NCBI RefSeq assembly: GCF_044704955.1
Contig: NC_091990.1
Span: 28,210,001 to 28,274,000, forward strand
Length of the DNA stretch: 64,000 bases
Direction of reading: 5' to 3'
Origin: Pristiophorus japonicus
Taxonomy: Eukaryota
Shown: piece by piece, positions 1-64,000 of the stretch
Numbering within the stretch: the stretch's first letter is position 1
Layout: each line of letters starts with the position of its first letter
Notes under the pieces: model-generated
Seen by the model: the letters and a program-made list of their open reading frames with translations, nothing else
Told to the model about the DNA's origin: nothing
Databases searched by the model: none
Program-made: the position numbers and the translations under genes

Positions 1-3000
1 TTTGAAGAATTGAGCACACTGGTGAGCGAGCAGCCTACACATGGCCAGACACAGGTTCTACAACTACAGACGCTGTGTGGCCAGAGCATACCCGACTTCG
101 TGGCGGAACTTCGGAGGTTGGCTAGTTTATGTGAGTTCTCCGATGAACTGAGGAGAGAAATGCTGAGAGACTTTTTCATGGAAGGAATAGGCCACGCAGG
201 CATATTCCGAAAGCTCATAGAGACCAAGAACGTGACCTTAGAGGCAGCAGCACTGGTTGCACAGACATTCTTGGTAGGGGAAGAAGAAACGAGGTTGATT
301 TACAATGCAGGTACAACAACTAACGAAATATTGGAACAAGAAGTTCACAGCACTAAACAAGCTGCTACCCCCACACACAGACAAAACTGGGAGAACAGGC
401 TCTCGACAGCAGGCAGAAGCCATCAAGGGCCACAGGAACAGCCGTTCACACCTCATCAACCCACAATGCGAGCAATCAACTGCAAACTGAGAGAAGCTCA
501 AGAGAGATCAGCCAGACGCAGCTTATTCTTTGGGAACTGGTTGAACAATGGAACAGGTCTGTGCTGGAGGTGTGGGGGTGGGCACTCGTCAAGGGGATGT
601 CGATTTCAGCAGGCTGTTTGCAGAAATTGTGAATATACAGGGCATTTGGCCCGCATGTGCAAAAAAACGGCAGCTCGGCTGGTATACGAATCGGATGGGT
701 CGGAAAGCGCACCAGAAGATGGTGGGGACAGTACCTGGGACACCGGTGTACAGCGAGTCAACACGATCAATGGCTGCTGCTCCTACAACAGGACGCCTCC
801 TATAATGATGAGGGTCCTACTCAACGGGATATCTGTCAACATGGAGCTGGATACGGGAGCGAGTCAATCATTCATGGGGGCTTAACAATTTGAACAACTG
901 TGGCTGCATAAAAGAGACAGACCAAAACTCATATGGATCTACACCAAACTAAGGACCTATAGCAAAGAAATCGTACCAGTCCTCGGCAGTGCCATGCTCT
1001 CTGTCACACACAAAGGGACAGTGAACTGACTTCCCCTGTGGATTGTCCCCGGAGACCCCCCAGCACTGCTGGGGAGAAGCTGGCTGGCAAAACTAAACTG
1101 GAAATGGGATGATGTCCATGCCATGTCATTAGAGGAACGGACCTCCTGCTCAACAGTTATAAAGTGATTTGAACATCTCTTTCAGCCAGGTGTGGGCACT
1201 TTCAAAGGGGCCAAAGTCAAAATCTACATCACACAGGATGCTAGACTGGTCCATCACAAGGCCAGAGCTGTACTCTATGTGATGAGGGAAAAGATTGAAC
1301 ACGAACTAGAAAGGCTTCTGCGGGAAGGCATTATATCACCTGTGGAATTTAGCGACTGGGCAAGTCCCATCGTCCCAGTCATGAAGCCTGATGGATCCGT
1401 ACGAATCTGTGGGAACTACAAATCTACCATAAACAGAGTCTCCCTAGAGGACCAGTACCCGCTGCGGGCCCAGAGCGGAGGACTTATTTGCCACATTGGC
1501 TGGAGGTAAACTTTTCTCAAAATTAGACTTCACATCTGCGTATATGATGCAAGAATTGACACAGGAATCCAAGCTACTCACCACTATCAACACACATCGA
1601 GGCCTTTTCATGTACAATCGATGCCCATTCGGCATCAGGTCGGCAGCTGCCATATTCTTGCGCAACATGGAGAGTCTGCTCAAGTCCATCCCGGGGACGG
1701 TTGTATTTCAAGACGACATACTGATCACGGGCAGGGACACCGACTCCCATCTCCGTAATTTGGAGGAAGTACTAAAGCGGTTGGATCGGGTAGGCCTACG
1801 AATCAAGAAATCCAAGTGCTTGTTTCTCGCACCCGAGGTTGAATTTTTGGGCAGAAGGATTGCCGCTGATGGAATCCGCCCAACAGAGTCCAAAACAGAA
1901 GCAATTCGCCTGGCACCCAGGCCCCGGAATGTCTCAGAACTGCGCGCCATTCTCGGGCTACTCAATTACTTTGGGAACTTTATGCAGAACTTAAGCACGC
2001 TGCTGGAGCCTCTCCACGTGCTACACAGGAAGGGGTGCGATTGGTTTTGGGGGAACGCCCAGGAACGCGCCTTCAATAAGGCACGCAACCTTCTGAGTTC
2101 CAACAGTGTTTTGACTTTCTTTGACCCAGGTAAAAAGCTAGTTCTCACATGCGATGCGTCAGCGTATGGGGTCGGGTGCGTTTTGCAACATGTCAATAGT
2201 GCGGGCAAATTACAACCCATAGCTTATGTCTCCAGGTCACTTTCGCGGGCAGAGTGCGGGTACGGAATGATAGAGAAGAGGCCCTCGCGTGCGTGCATGG
2301 TGTCAAAAAGATGCACCAATACCTTTTCGGGGCCAAGTTCGCATTAGAAACCGACCACAAGCCTCTCACGTCCCTCCTATCCAAGAGCAAGGCAATAAAC
2401 GCCAACGCCTCGGCGCAAATTCAACGGTGGACACTCATGCTGGTGTCCTACGACTATACCATAAGGCACAGACCAGGCACAGACAACTGTGCCCACGCGC
2501 TCAGCAGGCTACCCCTGGCAACCACGGAAGGGTCTGACGAACAGGACTGTGAGATAGTCGTGGCAATCAATGCCTTTGAGTCCACAGGTTTGCCCATGAC
2601 TGCTCGCCTAATCAGAGCCTGGACGGCCAGCGACCCCACGTTATCCTTAGTAAAAAGATGTGTCCTAACCGGTGACTGGGCAGAGGCTCGCGATGCCTGC
2701 CCCGAGGAATTAAAACCCTTTCACAGGCGCATGCATGAGCTATCACTACAAGCAGACTGCCTGATGTGGAGCAGCCGAGTAGTCATGCCTCTGCGAGGCA
2801 GAGAGGCATTTGTCCGGGAGCTTCACCGCGAGCACCCGGGGATCGTTCTCATGAAGGCCATAGCCAGATCTCACGTCTGGTGGCCTGTTATCGACGCGGA
2901 CTTGGAGCTCTGCGTCCGAAGGTGCACCATTTGTGCCCAACTCAGCAATGCCCCCAGGGAGGCTCCACTGAGCCCCTGGCCTACCAAACCGTGGTCGCGG

Positions 3001-4223
3001 GTGCACGTAGACTATGCGGGCCCATTCATGGGCAAAATGTTCCTTGTAGTTGTAGATGCATTTTCAAAGTGGATCGAATGCACCATTTTAAACTCGAGCA
3101 CAACCTCCACCACTGTGGAGAGCCTCGCAACCATGTTTGCAACGCACGGAATCCCTGACATATTGGTCAGTGACAATGGTCCGTGCTTCACCATCGCAGA
3201 ATTCCAAGACTTTATAATTGACCACGGCATAAATCACGTCAAGACGGCACCGTTCAAGCCGGCCTCCAACGGTCAGGCGGAGAGAGCAGTGCAAATCATT
3301 AAACAAGGCGTGCTTAAAATCCAAGGTCCCACGCTCAGGGTCGCCTGTCGCGACTGCTGCTGGCATACAGATCTCGTCCGCACTCACTGACTGGGATCCC
3401 CCCCGCGCAACTGTTGATGAAAAGGACTTTAAAAACAAGGTTCTCATTAATCCTCCCAGACATGCACGAAATCGTTGAGGCAAAACGCCGTAAGCTGACT
3501 GAGTACCATGACAGAAATTCGAGGGGGAGATGGAATGAGATAGGGGACAAAGTGTTTGTACTAAACTATGGCAGGGGTCCCAAATGGCTTGCAGGGACAG
3601 TAACGGGCAAGGAAGGAAACAGGCTACTGGTAGTACAAATGGACAATGGCAAAACCTGCCGGAGGCATATAGACCATGTCAAAAGCAGATTTACCAACAA
3701 CACTGCGGAACCAGAGGCCGACTACAATGTGGAACTCGCACCACACCTGGTGGACAGATAGAGGGAACAACCTGAGGAAAGGGCAATCCCAACAGACAGC
3801 CCAGGTGAGTCAACAACAATCACACCAATCGAAACAGACAGCCCAGGTGAGATACCAGCAACCACACCCAAAGAAAAACAGACACCAAGGCAAACAACTC
3901 AGACGCTCCACGTGAGAGCGTAGACCACCTGAGAGACTGAACGTATAAAGACAATAAGACCTTGGGGGAGGGTGATGTCATGTATCTTACATTATTATAT
4001 ATAACTGTATCCCAACATGCTATACATGACTGTAATAAGATATGACCTGTAACCACCAGCATACCTTACCACTGGGGGTGCACTTGCAAGAGACAGGTAT
4101 ATAAGGACAGGTCTCAGGCAAGTGCAGCATTCCAGAGCTGTGAAATAAAGGTGCAGGTCCAGAGTGACCTTGACTTCACTACATGCCTCGTGTGAATCTA
4201 TACCGAGGGGACAGGACTTTACA
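1..4223 (+). mobile_element. Ty3/Gypsy LTR retrotransposon, degenerate (gag-pro-RT-RNaseH-IN, PPT, 3' LTR); 5' end not in window
   Basis: Gag zinc knuckles (CWRCGGGHSSRGC, CRNCEYTGHLARMC), protease ELDTGA, RT FQDD, RNase H TCDAS, integrase HHCC and SNGQAER in ORFs 10-885, 1192-1509, 1496-2347, 2254-3390, 3414-3761. Several stops and frameshifts. PPT ttgggggagggtga ends at 3975. Confidence 0.95.
3976..4223 (+). repeat. 3' LTR of Gypsy element (248 bp)
   Basis: TG...CA termini directly after the PPT; TATA-like tatataa ~4098 and AATAAA ~4145; homologous to the LTR at 26968-27235. Confidence 0.9.
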
Positions 4224-4319
4224 GAAAGTGTTTAAAATCAAGTGACAATTACCTGTGATTGTGCAATGCCAATCAGGTCATATCTACAGACCAGTAACTG
4301 CTTCGGGTATTTTCAATGC

Positions 4320-6325
4320 TATATTTGATGATACAAAGATAGGAGGGAAAGCAAGTTGGAAAGAGGACACAAAGAATCTGCAAAGGGATATAGATAGGCG
4401 AAGTGAGTGGACAAAAATTTGGCAGATGGAGTATAATGTGGGAAAATGTGAGGTTATCCACTTTGGTAGGAAAAATAAAAAAGCAAATTATTATTTAAAT
4501 GGGGAGAAATGACAAAATGTGGTGTTTCAGAGGCTCCTTGGGGTCCTTGTGCATGAAACACAAAAAGTTAGTGCAGGTACAGCAAGTAATCAGGAAGGCA
4601 AATGGAATGTTGGCCTTTATTGCAAGGGGGATAGAGTATAAAAGTAGGGAAGTCCTGCTACAATTGTACAGAGTGTTGGTGAGATCACACCTGGAGTACT
4701 GCGTACAGTTTTGGTCTCCTTATTTAAGGAGGAATATACTTGCATTGGAGGCAGTTTGGAGAAGGTTCATGAGGCTGATTCCTGAGATGAAGGGGTTGTC
4801 ATATGAAGAAAGTTTGAGCAGGTTGGGCCTGTACTCATTGGAGTTTAGAAGAATGAGAGGTGATCTTATTGAAACATACAATATTCTGAGGAGGCTTGAC
4901 AGGGTAGATGCAGAGAGGATGTTTCCCTTGTGAGGGAATCTCGAACTAGGGGGCATAGTTTCAGAATAAGGGGTTGCCCGTTTAAACCGGAGGTGAGGAG
5001 GATTTCATCTCTCAGAGGGTCGTGAATCTGTGGAATTCTCAGAGAGCTGTGAAGGCTGGGTCATTGAATATATTTAACATAAGAAATAAGAACATGAGTA
5101 GGCCATACGGCCCCTCGAGCCTGCGCCATTCAATAAGATCATGGCTGATCCGATCATGGAGTCAGCTCCACTTCCCCGCCCACTCCCCATAACCCCTTAT
5201 CCCCTTATCCCCTTATCGTTTAAGAAATTGTCTATTTCTGTCTTAAATTTATTCAATGTCCCAGCTTCCACAGCTCTCTGAGGCAGCAAATTCCACAGAT
5301 TTACAATCCTCTGAGAGAAGAAATTTCTTCTCATCTCTGTTTTAAATGGGCAGCCCCTTATTCTAAGATCATGCCCTCTAGTTTTAGTCTCCCCCCATCA
5401 GTAGAAACATCCTCTCTGCTTCCACCTTGTCAAGCCCCCTCATAATCTTATACCTTTCGATAAGATCACGTCTCATTCTTCTGAATTCCAATGAGTAGAG
5501 GCCCAACCTACTCAACCTTTCCTCATAAGTCAACCCCCTCATCCCCAGAACCTTCTCTGAACTGCCTCCAAAGCAAGTATATCCTTTCATAAATATGGAA
5601 ACCAAAACTGCACGCAGTATTCCAGGTGTGGCCTCACCAATACCCTGGATAGCTGTAGCAAGACTTCCCTGCTTTTATACTCCATCCCCTTTGCAATAAA
5701 GGCGAAGATACCATTGGCCTTCCTGATCACTTGCTGTACCTGCATACTATCCTTTTGTGTTTCATGCACAAGTACCCCCAGGTCCCACTGTATTGCAGCA
5801 CTTTGCAATCTTTCTCCATTTAAATAATAACTTGCTCCTTGATTTTTTTTCTGCCAAAGGGCATGACCTCACACTTTCCAACATAATACTCCATCTGTCA
5901 AATTTTTGCCCACTCACTTAGCCTGTCTATATCCTTTTGCAGATTTTTTGTATCCTCCTCACACATTGCTTGTATCATCAGCAAACTTGGCTGTTACACT
6001 CAGTCCCTTCTTCCAAGTCTTTAATATAGATTGTAAATAGTTGGGGTCCCAGCACTGATCCCTGCGGCACCCCACTAGTTACTAATTGCCAACCTGAGAA
6101 TGAACCATTTATCCCAACTCTCTGTTTTCTGTTAATTAGCCAATCTCTATCCATGCTAGGTGGAGATAGACAGATTTTTGAACGCTAAGGGAGTGAAGGG
6201 TTATGGGGAGCAGGTAGGGAAGTGGAGCTGAGTCCATGATCAGATCAGCCATGATCTTATTGAATGGCGGAGCAGGCTCGAGGGGCCAAATGGCCTACTC
6301 CTGCTCCTATTTCTTATGTTGTTAT
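4320..6325 (+). mobile_element. 5'-truncated CR1 LINE interrupted by an antisense CR1 (~5076-6158)
   Basis: ADDTK-like and LEYCVQFWSP RT C-terminal motifs. The plus-strand 3' end resumes at 6159 (ggtggagatagac...) and ends in a ttcttatgtt tail. Confidence 0.9.
5076..6158 (-). mobile_element. CR1 LINE 3' fragment nested antisense in another CR1
   Basis: Tail aacataagaaataagaacat at the left end; RPHLEYCVQFW in ORF 5587-5808. Confidence 0.9.
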
Positions 6326-6960
6326 TTTTGGAAGTTGAACCAATATTTTCATTTACTTTAGTTGAGAAAGTGCATTGGATTTGGCAAACTTGGATGATAC
6401 TGGCAAGAACACAATGAAACAGAGTTTGTCACATACACTGCTGCTTAACCAATGCGAATGTATCAGTGACACTAACCCTATAATCAATTCAATCACATAA
6501 TTAAGTAAATTTTAGCATCAAAGCTCTTTAAGAGTCACTTACTCCTGTAAATGTCTTCTGATAGCACTAATTTATTGAGAGCTAAGACTTTGTTCACACA
6601 GGTTTCAAATTTCTGACATCTGATCTAATTACACCAAATGTCATTTATTTATTAAAGATTCCACACTGTATAAATAATAAATCAGTCTCATTAGTTTTTC
6701 ATTCCCTCTTGCAAACTAACATCAAAATCAAATCAAACTTAATTTAAAAAGGATAGTGATAAAAATTAAAAAACTACAAATGCTGGAAACCTTAATTAAT
6801 AACAGAAAATACTGGAAATGCACAGCTGGGCAATCAACACCTGAAAGAGAAAACAAGATTAACATTTCAGATGGAACCTTTATCAGAACTCCCATCAAAG
6901 GTTCCACTCAAAATGTTAATCGACTGTTGCCTTTCAGAGTTTGACTAAACTGTGGTTATG

Positions 6961-7631
6961 GAGGAGGTATTGGACCTTGTAGTCGATTGGCCCTTGCTGA
7001 TAGTAAGCTCCCGAGATATGGAAAATGGTCCACGTTGTCCAAGGCCACGCTGTGGATTTTGATGACCGGGGAGCAGTGCTGTGTGGCGGGGTCAGGTTGT
7101 TGGAGGACCTTTGTCTTATGGATATTTACTGTAAGGCCCATGCTTTCGTATGCCTTGGTGAAGATGTTGATGATGGCTTGGAATTCGGCCTCCGATGATA
7201 CGCAGACGCAAGCGTCGTCCGCGTACTGTAGTTCGCTGAGAGAGGATGGGACGACCTTGGATCTAGCCTGTAGGCGACGAAGGTTGAGCAGGTTCCCATT
7301 GGTTCTATAGATTAGTTCCACTCCAGCGGGGAGCTTGTTGAGAGTGAGATGGAGCACTGCAGCGAGGAAGATTGAGAAGAGCGTTGATACGATGGCCCTA
7401 AGTGGCAGAAGTGCATCCAGGAGGGCGTTGAGCACCTCGAGTCTCGTCGCCGAGAGCTTGCAGAAACCAAGTGTAGACAGCAGAAGGAGCATGCGGCAAA
7501 CCAGACTCCTCACCCACCCTTTCCTTCAACCACTGTCTGTACCACCTGTAATAGAGACTGTAATTCCCGTATTGGACTGTTAGAGTGGAAGCAAGTCTTC
7601 CTTGATGTCGAGGGACTGCCTATGATGATGA
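6961..7631. mobile_element. RTE-clade LINE insertion with 5' inversion
   Basis: Minus-strand RT fragment (LQYADDA) ~6961-7393 joined to the plus-strand 3' end with a (TGA)n tail; TSD tggttatg at 6953-6960 and 7632-7639. Confidence 0.85.
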
Positions 7632-7954
7632 TGGTTATGATCTGCTCTGATAGCTGTAAACAGTTAAAGAACCCCTTTGTGTTGTGTCTGGCGCTTGCTC
7701 ACACAGGTGTGACCTACTTTCAAGTAGGATGATTCTCTCAAATTGAATTCCTGTGGGTGGCAGTCACACCACACCTGCCATAGAAAGTGTTTAACAATGT
7801 GGTTGCTATTCCAACTGATTACAACACAAAACATATCTGGCCCTGAAGTTCCATGGGGCTACCATTGGTCTCCCATAGTAAGTTTGACGGCAGAACCCCC
7901 AGAAAAATATCATGAATAGGCTTTTCTCTGGGGTCTCTTACCCTTTTCCCTTCT

Positions 7955-10900
7955 TAGGCAGTCCCTCAGAGTCGAAGATAACTTTTTTTTAATCGGGGGG
8001 TAGTACTGTGTGATGGGGGCAGGTTGGTAGAGGACCTTTCTTTTACTGATGTTTAGAGTAAGGCCCATGCTTTCGTATGCCTCGGTGAAGGTGTTGACGA
8101 TGGTTTAGTGTTCGACCTCCGAGTGTGCGTAGGTGAAGGCGTCGTCTGCGTACTGTGGTTCAATGATGGAGGATGGGACGACCTTAGATCTGGACTGGAG
8201 GTGACGGAGGGTTGAACAGTTTCCCGTTTGTTCTGTAGATTAGCTCCACTCCGGCGGGGAGCTTATTGAGGGTGAAATGGAGCATTGCAGCAAGGAAGAT
8301 CGAGAAGAGCATTGGTGCGATGACACAGCCTTGCTTTAACCCTTGTCAGCATGTGTATTGGGTCTGGGGTGGATCCATTGGTCACGATGTACAGAGGTTG
8401 CTCCCTGCATTTCTCTTGAATTTGACACGCGGTGAAGATCATGTGGCCCTTAGTGGGCAGAATCCGCATTGCGATTCTGGGAGGAGCTCATCAGCCACTG
8501 GGAGAAGGTGATTGAGGAGGATTCTTGCAATGACTTTCCCTGTGGCAGACAGCAGGGAAACTCCTCTGTAATTACCGCAATCGGACTTGTCACATTTCTT
8601 GAAGATGGTCACGATTACAGCGTCTCTGAGATCCCTTGGCATGCTCTCCTCCTTCCAAATAAGAGAAATGAATTCATGGAATCGCACCAATAGTGCTTCT
8701 CCGCCATGCTTTAGTGCTTCAGCGGGGATTCCATCTGCTCCTGAGGCCTTGTTGTTCTTCAGTTGTCGGATGGCCTTTTCAACCTCATGCCGGGCTGGGG
8801 TTGTGCTGAGGTGGTGGCGGGTAGCATGCTGCGGGGTGGAGTCGAGGACGTTCATGTCGAAGACAGAGTCTCGGTTAAGGAGATCTTCAATATGCTCCTT
8901 CAAGCAGGCACTGACTGCATCTCTGTCCTTGAGAAATATCTCTCCATTCTTGGCCCTCTGTGGGGTAGGACCTTGGGTGTTGGGCTGTAAGTGGTCTTGA
9001 TTGTGCTAAAGAATCCACGCACGTCATGGTTGTCGGCTAGTTGGTGGATCTCCTATGCTTTTTCCACCCACCATCTGTTCTTTAGGTCACGAGCTTTATG
9101 TTGGACCTCGGCCTTCAGATGTCTACAGAGCTGCTACCTTGCTCTCGAGTTGTGTTGCTGTTTCCAGTTCAAGAATGCCTTGCGTTTGCGGCTTATTAGC
9201 TCCTGGATCTCCTGATCGTTCTCGTCGAACCAGTCTTGATATTTCCTGGTCGAGTGACCAAGCATCTCTTCACAGGGGCTAATTATGGAGGCCTTGAGGA
9301 CAGACCAGCCACTGTGGACATTCTGCGTCTCCGGTTCACTGGAATTCGTCAGGTTGGTTGTGAGGCACTGGCTGAATAGGGCTTTCTTAGCAGGGCTTTG
9401 AGTGCTCCAGCGCGCCAGTGCAGCCTTCGGCTGCCTGAGGAAGAGAGTGTTCGAAGATCAGACCCTCAAATCTGCCACCAAGCTCATGATCTACAGGGCT
9501 GCATTGATACCCGCCCTCCTGTATGGCTCAGAGACATGGACCATGTACAGTAGACACCTCAAATCGCTGGAGAAATACCACCAATGATGTCTCTGCAAGA
9601 TCCTGCAAATCCCCTGGGAGGACAGACGCACCAATATCAGTATCCTTGATCAGGACAACATCCCCAGCATCGAAGCAATGACCACACTCGACCAGCTCCG
9701 TTGGGTGGGCCACATTATTCACATGCCTGACACAAGACTCCCAAAGCAAGCGCTTTACTCGGAACTCCTACACGGCAAGCGAGCCCAAGGTGGGCAGAGG
9801 AAACATTTCAAGGACACCCTCAAAGCCTCCTTGATAAAATGCAACATCCCCACCGACACCTGGGAGTCCCTGGCCAGAGACCGCCCTAAGTGGAGGAAGT
9901 GCATCCGGGAGGGCGCTGAGCACCTCGAGTCTTGTCGCCGAGAGCATGCAGAAAACAAGCACAGAAGGAGCGTGCGGCAAACCAGTCCCACCCACTCTTT
10001 CCCTCAACCACTGTCTGTCCCACCTGTGACAGAGACTGTAATTCCCGTATTGGACTGTTCAGTCACCTGAGAACTCACTTTTAGAATGGAAGCAAGTCCC
10101 CCTCGATTTCGAGGGACTGCCTATGATGAGTGCTTCAGCATTGATTTTCCTGTGGCAGCACTTCTGTTGCCACCGCTATTTTGGGGTTACATTGATGGAA
10201 ATGACAGAGTGGATCCATCCAGCAGTCATCAGGTCGTGTCATGGCGCGGGTGATGCGGACGTTCTTGCGGTCCCTCGCTCAGACGATAACGTAGTCCAGC
10301 AGGTGCCAGTGTTTGGAGCGAGGGTGTTGCCATGAGGACTTGTACTTGTCTCTCTGACGAAACAAGGTGTTGGTTATGACAAGACCATGTTCTAAGCATT
10401 TCGTCAGGAGGAGGGTACCATTAGAGTTGGCCGACCACAGCTCCCCAGAGGTCTGTGTCCTTTCCAACTCTGGCATTAAAGTCGCCAAAGAGGATCAGCT
10501 TGTCGCCCGTTGGGACTCGGGACAGGGATTGTTCAAGGAGGAGATGTAACCACCACCATGTTCCTTGACCTGGCCTTCCCCTGCCCGCCGGGTCTCGCTT
10601 AGGGCGGCGATGTCTATGTCGAATCGTCTGAGTTCCTGGGCAATGATAGTAGTACGGTGTTCCGGTCTGTCACTGTTGGGGTTGTCCATGAGAGTCCTGG
10701 CGTTCCAGGTCCTGAACTTCATTTTAAAGGGTGGAAGATGCCTATGTGTGAATTCTTTTAACGTGAGGTGGCCGTTGCACACCAGCTACCACATGGTTTT
10801 GGCAGAGCAAGGTCTTGGTCCAATGGCGAGGGGATCCAAGATGATTGGAGACCAGGCTCTGATGCATGGGCCTAGTACACACACACACACATTCCTACTG
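7955..10900 (-). mobile_element. Long, internally deleted RTE-clade LINE (EN + RT), 5' UTR continuing through the satellite to ~14200
   Basis: 3' motif taggcagtccctc at ~7955; RT fragments (GNYRGVSLLS); EN start MKFRTWNARTL...ALSETR (10495-10782); RTE-type 5' UTR begins ~10790. Confidence 0.85.
9407..10126 (+). mobile_element. RTE 3' fragment nested antisense in the older RTE
   Basis: LDQLRWVGH...GGQRKHFKDTLK motif; gagggactgcctatga tail; flanking duplication tgagtgct(c/t)cagc at 9399 and 10127. Confidence 0.85.
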
Positions 10901-11029
10901 TCCTCCTCCCTCCTTCCCACAGGCCTTCTCCCTCTGGGTTTCATGGGATGCATTGTAGGCCTCCTGACCTCGCTGTTGGCCCGTCCTGCACCTTCCCTGG
11001 ACCCGACCCCACTGCTCATCCATGCTGCA

Positions 11030-14000
11030 CCACTCCTAGGCCTCGACCTCGCTCCTGGGCCCCGACCTCGCTTCTGGGTCCCAATCCCGCTCCTGGGCCC
11101 CGACCTTGCTCCTGGGTCCCGACCTCACTCCCGACCTCGCTCCTGGGCCTCGACCTTGCTCCCAACCTCACTCCTAGGCCCCGACCTCTCTCCTGGGCCC
11201 CGACCTCTCTCCTGGGCCCCGACCTCTCTCCTGGGCCCCGACCTCAATCCTGGGCTCCGACCTCACTCCAGGGCCCTGACCTCGCTCCCGACCTCACTCC
11301 TGGGCCCCGACCTCACTCCTGGGCCCTGACCCCACTCCTGGGCCCCGACCTCACTCCAGGGCCCTGACCTCGCTCCCGACCTGACTCCTGGGCCCCGACC
11401 TCACTCCAGGGCCTCACTCCTGGGCCTTGACCTCGCTCCCGACCTCGCTCCTGGGCCAAGACCTCGCTCCTGGGTCCTGATCCCGCTCCTGGGCCCCGAC
11501 CTCATTCCTGGGCCTCGCTCCTGGGCCCCGACCTCGCTCCCGACCTCACTCCTGTGCCCCGACCTCGTTCCTAGGCCACGACCTCGCTCCTGGGCCACGA
11601 CTTCATTCCTGGGCCTCGACTGCATTTCTGGCTCCCGACCTTGCTCCTGGCTCCCGACCTCGCTCCTGGGCCCTGACCCCACTCCTGGGTCCCGATCCTG
11701 CTCCTGGGCCCCGACCTCATTCCTGGGCCTCGCTCCTGGGCCCCGACCTCGCTCCTGGGTCCCGAGCCCACTCCCGACCTCACTCCTGGGCCACGACCTC
11801 GCTCCTGGGCCACGACCTCGCTCCTGGGCCTCGACCTCACCCCTGGGCCCTGACCTCACCCCTGGGCCCTGACCTCACCCCTGGGCCCTGACCTCACTCC
11901 TGGGATCCAAACCCACTCCTGAGCCCCGACCTTGCTCCTGGGCCCCGACCGTGCTCCTCCGGATTTCCGTTGACCTCGCCACTCCTTCCAACGTCGCTCC
12001 TGGGTCCCGACCTTGCTCCCGACCTCGCTTCTGGGCCTTGACCTCGCTCCCGACCTCGCTCCTGGGTCCTGACCTCGCTCCCGATCTCGCTCCGAGGCCA
12101 CGACCTCACTCCTGCACCTCGACCTCGCTCCTGGGCCTCGACCTCGCTCCTGGGCCTCGACCTCGCTCCTGACACTACTCCTGCACCTCGACCTCGCTCC
12201 TGGGCCCCGACCTCGCTCCTGACACTACTCCTGCACCTCGACCTCGCTCCTCGGCCCCGACCTCGCTCCTGGGCCCCGACCTCGATCCCGACACTACTCC
12301 TGCACCTCGACCTCGCTCCTGGGCCTCGACCTCGCTCCTGGGCCCCGACCTCGCTCCCGACCTCACTCCTGTGCCCCGACCTCGTTCCTAGGCCACGACC
12401 TCGCTCCTGGGCCACGACTTCATTCCTGGGCCCCGACTGCATTTCTGGCTCCCGACCTTGCTCCTGGCTCCCGACCTCGCTCCTGGGCCCTGACCCCACT
12501 CCTGGGTCCCGATCCTGCTCCTGGGCCCCGACCTCATTCCTGGGCCTCGCTCCTGGGCCCCGACCTCGCTCCTGGGTCCCGAGCCCACTCCCGACCTCAC
12601 TCCTGGGCCACGACCTCGCTCCTGGGCCACGACCTCGCTCCTGGGCCTCGATCTCACCCCTGGGCCCTGACCTCACCCCTGGGCCCTGACCTCACCCCTG
12701 GGCCCTGACCTCACTCCTGGGATCCAAACCCACTCCTGAGCCCCGACCTTGCTCCTGGGCCCTGACCCCACTCCTGGGTCCCGATCCTGCTCCTGGGCCC
12801 CGACCTCATTCCTGGGCCTCGCTCCTGGGCCCCGACCTCGCTCCTGGGTCCCGAGCCCACTCCCGACCTCACTCCTGGGCCACGACCTCGCTCCTGGGCC
12901 ACGACCTCGCTCCTGGGCCTCGATCTCACCCCTGGGCCCTGACCTCACCCCTGGGCCCTGACCTCACCCCTGGGCCCTGACCTCACTCCTGGGATCCAAA
13001 CCCACTCCTGAGCCCCGACCTTGCTCCTGGGCCCCGACCGTGCTCCTCCGGATTTCCGTTGACCTCGCCACTCCTTCCAACGTCGCTCCTGGGTCCCGAC
13101 CTTGCTCCCGACCTCGCTTCTGGGCCTTGACCTTGCTCCCGACCTCGCTCCTGGGTCCTGACCTCGCTCCCGATCTCGCTCCGAGGCCACGACCTCACTC
13201 CTGCACCTCGACCTCGCTCCTGGGCCTCGACCTCGCTCCTGGGCCTCGACCTCGCTCCCGACACTACTCCTGCACCTCGACCTCACTCCTGGGCCCCGAC
13301 CTCGCTCCTGGTCCTCGACCTTGCTCCTGGGCCTCGACCTCGCTCCCGACACTACTCCTGCACCTCGACCTCGCTCCTGGGCCTCGACCTCGCTCCTGGG
13401 CCTCGACCTCGCTCCCGACCTCGCTCCTGGATCCCGACCTCGCTCTTGGGCCTCGACCTCGCTCCTGGATCCCGACCTCGCTCTTGGGCCTCGACCTCGC
13501 TCCTGGGTCCCGACCTCGCTCCTGGGACCTGACCCCGCTCCCGACCTCGCTCTTGGGCCCCGACCTCGCTCCTGGGCCTCGACCTCGCTCCTGGGTCCCG
13601 ACCTCGCTCCTGGGACCTGACCACACTCCCGACCTCGCTCTTGGGCCCCGACCTCGCTCCTGGGCCTCGACCTCGCTCCTGGGCCTCGACCTCGCTCCCG
13701 ACCTTGCTCCTGGGCCTCGACCTCGCTCCCGACCTCGCTCCTGGGCCTCGACCTCGCTCCCGACCTCGCTCCTGGGCCACGACCTCGCTCCCAACCTCGC
13801 TCCTGGGTCCCGACCTCGCTCTTGGGCCTCGACCTCGCTCCTGGGTCCCGACCTCGCTCCTGGGACCTGACCCCGCCCCCGACCTCGCGCCTGGGCCCAG
13901 ATCTTGCTGCACCTCTCCCAGACCTTGCTCCTCCCGACCTAGCTCAACCTCGCTGCTGCTCCCGACCTCGCTCCTGTGTCCCGATCTCGCTGCTGGGCCC

Positions 14001-14065
14001 CGGCTTCACTCCTCTAGACCTCGCTCGACCTCACTGCTCCTCCTGGCTGAGTCCTGACCTCGCTC
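11030..14065. repeat. GC-rich satellite/minisatellite (19-bp CCCGACCTCGCTCCTGGGC and 12-bp CCCGACCTCGCT units) with higher-order blocks
   Basis: About 3 kb of tandem units; diagnostic variants recur (gactgcatttctggctcc at ~11618 and ~12435; ggatttccgttgacc at ~11961 and ~13050). Confidence 0.95.
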
Positions 14066-14526
14066 CAAAATATGCAACCAATCAGCTACCTGGTTTCCAG
14101 TGATATCACACTTCAAGTTTGTCCCCCTCTCGGGTCAGTGCCGCATTGCTCCCACGGGACGGCTAGCTGCTTTTATGTCCCGCTGCTGCTGATGTCTCCA
14201 ACCAGGACGGCGCCAAAGTTATATTGGAAGACCAGTGGCAATCCTGCAAAATGTCAGGGCCATATTTGAGCAAAGCCCCCAGATTTAATCTCCATTCTGT
14301 ACTGCCAAAGAATACATTGGCAAGAGAGTCGGACTCAAGAATTAATAACATTTTTCCAGATTAAGGTATCCCTGGGTGTGGGGATACAATGAGGAGTGTC
14401 CCATAGTTTAGGAGCAAGGTAAAGCTGCGAGAGCGCTGGAAAGGTGGGACCAACCATTTGGTAGGATTGTATTGAAGTGTCTTGGGTCCCGGATGTAGGA
14501 AATGTGACTGAACGCCAATTGGATAT

Positions 14527-14724
14527 TGTTATATATGAGTAAAGAGTCTGACTAGATACTGTGAGCTCAAAATAAAGTGTGCCCTTAGTCTCCAGAGTGC
14601 CTCTCCAGCTTGTGAGGCCTCCTTAAGTACAGGTGCTCCCAAGGGATTGTGGGATCCCTTGGGACTCCAAGAGATGAGCCCTCTGGTGGCTACACAATGT
14701 ATTTACAGGTTTACATATATAACA
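14527..14724. mobile_element. Solo LTR (198 bp)
   Basis: tgttatatatg...catatataaca terminal inverted repeat; flanks gatat/gatac (5-bp TSD with one mismatch). Confidence 0.8.
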
Positions 14725-15477
14725 GATACAATAATACTTTATTTAAGATGTGTAAAACTTAACAAATTTTAGTACATGAGCGATAGTTTACAGAACCACA
14801 CAGAAAATATTTCACCCGCTCCATCCTGGATAGAAGTTTGTTACACGATGGATGTCTTCCCATCGCCTTTTGCCTCAAAATTACTCTACACTAAAGAGCC
14901 TCGAGTGCTTCTCCTTTACACACCAGAAAACGGAACTACACACAGCCGAATCCAATCAACACGTACTACACTTACTTCCCTTGCTTTTCTAATGTTCCTG
15001 CTTTGATCACACCATGTGCCTGCACCAATCAGTTTCCTGATCATGTCCTGTCTTTCTATCATTGTAACTGAGCTTTGTTCCGGCATCAAAGACAGAATTC
15101 AGTTTGCTGACTCTGCTGTTCCCTAGTTAGTTCCCTATGTTAGTTAGTTACTTACTTATAAATGCTCCCACCAACCTTTCGAGCAGATTAACCCTTTCAT
15201 ACAAGGAGCACTGAGGAGGTTGTGTCCGGCATTATTAGAGGGGAGGCTGCGATCTAATAATGTTGGGACAGACTGTGCAAAGCAATTTACAAGCAGGGTA
15301 GATTGATAGACAGAATACAATACATGTAAGCATGCATCGTAACATTATATTAAACTTTAAAATAAAAGGTCGGGGGCGGCAGAATTGCCCTTCACCCTGT
15401 TTGCGGCGGATAATTTGAATTACTCAAATTATTATTTGAGTAATTCTGCGTTATTATTTGAGTAATTATTTGAGTAA

Positions 15478-17205
15478 AGCTGGGTGGCAGCGTGAGCTGT
15501 GAGGAGGATGCCAAAAGCTGCAGGGTGACTTGGACAGGTTAGGTGAGTGTGGAAATGCATGGCAGGAACAGTATAATGTGGATAAATGTTAGGTTATCCA
15601 CTTTGGTGGCAAAAACACGAAGGCAGGATATTATCTGAATGGCCGCAGATTAGGAAAAGGGGAGGTGCAACAGTCATTGAAAGTTAGCATACAGGTACAG
15701 CAGGTGGTGAAGAAGGCAAATGGTATGTTGGACTTCATAGCTAGGGGATTTGAGTATCGGAGCAGGGAGGTCTTACTGCAGTTGTACAGGGCCTTGGTGA
15801 GGCCTCACCTGGAATATTGTGTTCAGTTTTGGTCTCCTAATCTGAGGAAGGACGTTCTTGCTATTGAGGGAGTGCAGCAAAGGTTCACCAGACTGATTCC
15901 CGGGATGACAGGACTGACGTATGAGGAGAGACTGGATCAACTGGGCCTTTATACACTGGAGTTTAGAAGGATGAGAGGGGATCACATAGAAGGGAGAACC
16001 AGTGGATGTGGTGTATTTGGACTTTCAAAAGGCTTTTGGCAAGGTCCCACACAAGAGATTGGTGTGCAAAATCAAAGCACCTGGTATTGGGCGTAATGTA
16101 CTGATGTGGATAGAGAACTGTTTGGCAGACAGGAAGCAGAGAGTCGGGATAAACGGGTCCTTTTCAGAATGGCGGGCAGTGACTAGTGGGGTGCCGCAGG
16201 GCTCAGTGCTGGGACCCAAACTCTTTACAATATACATTAATGAGATAGATGAAGGAATTGAGTGTAATATCGCCATGTTTGCAGATGACACTAAACTGGG
16301 TGGCAGTGTGAGCTGTGAAGAGGACGCTAAAAGGCTGCAGGGTGACTTGGACAGATTAGATGAGTGGGCAAATGCATGGCAGATACAGTAAAATGTGGAT
16401 AAATGTGAGGTTATCCACTTTGGTGGCAAAAACAGGAAGGCAGAATATTATCTGAATGGTGACAGATTAGTAAAAGGGGAGGTGCAACGAGACCTGGGTG
16501 TCATGGTACATCAGTCATTGAAGGTAGGCATGCAGATACAGCAGGCAGTAAAGAAAGCAAATGGCATGCTGGTCTTCATAGCGAGAGGATTTGAGTATAG
16601 GAGCAGGGAGGTCTTACTGCAGTTGTACAGGGCATGGTGAGATCACACCTTGAGTATTGTGTGCAGTTTTAGTCTCCTAATCTGAGGAAGGACATTCTTG
16701 CTATTGAGGGAGTGCAGTGAAGGTTCACCAGACTGATTCCCGAGATTGCAGGACTGACATATGAAGAAAGACTGGATCGGCTAGGCTTATACTCACTGGA
16801 ATTTAGAATGAGAGGGGATCTCATAGAAACGTATAAAATTATGACGGGACCGGACAGGTTAGATGCAAAAAGAATGTTCCCGATGTTGGGGAAGTCCAGG
16901 GGTCACAATCTAAGGATAAGGGTTAAGCCATATAGGACCGAGATGAGGAGAAACTTTTTCACCCAAAGAATGATGAACCTGTGGAATTCTCTACCACAGG
17001 AAGTTATTGAGTCCAGTTCGTTTAGATATATTCAAAAGGGAGTTAGATGTGGCCCTTACGGCTAAGGGGATCAGGGGGTATGGAGAGAAGGTAGGAATGG
17101 GGTACTGAAGTTGCATGATCAGCCATGATCATATTGAATGGCGGCGCAGACTCGAAGGGCCAAATGACCTATTCCTGCACCTATTTTCTATGTTTTTATA
17201 TTTTT
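15478..17205 (+). mobile_element. Two juxtaposed CR1 LINE fragments (15478-15990; 15991-17205)
   Basis: [27 protein letters not shown] and LEYCVQFWSP motifs; tail tttctatgttt at ~17185-17200. Confidence 0.9.
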
Positions 17206-18717
17206 ATTATCGCCCAGCGGGAGTTGGAGGGAAGAGCCGGAAAATTCGTCTCTTTAACTCTGACACCACCTCCCAGCGCTATGGGGCACTGTTGGAGGCG
17301 GAATTGGGTTGAGATTGGGTTGGTATCCATCACCGCTGTGCTGACCATGTCAGTGCAGCGGTGATGACGCCAGCGTGACACTGACATGCCGCGTCCTGCT
17401 GACGCATCGCAGTATCTCGCCCCGCCACTTAAAGGGCCACTAGGGAGGGTTTCGGCCGGGCCAGTGGCTCGGCACCCAAGAGGGGTGCCAGGCTGTCTAT
17501 TGGCTGCCCGACTAATCCAGTAGCCGCCATTGTCGGGCTGACTCAGGAGTCGGCCAACTATTAAAACAAAATGGCGGCCGCGGCAGTGCGCCCGCCCCTT
17601 TAAGGGCAGCTGCACCGCCCAGCCGCTGGCAGCTTCCCACTGCGCAAACTGTCGGGGGCACCTACCGGCAGCAGCTTTGCTCTCACGCGGCAATTTCCCC
17701 CGCAGGGCTGAAAAGGGGTCGCCGCCTCCGGCCCGGGAGTAGTTGTGGATGGGTCGGCCCCACAGCCTGCCCGACGTCGGAAATGCCTTACCGTCCCGTT
17801 ACCATGGTAACGGGCCTTTTTAAAAAAAAAAGGGGCAACTTCGGTCCCAAAATGTCAGTTTTTATATAATTCTGTGTCTGTACTGAATTATAGAGGCCAC
17901 GCCCCCTCCAGTACATTTCCATTTCATCCAGCGTAACCCAAAGACTAAGGGCCAGAACTTGGTGGCCTTACCACCAGTTGGCGGTGAATTTTTAGGCGGT
18001 CTGCCCTCGGTGCCATTTTGTACTAGGCCTCCTGCCGGCGGGAGGGGAGGACCGCTGGGAACTGCTAGCTGACGGCCGCTAGCGCGCAAGTCACGTGAGT
18101 GACCTCCCGCCCGCCGAGCTGCCATTTTGGTGTGGGCGAGAGTCAGTGGCAGCAGAGGGAAGGACCATTGCTTGATGGCAGGTCTAACCCCAACGGTAAG
18201 AAGACCTGCAAAAAATGGTTAGTGAACTTCTATTTATTTCTTTTCAGCGATTCGGGTGGATGGCGTCCCCTGAAGGTTTTCCATCGGATTTTTTTTGTGT
18301 AAATTTTTATTTTTATGTGTTTCCCCCCGCCCCCCCCTCCCTGGGCCCAACTCAATCCTCGGTGGCACTTTGGCAAGGATGACATTTGCCGCCGAGATTG
18401 GGAGCTCTCGCCCGCTGTCACCCAGATTCACGGCGTAAGTCGTTTTTTTTTGCTGCCGGGCGGTACTGGCAGATCTTTTAGAGGAATCCTCCTGGCAAAG
18501 TGCTGCCCGTTCTCTCGGCGGTCCTTTGGGAGACACTTGGGCGTGCCTTGGCATTAACCAAGTTTGGGCGCTTGGTTTCACGGCCTTAGTTGATCCGCTC
18601 CCAACTCTTAACTCCGGGGTGCAGGTCCGCTACCGCCTCCTGCGAAATTCCGCTGGAGTTAGCGGAGATGGTAACTGGTCACATCCCGCTCTTGCTGATA
18701 GTGCTCCGGGCCGCCGG
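17206..18717. repeat. Unclassified GC/CpG-rich interspersed elements (two adjacent, ~17206-17850 and ~17949-18717)
   Basis: CpG-rich, no credible ORF, internal palindromes, ends resembling gggcc(n)gaa..tt / aacttcggtccc; similar composition at 49030-49845. Class not established. Confidence 0.4.
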
Positions 18718-18900
18718 AACTGGCATCAACAACTCTCTGCGGTAGGGAATTCCACAGGTTAACAACTCTCTGAGTGAAGAAGTTTTTCCTCATCACGGTC
18801 CTAAATGGCTTACCCCTTATCCTTAGACTGTGACCCCTGGTTCTGGACTTCCCCAACATCGGGAACATTCTTCCTGCATCTAACCTGTCCAATCCCATCA
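18718..18900 (-). mobile_element. CR1 3' fragment
   Basis: GLDRLDAGRMFPMLGKSRTRGHSLRIRG...NLWNSLP in ORF 18659-19024. Confidence 0.85.
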
Positions 18901-19157
18901 GTGGATCAGTTAGTATGAATACAGTTGGATCTCTCGATGACATAACATGCGGATCACTCAATGTAAATACTGGTGGATTCCTTGTTTCTATTAGATGCGG
19001 ATCACTTGTCGATATTCCAACCATTCAGACACATTCATTGGAACAAAGAGCACTCACAGAATATCCATTTGTACCCAAACACCCCAAATCGAGGCTCACA
19101 CTCCAGCAGAGAATTGGTTACATCAACCATCGGGAAAATTTGGCATCCAAAGTCATC

Positions 19158-19330
19158 TCATGGCGGGCCTGATTTAATGTATTCAATTTTCTTTGGTTTA
19201 ATATACCTGTGTTTATGTAACATGACAGCTAGTGCTATTATTGTCATTATTATGAGTATAGTCCCCAGAATCTAACTTATGAGGGCTGTATAATAATTGC
19301 AGGAAAGTTCTTGCTTCTGGATAGAATTTT
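19158..19330 (-). pseudogene. Copy C TM/cytoplasmic exon with premature stop
   Basis: ttcag|AA acceptor; ENSIQKQELSCNYYTALIS*ILGTILIIMTIIALAVMLHKHRYIKPKKIEYIKSGPP*; paralogous to 44112-44305. Confidence 0.85.
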
Positions 19331-19823
19331 CTGAAAGTAGAAAAAAATAAGGAAAAAGACTTTAATTCATTGAATAAAAAGAATCATAAAAATAGAAGCA
19401 GCACAAAAAATATCACAAGTAGGTTCTATTCAGTTGCGACTGAGTTTCTACTGGGTAGAGTTGACTAAAATGCTGAGCATTGGCAAATTACTGAACCCTC
19501 AACTTATATGTACTAGCGATGAAAATTATGTGAATTGAATGTGTTTCGTACAGGTTAATTTTCTAAAATAATAAATCGATAACTCAGTCATTATTATGAA
19601 AAAGGAAAGTCTAGCTCCTCCAGTGGCTCAGTGAGTCTCTGCAGTAAGTAGCTGAGTCAGGCAGTCTCACATTCAATATATGCTGAGTTAGCGGATAACA
19701 GCTGGGACAGCGGTACGGATGTGACAATTGGTCTTAATGCTCGAGGGTTATCAGTGAGCCATTCTAAAACTGCACCTTTGTGGTGAGGATAGGATCAGGT
19801 ACAGCTCTGATGCACCATTGATA

Positions 19824-20971
19824 TCATCATCATCATCATCATCATAGGCAGTCCCTCGGAATTGAGGAAGTCTTGCTTCCACTCTTAAAATGAGTCCTTA
19901 GGTGGCTGAACAGTCCAGTACGAGAGCCACAGTCCCTGTCACAGGTGGGACAGATAGTCGTTGAGGGTAAGGGAGGGTTGGACAGGTTTACCGCATGCTC
20001 TTTTCGCTGCCTGCGCTTGCTTTCTGCATGCTCTCGGCGATGAGACTCGAGGTGCTCAGCGCCCTCCCAGATGCACTTCCTCCACTTAGGGCGGTCTTTG
20101 AACAGGGACTCCCAGGTGTCAGTGGGGATATTGCACTTTATCAGGGAGGCTTTGAGGGTGTCCTTGTAACATTTCCTCTGCCCACCTTTGGCTTATTTGC
20201 TATGAAGGAGTTCCGAGTAGAGCACTTGCTTTGGGAATCTTGTGTCTGGCATGCAGACGATGTGGCCTGCCCAGCGGAGCTGATCAAGTGTGGTCAGTGC
20301 TTCAACGCTGGGGATGTTGGCCTGGTCGAGGACGCTAATGTTGGTGCGTCTGTCCCCCCCAGGGGATTTGTCGGATCTTGCGGAGACATCGTTGATGGTA
20401 TTTCTCCAGCAACTTGAGGTGTCTACTGTACATGGTCCATATCTCTGAGTCATACAGGAGGGCAGATATTACTACAGCCTGTTAACCATGAGCTTGGTGG
20501 TAGATTTGAGGGCCTGGTCTTCGAACACTGTTTTCCTCAGCTGGCCGAAGACTGCACTGGCGCACTGGAGGCGGTGTTGAAACTCGTCATCAAAGTCTGC
20601 TCTTGTTGATAAGAGGCTCCCGGGATATGGGAAATGGTCCACGTTGTCCAGGGCCGCGCCGTGAATCTTGATGATTGGGGGGCAGGAATCCCCGCTGAGA
20701 CACTGAAGTATGGCGGAGAGGCACTGTTGGGGCGAATACATGACCTCATCTGTCTCATCTGGAGGGAGGAGAGCATGCCGAGAGATCTCAGAGATGCAGT
20801 GATCATGACCATCTTTTAAAAAATGGGACAAGTCTGACTGCGGCAACTACAGAGGAATCTCCCTGCTATCAGCCACTGGGAAAGTTGTCGCTGGAGTGCT
20901 CCTCAACCGTCTTCTCCCTGTGGCCGAGGAGCTCCTCCCGGAGACACAGTGTGGATTTCGTCCCCTACGGG
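19824..20971. mobile_element. RTE LINE insertion with 5' inversion in the IgC-TM intron of copy C
   Basis: (TCA)n tail at left; minus-strand 3' part to ~20680, then plus-strand RT part; 12-bp TSD gcaccattgata (19812-19823, 20972-20983); empty site in copies B and A. Confidence 0.92.
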
Positions 20972-21109
20972 GCACCATTGATAATCCTCCTAGTAAAAAC
21001 CACTATTAATTTTTCCACATAAATAATAACCTGCCTGAGTATGAGAGTGGCCTGTTACCTTCAGGAGAGATGGAGAGAAAGAAAATTGGTGAGAAAAGCA
21101 AGGACTTAC

Positions 21110-21391
21110 CTGGAATAACAAAACTAAGTGTCCCGGAGATAATTTGATTGACAGCAGCATTTCGTAACACGAATGTATAGTTTGATCTCCTTTCCGTGAC
21201 ATTGATTTCGATAGTGCTTTGGACTGTGTACAGACCATCGGCAGTTTGCTGGTGTGAAGATTTGGACAAAAGGGAATTATTCAGGTTGTCTCCGTTATAC
21301 CAAGAAACATCAGCCTTAGGGTGCCCTCGGGACTAGAACGTTAAAATGGTGCTGGACAGTTTCTGTTTGATCAACAGTATTGGCTCATTGT
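21110..21391 (-). pseudogene. Copy C IgC exon, disrupted
   Basis: Donor CCAG|gtaagt at 21110; in-frame TAG at 21333-21335; acceptor inverted; otherwise colinear with 44931-45218. Confidence 0.88.
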
Positions 21392-21461
21392 TTTAATTTT
21401 GCAGCATACTACAATCATTCAGTCTTGCCTCTTCAGTCATAAATGATACAGTGCCATTGCT

Positions 21462-22600
21462 GAATCATACAATCATAGAAATTTACAGCACGGAAGGAGG
21501 CCATTTCGGCCCATCGTATCTGCGCCGGCCAACAAAAAGCTATCCAGCCTAATCCTACTTTCTAGCACTCTATGGATGAAGAAATTTCCCCTCTAAACCT
21601 CCAATCAATTACTTTAACTCTATGCCACCTGGTTGTTGACCCATCTGCTAAGGGAAATAGGTCTGTCCTCTCCATTCTATCTAGGCCCCTCATAATTTTA
21701 AACACTTTCAATAAGGTCTCCCCTCAGCCTCCTCTGTTCCAAAGAAAACAAACCCAGCTTATCCAATCTTTTCTCATAGCTAAGATTCTCCAGTCCAGGC
21801 AACACCGTCATAAATCTCCTCTATACCCTCTCTTTCATGTAATGTGGTGACCAGAACGTCATGCAGAACTCTTGCTGGTGCCTAACCAGTGTTTTATACA
21901 GTTCAAGCATAACCTCCCGAATAAAGGCAAGCATCCGTACACCACCTTATCTACCTGGCCTGCTACCTTCAGGGATCTGTGGACATGTACTCCAAGGTCC
22001 CTTGCTTCCTCTGCACTTCACCGTGTCCTACCTGTTATGTATGTACTTTTGGAATCACTAGCCACTAGATGGCGTCATTGTTGGAGGCCATTGGGCTGCA
22101 CGCACGTGTGTGCAGCCCAAGTATAAAAGGCCAGCCATTTTGTATATTAGTCACTTTGGACCTTAATAAAGCAGAGCCAAGATCATACCTCTTGGAGTTA
22201 AACAGTACTCAGTCTAACAGTTATTGCATATACAACACTACCATTTAATGTGTATTCCCTTGCCTTGTTAGCGCTCCCCAAATGCATTACCTCACACTTC
22301 TCCGGATTGAATTCCATTTGTCATTATTCTGCCCACCTGACCAATTCAATTATATCGTCCAGAAGTCTACAGCTTTCTTCTTCATTATCAACCACACGGC
22401 CAATTTAAGTATCATCTGCAAACTTTCTAATCATACCCCCTACATTCAAGTCTAAATCATTGATATATATCTTAAAAAGCATTGGACCTAGTACTGAGCC
22501 GTGCGGAACCCCACTGGAAACAGCCTTCCCCTCTCAAAAACACCATCAACCATTACCCTTTGATTCGTGCCTCTGAGCCAATTTGGGATCCAACTTGCCA
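21462..22600 (-). mobile_element. Old CR1-type LINE fragment containing a solo LTR
   Basis: 3' end atcatagaaatttacagcacggaaggaggccattt; reverse-strand FADDT and GSVLGP-like motifs at ~22410-22520; absent from copies A and B. Confidence 0.75.
22033..22237 (+). mobile_element. Solo LTR (205 bp)
   Basis: tgtt...aaca termini, perfect 5-bp TSD ctacc, TATA (gtataaaag) and AATAAA inside. Confidence 0.9.
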
Positions 22601-23570
22601 TGAAGACCTTTGATAAATGCTTAATCTATGTTGCAGAAAAATAGACGACCTAATAAAATAATCATAAAGTTCCTGGTTACCATCTGTCACTTATTTGTTT
22701 TGAGTACAAGGGGTGCAGCACAGAGAGCTGGGGGCCAAGTGCGTACTTGATGTGCGAGTTCTGCACAGGTTGAGCATCCTCAGAAGATGAAAACATGGTT
22801 TGATCACCATTCCATTTCATCATGGGCAGATTAGCCTGACTCTTACTACAGGGAACACCTATTCTCTGTGCACAAAGGTCAGGAAAAAGGAGCAAAGACT
22901 AGTTATGCCAGGTATCCACCTCCTTTAGACTGCCCTGGGATTTCCTGAGCTTCTTCTGAGGGCAGGGAGAAGGACCTGTGACAGCAATAGCCGCACGCCT
23001 AAGAAGCTGATGGTGGGCCTTGTGTTAGAGGCCCACTCAGGTTGGTGGATCTGAGGGGACCCGGCAGCAGAGTGTAGAGGAACCAAAAGGCAGCTGAAAG
23101 TTAAAGAAAGAAATTGTGTCCCACTAAATCTTCTACCATTCTGACTGCTGTTCTCCAACTAACATTTCCTGGCACAAGGCCCTGTAAGGAGTACTAGGCC
23201 TATATCCAGACAAAGCTCAACCTGGAGAGAGGGGTCCAGTTAAACCTGCCTCTAGTGCTACTGTAAGACAACATAAATCTAAATGCTCCAATATAGTGAA
23301 ACTCCTCCAACTTTTAATCCAATCAGTTTAGAGAAAGGTATTTTGAGAAATGTTCCAAGAGCACTAGATTATATAATGGGCTATATTAGCTCGATCCCAC
23401 AGTGTGCTTATTAACATTTAATGAGAAGAAGTTTACAGTACATGGCCTGTTACCCATTCACTATGAATAGAGGGAGAGGATGAATCCCAGGCTACATTGC
23501 CGTAGCATGAGTCAGCAACTTCAGGTAAGATGGGGAACTAAGATAAGAGAAATATGTTCAGTATACTTAC

Positions 23571-23924
23571 CTGCAAATTTGACAGAGACTATTCCTTTCT
23601 CATGCCCAATTGTATTACTGACATAACACTGGTACAGTCCAGTGTCCTCTGGTCTTACTGCTTCCAATTTCAGTGAAGCATTTCCATTTTGAAACTCCTG
23701 TGGGAATAGACTTGTTCTGCCTGAATATTGAGGATGCTGCTTGCTGAACTGGTCGTCTCCATAATAATAACTGTGGACAACCTCATCGGTCTCGACACGC
23801 TGCCAGGTGACAATGAGATTCTCCACAGTTGGTCCTCTAGTCACAGGAAAACTGCATCCTAGCACAGCAATTTGGCCATGGATAGCTGTCACTGGTCCCT
23901 TAATCATCCTGACTTCAAATCCTT
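23571..23924 (-). CDS. Copy C IgV exon (B7-family V-set), intact
   Basis: 354 nt, phase 1-1, cag|...GCAG|gtaagt; LGCSF, VTWQR, VHSYYYG, GRTSLF, GNASLKL, EDTGLYQC. Confidence 0.92.
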
Positions 23925-24197
23925 CTGTGAGTTAAAGGAGGAAGAATAAAATGTTGGAAATCTGAAACCAAAACAGAAAATGCTAAAATAATCCTCACAA
24001 CAGCAGCAACCACTTAAAAGCGTACATACAGTATTACCATATTGCTACCCCACTTTCTCAAATCGTGAAACAATCAGATAAACTCTTAAAAATCAAGATA
24101 TCAATTGTTCTCTTTTGGTTTACAAACATCATTTAATCTCCAACAGGTCACAGCTCTTCCAAAACTATATTGTACATGTCTCGTTTTAGAATTTGCT

Positions 24198-24665
24198 TCC
24201 TACCTCCTCATATCCCATTCTACCTCCTCACATCCCATTCTACCTCCTCACATTCCATTCTACCTCCTCACATCCCATTCGACCTCTCCTCACATCCCAT
24301 TCTACCTCCTCAAATCCCATTCGACCTCCTCACATCCCATTCTACCTCCTCACATCCCATTCGATCCCTCCTCAAATCCCATTCGACCTCCTCACATCCC
24401 ATTCTACCTCCTCACATCCCATTCTACCTCTCCTCACATCCCATTCTACCTCCTCACATCCCATTCGATCCCTCCTCACATCCCATTCGATCCCTCCTCA
24501 AATCCCATTCTACCTCCTCACATCCCATTCTACCTCCTCACATCCCATTCTACCTCCTCACATCCCATTCTACCTCTCCTCATATCCCATTCTACCTCCT
24601 CACATCCCATTCTACCTCTCCTCACATCCCATTCTACCTCCTCACATCCCATGCCATTCTATCTC
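24198..24665. repeat. 20-bp minisatellite (CCTCCTCACATCCCATTCTA)n
   Basis: About 22 tandem units with small variants, in the leader-IgV intron of copy C. Confidence 0.95.
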
Positions 24666-24779
24666 TACTCCGTTACTATGCTCCTCACTATTTACTGCAT
24701 TACCAGGTTCTGTATCATCCACACACTTCAAAATTGTACTCCCTGTACCCAAGTCCAGGTCATTTATATATAACAAATA

Positions 24780-25100
24780 AAGCAATGTTCCTCATACTGA
24801 TCCCTGGGGGACCCCACTTCTCTCCAGTCAGAAAAACATCTGGTCACCACTACTCTCTGCCTTCTATCCCATAGCCAATGATGTACCCATGTTACCACCG
24901 TCCTTTTACTATCATGTGCTTCTATTTTCTGATTAAGTCTGTTATGCGGTACTTCATCAAATGTCTTTTTAAACTCCATATATACATCTACGACACTACC
25001 TTCATCAACCCTCTCTGTTACTTCATCAAAGAACTCAATCAGGTTAGTCAGACACGATTTGCCTTGAACAAATCCATGCTGGCTGACCTTTATTAATCCA
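24780..25100 (-). mobile_element. Degenerate CR1 RT fragment
   Basis: FKKTFDEVPHNRL...RRQRVVV in ORF 24764-24979. Confidence 0.75.
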
Positions 25101-25297
25101 TCCGAACCACAGGAGCAGATTTAACGTCTCAGCCCAAAAACAAACACACTGGATATTATGGGTGCAAGGCAAATACTTGTTGAACCAAATGTGAACAGAT
25201 CCTTAAGTGTAATTCTGTACAAATATTGAACAGTAACAAAAAGCAAATGCAGAACATCACTTCATTCCTTGAAATCATTCAGCTGTTTACGACTTAC

Positions 25298-25349
25298 CAC
25301 TAACTGCGAGTTGTTGCCACAGAACAAGGAAAAGGAATTGAAATTTCAT
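25298..25349 (-). CDS. Copy C signal-peptide exon (coding part)
   Basis: MKFQFLFLVLWQQLAVS + G|gtaagt (phase 1, matches the IgV acceptor); polypyrimidine acceptor tttctttctttaag at 25377. Confidence 0.85.
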
Positions 25350-25679
25350 TCTCAATGCTGATTAGTAGATAAATTCCTTAAAGAAAGAAATACAAGATAT
25401 ATTTTACGTGATCATTAATAAATAAATGAATATACATCAATAAACAGGAATTTGCCCAGGTAGTCACTGTACATGTGTGAGCCCAGAGAGTGAATGTTGG
25501 TCAGCTATTCGACAACGGAAGGCACCACAGCCTAGTCTGACACTGCCCTCACTCGCTGCCCAGAAGGCAAACTCCCAGCAAGTTATTGTGGAGCGATCAG
25601 GGCAGGCTGGATCATTTAACAGGGAGAAATTTTACATCTACAATGCAGTAACAAATAGTCACACTTGCAGGTGTTGGAT

Positions 25680-26087
25680 GTGCCGGTGGGGAAGGGGCGG
25701 CTTCAACCAGCGCCATTTGCCCATTCAGCCCCGGCCCACTGGGGGCTGGAGAGATCGCTGACGGCGCTCGCAGAGCCCGGGACCTGGCCGCAACTTTGAA
25801 ACTTGTGTCGGGGCCACCGGGCTATTCCCGACAAGCAGCCGCTCCCACTCTGTCACCTCTCAATGTACCGGGAGACCGGGGGACACAACAAGGCTGGGGA
25901 AGAAGGGGACATCTCCTCTCTCTCTCACTCTCCCCGGCCTCGGAACACCGCCCTGCGTGCAACGAGAAGCTGCCGGGGCCCAGTGCGTCTCTGAATCAGG
26001 CCTCCAGCTGTATTTGTCTTGTCTTTGTCTCAGACATTCCTGGCAATAGTCCAGGAATGTTCCTTCCTGACAACGGGAACCATAACA
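25680..26087 (-). promoter_or_regulatory. CpG-rich segment upstream of the leader exon (candidate promoter or first exon); paralogs at 35810-36170 and 48180-48590
   Basis: CpG-rich, found three times at the same position relative to the gene units, with shared motif cctgacaacgggaacc. Function is inferred from position only. Confidence 0.35.
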
Positions 26088-26609
26088 TCAACATGATAGG
26101 CAGTCCCTTTAAGCTTCCAGCCAAAAAGGGCTGAGTTCACAAGTGTTACGATGAAGGACCTAATACTCCAGGTACCAAACTACATGTTGAAGGGCGGAAG
26201 ATACGTGGATTTTTTTTAACGTGTGGTGGCTATTGCACACCAGCAGCCATCACACGATCTTGACAGAGCTAGGTCTTGGTCCAGTGGCAGGGATTAACCA
26301 AGACGATTGGAGACCAGCTCCGCTGCACGGACATAGCTTGCACACACATATCGCAGTGTGGGCTCCCAGTGCTGCCCCTGGGCCCTCACCTCTTCTGGGC
26401 CCCAAACTCACGCCTCTTCTGGGCCCCGGTCACATCCCTCTACGAACTCTTGCCACTCCTTCGCCCCTCCTGCTGTGCCTGCCCACACTGCAATCTGCGA
26501 CCTGGCTTCGCAGCCGTCGCCCTCCTGCAGCAACACGCGCTGCTCCCTGCAGTGGTATGCCGCAGCACGCTGCTTCCTCCAATGGCCCCGGCCATCTCGC
26601 GCGCGGGCA
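26088..26609 (-). mobile_element. Short non-autonomous RTE derivative (5' UTR + 3' tail)
   Basis: 3' motif ataggcagtccct at the left; RTE 5' UTR similar to 10750-10880; 11-bp TSD gaaccataaca (26077-26087, 26610-26620); empty site at ~36162. Confidence 0.75.
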
Positions 26610-26967
26610 GAACCATAACAATGCTAACACGTAAAGCAAAAGCAACGTTGTGACGATATACAGGAATGAAATCAAAACAAAGAACATTAAGCTCTGATCA
26701 AGAGTTAGAACTTTTAACCGATCTATTTTTCCCACAGAAACTGACTGATCTGTTGAGGCGTGGCTAAACTTTTGTGCTTTGGTTTCAGATTTCAAGCATT
26801 TCAAACAGAAGTAGGAGACTTCTCATGGTGTCCCAGCCAACATTTCCCTCCCAACTAAAACCACAAGAAAAAGATTCGGAACTCCTACACGGCAAGCGAG
26901 CCAAAGGTGGGTAGAGAAATTGTTTCAAGGACACCCTCAAAGCCTCCTTGATAAAATGCAACGTCCC

Positions 26968-29900
26968 TGTAAAGTCCTGACCATGCAGTACAGACTTACA
27001 CGAGGCACATGCTGAAGTCAAGGTCACTCTGGACCTGCACCTTTATTTCACAGCTCTCCAGTGCCACACTTGCCTGAGACCTGCCTTTATATACCTGTGT
27101 GGAACAGGTATGCAGTGTCTCCTGCAAGTGCACCCTTGGGGGTAAAGTATGCTTCTGGTTACAGGTCATATCTAGTTACAGTCATGTATAGCATGGTAAG
27201 ATACAGTTATATACAGTAGTGTGAGATACATGACATCACCCTCCCCCAAGGTCTTATTGTCTTTATAGATTCAGTCTCTCAGGTGGTCTACGCTCTCGCG
27301 TGGAGCGTCTTAGTTGTGATTCAGTTGTTTGCCTTGGTGCCTGTATTTCTTTCGGTGTGATTGCTGGTATCTCGCCTGGGCTGTCTGTTTCGTTCAGTAT
27401 GATTGCTGGTATCTCGCCTGGGCTGTCTGTTGAGACTGCCCTTTCCTCAGGTTGTTCCCTCTGTCTGTCCACCAGGTGTGGTGTGAGTTCCACATTGTAG
27501 TCTGCCTCTGGTTCTGCAGTGTTGTTGGTGAATCTACTTTTTATTTGGTCTACATGCCTCCAGCAGGTTTGGCCATTGTCCATTTGTACAACCAGTAGCC
27601 TGTTTCCTTCCTTGCCTGTTACTGTCCCTGCATTTGGGACCCCTGCCATAGTTTAGCACAAACATTTTGTCCCCTATCACATTCCACCTCCCCCTCGAAT
27701 TTCGGTCATGGTACTCAGTTAGCTTCCGGCGCTTTGCCTCAACAATTTCATGCATGTCTGGGAGGATTAACGAGAGCCTAGTCTTTAAGGTCCGTTCCAT
27801 CAATAGTTGCGCGGGGGGAACCCCAGTCAACGAATGCGGACGAGATCTGTATGCCAGCAGCAGTCGCGACAGGCGGCTCTGCAGCGTGGGACCTTGGATT
27901 TTAAGCATGCCTTGTTTAACGATTTGCACTGCTCGCTCCACCTGGCCATTGGAGGCCGGCTTGAACGCTGCGGTCTTAACGTGATTTATGCCGTGGTCAA
28001 CTATAAAATCTTGAAATTCTGCGCTGGTGAAGCACGGACCATTATCACTGACCAATATGTGAGGAATTCCATGCGTTGCAAACATGGTTCTAAGGCTCTC
28101 CACAGTGATGGAGGTGGTGCTCGAGTTTAAAATGGTGCACTCGATCACTTTGAAAATGCAGCGACGACTACGAGGAACATTTTGCCCATGAATGGGCCCG
28201 CATAGTCTACATGCACCCGCGACCACAGTTTGGTGGGCCAGGACCAGGGGCTTAGGGGGGGGGCCTCCCCGGAGGCATTACTGAGTTGGGCACAAATGGT
28301 GCACCGCCGGACGCAGAGCTCCAAGTCCGCGTCAATGCCAGGCCACCAGACATGGGATCTGGCTATGGAGGAAATTAAGGCAATAGTTTGGAAGGACATT
28401 AGCTTGGATGATGTGGAATCTATATGGGTAGAGCTGCAGAACACCAAAGGGTAAAAAATGTTAGTGGGAGTTGTGTACAGACCTCCAAACAGTAGTAGTG
28501 ATGTTGGGGAGGGCATCAAACATGAAATTAGGGGTGCGTGCAATAAAGGTGCAGCAGTTATAATGGGTGACTTTAATATGCACATAGATTAGGTTAATCA
28601 AACTGGAAACAATGTGGTGGAGGAGGATTTCCTGGAGTGCATAAGGGATTGTTTTCTAGACCAATATGTCGAGGAACCAACTAGGGGGGAGGCCATCTTA
28701 GACTGGGTGTTGTGTAATGAGAGAGGATTAATTAGCAATCTCGTTGTGCGAGGCCCCTTGGGGAAAAGTGACCATAATATGGTGGAATTCTGCATTAGGA
28801 TGGAGAATGAAACAGTTAATTCAGAGACCATGGTCCAGAACTTAAAGAAGGGTAACTTTGAAGGTATGAGGCGTGAATTGGCTAGGATAGATTGGCGAAT
28901 GATACTTAAGGGGTTGACTGTGGATGGGCAATGGCAGACATTTAGAGACCGCATGGATGAACTACAACAATTGTACATTCCTGTGTGGCGTAAAAATAAA
29001 AAAGGGAAGGTGGCTCAACCGTGGCTATCAAGGGAAATCAGGGATAGTATTAAAGCCAAGGAAGTGGCATACAAGCCAGAAATAGCAGTGAACCCGGGGA
29101 CTGGGAGAGATTTAGAACTCAGCAGAGGAGGACAAAGGGTTTGATTAGGGCAGGGAAAATGGAGTACGAGAAGAAGCTTGCAGGGAACATTAAGACGGAT
29201 TGCAAAAGTTTCTATAGATATGTAAAGAGAAAAAGGTTAGTAAAGACAAATGTAGGTCCCCTGCAGTCAGAATCAGGGGAAGTCATAACGGGGAACAAAG
29301 AAATGGCGGACCAATTGAACAAGTACTTTGGTTCGGTATTCACTAAGGAGGACACAAACAACCTTCCGGATATAAAAGGGGTCGGAGGGTCTAGTAAGGA
29401 GGAGGAACTGAGGGAAATCCTTATTAGTCGGGAAATTGTGTTGGGGAAATTGATGGGATTGAAGGCCGATAAATCCCCAGGGCCTGATGGACTGCATCCC
29501 AGAGTACTTAAGGAGGTGGCCTTGGAAATAGTGGATGCAGTGACAGTCATTTTCCAACATTCCATTGACTCTGGATCAGTTCCTATGGAGTGGAGGGTAG
29601 CCAATGTAACCCCACTTTTTAAAAAAGGAGGGAGAGAGATAACAGGGAATTATAGACCGGTCAGCCTGACATCGGTAGTGGGTAAAATGATGGAATCAAT
29701 TATTAAGGATGTTAGAGCAGTGCATTTAGAAAGAGGTGACATGATAGGTCCAAGTCAGCATGGATTTGTGAAAGGGAAATCATGCTTGACAAATCTTCTG
29801 GAGTTTTTTGAGGATGTTTCCAGTAGAGTGGACAAGGGAGAACCAGTTGATGTGGTATATTTGGACTTTCAGAAGGCTTTCGACAAGGTCCGACACAAGA

Positions 29901-32900
29901 GATTAATGTGCAAAGTTAAAGCACATGGGATTGGGGGTAGTGAGCTGACATGGATTGAGAACTGGTTGTCAGACAGGAAGCAAAGAGTAGGAGTAAATGG
30001 GGACTTTTCAGAATGGCAGGCAGTGACTAGTGGGGTACCGCAAGGTTCTGTGCTGGGGCCCCAGCTGTTTACACTGTACATTAATGATTTAGACGAGGGG
30101 ATTAAATGTAGTATCTCCAAAATTGCGGATGACACTAAGTTGGGTGGCAGTGTGAGCTGTGAGGAGGATGCTATGAGGCTGCAGAGCGACTTGGATAGGT
30201 TAGGTGAGTGGGCAAATGCATGGCAGATGAAGTATAATGTGGATAAATGTGAGGTTATCCACTTTGGTGGTAAAAACAGAGAGACAGACTATTATCTGAA
30301 TGGTGACAGATTAGGAAAAGGGGAGATGCAAAGAGACCTGGGTGTCATGGTACATCAGTCATTGAAGGTTGGCATGCAGGTACAGTAGGCAGTTAAGAAA
30401 GCAAATGGTATGTTGGCCTTCATAGCGAGGGGATTTGAGTACAGGGGCAGGGAGGTGTTGCTACAGTTGTACAGGGCCTTGGTGAGGCCACACCTGGAGT
30501 ATTGTGTACAGTTTTGGTCGCCTAACCTGAGGAAGGACATTCTTGCTATTGAGGGAGTGCAGCGAAGGTTCACCAGACTGATTCCCGGGATGGCGGGACT
30601 GACCTATCAAGAAAGACTGGATCAACTGGGCTTGTATTCACTGGAGTTCAGAAGAATGAGAGGGGACCTCATAGAAACGTTTAAAATTCTGACGGGGTTA
30701 GACAGGTTAGATGCAGGAAGAATGTTCCCAATGTTGGGGAAGTCCAGAACCAGGGGACACAGTCTAAGGATAAGGGGTAAGCCATTTAGGACCGAGATGA
30801 GGAGGAATTTCTTCACTCAGAGAGTGGTGAACCTGTGGAATTCTCTACCACAGAAAGTTGTTGAGGCCAATTCACTAAATATATTCAAAAAGGAGTTAGA
30901 TGAAGTCCTTACTACTAGGGGAATCAAGGGGTATGGTGAGAAAGCAGGAATGGGGTACTGAAGTTGCATGTTCAGCCATGAACTCATTGAATGGCGGTGC
31001 AGGCTAGAAGGGCCGAATGGCCTACTCCTGCACCTATTTTCTATGTTTTTATGGCCTTCATAAGTACGATCCCCGGGTGCTCGCGGTGGAGCTCCCGGAC
31101 AAACGCCTCTCTGCCTCCCAAGGGCATAACTACTCGGCTGCCCCACATCAGGCAGTCTGCCTGTAGTGATAGTTCATGCATGCGCCTATGGAAATGTTTG
31201 ATCTCCTTCGGGCAGGCATTGCGAGCCTCTGCCCAGTCACCAGTTAAAACATATCTTTTGACTAAGGATAACATGGGGTCGCTGGTCGTCCAGGCTCTGA
31301 TTTGGCGAGCCGTCATGGGCGAACCTGTGGATTCAAAGGCATTGATTGCCATGACCATCTCACAGTCCTGTTCGTCGGACCCTTCCGTGGTCGCCAGGGG
31401 TAGCCTGTTGTCTGTGCCTGGTCTGTGCCTTATTGTGTAGTCGTAAGACGCCAGCATGAGTGCCCACCGCTGAATGCGCGCCGAGGCATTGGCGTTTATT
31501 GCCTTGCACTTGGATAGCAGGGACGTGAGGAGTTTGTGGTCGGTTTCGAACGTGAAATTGGCCCCGAAAAGGTACTGGTGTATCTTTTTGACACCGTACA
31601 CGCACGCAAGCGCCTCCTTCTCAACCATACCGTACCCGCGCTCCGGCCGCGAAAGTGACCTGGAGGCATAAGCAATGGGTTGTAATTTACCTGCATCATT
31701 GACATGCTGTAAAACACACCCGACCCCATACGCTGACGCATTACATGTAATAACTAGCTTTTTACCTGGGTCAAAAAAGGCTAAAACACTGTTGGAACAT
31801 AGAAGGTTGCGTGCCTTATTGAAGGCGCGTTCTTGGGCGTGCCCCCAAAACCAATCGCACCCCTTTCTGAGTAGCACATGGAGAAGCTCCAGCAGCACGC
31901 TCAAGTTCTGCATAAAGTTCTCAAAGTAATTGAGTAGCCCGAGAAAGGCGCGCAGTTCCGAGATGTTCCGGGGCCTGGGTGCCAGATGAATTGCTTCGGT
32001 TTTGGATTCTGTTGGGCGGATTCCATCAGCGGCAATCCTTCTACCCAAAAATTCAAGCTCGGGTGTGAGAAACAGACACTTGGATTTCTTAACTCTTAGG
32101 CCTACCCGATCCAATCGACTTAGTACTTCCTCCAAATTGCGGAGATGGGAGTTGGTGTCCCTGGCGGTGATGAGTATGTCATCTTGAAACACAACCGTCC
32201 CCAGGATGGACTTGAACAGACTCTCCATGTTGCGCTGGAATATAACAGCTGCCGACCTGATGCCGAATGGGCATCGATTGTACATGAAAAGACCTCGATG
32301 TGTGTTGATGGTGGTGAGTAGCTTAGACTCTTCGGTCAGTTCTTGCGTCATATACGCAGATGTGAGATCTAGTTTCGAGAAAAGTTTTCCTCCAGCCAAT
32401 GTGGCAAATAGGTCCTCCGCTCTGGGCAGCGGGTATTGGTCCTGTAGGGAGACTCTGTTTATGGTAGACTTGTAATCCTCACAGATTCGTACGGATCCAT
32501 CAGGCTTCGTGACGGGGACGATGGGACTTGCCTAGTCGCTAAATTCCACAGGTGAGATAATGCCTTCCCCCAGAAGCCAGTCCAGTTCGTGTTCAATCTA
32601 TTCCCTCATCACATAAGGCACAGCTCTAGCCTTGTGATGGACCGGTCTGGCATCTTGTGTGATGTAGATTTTAACTTTAGCCCCTTTGAAGGTGCCCATA
32701 CCTGGCTGAAAGAGATGTTCAAAATGACTTAGAACTGTTGAGCAGGAGGTCCGTTCCTCTGACGACATGGCATGAACATCATCCCATTTCCAATTTAGTT
32801 TTGCCAGCCAGCTTCTCCCCAACAGTGCTGGGAGATCTCCGGGGACAATCCACAGGGGAAGTCGGTTCACTGTCCCTTTGTGTGTGACTGAGCATGGCGC

Positions 32901-33350
32901 TGCCAAGGACTGGGACGATTTCTTTGGTATAGGTCCTTAGTTTGGTGTCGATCCTTGTGAGTTTTGGTCTGTTGCTTTTGTGCGGCCACAGCTGTTCAAA
33001 TTGTTGGACGCTCATGAGAGATTGACGAGCTCCCGTGTCCAGTTCCATGTCGACGGGTATCCCGTTGAGTAGGACCCTCATCATTATTGGAGGCGTCTTG
33101 TTGTAAGAACAGTGGACACTGATCGTGTTGACCCGCTGTGCCTCAGCGTCCCGGGCACTGTCCCCACCGTCTTCTGGTCCGCTTTCCGGCCCTCCTGATT
33201 TGTATACCAGTCGAGCTGCTGTTTTTCTGCACATGCGAGCCAGATGCCCTGTATAGTTGCAGTTTCTGCAAACAGCATGCTGAAATCGACACCCCCTTGT
33301 TGAGTGCCTTCCCCCACATCGCCAGCACAGACCGTTTCCATTGTTTCCGA
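26968..33350 (-). mobile_element. Second Gypsy copy (same family as 1-4223), 5'-truncated within gag, interrupted by CR1
   Basis: LTR 26968-27235, PPT 27236-27250, integrase 27534-28368, RT/RNase H ORF 31041-32399, protease and zinc knuckles 32779-33340. Confidence 0.95.
28369..31049 (+). mobile_element. Young CR1 LINE (EN-RT) inserted in the Gypsy integrase
   Basis: GVVYRPP, MGDFN, GKSDH and RT motifs; ttttctatgtttt tail; tatgg duplicated at both junctions. Confidence 0.95.
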
Positions 33351-33887
33351 ATTCTGGCAGGTTGTCTTTCGTTGCATCTGGCCACATGAGGACAGGCACT
33401 TATTGCAGAATCTAAAAGCTGCATGACAGCTCAACAAACATTATGGGCCTGGAAAACTCATTTTAATTTTGTGCAGTGTGAAATTCATTTATTTTAATAA
33501 AAATTAAAAATTTTAAGTAACTTTTCAAAACATATTTTTTAAATTTAGTTTAAAAGTTGGCCCATGTTTATTTCACATTTCCCATTTCCCAATGTGATTG
33601 CATCAATCTTTCTTTTGCTCTCTCTAACTATTTAAAAAAGTTATAATTTTAAAAGCTTACTGACTTCATTGTGCAGTCTATAATAATTCTGCATTTTGAT
33701 TGGCTGCTTAGGCAGCTGTTGCTGTCACAGCAGTTTGAACAGGGGATTCCCCACTAAAGTCCTTTCAACTGAACGGCACCCTGAGATCACGACGCGGGGA
33801 TTGCGAGATCCTTGTATGGAGCTTATTTCAGGACCAGCAGCGAACGCCTTCGCATTGCTGCTGACTGCAAATTACGGGCCCATGGTC

Positions 33888-35550
33888 ATTATAAGAACAT
33901 AAGAACATAAGAAATAGGAGCAGGAATTGACCATACGGCCCTTCGAGCCTGCTCCGCCATTTAATACAGTCATGGCTGATCAGATCATGGACTCAGGTCC
34001 ACATCCCTGCTGCACCCCATAACCCCTTATTCCCTTATTGGTTAAGAAACTGTCCACCTCTGTCTTAAATTTACTCAATGACCCAGCTTCCACAGCTCTC
34101 TGAGGCAGCGAATTCCACAGATTTACAACCCTCTGAGAGAAGAAATTCCTCTTCATCTCAGTTTTAAATGGGTGGCCCCTTATTCTAAGATTATGCCCCC
34201 TAGTTCCAGTCTCCCCTATCAGTGGAAACATTCTCTCTGCATCCACCTTGTCAAGCCCCCTCATAATCTTATACTTTTCGATACAATCACCTCTCATTCT
34301 TCTGAATTCCAATGAGTAGAGGCCCAACCTACTCAACCTTTTCCCATACGTTAACCACCTCATCTCTGGAATCAACCTTGTGAACCTTCTGTGAACTGCC
34401 TTCAAAGCAAGTATAACCTTTCGTAAATATGGAAACCAAAACTGCACGCAGTATTCCAGGTGTGGCCTCACCAATACCCTGTATAACTGTAGCAAGACTT
34501 CCCTGCTTTTATACTCCACCCCCTTTGCAGTAAAGGCCAAGATTCCATTGGCCTTCCTGATCACTTGTTGTACCTGCATACTAACCTTTTGTGTTTCATG
34601 CATAAGTACCCCCAGGCCCCGCTGTACTGCAGCACTTTGCAATCTTTCTCCATTTAAATAACTTGCTCTTTTTAATTTTTTTCTGCCGAAGTGCATGAAC
34701 TCACACTTTCCAACATTATATTCCATCTGGCAAATTTTTGTCCACTTACTTAGCCTGACTATGTCCTTTTGCAGATTTTTTGTGTCCTCCTCACACATTG
34801 CTTTTCCTCCCATTTTTGTATCATCAGCAAACTTGGCTACGTTGCACACAGTCCCTTCTTCCAAGACATTAATGTAGATTGTAAATAGTTGGGGTCCCAA
34901 CACTGATCCCTGCTGCACCCCGAGAATGCCAACCCAAAAATGAACCATTTATCCCGTCTCTCTGTTTTCTGTTAGTTAGCCAATCCTCTATCCATGTGAA
35001 TATATTACCCCCAACCCCGTGAATTTTATCTTGTGCAGTAACCTTTTATGTGGCACCTTGTCAGATGCCTTCTGGAAGTCCAAATGCACCACATCCACTG
35101 GCTCCCCTTTATCCACCCTGTTTGTTACATCCTCAAAGAATTCCAGCAAATTTGTCAAACATGACTTCCCCTTCATAAATCCATGCTGACTCTGCCTGAC
35201 CGAATTTGCTTTTCCAAATGTCCTGCTACTGCTTCTTTAATAATGGACTCCAACATTTTCCCAACCACAGATGTTAGGCTGACTGGTCTATAGTTTCCTG
35301 GTTTTTGTCTGCCTCCTTTTTTTAAATAGGGGCATTACATTTGCAGTTTTCCAATCTGCTGGGACCTCCCCAGAATCGATTGAATTTTGGTAAATTACAA
35401 CCAATGCATCCACTATCCCTGCCGCTACTGCTCTTAAGACCCTAGGATGCACGCCATCAGGTCCAGGGGAGTTATCTGCCTTTACACCCATTATCTTACT
35501 GAGTACCACCTCCTTAGTGATTGTGATTGTGTTAGGTTCCTCCCTCCCTA
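33888..35550 (-). mobile_element. 5'-truncated CR1 LINE
   Basis: (ataagaac)n tail at left; ORFs 33980-34948, 34988-35176 and 35288-35614 carry RT motifs. Confidence 0.92.
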
Positions 35551-35559
35551 TAGGCAAAT

Positions 35560-36423
35560 TATTAAATGAATGAATATACATCAATAAACAGTCATTGTAC
35601 ATGTGTAAGCCCAAAGAGTGAATGTTGACCAGCTATTCGACAACAGGAGGCACCACAGCCTAGTCTGACACTGCCCTCACTCTCTGCCCAGAAGGCAAAC
35701 TCCCAGCAAGTTATTGTGGAGCGATCAGAGCAGGCTGGCTCATTTAATAGGGAGAAGTTTTACATCTACAGTGCAGCAACAGATGATCACACTTGCAGGT
35801 GTTGGATGTGCCGCCCAGTGTCATTTGCCCATTCAGCCCCGGCCCACTGGGGGCTGGAGAGATCGCTGACGGCGCTCGCAGAGCCCCGGGACCTGGCCGC
35901 AACTTTGAAACTTGTGTCAGGGCCACCGGGCTATTCCCGACAAGCGGCCGCTCCCACTCTGGCACCTCTCAATGTACCGGGAGACCGGGGGACACGACAA
36001 GGCTGGGGAAGCCGGCCTCGGAACCGCAACACCGCCCTGCATGCAACCACAAAGCTGCCGTGGCCCAGTGAGTCTCTGAATCAGGGCTCCAGCTGTATTT
36101 AACTTGTCTTTGACTCAGGCATTCCTGGCAATAGACCAAGAGTGTCCCTTCCTGACAACGGGAACCTTAACAATGCTAACACGTAAAGCAAAAGCAATGT
36201 TGTGACTACATATAGGAATGAAACGAAAACAAAGAACATTAGCTCTGATTAAGGGTGAGAACTTTAACTTACCTATTCCTCCCACAGAAACTGACTGATC
36301 TATTGACGCGTGGCTCAAATTAATTGCTTTGGTTTCAATTTCAAGCATTTCAAACAGCAGCAGGAGACTTCTCATGGTGTCCCAGCCAACATTTCTCTCC
36401 CAACTAAAACCACAAGAAAAAGA
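35560..36423 (-). other. Relic upstream region of a fourth B7 gene unit (coding exons absent)
   Basis: Colinear with 25418-26087 + 26620-26873 and with ~47915-48590; homology stops just before where the leader exon would lie. Confidence 0.7.
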
Positions 36424-36890
36424 TTATCCAGTCATTTTCTCTGCTGTTTGTGGGACTTTGCTTCATGCAGACTGGTGGCTGCATTAGCCTCCATTATAAC
36501 AGCGACTACATTTCAAAAGTACTTCAGTTGCTGTGCAGCTCTTTAAGATGTCCTGAGGGTCTGAAAGGCGCTATATCAATGCAATGTATTTCATCCTTTC
36601 CTGCACCCTCAGACTGGCTCTGAGTCCGCTGATTGTTGGTCCAGACACAGTTATAGCCTTAAACTACACAACCTTGGCTGAAACTTTCACTAAAACACGA
36701 CATTGTAGTAACTGCTGACTTGTGGATGAGATGTTAAATTAACGCCATGTCCCCTGCTCTGACAGATGGAAAAGGTCCAACGGTAATATTTGAAGAAGAG
36801 CAGGGAGTTCACCTGGTACCCTGGCCAACGTTCCTGTCTCAACCAACAACACCAAGATCAGGTTATCTGGCCATTCATTCATTTCACGAG

Positions 36891-39310
36891 TCATCATAGG
36901 CAGTCCCTCGAAATCGAGGAAGACTTGCTTCCACTCTAAAAGTGAATTCTTAGGTGACTGAACAGTCCAATACGGGAATTACAGTCTCCGTCACAGGTGG
37001 GACAGTCGTTGAGGGCAAGGGTGGGTGGAACTGCTTTGCCGCACGCTCCTTCCGCTGCCTGCGCTTGATTTCTGCATTCTCTCGGCGACGAGACTCGAGG
37101 TGCTCAGCGCCCTCCCGGATGCATTTCCTCCACTTAGGGCGGTGTTTGGCCAGGGCCTCCCAGATTTTGGTGGGGATGTTGCATTTTATCAAGGAGGCTT
37201 TGAGGGTGTCCTTGTAACGTTTCCGCTGCCCACCTTGGGTTCGCTTGCCGTGTAGGAGTTCCGAGTAGAGCGCCTGCTTTGGGAGCCTTGTGTCAGACAT
37301 GCGAACAATGTGGCCTGCCCAAGGGAGCTGGTGGAGTGTGATCAGTGCTTCGCTCCTGGGGATGATGGCCTGATTGAGGACGCTAACATTGGTGCTAGGT
37401 GGTCTGTCCGCCCAGGGAATTTTCAGGATCCTGCGGAGACATCGTTGGTGGTACTTCTCCAGCGATTTGAAGTCTCTACTGTATATGGTCCACGTCTCTG
37501 AGTCATACAGGAGGGTTGGTATCACTACAGCCCTGTAGTCCATAAGTTTGGTGGCAGATTTGAAGGCCTGATCAGGAGGCCGAAGGCTGCGCTGGCACAC
37601 TGGAGGTGGTGTTGAATCTCATCATCGATGTCTGCCCTTGCTTAAAGTAGGCTCCCAAGGTATGGAACATGGTCCACGTTGTCCAGGGCCGTGCAGTGGA
37701 TCTTGATGACTGGGAGGACAGTGCTGTGTGGCAGGGTCAGGTTCTTGGAGGACCTTTGTCTTACGGATGTTTAGTGTAAGGCCCCTGCTTTCGTACACCT
37801 CAGTGAAGATGTAACTATGACTTGTCATTCAATTTCTGAATGTGCGCAGACGCAAGCGTTGTCCGCACACTGTAGTTCGACGACAGAGGTTGGGACGGTC
37901 TTGGATCTGGCCTGGAGACGTCGAAGGTTGAACAGGTTCTCACTGGTATGGAACATGGTCCACGTCGAAGGTTGAACAGGTTCCCACTGGTTCTGTAGTT
38001 TAGTTCCACTCCCGGCATGCTCTCCTCCTTCCAGATGAGAGAGATGAGGTCATGCATTCTTGCCAATAGTGCCTCTCCGCCATACTTTAGTGCTCAGCGG
38101 GGATTCCATCTACTCCCGACGACTCCTTTTTCTTGAGCTGACGGATGGCCTTTTCTATCTCGTGCAGGGTTGGGGTTTTGCTGAGATGGTGGCGGGTAGC
38201 ATGCTGCGGGATGGAGTCGAGGACCCTTGTGTCAAAGTCAGAGTCTCGATTAAGGAGATCTTCGAAGTGCTCCTTCCAGCGGGTCCTGACTGCCTCGGTG
38301 TCCTTGATGAGTGTCTCCCTGCTCTTGGCCAGCAGTGGGGTGGGGCCTTGGGTGCTTGGGCCAGAGGTGGACTTGACTGCGGTGAAGAATTCTCGCACAT
38401 CATGGCTGTCGGCCAGCTGCTGAATCTTCTGTGCTTTCTCCATCCACCATCTATTCTTTAGGTCACTGGTTTTTTGTTGGACCTTGGCTTTAAGCCATCT
38501 GTAATGCTGCTTTGCTGCTCCCGAGTTGGGTTGTTGTTTTAGATTCAGAAATGCCCTACGCTTGCGATGTATTAGCTCTTGGATCTCCTGGTCATTCTCA
38601 TCAAACCAATCCTGGTGTTTCTTGGTTGAGTGACCGAGCGTCTCTTCGCAGGAATTGGTTATGGTGGTCTGGAGGGCGGACCAAGCGCTGTGGACATTCT
38701 GCATCTCGGGGTCATCAAGGGTTGCCAGGTTAGCAGTGAGGTGCTGGCTGTATAGGGCTCTCTTAGCTGGGTCTTTGAGTGACCCGGCCTTGACTTTTTT
38801 GCGGCACTGCTTCTGCTGCCGTCGCCACTTTGGGGCTATGTTGATGTTGATGATGGAACGGATTAGGCGGTGGTCTGTCCAGCAGTCGTCAGCTCCTGTC
38901 ATAGTGCGGGTGATGCGCACATCCTTGCGATGCCAGACTCGAACGATGACATAGGCGAACAGGTGCCAGTGTTTGGAGCGAGGGTGTTGCCACGATGCCT
39001 TGTACTTGTCCCTCTGGTGGAACAAGGTGTTCGTGATGACAACGTCGTGCTCTAGGCATTTTGTCAGGAGCAGGGTACCGCTGGAATTGGTTTTCCCTAC
39101 CCCCTCTCTGCCGATCATGCCTTCCCAGAGGGCTGTGTCCTTTCCGACCCTGGCATTGAAGTCGCCAAGAAGGATCAGTTTGTCGTCTGTAGGGACACGG
39201 GATAGGGATTTTTCGAGGTTGGAATAAAAACCCTCTTTGGTCTCATCTGTTGCATTGAGGGTTGGGGCGTACGCACTGATGACTGTGGTGCATTGATTCC
39301 GGGATAGGAT
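36891..39310 (-). mobile_element. RTE LINE with internal RT deletion and rearrangement
   Basis: tcatcataggcagtccct tail; EN domain (SAYAPT, LGDFNARVG, WTDHRL) in ORF 38087-39373; C-terminal ORF 36950-37600. Confidence 0.9.
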
Positions 39311-39498
39311 AGGATACGATGTTGTATAAAGGCAAGTTCTTTCTCGCGATTTCTCTCGTTTAACATCTGTCAAAGTAAAATAACTTTTGCCGGCAATATT
39401 TCTTATTGCTGCTGGAGAGCAAAGGAAATGGCCCTCTATAGCTGTCTAAAGTCCTTCAACTTCCCCAGAATAGTTTGCATTTTCTTTTTGATACTCAC

Positions 39499-39671
39499 CT
39501 TGTTGTACACATGAACAGTTTTACTCTTATGTACAGTAAGAGTGCTCTGCCCTTCAGACACTTCTGTTCTCTGCAGTACTTGTATTCTGGGCGGTGTTAG
39601 GACCCTTCAATCCATGCAATAGCTGAGGGCTCCAAACCAGACAATGGCCCCGAGCAGATCCAGTAATGTTT
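39499..39671 (-). other. Candidate exon (possible spliced cytoplasmic-tail or 3' exon of copy B); paralog at 55716-55888
   Basis: attcag acceptor and consensus AAG|gtgagt donor, followed by a short intron ending tttcctttgctctccag; open for 38 codons in the phase of the TM-exon donor CAG|gtatat. Confidence 0.4.
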
Positions 39672-40339
39672 CTGAATTGAGGTAAATCAATCTATTTTAT
39701 ATTATTTATTGCAAACATGCCTTTTCACCATGGTGCATGTGTAAATTTGAGCCCAGATTAAATAGGTATTATTTAGTATCATTATCCAGTAAATGTAAAG
39801 CCCCCAAACTGAACTTTAGCACGGGTAGCTGCAAGGCAGTGGCTGCTCCTGGTTGTATTCCATTCCAGCAGCCTTTATACTCTGCCAGTCCTCTTCATAT
39901 CAACCAGTCTGAAGCAGCTGGCTGCAACCCAACGATAAAGCTGACACTTTCACTCTGTCCAGAGACTCTGTAAAAAGCAGCTCTAAACCCTGCCACTGGA
40001 CGGAGCAAATTCTGGCAGGTTGTCTTTGGTTGCAGCTGGCCACATGGGGACAGGCACTTGTTGCAGAGTCTAAAAGCTGCATGAGTAGTTATCTTACAAT
40101 GTGCTTGTATCTTCCATTGTGCCAGTGTTAAAATCTAGCCGGCAGTTTACATCATTCCTGACAGCAGGTTGGTCTTTATAACGTTGCTACGCATAGCCAC
40201 CCCAATTTGAAGAGCAGCGTTGTAAACTGAGCTGGATGGTGCCTCCAGAGCAGCCCAAACTTAACGCAAGAGGTGGTTTTCACCGGAATTGATGTAGACG
40301 TTCTGCTTTATTGTGCAGCACAAGAACAACAGAAATACA

Positions 40340-40910
40340 ACTGCATATGCAAGACCAGGAGAGATGCCTGAGGTGGAGCAGAGGGAGAAGCATTGCAAGA
40401 GATATGTTGCCTATGTGAGGAAAGGTTGGAGTAGCACTATGTAAAGGAAATGCCACAGAAGTTGTCCATGGAGAGGAGACGGCAGAGAAATATGGTGTGA
40501 TCAACTGCATTGAAAACTGTGGCGAGGTCAAGGCGAGGTCAAGGCAAGATAATGTTGGTGATTTTGACCAGTGTGGTCCCCATCCTGTGCTGGGATACAA
40601 TACAAACTGAAGGGATGGGAAGATGGAGGGTAAGAAGAAGTGAGCATGGAGGTGGGTGACAATGACACAGTTGTTGAGCTTGGAGAGAAAGGGGAGGTCA
40701 GAGATGGAGCAATAGATGAGTGGGGTAGGAAGCAATGCCCCAGGAAACGGAGCAATTGACAAGGCCAGCAAACAGGTCACCACGGAAAGGTAGTTAAGTG
40801 CATTGATCAATATAGGGGAGATGACACAAAGTATTGAGGCTGAGGGCATTGAGACAAGGAAATGGTCAGAGATGTCCTTGTTGGTAATTGACATTGTGGC
40901 TATGGTGAGA
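40340..40910 (-). mobile_element. Old L2-type LINE fragments (paralog 56560-57110)
   Basis: ISDHFLVS (EN end) and LDLTTVFNAVDHTIFL (RT) remnants. Confidence 0.65.
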
Positions 40911-41942
40911 GCAAGTGTGTTGTGGTGAGTTCAGGGTGAGTTTTTTCCTTGGACTTGGAATGTGGGCAACATTGGCGAGGCTGTATTTATTGCCCATCCC
41001 AAGTTATCCTGAAGGTATTGAAGCTCAACCACATAATGTGGGACTGGAGTCACATGTGGACCAGAACAGTTGGTGTTTTACAACAATCCGAAAGCTTTAA
41101 TAGCCACTTTTCTGCTGCTAGCCCCATAGTATTAAATTTTCATCAAATTCAATTTCACAATTCGCCATGTAGGGTTTTCACTCAAAACCTTTGGATTGCT
41201 GATCTGGTGCCATAACCGCGAGGCTACTCTAATAAAGGCAGAGGGCAGAGACGTTGGTGGAAGGGGACAAGGGAATTTAGCTGTGAGTGGAATTAACTAG
41301 TTCCCATGTGAATCCTCTTGTTATGGCACTGATTCACTTTTACAAGATGTCTTATTACCTAGAGGTGAAAACATTGAGATTTGGGAAGGTTATCGACACG
41401 ATGAACAAAATATTGCCCTCCACAGTTTACATTCCAGCACTGAAATACTTTCCATCTATAAAAGCTAATGTAAATCAGCTTGATCTCCTTCTCTGGCTGG
41501 GTGTCAATTTTTTTCTGGCTACGCTTGTTTAATGTACCTTGGACATTTTGCTACATTAAGGGTGTTATAAATGCCAGATGGGGCCAGACAAGAAAATCGT
41601 CCCAATCACACTTCTATACTCTATTCCCGCTTCACTTCATTCACTTTTGTTCCATCCAATTATCGTCTGATCTTGAATGTTGACAAAGTGCCTGCTTCAA
41701 ACCTCAATTCTGAAAGTGAATTCCACTCCACAAAACTGTGTGGAGAAAGAAGTTTCTCACGTTTCCTGTTCTAAATCTCATATTTAATCTTGTATCTATG
41801 GCCTCGTTCTTTATTTCCTCAGCTACTGAGACAGCCTTTTTTCTTCTTTCTCAAACTTTCAGTCCTTGTCTTTGTATCTGTTTTTCTTCACTCTTTCCTT
41901 CTCCTGGTTTTCACCCAAGCGGCCCAAGTTTGAAGTTTAGAG

Positions 41943-42408
41943 TCAGTCGTGGCTCAGTGGGTAGCACATTCGCTTCAGAGTCAGAAGGTTGTGGGTCCAA
42001 GTCCCTATCCAGAGACTTGAGCACAAAAAGCTTGGCTGGCACTCCAGTGCAGTGCTGAAGGAGTGCTGCACTGTCAGAGGTGCAGTCTTTTGGATCAGAT
42101 GTTAAACTGAGGTTAGGGTTAGGGGTTAGGGTTAGACCTGTCTGCTCTCAGGTGGATGTAAAAGATCCCATGGCAATATTTCAAAGAAGAGCAGGGGAGT
42201 TATCCATGGTGTCCTGGCCAATATTTATCCCTCAATCAACATTAAAAAAAACAAATGATCTGGTCATTATCAAATTGCTGTTTGTGGGAGCTTGTTGTGC
42301 TCAAATTGGCTGCCATGTTTCACTGCACTCCAAAAGTACTTCATAGGCTGTAAAGCGCTTTGAGACATCTGGTGGTCGTGAAAGGCGCTATATAAATGCA
42401 CGTCTCTT
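41943..42408 (+). mobile_element. tRNA-derived SINE (SacSINE1/DeuSINE-like)
   Basis: A box tggctcagtggg, B-box-like ggtccaagtcc, central gagcaggggagtt...cctggccaatatttatccctca, L2-like tail gaaaggcgctatataaatgca. Confidence 0.8.
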
Positions 42409-43829
42409 TGACCAAGTTTTTAGTCATCCTTCCTAACATCTCCTTCTCTGATTTAGTGTCAATTCTCTTCTGATTTCACTTTTTAAACTGTCTTTAATGT
42501 TTTTCTACATTAAAGGTGTTATATAAATGCTACGTGTTGATGATGTTGTTTACCCTCCATAGCAGCAAATAGTCCCATTCACACTTACACACCCTAGTCC
42601 CAAATATCCAAACTAATCTTCAAATGTTGACATGGCCTCAACCCCTAATCCTGAAAGTGAATTCCACTCCACACCCTGTGTGTAAAGAAGTTTCTCAAGT
42701 TCTTTGTTCAATATCTCATACATTTATTCTTGTATCTATGGCCCCTTGTTTTGGAGTCGTTAACTACTGACATAGCTTTCTATCTCAAAATTTCACTCCT
42801 CGTCTCTGTAGCTGTTTTTTCCCTCACTCTTTCTTTCTCCTCTGCAAGTGTCTCCTTCCCTCTGTTTCCGAATTTTCCTCTATGTCCTTCACTCTGCGTG
42901 AATTTTATTTCTGTTCTTTTGTCTCGCACTCTCTCTTTCTATCTTCATGTCTATCACTGTCTCCTCTTTCCTTTACCTCCAGTACTGTCCTAGAGCCAGA
43001 CCTGGGGCTCCAAATCTCCATATAGCCACAGAAATGACCTCATCTGTGATGGGAGGGGGAAGAGCTTGCAGCTGGCAAGGAATGGGATGGATGTTCAATC
43101 ATGGCCCGAGATAGAGGGAGCTGTGATGGGAGCATCTGTGCATGCTGGGACAGGCACTGTAGTGGAGGTCCCATGAAAACATAAAACATTTCTCTGACTG
43201 TTCCTCCCACTACCCTCCACACCCCCTCCCCCTCACCACCACCACACCTTCCCCTGGCGTATGCCAGCTGCATTTTCTTGGCAGTCCTTGAGCAGTATGA
43301 TTGATGCACTGGGTTGTGCCAGAATATATATTCAATGCGCTGCCCTCGCATTATTGAATGAGAACAGCTGAGTGTGCACAAGTACACGTGGTGCCTGAGG
43401 GGAGTGCTCCCAACAATGCAGTACCGGGCCAGCACTGTTGAGACCAGTGATATTCTACAACCTCAATTCATGCGAGAATGGTGGAACATTAAATACCAAA
43501 CCAGAGTCATACATACTTGATTGCTGTGTTTAATTCAGAAATAAATAAGTCAGTGAAACATAAGGAGTAGGAATGACAATAGAAAACAGATTAGACAAAT
43601 ACTCAGGGTGCAGGGAAACATTTGCAAACATACAACACAGCCAGCATCTAGAAATTGTCGGTTGGCTACTACAGCACTTTTTTCAATTATTAATAGGTTT
43701 AGAACACAACCAGTCATCAAACACTCCCCTTCCTCTTATTCTCATGTAGTTACAGATAGCTCCGTCAACTGACCAGTTAGATAATCTCTCTCACTGAATA
43801 TTACAAACATCTCCTTATCAGCTCAAGTT

Positions 43830-43970
43830 CATATGGATCACTCAGTATGAATACAGGTGGATCTCTCGATGAGATTGCATGTGGATCACGGTATGATACC
43901 AAGTGTATCTCTCGATGAGATTACATGTGGATCACTCGATAACATTGCATGTGGATCATTCATCCATATT
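43830..43970. repeat. Degenerate ~24-bp tandem repeat (ggatcactc... core); paralogs at 18901-19015 and 59100-60745 (split by CR1)
   Basis: ggatc(a/t)ctc motif recurring at ~24-nt spacing. Confidence 0.6.
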
Positions 43971-44111
43971 CCAACCATTCAGACTCATTCATTGGAACAA
44001 AGAGCACTCACAGAATATCCATTTGTACCCAAACACCCCAAATCGAGACTCACACTCCAGCAGAGAATTGGTTACAACAACCATCGGGAAAATTTGAGAT
44101 CCAAAGTCATC

Positions 44112-44194
44112 TCATGGCGGACCTGATTTAATGTATTCGATTTTCATTGGTTTAATATACCTGTGTTTATGTAACATGACAGCAAGTACTATTA

Positions 44195-44228
<34 letters not shown>

Positions 44229-44305
44229 GAGTATAGTCCCCAGAATCCAACTTGTGAGGGCTGTATAATAATTGCAGGAAAGTTCTTGGTTCCAGATAGA
44301 ATTTT
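44112..44305 (-). CDS. Copy B stalk/TM/cytoplasmic exon (alternative donor possible at 44161)
   Basis: ENSIWNQELSCNYYTALTSWILGTIL(I)10TIIVLAVMLHKHRYIKPMKIEYIKSGPP*. Confidence 0.85.
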
Positions 44306-47300
44306 CTGAAATTAGAAAATAATAAAGGAAAAAATCTTTTATTCATTGAATAAAAAGAATCAAAAATAGAAGCAGCACAAAAAATATCACAAGTAGGTTC
44401 TATTCAAATGCGACTGAGTTTCTGGTGGGTGGAATTGACTAAAATGATGAGCATTGGCAAATTACTGAATCCTCAACTTAAATGTACTAACGATGAAAAT
44501 TGTGTGAATTGAATGTGTTTCCTATAGATTAATTTTCTTAAAATAATAAATCAATGACTCAGTCATTATTATGAAAAATGAAAGTCTAGCTCCTCCAGTG
44601 GCTCAGTGAGTCTCTGCAGTAAGTAGCTGAGTCAGGCAGTCTCACATTCAATATATGCTGAATTAGCGGATAACAGCTGGGACAGCGGTACGGATGTGAC
44701 AATTGGTCTTAATGCTCGAGGGTTATCAGTGAGCCATTCTAAAACTGCACCTTTGTGATGAGGATAGGATCAGGTACAGCTCTGATGCACCATTGATAAT
44801 CCTCCTGGTAAAAACTACTATTAATGTTCCCACATAAATAATAACCAGCCTGAATGTGGGAGTGGCCTGGTACCTTCAAGAGAGATGGAGAAGAAGAAAA
44901 TTGGTGAGGGAAAAAAAGGCAAGGTCTTACCTGGAATAAGAAAACTAAGTGTCCTGGAGGTAGTTTGATTGACAGCAGCATTTCGTAACACAAATGTATA
45001 GTTTGATCTCCTTTCCGTGACATTGATTTCGATAGTGCTTTGGACTGTGTACAGACTGTCGGCAGTTTGCTGGTGTGAAGATTTGGACAAAAGGGAATTA
45101 TCCAGGTCGTCTCCGTTGTACCAAGAAACATCAGCCTTCGGGTACCCTCGAGACTCGAACGTTAAAATGGTGCTGGACAGTTTCTGGTTGATCAACAGCA
45201 TCGGCTCATTGTAGTATGCTGCAAAATTAAAACAATCAATCATTCAGTCTTGCCTCTTCAGTCATAAATGTTACACTGCCATTGCTGAAGACCTTTGGTA
45301 AATGCTTGGTCTACATTGCAGAAAAATACATGAACTAATAAAATGATTATAAAGTTGCTGGTTACCACCTGTCACTTATTTGCTTGAAGTACAAGGGGTG
45401 CAGCACGGAGAGCTGGGGGTCAAGTGCGTACTTGATATTTGAGTTCTGCACAGGTTGAGCATCCTCAGAAGAGGAAAAAATGATTTGATCACAATCTCAC
45501 TTCATCATGGGCAGATTAGCCTGACCCTTACCCCAGGGAACATCTATACTCCGGGCACAAAGATTATAAAAGGGTTTAAAGCCAATTACGCCAAGCATCC
45601 ACCTCCTTTAGACTGCCCTGGGATTTCCTGGGATTGCTCCAAAGGCGGAGTAGGACCTGTGCCAGCAAGAGGCGCAGTCACTGTGCTCACTCAAATGAGG
45701 TGGAAGGGACATTCCTGGCCTCCTACTGGATAGATCTCCCTTTGCAACCCAGGGGCATCCAGATGTAGAGGTACCCCAAGAAGCTGAAGGTGGGCCCTGT
45801 GTTCTGTACCCAATTGGGTCAGTGGGTGTGAGGGGACATGGCAGTAAAGCAAAGAGAAACCGAAAGGTATCTGAAAGTTTTTTTTTAAACTACGACTTAT
45901 TAGATCGTCTGCCATTCAGGCAACTGTTCTCCAACTGACATTTCCTGAATCAAGGCCCGGTAAGGAGTACTAGGGCTGTGACCGGACCATATTCAAATGG
46001 AGCTCGAACTTCAGAGAGGGGGCCCGGTAAATCAGCCTCGAGTGCTATTGTGAGGCATCATAAAACTAAATGTTCCAATACAGTGAATCTCCTCCAAATT
46101 TTATCCAGTGATTCAGGCAATTTGAGAAATGTTCCAACAGCACGAGATTAAATAATGGGCTATATTAGCTCGATCCCACAGTGTGCCTAATAAAACTTAA
46201 TGAGAAGAAGTTTACAGTACATGGCCTGTTACCCGTTCACTGTGAATAGAGGGAGAGGATGAATCCCAGGCTACATTGCCGTAGCATGAGTCAGCAACTT
46301 CAGGTAAGATGGGGAACTAAGATAAGAGAAATATGTTCAGTATATTTACCTGCAAATTTGAGAGAGACTACTCCTTTCTCATGCCCAATTGTAGTACTGA
46401 CATAACACTGGTACAGTCCAGTGTCCTCTGGTCTTACTGCTTCCAATTTCAGTGAAGCATTTCCATTTTGAAACTCCTGTGGGAATAGACTTGTTCTGCC
46501 TGAATATTGAGGATGCTGCTTGCTGAACTGGTCTTCTCCATAATAATAACTGTGGACAACCTCATCGGTCTCGACACGCTGCCAGGTGACAATGAGATTC
46601 TCCACAGTTGGTCCTCTAGTCACAGTGAAACTGCATCCTAGCACAGCAATTTGGCCATGGATAGCTGTCACTGGTCCCTTAATCATCCTGACTTCAAATC
46701 CTTCTGCGAGTTAAAAGGAGGAAGAATAAAATGTTAGAAATGTGGTAAAAAACCCACAGAAAATGCTAATAGAATCCTCAGCAGGTCAGTCAATATCTGT
46801 GCTCAGAAATGCTCACAGTACTCCCGGTGTGGTCTAAGCAGGTCTCTGTATAGCTGCAGCTTAACTTCGACCATCTTGTATTCTAGTCTTCTAGATATAA
46901 AGGCCAGCACTCCATTAGCCTTTTGATTATTTTTTTCGAACTGTTCATGGTATTTTAATAATCTATGTACCTGCTCCAATTAGTTTGCAAAAGAATGACT
47001 TACATTTATTTAGTGCCTTTCATGAACACCAGACATTTCAAAGCACTTGAGAGCCAGTAAGTACTTGGAGTGTAGTCACTGTTGTAATGTGGGAAATGCA
47101 GCAGCCAATTTGCACACAGCAAGCTCCCACAAACACCAACGTGATAATGGCCAGAAAAACAGTTTGTTTTATGTCGATTGAGGGTTAAATATTGGCCAGG
47201 ACATCGGGGATAACTCCCGTGCCTTCCTTCAAAATTGTGCCATGGGATCTTTTAAATCAACCTGAGAGAGCAGACAGGGCCTCAGTTTAACATCTCTCCC

Positions 47301-47859
47301 ATAGTGCAGCACTCCCTCAGCACTGTAGTGTCAGCCTAGATTTATGTGCTCAAGCCTCTGGAGTGGGACTTGAACCCACACCTTCAGACGACAAAGGCAA
47401 GCATGCTACCCACTGAGCCACAGCTGTAGATACTGCTGATGTTCTGATGGAGGATTTATTCACCAATGATGTAAAACTACTTATCCTAACTCATTCCAAA
47501 CAACCAGCCTCACAAAATTCAAACAGGTCAAACCTGCAAGTAAGAAATGAGAATGGCTAAAGAACGCAGTGGACTGCATCGTGAATGGTTAGAGGTGAAT
47601 AAGGTTTAACGGGCCATAATTCACACCCTGTGTTTACCCATAGGACCAATCACCTCCTCGATTGTTTGGTTATAAATGAAAAACTGATTTTAAAGCTGCC
47701 AGTTATAAAAATAATAATTCTGCACAAATATTGAACCGTAACAAAAAACAAATGCAGAACATCACACTGAATTCCTTGAAATTAAGTTAGTTATGACTTA
47801 CGACCAACTATGAGTTGTCCCCACAGCACAAGAATATGGAACTCAGATTTCAATCTCAT
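44112..47859 (-). CDS. B7-family IgV-IgC type I membrane protein, copy B (HHLA2/CD276/VTCN1-like), ~297 aa; exons 47859-47802, 46703-46350, 45218-44931, 44305-44112
   Basis: All junctions GT-AG and phase 1; 58+354+288+194=894 nt open frame. Leader MRLKSEFHILVLWGQLIVG; IgV with B7-type VHSYYYG..Q..Y.GRTSLF...GNASL; IgC-like GYPKADVSW; hydrophobic TM followed by HKHR. Confidence 0.88.
44931..45218 (-). CDS. Copy B IgC-like exon (no cysteines)
   Basis: 288 nt; ttttgcag|CA acceptor; CCAG|gtaaga donor; AYYNEP...ILTFESRGYPKADVSWY...YTVQSTI...NYTFVLRN. Confidence 0.9.
46350..46703 (-). CDS. Copy B IgV exon
   Basis: 354 nt, phase 1-1, canonical C, W and DxGxYxC. Confidence 0.93.
46990..47425 (-). 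mobile_element. tRNA-derived SINE, same family as 41943-42408 (paralog 63750-64000)
   Basis: Reverse-complement A box (cccactgagccac), B box (ggacttgaacc) and central Deu-like core. Confidence 0.8.
47802..47859 (-). CDS. Copy B signal-peptide exon (coding part)
   Basis: ATG...GGT C|gtaagt; acceptor tttctttcttttaag at 47871; homologous to 25298-25376. Confidence 0.8.
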
Positions 47860-48669
47860 CACTCTCTCTCCTTAAAAGAAAGAAATACAAGATATGTAAA
47901 TAAACATGGTCATTATTAAATGAATTACTATACATCAATAAACAAGAATTTGCCCACGTGGTCATTCTACATGTGCGAGCCCAGAGAGTGAATGTTGGCC
48001 GGCTATTCGACAACGGAAGGCACCGCAGTCTAGTCTGACACTGCCCTCACTCGCTGCTCAGAAGGCAAACTCTCAGCAAGTTATTGTGGAGCGATCAGGG
48101 CAGGCTGGATCATTTAACAGGGAGAAGTTTTACATCTACAATGCAGTAACAGATAGTCACACTTGCAGGTGTTGGATGTGCTGGTGGGGAAGGGGCGGCT
48201 TCAACCAGCGCCATTTGCCCATTCAGCCCCGGCCCACTGGGGGCTGGAGAGATCGCTGACGGCGCTCGCAGAGCCCGGGACCTGGCCGCAACTTTGAAAC
48301 TTGTGTCGGGGCCACCGGGCTATTCCCGACAAGCGGCCGCTCCCACTCTGTCACCTCAATGTACCGGGAGACCGGGGGACACAACAAGGCTGGGGAAGAA
48401 GGGGACATCTCCTCTCATCTCCTCACCCTCACCCTCACTCTTTACTCTCACTCTCACTCGCCTCGGAACACCGCCCTGCATGAAACCACAAAGCTGCAAT
48501 GAGGGAATCACGGCCGAAGCTGTATTTATGGCCTCTCTTGACGCAAGCATTCCAATAAAACGGAAATGACATATCCCTGACAACGGGAACCACAGCAAAC
48601 TTAATAAAGCAAAGCTAATAATTACACGGAGGAAAAGGTTGGAAGTCATAAAGAAAAAAATGAAAAGCG

Positions 48670-49007
48670 ATGAATACTTGCAGTTACATAACGCCTTACC
48701 AAATACCAAACGACCCAAAGAGTTTCACAGTCAGCCAATTTTGTGCACAGCAAGATCCCACAAATAGCAACGGGGTAATGATCAGAATCTGTTTCAGTGA
48801 TGTTGATTGAGGGTTAAATATTGGCCAGGACACCGGGGATAACGCCCATCCCCACTCTGCTTTGAAATAGTGACATGCGATCTTTCACGTCCGCCTGAGA
48901 GTGTAGGCGGAAACTCGGTTGGCACCTCTGACAGTGCAGCACTCCCTCAGTACCGCACTGGATTGTCAACCTAGATTTTTGTGCTCAAGTTTCTGGAGTG
49001 GGACTTA
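48670..49007 (-). mobile_element. Partial SINE, same family
   Basis: gttgattgagggttaaatattggccaggacaccgggga and gtgcagcactccctcagt cores. Confidence 0.7.
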
Positions 49008-50282
49008 GATCGGGAGGGCGGGGGTGGGGGGGTGAAATTAATTACTGCCCCGTTTAGGGGGCGTGAAACTTTGCGGCAGGTGCGCAGGTCCCGCCCGGTT
49101 TCCGCCCCGCCCCCGGAGGGAAGTGGAGCGTGTGATTTGGGGCAGTAACGGGGCCGAGCGGCTCAGCAGCACAACGCAGTCCGAGAGGCTCCTCCCTCAA
49201 TTAAAGGGAAAGGCCCACGCTGCCGACTCTGCAGAAGAAGGTGGCACCTACATGGATCGCCAGGGACCAAGTGCCAGACTGTGCGATCGCGGCCACAGTC
49301 CCGCGTCGAAACCACATCAGGAATGGCAACGAAAAGGTGATTTTTGTTTCAGCACTCGGCCATCTCCCCTTTAATCTTCGCCCCGGTAGCGGCCGGCCGG
49401 CCGGCCGATACGTGTCCTCTGAAGCTGATGCTGTTATCGCCCCGATCTGCTTCAGCGGGCGGAAGCCAATTTCGGGACCGGGGCGCTAACAGGCCGGTAC
49501 CCACGCCGAAGACGTCACGATCTCCGGGCACGGGAGATCGGGGAGCACCGTAACATTGCCGCTACCTCCTGCCCAAGGTGGCGGGTCTTGTTGCCAGCGG
49601 ATTCCCCACTCAGGCCTGAGTTAAAATTACAGTCGGGCTTCAATTATGTCATTGGGACGCAACATGCATGTGTAAAGAAGGACCCTGTTGGTTCCGGGCG
49701 CCTGTCCTTGCTGCCTGCTCAGGAGAGCAGGTTAAAATTGCAGATGTTGCTATCATGGCTGCTTTCAGACAGGTAAGAGCCAGGACAACTTTAAGTGCCC
49801 ACCCGCCAGTTGTCTGCTGTGCGAATATGGTTAAAATCGCCCCCAATATATTTGAAGACTATGTTATAATCAATATAGCTGCTGAATGAGTTGCAAGGAG
49901 ATTGCCTGTAAAATCACAGGGGGATGAAGGAAAAAGTTATTATTTTTTATCTTGTGTCTTCATATCTTCACTTGCTAGCTCCTTCTGTTTCATGACTACC
50001 TTGTGAGTTTTTTTGAGTGGGCTTGAGCCCCACTCAGAGATTTGAACCCATAATCGAATCAGACATTTCAGTGTCGCACTGAAGGAATGCTACAATGTTG
50101 AAAGTGGTCATTCAGGTGCCTTGTTAGATTGACGCTCAATCTGCCCTCTCAGGTGAATGTAAAAGATTCCATGGCACAATTAAAAAAAGAGCAGGGAAGT
50201 TCTCCTGGTACCCTGGCCAACGTTCCTGTCTCAACCAACAACACCAAGATCAGGTTATCTGGCCATTCATTCATTTCACGAG

Positions 50283-53200
50283 TCATCATAGGCAGTCCCT
50301 CGAAATCGAGGAAGACTTGCTTCCACTCTAAAAGTGAATTCTTAGGTGACTGAACAGTCCAATACGGGAATTACAGTCTCCGTCACAGGTGGGACAGTCG
50401 TTGAGGGAAAGGGTGGGTGGAACTGCTTTGCCGCACGCTCCTTCCGCTGCCAGCGCTTGATTTCTGTATTCTCTCGGCAACGAGACTCGAGGTGCTCAGC
50501 GCCCTCCCGGATGCATTTCCTCCACTTAGGGCGGTGTTTGGCCAGGGCCTCCCAGATTTTGGTGGGGATGTTGCATTTTATCAAGGAGGCTTTGAGGGTG
50601 TCCTTGTAACGTTTCCGCTGCCCACCTTGGGCTCGCTTGCCGTGAAGGAGTTCCGAGTAGAGCGCCTGCTTTGGGAGCCTTGTGTCAGGCATGCGAACAA
50701 TGTGGCCTGCCCAAGGGAGCTGGTGGAGTGTGATCAGTGCTTCGCTCCTGGGGATGTTGGCCTGATCGAGGACGCTAACATTGGTGCTAGGTGGTCTGTC
50801 CGCCCAGGAAATTTTCAGGATCTTGCGGAGACATCGTTGGTGGTATTTCTCCAGCGATTTGAAGTCTCTACTGTATATGGTCCACGTCTCTGAGCCATAC
50901 AGGAGGGCTGGTATCACTACAGCCCTGTAGTCCATAAGCTTGGTGGTAGATTTGAGGGCCTGATCAGGAGGCCGAAGGCTGCGTTGGCACACTGGAGGTG
51001 GTGTTGAATCTCGTCATCGATGTCTGCCCTTGCTTAAAGTAGGTTGCCAAGGTATGGAACATGGTCCACGTTGTCCAGGGCCATGCAGTGGATCTTGATG
51101 ACTGGGGGGACAGTGCTGTGTGGCGGGGTCAGGTTCTTGGAGGACCTTTGTCTTACGGATGTTTAGTGTAAGGCCCCTGCTTTCGTACACCTCAGTGAAG
51201 ATGTAACTATGACTTGTCATTCAATTTCTGAATGTGCGCAGACGCAAGCGTTGTCCGCACACTGTAGTTCGACGACAGAGGTTGGGACGGTCTTGGATCT
51301 GGCCTGGAGACGTCGAAGGTTGAACAGGTTCTCACTGGTATGGAACATGGTCCACGTCGAAGGTTGAACAGGTTCCCACTGGTTCTGTAGTTTAGTTGCA
51401 TTCCCGGCATGCTCTCCTCCTTCCAGATGAGAGAGATGACGTCATGCATTCTTGCCAATAGTGCCTCTCCGCCATACTTTAATGCCTAAGTGGGGATTCC
51501 ATCTACTCCCGACGACTCCTTTTTCTTGAGCTGATGGATGGCCTTTTCTATCTCGTGGGATTACGGAGACGTGGCTCCAGGATGATCAGGGCTGGGAACT
51601 CAACATTCAGGGGTATTCAACATTCAGGAAGGATAGAATAAAAGGAAAAGGAGGTGGGGTAGCATTGCTGGTTAAAGAGGAGATTAATGCAATAGTTAGG
51701 AAAGACATTAGCTTGGATGATGTGGAATCTATATGGGTAGAGCTGCAGAACACCAAAGGGCAAAAAACGTTAGTAGGAGTTGTGTACAGACCTCCAAACA
51801 GTAATAGGGATGTTGGGGAGGGCATCAAACAGGAAATTAGGGGTGCATGCAATAAAGGTGTAGCAGTTATAATGGGTGACTTTAATATGCACATAGATTG
51901 GGCTAGCCAAACTGGAAGCAATACGGTGGAGGAGGATTTCCTGGAGTGCATAAGGGATGGTTTTCTAGACCAATATGTTGAGGAACCAACTAGGGGGGAG
52001 GCCATCTTAGACTGGGTGTTGTGTAATGAGAGAGGATTAATTAGCAATCTCATTGTGCGAGGCCCCTTGGGGAAGAGTGACCATAATATGGTGGAATTCT
52101 GCATTAGGATGGAGAATGAAACAGTAATTTCAGAGACCATGGTCCAGAACTTAAAGAAGGGTAACTTTGAAGGTATGAGGCGTGAATTGGCTAGGATAGA
52201 TTGGCGAATGATACTTAGGGGGTTGACTGTGGATGGGCAATGGCAGACATTTAGAGACCGCATGGATGAATTACAACAATTGTACATTCCTGTCTGGCGT
52301 AAAAATAAAAAAGGGAAGGTGGCTCAACCGTGGCTATCTAGGGAAATCAGGGATAGTATTAAAGCCAAGGAAGTGGCATACAAATTGGCCAGAAATAGCA
52401 GCGAACCCGGGGACTGGGAGAAATTTAGAACTCAGCAGAGGAGGACAAAGGGTTTGATTAGGGCAGAGAAAATGGAGTACGAGAAGAAGCTTGCAGGGAA
52501 CATTAAGGCGGATTGCAAAAGTTTCTATAGGTATGTAAAGAGAAAAAGGTTGGTGAAGACAAACGTAGGTCCCCTGCAGTCAGAATCAGGGGAAGTCATA
52601 ACGGGGAACAAAGAAATGGCAGACCAATTGAACAAGTACTTTGGTTCGGTATTCACTAAGGAGGATACAAACAACCTTCCGGATATAAAAGGGGACAGAG
52701 GGTCTAGTAAGGAGGGGGAACTGAGGGAAATCTTTATTAGTCGGGAAATTGTGTTGGGGAAATTGATGGGATTGAAGGCCGATAAATCCCCAGGGCCTGA
52801 TGGACTGCATCCTAGAGTACTTAAGGAGGTGGCCTTGGAAATAGCGGATGCATTGACAGTCATTTTCCAACATTCCATTGACTCTGGATCAGTTCCTATG
52901 GAGTGGAGGGTAGCCAATGTAACCCCACTTTTTAAAAAAGGAGGGAGAGAGAAAACAGGGAATTATAGACCGGTCAGCCTGACCTCAGTAGTGGGTAAAA
53001 TGATGGAAATATTATTAAGGATGTCATAGCAGTGCATCTGGAAAATGGTGACATGATAGGTCCAAGTCAGCATGGATTTGTGAAAGGGAAATCATGCTTG
53101 ACAAATCTTCTGGAATTTTTTGAGGATGTTTCCAGTAAAGTGGACAAAGGAGAACCAGTTGATGTGGTATATTTGGACTTTCAGAAGGCTTTCGACAAGG

Positions 53201-55530
53201 TCCCACACAAGAGATTAATGTGCAAAGTTAAAGCACATGGGATTGGGGGTAGTGTGCTGACGTGGATTGAGAACTGGTTGTCAGACAGGAAGCAAAGAGT
53301 AGGAGTAAACGGGTACTTTTCAGAATGGCAGGCAGTGACTAGTGGAGTGCCGCAAGGTTCTGTGCTGGGGCCCCAGCTGTTTACATTGTACATTAATGAT
53401 TTAGACGAGGGGATTAAATGCAGTATCTCCAAATTTGCGGAGGATACCAAGTTGGGTGGCAGTGTGAGCTGCGAGGAGGATGCTATTAGGCTGCAGAGTG
53501 ACTTGGATAGGTTAGGTGAGTGGGCAAATGCATGGCAGATGAAGTATAATGTGGATAAATGTGAGGTTATCCACTTTGGTGGTAAAAACAGAGAGACAGA
53601 CTATTATCTGAATGGTGACAGATTAGGAAAAGGGAAGGTGCAACGAGACCTGGGTGTCATGGTACATCAGTCATTGAAGGTTAGCATGCAGGTACAGCAG
53701 GCGGTTAAGAAAGCAAATGGCATGTTGGCCTTCATAGCGAGGGGATTTGAATACAGGGGCAGGGAGGTGTTGCTACAGTTGTACAGGGCCTTGGTGAGGC
53801 CACACCTGGAGTATTGTGTACAGTTTTGGTCTCCTAACTTGAGGATGGACATTCTTGCTATTGAGGGAGTGCAGCGAAGGTTCACCAGACTGATTCCCGG
53901 GATGGCGGGACTGACCTATCAAGAAAGATTGGATCAACTGGGCTTGTATTCACTGGAGTTCAGAAGAATGAGAGGGGACCTCATAGAAACGTTTAAAATT
54001 CTGACGGGTTTAGACAGGTTAGATGCAGAAAGAATGTTCCCAATGTTGGGGAAGTCCAGAACCAGGGGTCACAGTCTGAGGATAAGGGGTAAGCCATTTA
54101 GGACCGAGATGAGGAGAAACTTCTTCACCCAGAGAGTGGTGAACCTGTGGAATTCTCTACCACAGAAAGTAGTTGAGGCCAATTCACTAAATATATTCAA
54201 AAGGGAGTTAGATGAAGTCCTTACTACTCGGGGGATCAAGGGTTATGGTGAGAAAGCAGGAAGGGGGTACTGAAGTTTCATGTTCAGCCATGAACTCATT
54301 GAATGGCGGTGCAGGCTAGAAGGGCTGAATGGCCTGCTCCTGCACCTATTTTCTCTGTTTCTATGTTTTCTATGTTTCTATGTGCAGGGTTGGGGTTTTG
54401 CTGAGATGGTGGCGGGTAGCATGCTGCGGGATGGAGTCGAGGACCCTTGTGTCAAAGTCAGAGTCTCGATTAAGGAGATCTTCGAAGTGCTCCTTCCAGC
54501 AGGTCCTGACTGCCTCGGTGTCCTTGATGAGTGTCTCCCCGCTCTTGGCCAGCAGTGGGGTGGGGCCTTGGGTGCTTGGGCCAGAGGTGGACTTGACTGC
54601 GGTGAAGAATTCTCGCACATCATGGCTGTCGGCCAGCTGCTGAATCTTCTGTGCTTTCTCCATCCACCATCTATTCTTTAGGTCACTGTTTTTTTGTTGG
54701 ACCTTGGCTTTAAGCCGTCTGTAATGCTGCTTTGCTGCTCCAGAGTTGTATTTTTTTAGGTTCAGAAATGCCCTGCACTTGCGATGTATTAGCTCTTGGA
54801 TCTCCTGGTCATTCTCATCAAACCAATCCTGGTGTTTCTTGGTTGAGTGACCGAGCGTCTCTTCGCAGGAATTGGTTATGGTGGTCTGGAGGGCGGACCA
54901 AGCGCTGTGGACATTCTGCATCTCGGGGTCATCAAGGGTTGCCAGGTTAGCAGTGAGGTGCTGGCTGTATAGGGCTCTCTTAGCTGGGTCTTTGAGTGAC
55001 CCGGCCTTGACTTTTTTGCGGCACTGCTTCTGCTGCCATCGCCACTTTGGGGCTATGTTGATGTTGATGATGGAACGGATTAGGCGGTGGTCTGTCCAGC
55101 AGTCGTCAGCTCCTGTCATAGTGCGGGTGATGCGCACATCCTTGCCTTGCCAGACTCGAACGATGACATAGGCGAGCAGGTGCCAGTGTTTGGAGCGAGG
55201 GTGTTGCCACGATGCCTTGTACTTGTCCCTCTGGTGGAACAAGGTGTTCGTGATGACAACGTCGTGCTCTAGGCATTTTGTCAGGAGCAGGGTACCGCTG
55301 GAATTGGTTTTCCCTACCCCCTCTCTGCCGATCATGCCTCCCCAGAGGGCTGTGTCCTTTCCGACCCTGGCATTGAAGTCGCCAAGAAGGATCAGTTTGT
55401 CGTCTGTAGGGACACGGGATAGGGATTTTTCGAGGCTGGAATAAAAACCCTCTTTGGTCTCATCTGTTGCATTGAGGGTTGGGGCGTACGCACTGATGAC
55501 TGTGGTGCATTGATTCCGGGATAGGATAGG
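50283..55530 (-). mobile_element. Duplicated RTE LINE (paralog of 36891-39310), split by CR1
   Basis: Near-identical to 36891-39310, including the internal deletion. Confidence 0.9.
51558..54381 (+). mobile_element. Young CR1 LINE, near-complete ORF2 with one frameshift
   Basis: ORFs 51665-53029 (EN) and 53032-54273 (RT); (tttctatg)n tail; absent at the paralogous site ~38161. Confidence 0.95.
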
Positions 55531-58500
55531 ATACGATGTTGTATAAAGGCAAGTTCTTTCTCGCGATTTCTCTCGTTTAACATCTGCCAAAGTAAAATAA
55601 CTTTTGCCGGCAATATTTCTTATTGCTGCTGGAGTGCAAAGGAAATGGCCCTCTATAGCTGTCTAAAGTTCTTCAACTTCCCCAGAATAGTTTGCATTTT
55701 CTTTTTGATACTCACCTTGTTGTACACATGAACAGTTTTACTCTTATGTACAGTAAGAGTGCTCTGCCCTTCAGACACTTCTGTTCTCTGCAGTACTTGT
55801 ATTCTGGGCGGTGTTAGGACCCTTCAATCCATGCAATAGCTGAGGGCTCCAAACCAGACAATGGCCCCGAGCAGATCCAGTAATGTTTCTGAATTGAGGT
55901 AAATCAATCTATTTTATATTATTTATTGCAAACATGCCTTTTCACCATGGTGCATGTGTAAATTTGAGCCCAGATTAAATAGATATTATTTAGTATCATT
56001 ATCCAGTAAATGTAAAGCCCCCAAACTGAACTTTAGCACGGGCAGCTGCAAGGCAGTGGCTGCTCCTGGTTGTATTCCATTCCAGCAGCCTTTATACTCT
56101 GCCAGTCCTCTTCATATCAACCAGTCTGAAGCAGCTGGCTGCAACCCAACGATAAAGCTGACACATTCACTCTGACCTGAGACTCTGTAAAAAGCAGCTC
56201 TAAACCCTGCCACTGGACGGAGCAAATTCTGGCAGGTTGTCTTTGGTTGCAGCTGGCCACATGGGGACAGGCACTTGTTGCAGAGTCTAAAAGCTGCATG
56301 AGTAGTTATCTTACAATGTGCTTGTATCTTCCATTGTGCCAGTGTTAAAATCTAGCCGGCAGTTTACATCATTCCTGACAGCAGGTTGGTCTTTATAACG
56401 TTGCTACGCATAGCCACCCCAATTTGAAGAGCAGCGTTGTAAACTGAGCTGGATGGTGCCTCCAGAGCAGCCCAAACTTAACGCAAGAGGTGGTTTTCAC
56501 CGGAATTGATGTAGACGTTCTGCTTTATTGTGCAGCACAAGAACAACAGAAATACAACTGCATATGCAAGACCAGGAGAGATGCCTGAGGTGGAGCAGAG
56601 GGAGAAGCATTGCAAGAGATATATTGCCCATGTCGGGATAGGTTGGAATAGCACTATGTAAAGGAAATGCCACAGAAGTTGTCCATGGAGAGGAGACGGC
56701 AGAGAAATATGGTGTGATCAACTGCATTGAAAACTGTGGTGAGGTCAAGGCAAGATAATGTTGGTGATTTTGACCAGTGTGGTCCCCATCCTGCGCTGGG
56801 ATACAATACAAACTGAAGGGATGGGAAGATGGAGGGTAAGAAGAAGTGAGCATGGAGGTAGGTGACAATGACACAGTTGTTGAGCTTGGAGAGAAAGGGG
56901 AGGTCAGAGATGGAGCAATAGATGAGTGGGGTAGGAAGCAATGCCCCAGGAAACGGAGCAATTGACAAGGCCAGCAAACAGGTCACCACGGAAAGGTAGT
57001 TAAGTGCATTGATCAATATAGAGGAGATGACACAAAGTATTGAGGCTGAGGGCATTGAGACAAGGAAATGGTCAGAGATGTCCTTGTTGGTAATTGACAT
57101 TGTGGCTATGGTGAGAGCAAGTGTGTTGTGGTGAGTTCAGGGTGAGTATTTTCCTTGGACTTGGAATGTGGGCAACATTGGCGAGGCCGTATTTATTGCC
57201 CATCCCAAGCTTTCCTGAAGGTATTGAAGCTCAACCACATAATGTGGGACTGGAGTCACATGTGGACCAGAACAGTTGGTGTTTAACAACAATCCAGAAG
57301 CTTTAATAGCCACATTTCTGCTGCTAGCCCCATAGTATTAAATTTTCATCAAATTCAATTTCACAATTCGCCATGTAGGGTTTTCACTCAAAACCTTTGG
57401 ATTGCAGATCTGGTGCCATAACCGCGAGGCTACTCTAATAAAGGCAGAGGGCAGAGACGTTGGTGGAAGGGGACAAGGGAATTTAGCTGTGAGTGGAATT
57501 AACTAGTTCCCATGTGAATCCTCTTGTTATGGCACTGATTCACTTTTACATGATGCCTTATTACCTAGAGGTGAAAACATTGAGATTTGGGAAGCTTATC
57601 GACACGATGAACAAAATATTGCCCTCCACAGTTTACATTCCAGCACTGAAATACTTTCCATCTATAAAAGCTAATGTAAATCAGCTTGATCTCCTTCTCT
57701 GGCTGGGTGTCATTTTTTTTCTGGCTACGCTTCTTTAATGTACCTTGGACATTTTGCTACATTAAGGGTGTTATATAAATACCAGATGGGGCCAGACAAG
57801 AAAATCGTCCCAATCACACTTCTATACTCTATTCCCGCATCACTTCATTCACTTTTGTTCCATCCAATTATCGTCTGATCTTGAATGTTGACAAAGTGCC
57901 TGCTTCAAACCTCAATTCTGAAAGTGAATTCCACTCCACACCCTATGTGTAAAGAAGTTTCTCAAGTTCTTTGTTCAAAATCTCATACATTTATTCTTGT
58001 ATCTATGGCCCCTTGTTTTGGCGTCGTTAACTACTGACATAGCTTTCTATCTCAAAATTTCACTCCTTGTCTCTGTAGCTGTTTTTTCCCTCACTCTTTC
58101 TTTCTCCTCTGCAAGTGTCTCCTTCCCTCTGTATCCGAATTTTCCTCTATGTCCTTCACTCTGCGTGAATTTTATTTCTGTTCTTTTGTCTCGCACTCTC
58201 TCTTTCTATCTTCATGTCTATCACTGTCCCCTCTTTCCTTTACCTCCAGTACTGTCCTAGAGCCAGACCTGGGGCTTCAAATCTCCATATAGCCACAGAA
58301 ATGACCTCATCTGTGATGGGAGGGGGAAGAGCTTGCAGCTGGCAAGGAATGGGATGGATGTTCAGTCATGGCCTGAGATAGAGGGAGCTGTGATGGGAGC
58401 ATCTGTGCATGCTGGGACAGGCACTGAAGAGGAGGTCCCATGAAAACATAAAACATTTCTCTGACTGTTCCTCCCACTACCCTCCACACCCCCTCCCCCT

Positions 58501-59138
58501 CACCACCACCACACCTTCCCCACAATACACCAGCTGCATTTTCTTGGCAGTCCTTGAGCAGTATGATTGATGCACTGGGTTGTGCCAGAATATATATTCA
58601 ATGCGCTGCCCTTGCATTATTGAATGAGAACAGCTGAGTGTGCACAAGTACACGTGGTGCCTGAGGGGAGTGCTCCCAACAATGCAGTACCGGGCCAGCA
58701 CTGTTGCGACCAGTGATATTCTACAACCTCAATTCATGCGAGAATGGTGGAACATTAAATACCAAACCAGAGTCATACATACTTGATTGCTGTGTTTAAT
58801 TCAGAAATAAATAAGTCAGTGAAACATAAGGAGTAGGAATGACAATAGAAAACAGATTAGACAAATACTCAGGGTGCAGGGAAACATTTGCAAACATACA
58901 ACACAGCCAGCATCTAGAAATTGTTGGTTGGCTACTACAGCACTTTTTTCAATTATTAATAGGTTTAGAACACAACCAGTCATCAAACACTCCCCTTCCT
59001 CTTATTCTCATGTAGTTACAGATAGCTCCATCAACTGACCAGTTAGATAATCTCTCTCACTGAATATTACAAACATCTCCTTATCAGCTCAAGTTCATAT
59101 GGATCACTCAGTATGAATACAGGTGGATCTCTCGATGA

Positions 59139-60646
59139 TTCCCAACATTCCATTGACTCTGGATCAGTTCCTATCGAGTGGAGGGTAGCCAATGTAACCC
59201 CACTTTTTAAAAAAAGGAGGGAAGAGAGAAAGCAGGGAATTATAGACCGGTCAGCCTGACCTCAGGAGTGGGTAAAATGATGGAATCAATTATTAAGGAT
59301 GTCATAGCAGCGCATTTGGAAAATGGTGACATGATAGGTCCAAGTCAGCATGGATTTGTGAAAGGGAAATCATGCTTGACAAATCTTCTGGAATTTTTTG
59401 AGGATGTTTCCAGTAAAGTGGACAAAGGAGAACCAGTTGATGTGGTATATTTGGACTTTCAGAAGGCTTTCGACAAGGTCCCACACAGGAGATTAATGTG
59501 CAAAGTTAGAGCACATGGGATTCGGGGTAATGTGCTGACGTGGATTGAGAACTGGTTGTCAGACAGGAAGCAAAGAGTAGGAGTAAATGGGTACTTTTCA
59601 GAATGGCAGGCAGTGACTAGTGGGGTACCGCAGGGTTCTGTGCTGGGGCCCCAGCTGTTTACATTGTACATTAATGATTTAGACGAGAGGATTAAATGTA
59701 GTATCTCCAAATTTGCGGATGACACTAAGTTGGGTGGCAGTGTGAGCTGCGAGGAGGATGCTATGAGGTTGCAGAGTGACTTGGATAGGTTAGGTGAGTG
59801 GGCAAATGCGTGGCAGATGAAGTATAATGTGGATAAATGTGAGGTTATCCACTTTGGTGGTAAAAACAGAGAGACAGACTATTATCTGAATGGTGACAGA
59901 TTAGGAAAAGGGGAGGTGCAACGAGACCTGGGTGTCATGGTACATCAGTCACTGAAGGTTGGCATGCAGGTACAGCAGGCGGTTAAGAAAGCAAATGGCA
60001 TGTTGGCCTTCATAGCGAGGGGATTTGAGTACAGGGGCAGAGAGGTGTTGCTACAGTTGTACAGGGCCTTGGTGAGGCCACACCTGGAGTATTGTGTGCA
60101 GTTTTGGTCTCCTAACTTGAGGAAGGACATTCTTGCTATTGAGGGAGTGCAGCGAAGATTCACCAGACTGATTCCCGGGATGGTGGGACTGACCTATCAA
60201 GAAAGACTGGATCAACTGGGCTTGTATTCACTGGAGTTCAGAAGAATGAGAGGGGACCTCATAGAAACGTTTAAAATTCTGACGGGTTTGGACAGGTTGG
60301 ATGCAGGAAGAATGTTCCCAATGTTGGGGAAGTCCAGAACCAGGGGTCACAGTCTAAGGATAAGGGGTAAGCCATTTAGGACTGAGATGAGGAGAAACTT
60401 CCTCACCCAGAGTGATGAACCTGTGGAATTCTCTACCACAGAAAGTAGTTGAGGCCAATTCACTAAATATATTCAAAAGGAAGTTAGATGAAGTCCTTAC
60501 TACTCGGGGGATCAAGGGGTATGGCGAGAAAGCAGGAAGGGGGTACTGAAGTTTCATGTTCAGCCATGAACTCATTGAATGGCGGTGCAGGCTAGAAGGG
60601 CTGAATGGCCTGCTCCTGCACCTATTTTCTATGTTTCTATGTTTCT
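59139..60646 (+). mobile_element. Young 5'-truncated CR1 LINE
   Basis: RT ORF 59268-60452; (tttctatg)n tail; atga duplicated; empty site at ~43869. Confidence 0.95.
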
Positions 60647-60880
60647 ATGAGATTGCATGTGGATCACGGTATGATACCAAGTGTATCTCTCGATGAGATT
60701 ACATGTGGATCACTCGATAACATTGCATGTGGATCATTCATCCATATTCCAACCATTCAGACTCATTCATTGGAACAAAGAGCACTCACAGAATATCCAT
60801 TTGTCCCCAAATCGAGACTCACACTCCAGCAGAGAATTGGTTACAACAACCATCGGGAAAATTTGAGATCCAAAGTCATC

Positions 60881-61062
60881 TCATGGCAGACCTGATTTAA
60901 TGTATTCGATTTTCATTGGTTTAATATACCTGTGTTTATGTAACACGACAGCTAGTACTATTATTGTTATTATTATTATTATTATGAGTATAGTCACCAG
61001 AATCCAACTTGTGAGGGCTGTATAATAATTGCAGGAAAGTTCTTGGTTCCAGATAGAATTTT
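60881..61062 (-). CDS. Copy A stalk/TM/cytoplasmic exon
   Basis: ENSIWNQELSCNYYTALTSWILVTIL(I)6TIIVLAVVLHKHRYIKPMKIEYIKSGLP*. Confidence 0.85.
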
Positions 61063-61687
61063 CTGAAATTAGAAAATAATAAGGAAAAAATCTTTTATTC
61101 ATTGAATAAAAAGAATCAAAAATAGAAGCAGCACAAAAAATATCACAAGTAGGTTCTATTCAAATGCGACTGAGTTTCTGGTGGGTGGAATTGACTAAAA
61201 TGATGAGCATTGGCAAATTACTGAATCCTCAACTTAAATGTACTAACGATGAAAATTGTGTGAATTGAATGTGTTTCCTATAGATTAATTTTCTTAAAAT
61301 AATAAATCAATGACTCAGTCATTATTATGAAAAATGAAAGTCTAGCTCCTCCAGTGGCTCAGTGAGTCTCTGCAGTAAGTAGCTGAGTCAGGCAGTCTCA
61401 CATTCAATATATGCTGAGTTAGCGGATAACAGCTGGGACAGCGGTACGGATGTGACAATTGGTCTTAATGCTCGAGGGTTATCAGTGAGCCATTCTAAAA
61501 CTGCACCTTTGTGGTGAGGATAGGATCAGGTACAGCTCTGATGCACCATTGATAATCCTCCTGGTAAAAACTACTATTAATGTTCCCACATAAATAATAA
61601 CCAGCCTGAATGTGGGAGTGGCCTGGTACCTTCAAGAGAGATGGAGAAGAAAAAAATTGGTGAGGGGAAAAAAAGGCAAGGTCTTAC

Positions 61688-61975
61688 CTGGAATAAGAAA
61701 ACTAAGTGTCCTGGAGGTAGTTTGATTGACAGCAGCATTTCGTAACACAAATGTATAGTTTGATCTCCTTTCCGTGACATTGATTTCGATACTGCTTTGG
61801 ACTGTGTACAGACTGTCAGCAGTTTGCTGGTGTGAAGATTTGGACAAAAGGGAATTATCCAGGTTGTCTCCGTTGTACCAAGAAACATCAGCCTTCGGGT
61901 ACCCTCGAGACTCGAACGTTAAAATGGTGCTGGATAGTTTCTGGTTGATCAACAGCATCGGCTCATTGTAGTATG
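61688..61975 (-). CDS. Copy A IgC-like exon (no cysteines)
   Basis: 288 nt, intact splice sites, 2 aa differences from copy B. Confidence 0.9.
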
Positions 61976-63106
61976 CTGCAAAATTAAAACAATCAATCAT
62001 TCAGTCTTGCCTCTTCAGTCATAAATGTTACACTGCCATTGCTGAAGACCTTTGGTAAATGCTTGGTCTACATTGCAGAAAAATACATGAACTAATAAAA
62101 TGATTATAAAGTTGCTGGTTACCACCTGTCACTTATTTGCTTGAAGTACAAGGGGTGCAGCACGGAGAGCTGGGGGTCAAGTGCGTACTTGATATTTGAG
62201 TTCTGCACAGGTTGAGCATCCTCAGAAGAGGAAAAAATGATTTGATCACAATCTCACTTCATCATGGGCAGATTAGCCTGACCCTTACCCCAGGGAACAT
62301 CTATTCTCCGGGCACAAAGATTATAAAAGGGTTTAAAGCCAATTACGCCAAGCATCCACCTCCTTTAGACTGCCCTGGGATTTCCTGGGATTGCTCCAAA
62401 GGCGGAGTAGGACCTGTGCCAGCAAGAGGCGCAGTCACTGTGCTCACTCAAATGAGGTGGAAGGGACATTCCTGGCCTCCTACTGGATAGATCTCCCTTT
62501 GCAACCCAGAGGCATCCAGATGTAGAGGTACCCCAAGAAGCTGATGGTGGGCCCTGTGTTCTGTACCCAATTGGGTCAGTGGGTGTGAGGGGACATGGCA
62601 GTAAAGCAAAGAGAAACCAAAAGGTATCTGAAAGTTTTTTTTTAAACTACGACTTATTAGATCGTCTGCCATTCAGGCAACTGTTCTCCAACTGACATTT
62701 CCTGAATCAAGGCCCGGTAAGGAGTACTAGGGCTGTGACCGGACCATATTCAAATGGAGCTCGAACTTCAGAGAGGGGGCCCGGTAAATCAGCCTCGAGT
62801 GCTATTGTGAGGCATCATAAAACTAAATGTTCCAATACAGTGAATCTCCTCCAAATTTTATCCAGTGATTCAGGCAATTTGAGAAATGTTCCAACAGCAC
62901 GAGATTAAATAATGGGCTATATTAGCTCGATCCCACAGTGTGCCTAATAAAACTTAATGAGAAGAAGTTTACAGTACATGGCCTGTTACCCGTTCACTGT
63001 GAATAGAGGGAGAGGATGAATCCCAGGCTACATTGCCGTAGCATGAGTCAGCAACTTCAGGTAAGATGGGGAACTAAGATAAGAGAAATATGTTCAGTAT
63101 ATTTAC

Positions 63107-63460
63107 CTGCAAATTTGACAGAGACTACTCCTTTCTCATGTCCAATTGTAGTACTGACATAACACTGGTACAGTCCAGTGTCCTCTGGTCTTACTGCTTC
63201 CAATTTCAGTGAAGCATTTCCATTTTGAAACTCCTGTGGGAATAGACTTGTTCTGCCTGAATATTGAGGATGCTGCTTGCTGAGCTGGTCTTCTCCATAA
63301 TAATAACTGTGGACAACCTCATCGGTCTCGACACGCTGCCAGGTGACAATGAGATTCTCCACAGTTGGTCCTCTAGTCACAGTGAAACTGCATCCTAGCA
63401 CAGCAATTTGGCCATGGATAGCTGTCACTGGTCCCTTAATCATCCTGACTTCAAATCCTT
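63107..63460 (-). CDS. Copy A IgV exon (leader exon expected ~0.6 kb beyond the window end)
   Basis: 354 nt, intact, 2 aa differences from copy B. Confidence 0.93.
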
Positions 63461-64000
63461 CTGTGAGTTAAAAGGAGGAAGAATAAAATGTTAGAAATGT
63501 GGTAAAAAAAACCCACAGAAAATGCTAATAGAATCCTCAGCAGGTCAGTCAATATCTGTGCTCAGAAATGCTCACAGTACTCCCGGTGTGGTCTAAGCAG
63601 GTCTCTGTATAGCTGCAGCTTAACTTCGACCATCTTGTATTCTAGTCTTCTAGATATAAAGGCCAGCACTCCATTAGCCTTTTGATTATTTTTTTCGAAC
63701 TGTTCATGGTATTTTAATAATCTATGTACCTGCTCCAATTAGTTTGCAAAAGAATGACTTACATTTATTTAGTGCCTTTCATGAACACCAGACATTTCAA
63801 AGCACTTGAGAGCCAGTAAGTACTTGGAGTGTAGTCACTATTGTAATGTGGGAAATGCAGCAGCCAATTTGCACACAGCAAGCTCCCACAAACACCAACG
63901 TGATAATGGCCAGAAAAACAGTTTGTTTTATGTCGATTGAGGGTTAAATATTGGCCAGGACATCGGGGATAACTCCCGTGCCTTCCTTTAAAATTGTGCC

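What the first reader, a model, noticed from the sequence alone, without database searches (positions are those of the whole stretch)
19158..63460. Tandem birth-and-death cluster of an atypical B7-family immune ligand
Seen: three leader-IgV-IgC-TM gene copies on the minus strand (two intact, one disabled) plus a fourth unit reduced to flanks. Established: the IgV motif VHSYY.G.D....Q...Y..RTSLF.....GNASL is typical of the B7 family (HHLA2, CD276, VTCN1), whose members are usually single-copy co-signalling ligands. Inference: this is a lineage-specific expanding B7-like subfamily, probably in a cartilaginous fish, with a Cys-free IgC, a microsatellite-encoded TM and a stalk Cys.
Basis: partly seen in the sequence, partly recalled or inferred. 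Interest (0 to 1): 0.8.

Follow-up and report, generated by a model that had tools for sequence, protein, structure and literature searches.

The report
Sawshark CD276-like gene tandem cluster
This stretch of sawshark DNA holds a recently duplicated pair of working B7-H3 (CD276)-like immune-ligand genes, a broken third copy and the stump of a fourth; the genes are real and expressed, but they are already auto-annotated and belong to a family found in most fishes.

Summary
On the minus strand there are two intact leader-IgV-IgC-TM genes, B at 44115-47859 and C at 60884-63460. They are 98.6% identical. Copy A (19161-25349) is disabled, and a fourth unit survives only as its 5' flank (35558-36425).

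The Ig exons of B and C translate exactly into two Pristiophorus japonicus database proteins named 'CD276 antigen-like' and 'CD276 antigen homolog'. So the genes are already annotated.

Contigs of two public runs carry GT..AG joints at exactly leader->IgV and IgV->IgC, so the locus is spliced and expressed.

The nearest solved structure is human B7-H3, then PD-L1.

None of the 154 stored relatives that aligned to the IgC exon has the Cys pair. They come from sharks, rays, chimaera, lungfish and ray-finned fishes.

Elasmobranchs carry three old paralogue clades. B and C are a sawshark-specific duplication inside one of them.

Copy A keeps an intact leader and an IgV exon 98.3% identical to B inside a ~550-bp high-identity tract. 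That pattern points to gene conversion.

Orthology to tetrapod CD276 could not be tested.

Verdict: ordinary in kind, of modest interest. The same scan noted other B7-like genes elsewhere in this genome.

The parts
63107..63460 (-). Copy C, IgV exon (phase 1-1)
   Evidence: The translation is an exact substring of P0165. Pfam V-set 3.8e-13.
61692..61975 (-). Copy C, IgC exon with Phe at both canonical Cys positions
   Evidence: The translation is an exact substring of P0165. Aligned with B and A.
60884..61062 (-). Copy C, stalk-TM-tail exon ending in a stop; (ATA)6 run
   Evidence: Matches the end of P0165.
59139..60643 (.). LINE fragment inserted in the 3' region of copy C after the duplication. 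B 43866-43872 is matched on both sides, which reads as a 7-bp target-site duplication.
   Evidence: block ends. An RNA contig runs from the C-type flank into exactly 59139-59168.
50184..59138 (-). Spacer downstream of C, the duplicate of 36793-43872, with a further LINE insertion at 51557-54382
   Evidence: 97-98% identity. RVT_1 4.3e-24 for 53032-54273.
47802..48334 (-). Copy B, first exon: 5'UTR plus leader CDS 47859-47802 (MRLKSEFHILVLWGQLIVG, donor C|GTAAGT, phase 1)
   Evidence: One X1 contig covers 47802-48334 and joins to 46703. The leader translation is in P0316.
46350..46703 (-). Copy B, IgV exon
   Evidence: Joints 46703->47802 and 45218->46350, both CT..AC on the + strand. Exact substring of P0316. 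Best PDB match is the human CD276 single-V chain, 7.2e-18.
44935..45218 (-). Copy B, IgC exon, Cys-free (LTF.., YTF..)
   Evidence: Joint at 45218. Pfam C2-set_2 4.9e-6, 26.9 bits against cut-off 21. Exact substring of P0316.
44115..44305 (-). Copy B, stalk (Cys)-TM-short tail exon with stop; (ATA)n at 44199-44228 encodes a run of ten Ile
   Evidence: The acceptor is tttcag|AAAATTC.
43507..44114 (-). 3'UTR continuous with the TM exon
   Evidence: X2 contig 43507-44181 is unbroken across the stop and across the GT that follows ...CACAG.
36793..43872 (-). Spacer downstream of B (transposon-rich), duplicated downstream of C
   Evidence: Four of its ORFs plus four from the neighbouring stretches show transposon domains or nothing.
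35558..36425 (-). Fourth unit: only the 5' flank / first-exon homologue is left. The leader and the Ig exons are gone, and LINE and Gypsy sequence follows.
   Evidence: 88-94% identical to the A and B flanks.
25298..25349 (-). Copy A, leader exon, intact (ATG two codons later than in B; MKFQFLFLVLWQQLAVS; donor G|GTAAGT; phase 1)
23571..23924 (-). Copy A, IgV exon, open, with good splice sites and 348 of 354 bases identical to B. It lies inside a high-identity tract of about 550 bp.
21110..21415 (-). Copy A, IgC exon remnant. A 29-bp inverted segment (21387-21415) destroys the acceptor, and there is an in-frame TAG at 21335-21333.
19839..20685 (.). LINE fragment inserted in the IgC-TM intron of copy A
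   Evidence: 82% identical to 36891-37721 and 50283-51113.
19161..19330 (-). Copy A, TM exon with a premature TAG at 19274-19272 (TGG in B and C); (ATA)3

Best explanation
The window comes from the Japanese sawshark (Pristiophorus japonicus). It carries a head-to-tail array of four units of one B7-family gene of the CD276 (B7-H3)-like kind.

Each intact unit has four coding exons: leader, IgV, IgC, and stalk-TM-19-residue tail. It encodes a type I surface glycoprotein of about 293-297 aa. Its IgV face is presumably a ligand for an unknown receptor on lymphoid cells. The short tail has no conserved signalling motif, so the protein most likely acts as a ligand only. That function is inferred, not shown.

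Units B and C are a young duplicate pair and both look functional. Unit A is a pseudogene for the full-length protein. Unit 4 is a stump.

The array grew by unequal crossing-over of a unit of about 17 kb. It then diverged by LINE insertions, microsatellite slippage in the TM exon and point changes, and was partly re-homogenised by gene conversion around the IgV exon.

The disulphide-less IgC, with Phe in place of both Cys, was inherited from an ancient fish-wide gene family and did not arise at this locus.
For: Identity:
- The IgV and IgC exon translations of B are exact substrings of P0316, and those of C are exact substrings of P0165. Both are Pristiophorus japonicus UniParc entries.

Expression and structure:
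- Joints 46703->47802 (X1 and X2) and 45218->46350 (X1) have CT..AC ends, which is GT..AG on the minus strand.
- In X1, exon word depth is about 455-800 against 2.5-14 in the introns.
- X2 contig 43507-44181 runs unbroken through the stop.

Family:
- Pfam V-set and CD80-like C2-set.
- The family profile against PDB gives CD276 5.6e-48, PD-L1 3.2e-40, BTN1A1 9e-29 and ICOSL 9e-26.
- The AlphaFold model of P0165 has mean pLDDT 90.1, with the IgC blocks mostly at 96-98. Its best fold match is human B7-H3, 9lme_A, TM 0.81.
- Relatives named 'CD276 antigen-like' occur in sharks, rays, chimaera, lungfish, bowfin, gar, sturgeon, bichir and teleosts.

Cys-free IgC is family-wide:
- Of 315 stored proteins, 154 align to the IgC exon and none has C/C. 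The commonest pairs are F/F 65, Y/F 31, L/F 20 and L/V 12.

Phylogeny (48 rows):
- Three elasmobranch clades have support 97/96, 100/98 and 100/100.
- B and C are sisters (100/99) next to the Heptranchias gene.
- The six clade-1 clusters I opened, covering seven other species, hold isoforms of one gene each.

B and C are distinct loci:
- They differ at 47 of 3,379 aligned columns.
- C's unit has two LINE insertions that B's lacks, one with a 7-bp duplicated target.
- RNA contigs show both the C-type LINE junction and the uninterrupted B-type site.

Gene conversion:
- A and B are identical at 535 of 550 positions across 46737-46188, against 403 of 646 in the flanking windows.
- The IgV exon is 348/354 identical, against 471/564 in the V-C intron.
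Against: - The IgC->TM joint is not among the 15 joints shown; 30 more were not shown, and reads were cut at the microsatellite. That junction rests on splice consensus, on the database models and on the same junction in orthologues.
- The two runs are of unrecorded kind, belong to one study and are kept only as contigs. Such contigs can be chimeric between near-identical copies.
- The contigs carry variants found in neither B nor C, so I cannot say which copy gives which transcript. More copies or other haplotypes probably exist.
- No tetrapod sequence came up in my family searches, so the name CD276 rests on similarity to solved human and mouse chains, not on a tree or on synteny. The window holds no non-transposon neighbour gene.
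- Ligand function is pure inference.
- A tandem mis-assembly of two haplotypes is unlikely but not excluded.
Confidence: 0.85

Rival explanations
1. B and C are one locus written twice: two haplotypes, or a collapsed repeat, placed in tandem by the assembler.
For: They are 98.6% identical over 3.4 kb and about 97% over the spacer.
Against: There is no N or gap anywhere in the window. C's unit has two private LINE insertions, one flanked by a 7-bp duplicated target. The RefSeq-derived entries are two separately named proteins, not isoforms. RNA contigs show C-type bases (46384T, 46527G, the leader Q codon) and B-type bases at the same sites in another run. A and unit 4 show that the array was already tandem before this duplication.
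Confidence: 0.05
2. The units are exon blocks of one long multi-Ig gene (VCVC...), as in the 4Ig isoform of mammalian B7-H3.
For: All Ig exons are phase 1-1, so they could be spliced in series. Mammalian 4Ig-B7-H3 arose by tandem duplication of the V-C exon pair (PMC3172298, abstract and two passages seen).
Against: B has its own leader exon, and that exon is spliced to its IgV (joint 46703->47802). Each unit has a TM exon with a stop, and a contig runs on unspliced into the 3'UTR. The database proteins are 293 and 317 aa. Orthologues in other sharks are 268-304 aa.
Confidence: 0.03
3. Copy A is not dead. Its intact leader and IgV exon, kept like B and C, either give a short secreted V-only product by skipping the broken IgC exon and stopping at the TM-exon TAG, or serve as a donor of IgV sequence for B and C.
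For: The leader is intact with a consensus donor. The IgV exon is open, has both splice sites and is 98.3% identical to B. IgV and the TM exon are both phase 1. V-TM forms without IgC exist among stored family members (P0065, 181 aa). Of the 16 contig differences from B that I could map onto A and C, 9 equal A's base and not C's.
Against: Recent conversion into A explains the identity without any function. The A-like bases sit in contigs that otherwise match B and C where A is very different.
Confidence: 0.12
4. The family is not the fish orthologue of CD276. It is a separate old B7 lineage, defined by the lost IgC disulphide, that tetrapods no longer have.
For: Every IgC-alignable relative lacks the Cys pair (0 of 154). 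These include lungfish, chimaera and bichir, while human and mouse CD276 keep it (alignment). No tetrapod protein appears in the lists. Three paralogue clades already existed in the elasmobranch ancestor.
Against: The word-based search tool can miss distant relatives, so its blank means little. CD276 is clearly the best solved match, about 25-35 bits above PD-L1, down to the ...RN..L.Q motif after the second Cys position. PMC13262535 (passages seen) counts CD276 as present in all jawed vertebrates.
Confidence: 0.3

Closest known systems
Human and mouse CD276 (B7-H3; PDB 9lme, 9ly6, 4i0k)
   Same: It has the same leader-IgV-IgC-TM-short-tail layout and is the best sequence match. The IgV exon alone gives 7.2e-18, with 102-104 residues aligned. 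The family profile gives 5.6e-48. It is also the best fold match (9lme_A, E 1.6e-19, TM 0.81, 30% identity). The motifs around VHS., RT.LFP, GNASL.L and .RN..L.Q are shared.
   Different: The mammalian IgC keeps its disulphide, whereas both positions here are Phe. The human gene duplicated its V-C exons inside one gene, whereas here whole genes are duplicated. The tail is shorter here, and there is a stalk Cys. Orthology was not tested.
'CD276 antigen-like' of other cartilaginous fishes (e.g. Heptranchias perlo XP_067863116.1 = P0014; Callorhinchus milii 'CD276 antigen' V9L2M8 = P0052)
   Same: P0014 is 73% identical over the IgV exon and 67-70% identical to P0165 over the whole length. It has the same exon junctions, the same Cys-free IgC and the same C-terminal ...K.I.YI....P ending. 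These are the direct relatives, and the sawshark genes are themselves in the databases.
   Different: In the species whose clusters I opened there is one gene per species in this clade. The sawshark has two live copies, a pseudogene and a stump. The poly-Ile run and the stalk Cys are not present in Heptranchias.
PD-L1 (CD274)
   Same: It is the second-best solved relative by sequence and fold. One shark relative in the same clade (clade 1) is auto-named 'PD-L1-like' (P0171).
   Different: Fish PD-L1, as described in PMC12151841 (section 12 read), is a single gene with at least eight exons and often a long conserved tail. Here there are four coding exons, a 19-residue tail and many paralogues. 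That paper's sequences are in supplements that I could not see.
Butyrophilins (BTN1A1, BTN3A, BTNL3/8)
   Same: They have the IgV-IgC ectodomain fold, occur in tandem multigene clusters and show similar fold scores.
   Different: There is no B30.2/SPRY exon. The reading frame stops 19 codons after the membrane segment, and the spacer ORFs I scanned (four, plus four from neighbouring stretches) show transposon domains or nothing. Sequence scores are about 60 bits lower than for CD276.

Membership tests
B7 family, CD276 (B7-H3)-like | Type I layout: signal peptide, IgV, IgC, one TM segment and a short tail, with one domain per exon and phase-1 introns | tested here: met
   Exon borders come from the RNA joints and from the sequence. 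The model shows two beta domains and one long helix, 234-280.
B7 family, CD276 (B7-H3)-like | V-set IgV with the Cys pair, and closest similarity to CD276 among solved proteins | tested here: met
   V-set 3.1e-13. The CD276 chains are the top four matches. C43 and C119 are invariant in 39 of 39 aligned relatives.
B7 family, CD276 (B7-H3)-like | CD80-like C2-set membrane-proximal Ig domain | tested here: met
   PF08205 at 26.9 bits against a cut-off of 21. The IgC blocks of the model are mostly at pLDDT 96-98.
B7 family, CD276 (B7-H3)-like | Canonical B-F strand disulphide in the IgC domain | tested here: not met
   Phe stands at both positions in B, C and A. The same holds for the family, with 0 of 154 C/C. 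Human CD276 has Cys at the aligned positions.
B7 family, CD276 (B7-H3)-like | Orthology to tetrapod CD276 (tree with tetrapod B7 genes; conserved neighbours) | not tested
   No tetrapod sequence was returned.
B7 family, CD276 (B7-H3)-like | Co-signalling through a receptor on lymphocytes | not testable with these tools
   Inference only.
Butyrophilin / BTNL | Cytoplasmic B30.2 (PRY-SPRY) domain | tested here: not met
   There is a stop after a 19-residue tail. The 3'UTR is contiguous in RNA. No SPRY domain appears in the 8 ORFs scanned from the spacer and neighbouring stretches.
Fish PD-L1 | Single gene per fish genome, at least eight exons, often a long conserved tail (PMC12151841, section 12) | tested here: inconclusive
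   The layout differs (four coding exons, multicopy). The paper's sequences are in closed supplements and were not compared.
4Ig-B7-H3-type internal exon duplication | V-C-V-C in one transcript | tested here: not met
   Each unit has its own leader joint and its own stop with 3'UTR. The proteins are 293 and 317 aa.

The most novel reading that the evidence does not exclude
Fish 'CD276-like' genes may form a separate ancient branch of the B7 family. Its membrane-proximal Ig domain gave up its disulphide, with Phe-Phe packing in its place, before sharks and bony fishes split. It had already split into three paralogues in early elasmobranchs, and tetrapods lost it. Within this branch, tandem copies such as A, B and C keep exchanging their IgV exon by gene conversion. 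A 'dead' copy with an intact leader and IgV would then serve as a sequence donor or as a secreted V-only decoy.
Probability: 0.2. Interest if true: 0.55.

Novelty: new member of a known kind. Interest (0 to 1): 0.33.

Why it matters
For this locus alone, it matters little. The two live genes are already in public annotation as CD276-like, and recent tandem duplication of immune genes is common.

Three side results may interest comparative immunologists:
- A B7 family conserved from chimaera to teleosts has a confidently folded IgC domain without the canonical disulphide. I found no paper describing this in the library I could search.
- Elasmobranchs carry three old CD276-like paralogues. This bears on what 'CD276 is conserved in all jawed vertebrates' really means.
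- The sawshark array shows duplication, pseudogenisation by a micro-inversion of a splice acceptor, and an exon-centred conversion tract side by side.

B7-H3 is a major cancer target whose receptor is unknown, so natural variants of its fold could be useful comparison material.

Tried and rejected
Assembly artefact, one multi-Ig gene and butyrophilin were each considered and rejected. The reasons are given under the rival explanations and the membership tests.

Leader. A first candidate at about 48640 (MTSNLFLRV...) was dropped. It has no usable donor, and the RNA joint uses 47802.

The putative donor CACAG|GT inside the TM exon was rejected as a used splice site. A contig runs through it, and the database proteins and the orthologues read on to the same ...P stop.

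Selection between B and C. Exons carry 11 differences in 817 sites against 6 in 1,363 intron and flank sites (Fisher p 0.024). I left the 3'UTR piece (0 of 157) out of that count. There are too few changes to build on: 4 non-synonymous against 3 synonymous codon differences in the two Ig exons.

The Fisher test on the A-B tract used rounded counts (15/550 against 113/465) that I derived. The window counts are the primary figures.

Literature. Six full-text searches were answered. None turned up a paper on shark or fish CD276-like genes, their copy number or the Cys-less IgC. Hansen et al. 2009 and Flajnik et al. 2012 are cited in PMC11599192 (passages seen). I tried to open only Flajnik et al. 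2012, and it is not held; I did not try Hansen et al. 2009, so I read neither. Either may already describe fish B7-H3 features, so 'not in print' is not claimed beyond those searches. Supplements were not opened. Supplementary Files 1B and 2A of PMC12151841 list shark PD-L1 sequences that could bear on naming.

The three homologous-protein searches and the one HMMER library search gave no tetrapod relative. Given the word filter and the length limits, that is not evidence of absence.

Spliced model. I searched the window's exons one by one and did not join them. Whole-protein work (alignment, tree, fold) used the stored database proteins P0165 and P0316 and their relatives.

Full report
What is there.

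The window is transposon-rich and has no N. A self-comparison shows three related minus-strand segments. B (43866-47241) and C (60644-64000) are 98.6% identical. A (18995-23997, in pieces) is 87-92% identical to both. The long spacer downstream of B (36793-43872) is repeated downstream of C (50184-59138) at about 97%. In C's unit it is interrupted by two LINE fragments (51557-54382 and 59139-60643).

B's bases 43866-43872 are matched on both sides of the second insertion. That is what a 7-bp target-site duplication looks like, so this LINE entered C's unit after the duplication.

The IgV-to-IgV distance between C and B is 16,757 bp.

Gene structure.

Translation and splice sites give four coding exons per intact unit:
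- a leader: B 47859-47802, MRLKSEFHILVLWGQLIVG, donor C|GTAAGT;
- an IgV exon: B 46703-46350;
- an IgC exon: B 45218-44935;
- an exon with stalk, TM segment and a 19-residue tail ending in a stop: B 44305-44115.

All junctions are phase 1.

The IgV and IgC exon translations of B are exact substrings of P0316 (317 aa, 'CD276 antigen-like'). Those of C are exact substrings of P0165 (293 aa, 'CD276 antigen homolog'). Both are from Pristiophorus japonicus. B's leader is also in P0316.

So the window is sawshark DNA and both live genes are already auto-annotated. Other reports of this scan also call this genome a sawshark.

Expression.

No run on record as RNA holds the stretch. However, the two listed runs of unrecorded kind (one study, kept as contigs) behave like RNA when laid on 43000-48999.
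- A contig joins 46703 to 47802, skipping 1,098 bases. It is seen in X1 at depth 73 and in X2 at depth 2.6.
- Another joins 45218 to 46350, skipping 1,131 bases, in X1 at depth 497.
- Both skipped parts end in CT..AC on the + strand, which is GT..AG on the gene's strand, and they sit exactly at the predicted exon borders.
- X1 word depth is about 455-800 over the Ig exons and 2.5-14 over the introns.
- The first exon runs on to at least 48334, so the GC-rich flank shared by A, B and unit 4 is transcribed 5'UTR.
- X2 has one contig from 43507 to 44181. It runs through the stop codon and through the GT after ...CACAG, so the TM exon is the last exon.

The IgC->TM joint is not among the 15 joints shown. 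Thirty more were not shown, and reads were cut at the microsatellite.

An X1 contig over 43601-43872 continues into letters that match 59139-59168 exactly, which is C's LINE junction. The leader contigs carry the base that turns B's Glu codon into the Gln of P0165.

Which copy is expressed cannot be read off safely.
- X1's IgV contig has C's bases at 46384 and 46527, while X2's has B's.
- Of the 21 listed differences from B, 16 could be mapped onto A and C. Of these, 5 equal C, 9 equal A but not C, and 2 equal neither.
- The A-like bases sit in contigs that are otherwise B/C-like where A is very different.

Further copies or haplotypes therefore probably exist. Chimeric contigs are an alternative explanation.

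The broken copies.

A keeps an intact leader exon (25349-25298; the start codon lies two codons later; consensus donor). It also keeps an open IgV exon with both splice sites (23924-23571).

Downstream it is disabled four ways:
- A 29-bp segment at 21387-21415 is the exact reverse complement of B 45208-45236. It is a 19-bp core between 5-bp inverted arms, and it turns the IgC acceptor around. This confirms an earlier first-reader note.
- There is a TAG in IgC at 21335-21333.
- A LINE fragment lies in the IgC-TM intron.
- There is a TAG in the TM exon at 19274-19272.

The fourth unit is about 870 bp (35558-36425), homologous to the 5' flanks of A and B. It is followed by LINE and Gypsy sequence instead of a gene body.

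Mosaic divergence.

A and B are identical at 348 of 354 bases in the IgV exon, but at only 471 of 564 in the V-C intron. They are identical at 263 of 284 in the IgC exon and at 467 of 491 in the IgC-TM intron.

In 50-column windows the near-identity runs from about 46737 to 46188 (535 of 550). That is about 35 bp upstream and about 160 bp downstream of the exon. The neighbouring windows give 403 of 646.

A tract that overruns the exon fits gene conversion better than purifying selection. So do the five non-synonymous to one synonymous codon differences.

Between B and C, the exons differ slightly more than the introns (11/817 against 6/1,363, p 0.024). That is too few changes to interpret.

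What family.

Pfam finds V-set (3.1e-13) and the CD80-like C2-set (26.9 bits, cut-off 21).

Against solved structures, the IgV exon is closest to human CD276 (7.2e-18 for a single-V chain). Next come BTNL3, MOG, VTCN1 and PD-L1. The IgC exon is closest to CD276 and PD-L1.

A HMMER search of 1.84 billion representatives with the IgV exon gave 3,646 hits at E <= 0.001. The best single-domain hit is a 288-aa Heptranchias protein at 73% identity.

Named relatives are nearly all 'CD276 antigen-like'. They come from sharks, rays, chimaera, lungfish, bowfin, gar, sturgeon, bichir and many teleosts. No tetrapod appeared, but the search method cannot exclude them.

A profile of 39 family members hits CD276 at 5.6e-48, PD-L1 at 3.2e-40, BTN1A1 at 9e-29 and ICOSL at 9e-26.

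AlphaFold2 on P0165 with that alignment gives mean pLDDT 90.1, with the IgC blocks mostly at 96-98. Foldseek puts human B7-H3 first and PD-L1 and BTN3A just behind. The protein atlas agrees.

The 'atypical' features.

Both canonical IgC cysteines are Phe in A, B and C. But among the 315 proteins stored, 154 align to the IgC exon and none has the Cys pair. The commonest pairs are F/F 65, Y/F 31, L/F 20 and L/V 12. The other 161 did not align at E 1e-3, and most are multi-V proteins.

The loss of the disulphide is therefore a family trait shared by cartilaginous and bony fishes. The model still folds with high confidence.

The Ile run of the TM segment is an in-frame (ATA)n of about 10, 6 and 3 units in B, C and A. 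Heptranchias has no such run.

The stalk Cys is present in the three sawshark copies and in some but not all relatives.

The tail tyrosines are not conserved within the clade, so no signalling motif is proposed.

How old is the expansion.

A maximum-likelihood tree of 48 proteins resolves three elasmobranch clades with support 97/96, 100/98 and 100/100. One of them includes the chimaera 'CD276 antigen'. B and C are sisters (100/99) with very short branches, next to Heptranchias.

The paralogues lie on one chromosome-scale contig in at least eight species, judged by equal contig lengths. For six clade-1 clusters covering seven other species, the members are isoforms of a single gene or orthologues in sister species.

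So paralogy in this family is ancient, and only the A/B/C/unit-4 array is specific to the sawshark line.

How it probably works.

Shown: two transcribed, correctly spliced genes for a type I membrane protein with a B7-H3-like ectodomain.

Inferred: the protein is glycosylated (NAS, NVT, NYT and NQT sites), sits at the cell surface, and presents its IgV face to a receptor on lymphoid cells. Even for human B7-H3 the receptor is not settled (recalled, not from a call). Also inferred: the protein signals only as a ligand, the array grew by unequal crossing-over, and conversion keeps the IgV exons alike.

Limits.

Supplements were closed. The runs are contigs of unrecorded kind from one study. Orthology to tetrapod CD276 was not tested.

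Verdict.

The genes are a new, recently duplicated member set of a known and already annotated kind. The family-wide disulphide-less IgC and the exon-centred conversion tract are the points worth a specialist's second look.

Noticed in passing
window 21387-21415: A 29-bp segment of copy A is the exact reverse complement of B 45208-45236. It is a 19-bp core between 5-bp inverted arms (ATTGT/ACAAT), and this micro-inversion removes just the IgC splice acceptor.
   Followed up: yes
window 43000-48999 (runs X1, X2): RNA-derived contigs carry bases found in neither B nor C. Of the 16 mappable differences from B, 9 equal copy A's base, and four of them cluster at 46187-46196, the edge of the A-B high-identity tract. 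X2's contig passes B's uninterrupted site at 43872 yet has C's base at 44119. This suggests more copies or haplotypes, or a polymorphic LINE insertion.
   Followed up: partly
window 47000-47400 and 48800-48999: Repeats in B's first intron and upstream reach word depths of 10,000-126,000 in both runs. The sequence at about 47340-47420 looks like a tRNA-derived SINE head to me by eye (not tested).
   Followed up: no
window 24200-24652: A minisatellite of 22 copies of a 20-bp unit (89% matches) lies between the leader and the IgV exon of copy A. B has nothing like it at that place.
   Followed up: no
window 11025-14030: A 3-kb block with 62-70% G+C and strong C-over-G skew, made of many imperfect internal repeats (74-83% identical self-matches).
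   Followed up: no
proteins P0177, P0179-P0181, P0183, P0187, P0188, P0190-P0193, P0152 (clade 3): The third elasmobranch paralogue clade lacks the canonical IgC pair, but most of its members have two other conserved cysteines in that domain (...WYC... and ...YCNH...). This may be a replacement disulphide.
   Followed up: no
proteins P0065, P0189, P0155, P0157-P0159: Short database forms of family members lack all or part of the IgC domain (for example P0065, 181 aa, IgV joined to the TM). IgC skipping may therefore be a regular isoform in this family.
   Followed up: no
window 544-4224 and 26967-33345: Two copies, 87-88% identical and in opposite orientation, of a Gypsy-type retrotransposon. 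The second copy has RT, RNase H and integrase hits. It fills the place where the gene body of unit 4 should be.
   Followed up: partly

Follow-up and report, generated by a model that had tools for sequence, protein, structure and literature searches.

The stretch of DNA analysed here (the window) comprises 64,000 nucleotides of Pristiophorus japonicus chromosome NC_091990.1 (contig C14 in our numbering; positions 28,210,001 to 28,274,000) and carries three copies of a B7-type gene, all on the minus strand (Table 1). Copy 2 is an intact four-exon gene (leader-IgV-IgC-TM) with an open frame of ~297 residues, in which leader, IgV, IgC and transmembrane (TM) segment with a short tail are laid out with one exon per domain in phase 1, as is typical of B7 genes. 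In contigs from one study, for which the run type is unrecorded, the GT-AG joint 45218/46350 was found in two of three runs and the joint 46703/47802 in all three. A single 1,126-base contig joins the leader, V, C and TM exons, the contigs being assignable to neither copy 2 nor copy 3 in particular. Variants within the contigs leave both anchor Phe codons of the IgC exon unchanged in meaning, one of them altering, synonymously, the third position of the F-strand codon. The main spliced contig is a mixture of copy 2-like and copy 3-like letters, and a contig from run X1 carries, at window 45072-45186, variants that match copy 1, including its stop-codon change.

Table 1. Exons and anchor codons of the three B7-type copies, in window coordinates.
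Feature	Position	Strand	Remarks
Leader exon, copy 2 (coding part, 58 nt)	47802-47859	-	splice joint 46703/47802
IgV exon, copy 2	46350-46703	-	canonical Cys, Trp, Cys; Pfam V-set E 2.3e-13
IgC exon, copy 2	45218->44931	-	288 nt, phase 1, AG acceptor/GT donor; no Cys
B-strand anchor, copy 2 IgC	45157-45159	-	Phe (TTC) at canonical Cys position
C-strand core Trp, copy 2 IgC	45121-45123	-	kept
F-strand anchor, copy 2 IgC	44992-44994	-	Phe (TTT) at canonical Cys position
Stalk/transmembrane/short cytoplasmic tail exon to stop, copy 2	44112-44305	-	piece of spliced contig
IgV exon, copy 3	63107-63460	-	leader ~0.6 kb past window end
IgC exon, copy 3	61688-61975	-	Phe at 61914-61916 and 61749-61751
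TM/cytoplasmic exon, copy 3	60881-61062	-	
Leader remnant, copy 1 (approximate)	25302-25355	-	61% over 18 aa
IgV exon, copy 1	23571-23924	-	open
IgC exon, copy 1	~21110-21389	-	pseudogene; retains Phe/Phe, with TAG following the B-strand Phe, GHP and a damaged acceptor
TM exon, copy 1 (approximate ends)	19158-19330	-	in-frame stop

Copy 3 is likewise intact and matches P0001, a shark protein labelled 'CD276 antigen homolog' in the database. Identity between copies 2 and 3 is 98.6% over 4,039 bases, and copy 1 aligns in blocks at 85-90% identity. An initial annotation of this DNA had credited all three copies with the same Phe/Phe pair, GYP motif and glycosylation sequons. The Phe pair is indeed common to all three (codons TTC/TTT, TTC/TTT and TTC/TTC), and copies 2 and 3 carry the sequons NVT, NYT and NQT; copy 1, however, has GHP for GYP, NQI for NQT and an in-frame TAG immediately following the B-strand Phe, in addition to its disrupted acceptor and the stop in its TM exon. 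Copy 1 is thus a pseudogene, and it offers no evidence of constraint. The chromosome carries four paralog groups, and the three copies would represent a recent expansion, in tandem, of one of these; one copy has since decayed. Copies 2 and 3 lie in a segmentally duplicated block that exceeds 10 kb and shows 92-99% identity (window 36766-47241 and 50157-64000), which is either a recent tandem duplication or an uncollapsed haplotype. An ATA/ATT microsatellite in the TM exon (window 44182-44238 and 60958-61003) is translated as a stretch of consecutive Ile residues, with copy 2 having four codons more than copy 3.

The IgC exon of copy 2 contains no Cys at all, and reads ILT-F-ESRGYP on the B strand and NYT-F-VLRN on the F strand. 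It matches the Pfam C2-set_2 (CD80-like C2-set) profile with an E value of 4.9e-06 (26.9 bits against a cut-off of 21). The C-strand Trp and the seven-strand sandwich of a canonical C1/C2-set domain are both evident in sequence, model and structural matches, whereas the disulfide between strands B and F is absent, with Phe at both anchors. The register of the F strand is unambiguous. On the B strand, pairwise alignment to CD276 sets the Cys opposite the Thr preceding the Phe, one residue too early, since in CD276 four residues separate the Cys from GYP (C-x4-GYP). Alignment to PD-L proteins (C-x3-GYP) sets the Cys opposite the Phe itself, and in the multiple alignment a Leu at -2 and a Ser at +2, common to both groups, bring the Cys column onto the Phe. 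The PD-L spacing and the shared Leu and Ser therefore identify the Phe as the Cys position. The proposal in the initial annotation that Phe has replaced both canonical cysteines is borne out by the reading of the exon and by these alignments, the pairwise comparison with CD276 being the one that departs from it by a residue.

Absence of Cys from a domain of this size is not in itself rare; a 95-residue stretch would lack it with a probability of ~0.12, assuming a Cys content of 2.2%. What is not attributable to chance is the recurrence of Phe at both anchors among orthologs. An exon search returned 12 shark and ray proteins, 11 of them with the full domain and all of these Phe/Phe, and with two later rows the combination Phe-Trp-Phe is found in 13/13 orthologs despite a minimum pairwise identity of 48% (mean 65%). 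Both Phe residues are among the 26 invariant columns of the 94 in the ortholog alignment. The same contig holds three further Cys-less paralogs, with anchors F/F, Y/F and L/V, and another (L/F) is found on contig C2713.

The Cys-less state extends well beyond cartilaginous fish. A profile built from four exons of this genome gave 196 matches among 1.84 billion representatives, and in the alignment of the best 150 of the 196 a long run of Cys-less domains precedes the first Cys-bearing ones. Of 22 Cys-less matches 19 could be named, and they belong to Protopterus, Latimeria, Erpetoichthys, Acipenser, Amia, Albula, Arapaima, Anguilla, Conger, Synaphobranchus, Callorhinchus, Heptranchias, Chiloscyllium and the turtle Mauremys. 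A search with the turtle domain showed it across turtles: among the 16 of 153 candidates listed, all were from turtles except one unnamed row. Cys-less IgC relatives thus occur in sharks, rays, chimaera, lungfish, coelacanth, bichir, sturgeon, bowfin, teleosts and turtles. The initial annotation, which described the shared state for three copies, was right about the sharing but understated its reach, since the lineage spans turtles as well as cartilaginous and bony fish. The feature is genuine and under constraint, and marks a wide, old B7-type branch rather than a quirk of three copies.

We collected 137 V+C units, 133 of which have letters at both anchors: 102 with no Cys, 30 with both and one with a single Cys, counts that include isoforms and near-duplicates and come from a sample gathered with a Cys-less profile. 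Within the 102 Cys-less rows the C-strand Trp is invariant (102/102) and the F-strand anchor is nearly so (F94/V6/L2), while the B-strand anchor varies among hydrophobic residues (F42/Y24/V18/L14/A2/M1/I1). The Phe/Phe pair is accordingly not required as a pair, since only the F-strand Phe approaches invariance (94/102). The argument that TTC and TTT lie one change from TGC and TGT carries little weight for a loss this ancient, at a B-strand site where different family members have F, Y, V, L, A, M or I. The combination of Glu142 with Arg226 is found in 92/102 Cys-less rows and in 0/30 Cys/Cys rows. The IgV domain of the lineage keeps its canonical residues (Cys 49/51, Trp 50/51, Cys 51/51).

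Phylogenetic trees were built with both anchor columns removed; they are unrooted, lack CD80/86 and B7-H6, and represent HHLA2- and VTCN1-like rows by single long branches. Since Ig domains in general have Cys/Cys, we took this state to be the ancestral one. In a 74-row LG+G4 tree the Cys-less label needs two changes, and the long row P0098 falls among BTN-like rows; P0098 and another long row, P0178, were left out of subsequent trees. A mixture-model tree separates 51 Cys-less rows from 21 PD-L, CD276, ICOSL and BTN rows along one branch (99/97), and when outgroups from the same genome (CD276, VTCN1-like, V-C-V and BTN-like) are added, 52 Cys-less rows are united with an SH-aLRT of 90. A careful 44-row tree, made from a thinner set with more outgroups, gives 87/89 for the Cys-less union and 100/99 for a core group consisting of the window gene and its relatives in chimaera, lungfish, bichir, sturgeon and teleosts, and a tree of the IgV domain also needs one change (SH-aLRT 83). 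From these trees a single origin of the Cys-less lineage appears likely, if not proven.

The exon codes for the IgC domain nearest the membrane, and the B7-type gene of which it is part is intact and spliced. We consider it probable that this gene belongs to one ancient lineage of jawed vertebrates that lost the disulfide once and is predicted to hold the domain together by a hydrophobic core. Two or more independent losses, with the core group joined by convergence to a second group (turtles, coelacanth, the shark gene on C2713, bowfin and eels), would account for the disparity between 100/99 for the core and 87/89 for the union, and for a B-strand residue that is F or Y in one group and V or L in the other. 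The placement of P0098, which lacks both anchor Cys and groups with BTN-like rows, also indicates that such a loss can recur. We nevertheless judge this history unlikely, as the union reaches 99/97 under the mixture model, is recovered by the IgV tree, which is free of IgC columns, and is accompanied in both groups by Glu142, Gln222 and Arg226 and by the IgV motif VHSYY..QL..Q. P0098 itself, which comes from an eel and has Phe as its B-strand anchor, is possibly an independent loss or else a faulty gene model.

How such a domain might fold without its disulfide can be approached through structure prediction. AlphaFold models the IgC domain alone as seven strands and places the anchors within strands B and F (pLDDT 82), and builds the same sandwich, with the anchors in the same strands, within the whole protein, bearing in mind that it readily gives sequences of this kind an Ig fold. 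The top nine structural matches of the domain model are butyrophilins, PD-L2, CD276, PD-L1, ICOSL and CD80 (Z 12.4-13.4, rmsd 1.8-2.3). Judging from positions in the model, the F-strand Phe and the variable hydrophobic B-strand residue would pack on the conserved Trp. With an F-strand anchor that is near-invariant across the family and a B-strand anchor that is variable but hydrophobic, the core would be filled mainly by the F-strand Phe, and the B-strand site would need no more than a hydrophobic residue. The lineage-specific Glu in strand A and Arg in strand G, together with the three N-glycans of this gene, may add stability. The IgC domain would serve as a glycosylated stalk on which a canonical IgV domain is presented, and the protein, with its short tail, might act as a ligand of a lymphocyte co-receptor, as B7 proteins do.

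Alternatively, the domain may be stable solely in an assembly, either a constitutive dimer or a complex with a partner chain, with the conserved residues of strands A and G forming the interface. Butyrophilin IgC domains dimerise, and they are among the top structural matches; the conserved polar residues Glu142, Gln222 and Arg226 are specific to the lineage; and one paralog group (group D; L006:1501-1788, G000:C14:37.47 Mb; P0015, P0020, P0025 and P0033) combines Leu/Val anchors with a new, conserved Cys pair, hinting at marginal stability. That pair, on the C strand (172) and in the EF loop (209; P0001 numbering), is present in 4/4 rows checked and may be a non-canonical replacement disulfide gained later. 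An obligate assembly nonetheless seems improbable to us: the single domain is predicted with confidence, three sequons sit on it, and the polar residues could equally form an intramolecular clamp. A self-sufficient hydrophobic core remains our preferred explanation.

By sequence and by fold the nearest relatives are B7/BTN proteins, and the gene is of the B7 type. Automatic labels make the Cys-less genes divergent duplicates of CD276 (B7-H3). They share with CD276 the leader-IgV-IgC-TM layout, the best fold match and the best PDB sequence match (E 1.3e-33, against 3.5e-27 for PD-L1), and the source name of nearly all rows is 'CD276 antigen-like'. Ectodomain identity, though, is ~32%, and that to a CD276-group protein just 32-33%. 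CD276 differs in having the IgC disulfide, C-x4-GYP spacing and a branch of its own, and the genome contains a separate, true CD276 on another contig (C21:77.85 Mb), which keeps both IgC Cys and groups with other CD276 rows (100/99). Forcing the core group together with CD276 costs 20.7 log units, at a borderline p-AU of 0.048. We accordingly regard descent from CD276 as quite unlikely. CD276 is unusually conserved (PMC13262535), and this would explain the best hits; the 'CD276-like' label most likely arose because genes were named after their best hit, a protein that evolves slowly. If the lineage were the sister of CD276 at the base of jawed vertebrates, it would merely have been renamed.

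Other B7 families resemble the lineage in part. PD-L1 and PD-L2 share the x3-GYP spacing after the B-strand anchor, the GYPKA.V.W motif and a close IgC fold (Z 13.0-13.4), but keep both Cys, show 26% identity and form a separate 100/100 branch that includes a shark PD-L protein; the trees do not place our genes as their orthologs. A V-C-V locus elsewhere in the genome (C11:80.58-80.59 Mb), which from its architecture we take to be HHLA2-like, shares the IgV motif VHS(F/Y)Y...DQL..Q with the lineage and lies near it in the IgV tree, but has three domains and both IgC Cys, whereas in our genes the TM exon directly follows the C exon. Butyrophilins have an IgV-IgC ectodomain and give a top-tied structural match (Z 13.4), yet they keep Cys, carry a G-W-Y-P motif and occupy a separate branch, and the Pfam matches of P0001 do not include B30.2. 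Both Cys are retained in the VTCN1-like, V-C-V and BTN-like IgC exons of this genome. A search of the same genome found no IgC exon near the IgV exons on C13, C8 and C33, and the ESM Atlas returned generic C2-set/BTN-like clusters only. An intronless frame of ~490 codons (L034:652-2133; G000:C18:102.17 Mb) encodes V, C, V and C B7-like domains with the IgC Cys kept, and is possibly a retro-derived B7-like gene; by eye, P0178 from Latimeria resembles it.

Purifying constraint on the domain is indicated by pairwise dN/dS values of 0.22-0.47 in 15/15 comparisons among six IgC exons of this genome, which are rough because dS exceeds 1 in most. IgV values among the window copies range from 0.58 to 1.44 and rest on 1-5 changes. 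Despite the pseudogene state of copy 1 and the near-identity of copies 2 and 3, local decay of duplicated genes in this genome is hardly conceivable as the cause of the Cys loss, given spliced transcripts, dN/dS below 0.5, the Cys-less state in distant taxa and Phe/Phe in every ortholog, the last of which already refutes it. Cys-keeping orthologs alongside a neutral dN/dS had been named at the outset as what would tell against a paired, compensated loss predating the duplications; neither was found. Orthologs, paralogs, substitution rates, transcripts and a confident Ig fold model support a loss that is paired, is older than the duplications and did not come about by decay.

Loss of the disulfide in Ig domains is already known, which limits surprise; CD4 D3 and CEACAM N are further IgSF domains that have no B-F bridge. 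The disulfide-free state has been held here for more than 400 million years. PMC12051499 describes the Cys-Cys-Trp anchors of the fold and names CD2 as an exception; CD2 resembles our domain in having an Ig fold without the canonical bridge, and differs in that here the domain is of the B7 constant type. The lineage offers a natural example of a constant Ig domain of the secretory pathway without a disulfide, one paralog group of which has seemingly gained a different Cys pair.

Searches of the full-text literature, at the level of titles and abstract openings, found no description of a Cys-less B7 lineage, and a prior mention is quite possible. The accessible portion of a paper on PD-L evolution (PMC12151841) says nothing of one, and B7 terms had no match in one text supplement of PMC3964593. 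PMC13262535 records, in the part available, that B7-related paralogs have expanded in turtles and Cladistia, but does not describe them; these paralogs are probably, in part, the Cys-less genes. CD28-family diversity is the subject of PMC11599192, which lists teleost B7H1, B7H3, B7H4, B7H5 and B7H7 and reports further CD28-family receptors in fish such as CD28HL1-3 and CD28X. We tentatively raise the possibility that the Cys-less genes constitute a B7 subfamily without a name of its own, which would date back to the first jawed vertebrates and be recognisable by an IgC domain that has no disulfide. On this reading it would have expanded in sharks and ray-finned fish and persisted in lungfish, coelacanth and turtles, but have no human member, and its products would be putative ligands for some of the orphan CD28-family receptors lately discovered in cartilaginous and basal bony fish. 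The ancestral B7 repertoire may then have had one branch more than human-centred lists show, and the lineage would supply a candidate ligand set for receptors of the CD28HL1-3/CD28X type. Its anchors also provide a simple sequence marker for a large gene set now lumped as 'CD276-like'.

Within 100 kb on each side there is one clear neighbour, an F-box/LRR gene on the plus strand ~32 kb past the window end (L042:1842-2300; G000:C14:28305842-28309895), which we take to resemble FBXO39 and presumably to provide a link to human 17p13; a tektin gene lies 7 Mb away, at C14:35.46 Mb. Most of the window consists of retrotransposon pieces, presumably Gypsy-like at 1-4224 and 26967-33345, and of many fragments with reverse-transcriptase frames, presumably LINEs, at 4326-10538, 15477-17210, 28359-31053, 33888-39242, 50157-55435 and 59139-60649. 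Tandem arrays occupy window 11033-13898 (period 19, 158 copies) and 24200-24652 (period 20, 22 copies). In the left flank, outside the window, pol/env remains resembling those of endogenous retroviruses were recognised by eye at G000:C14:28117.8-28120.4 kb, 28154.6-28156.3 kb, 28166 kb and 28174 kb.
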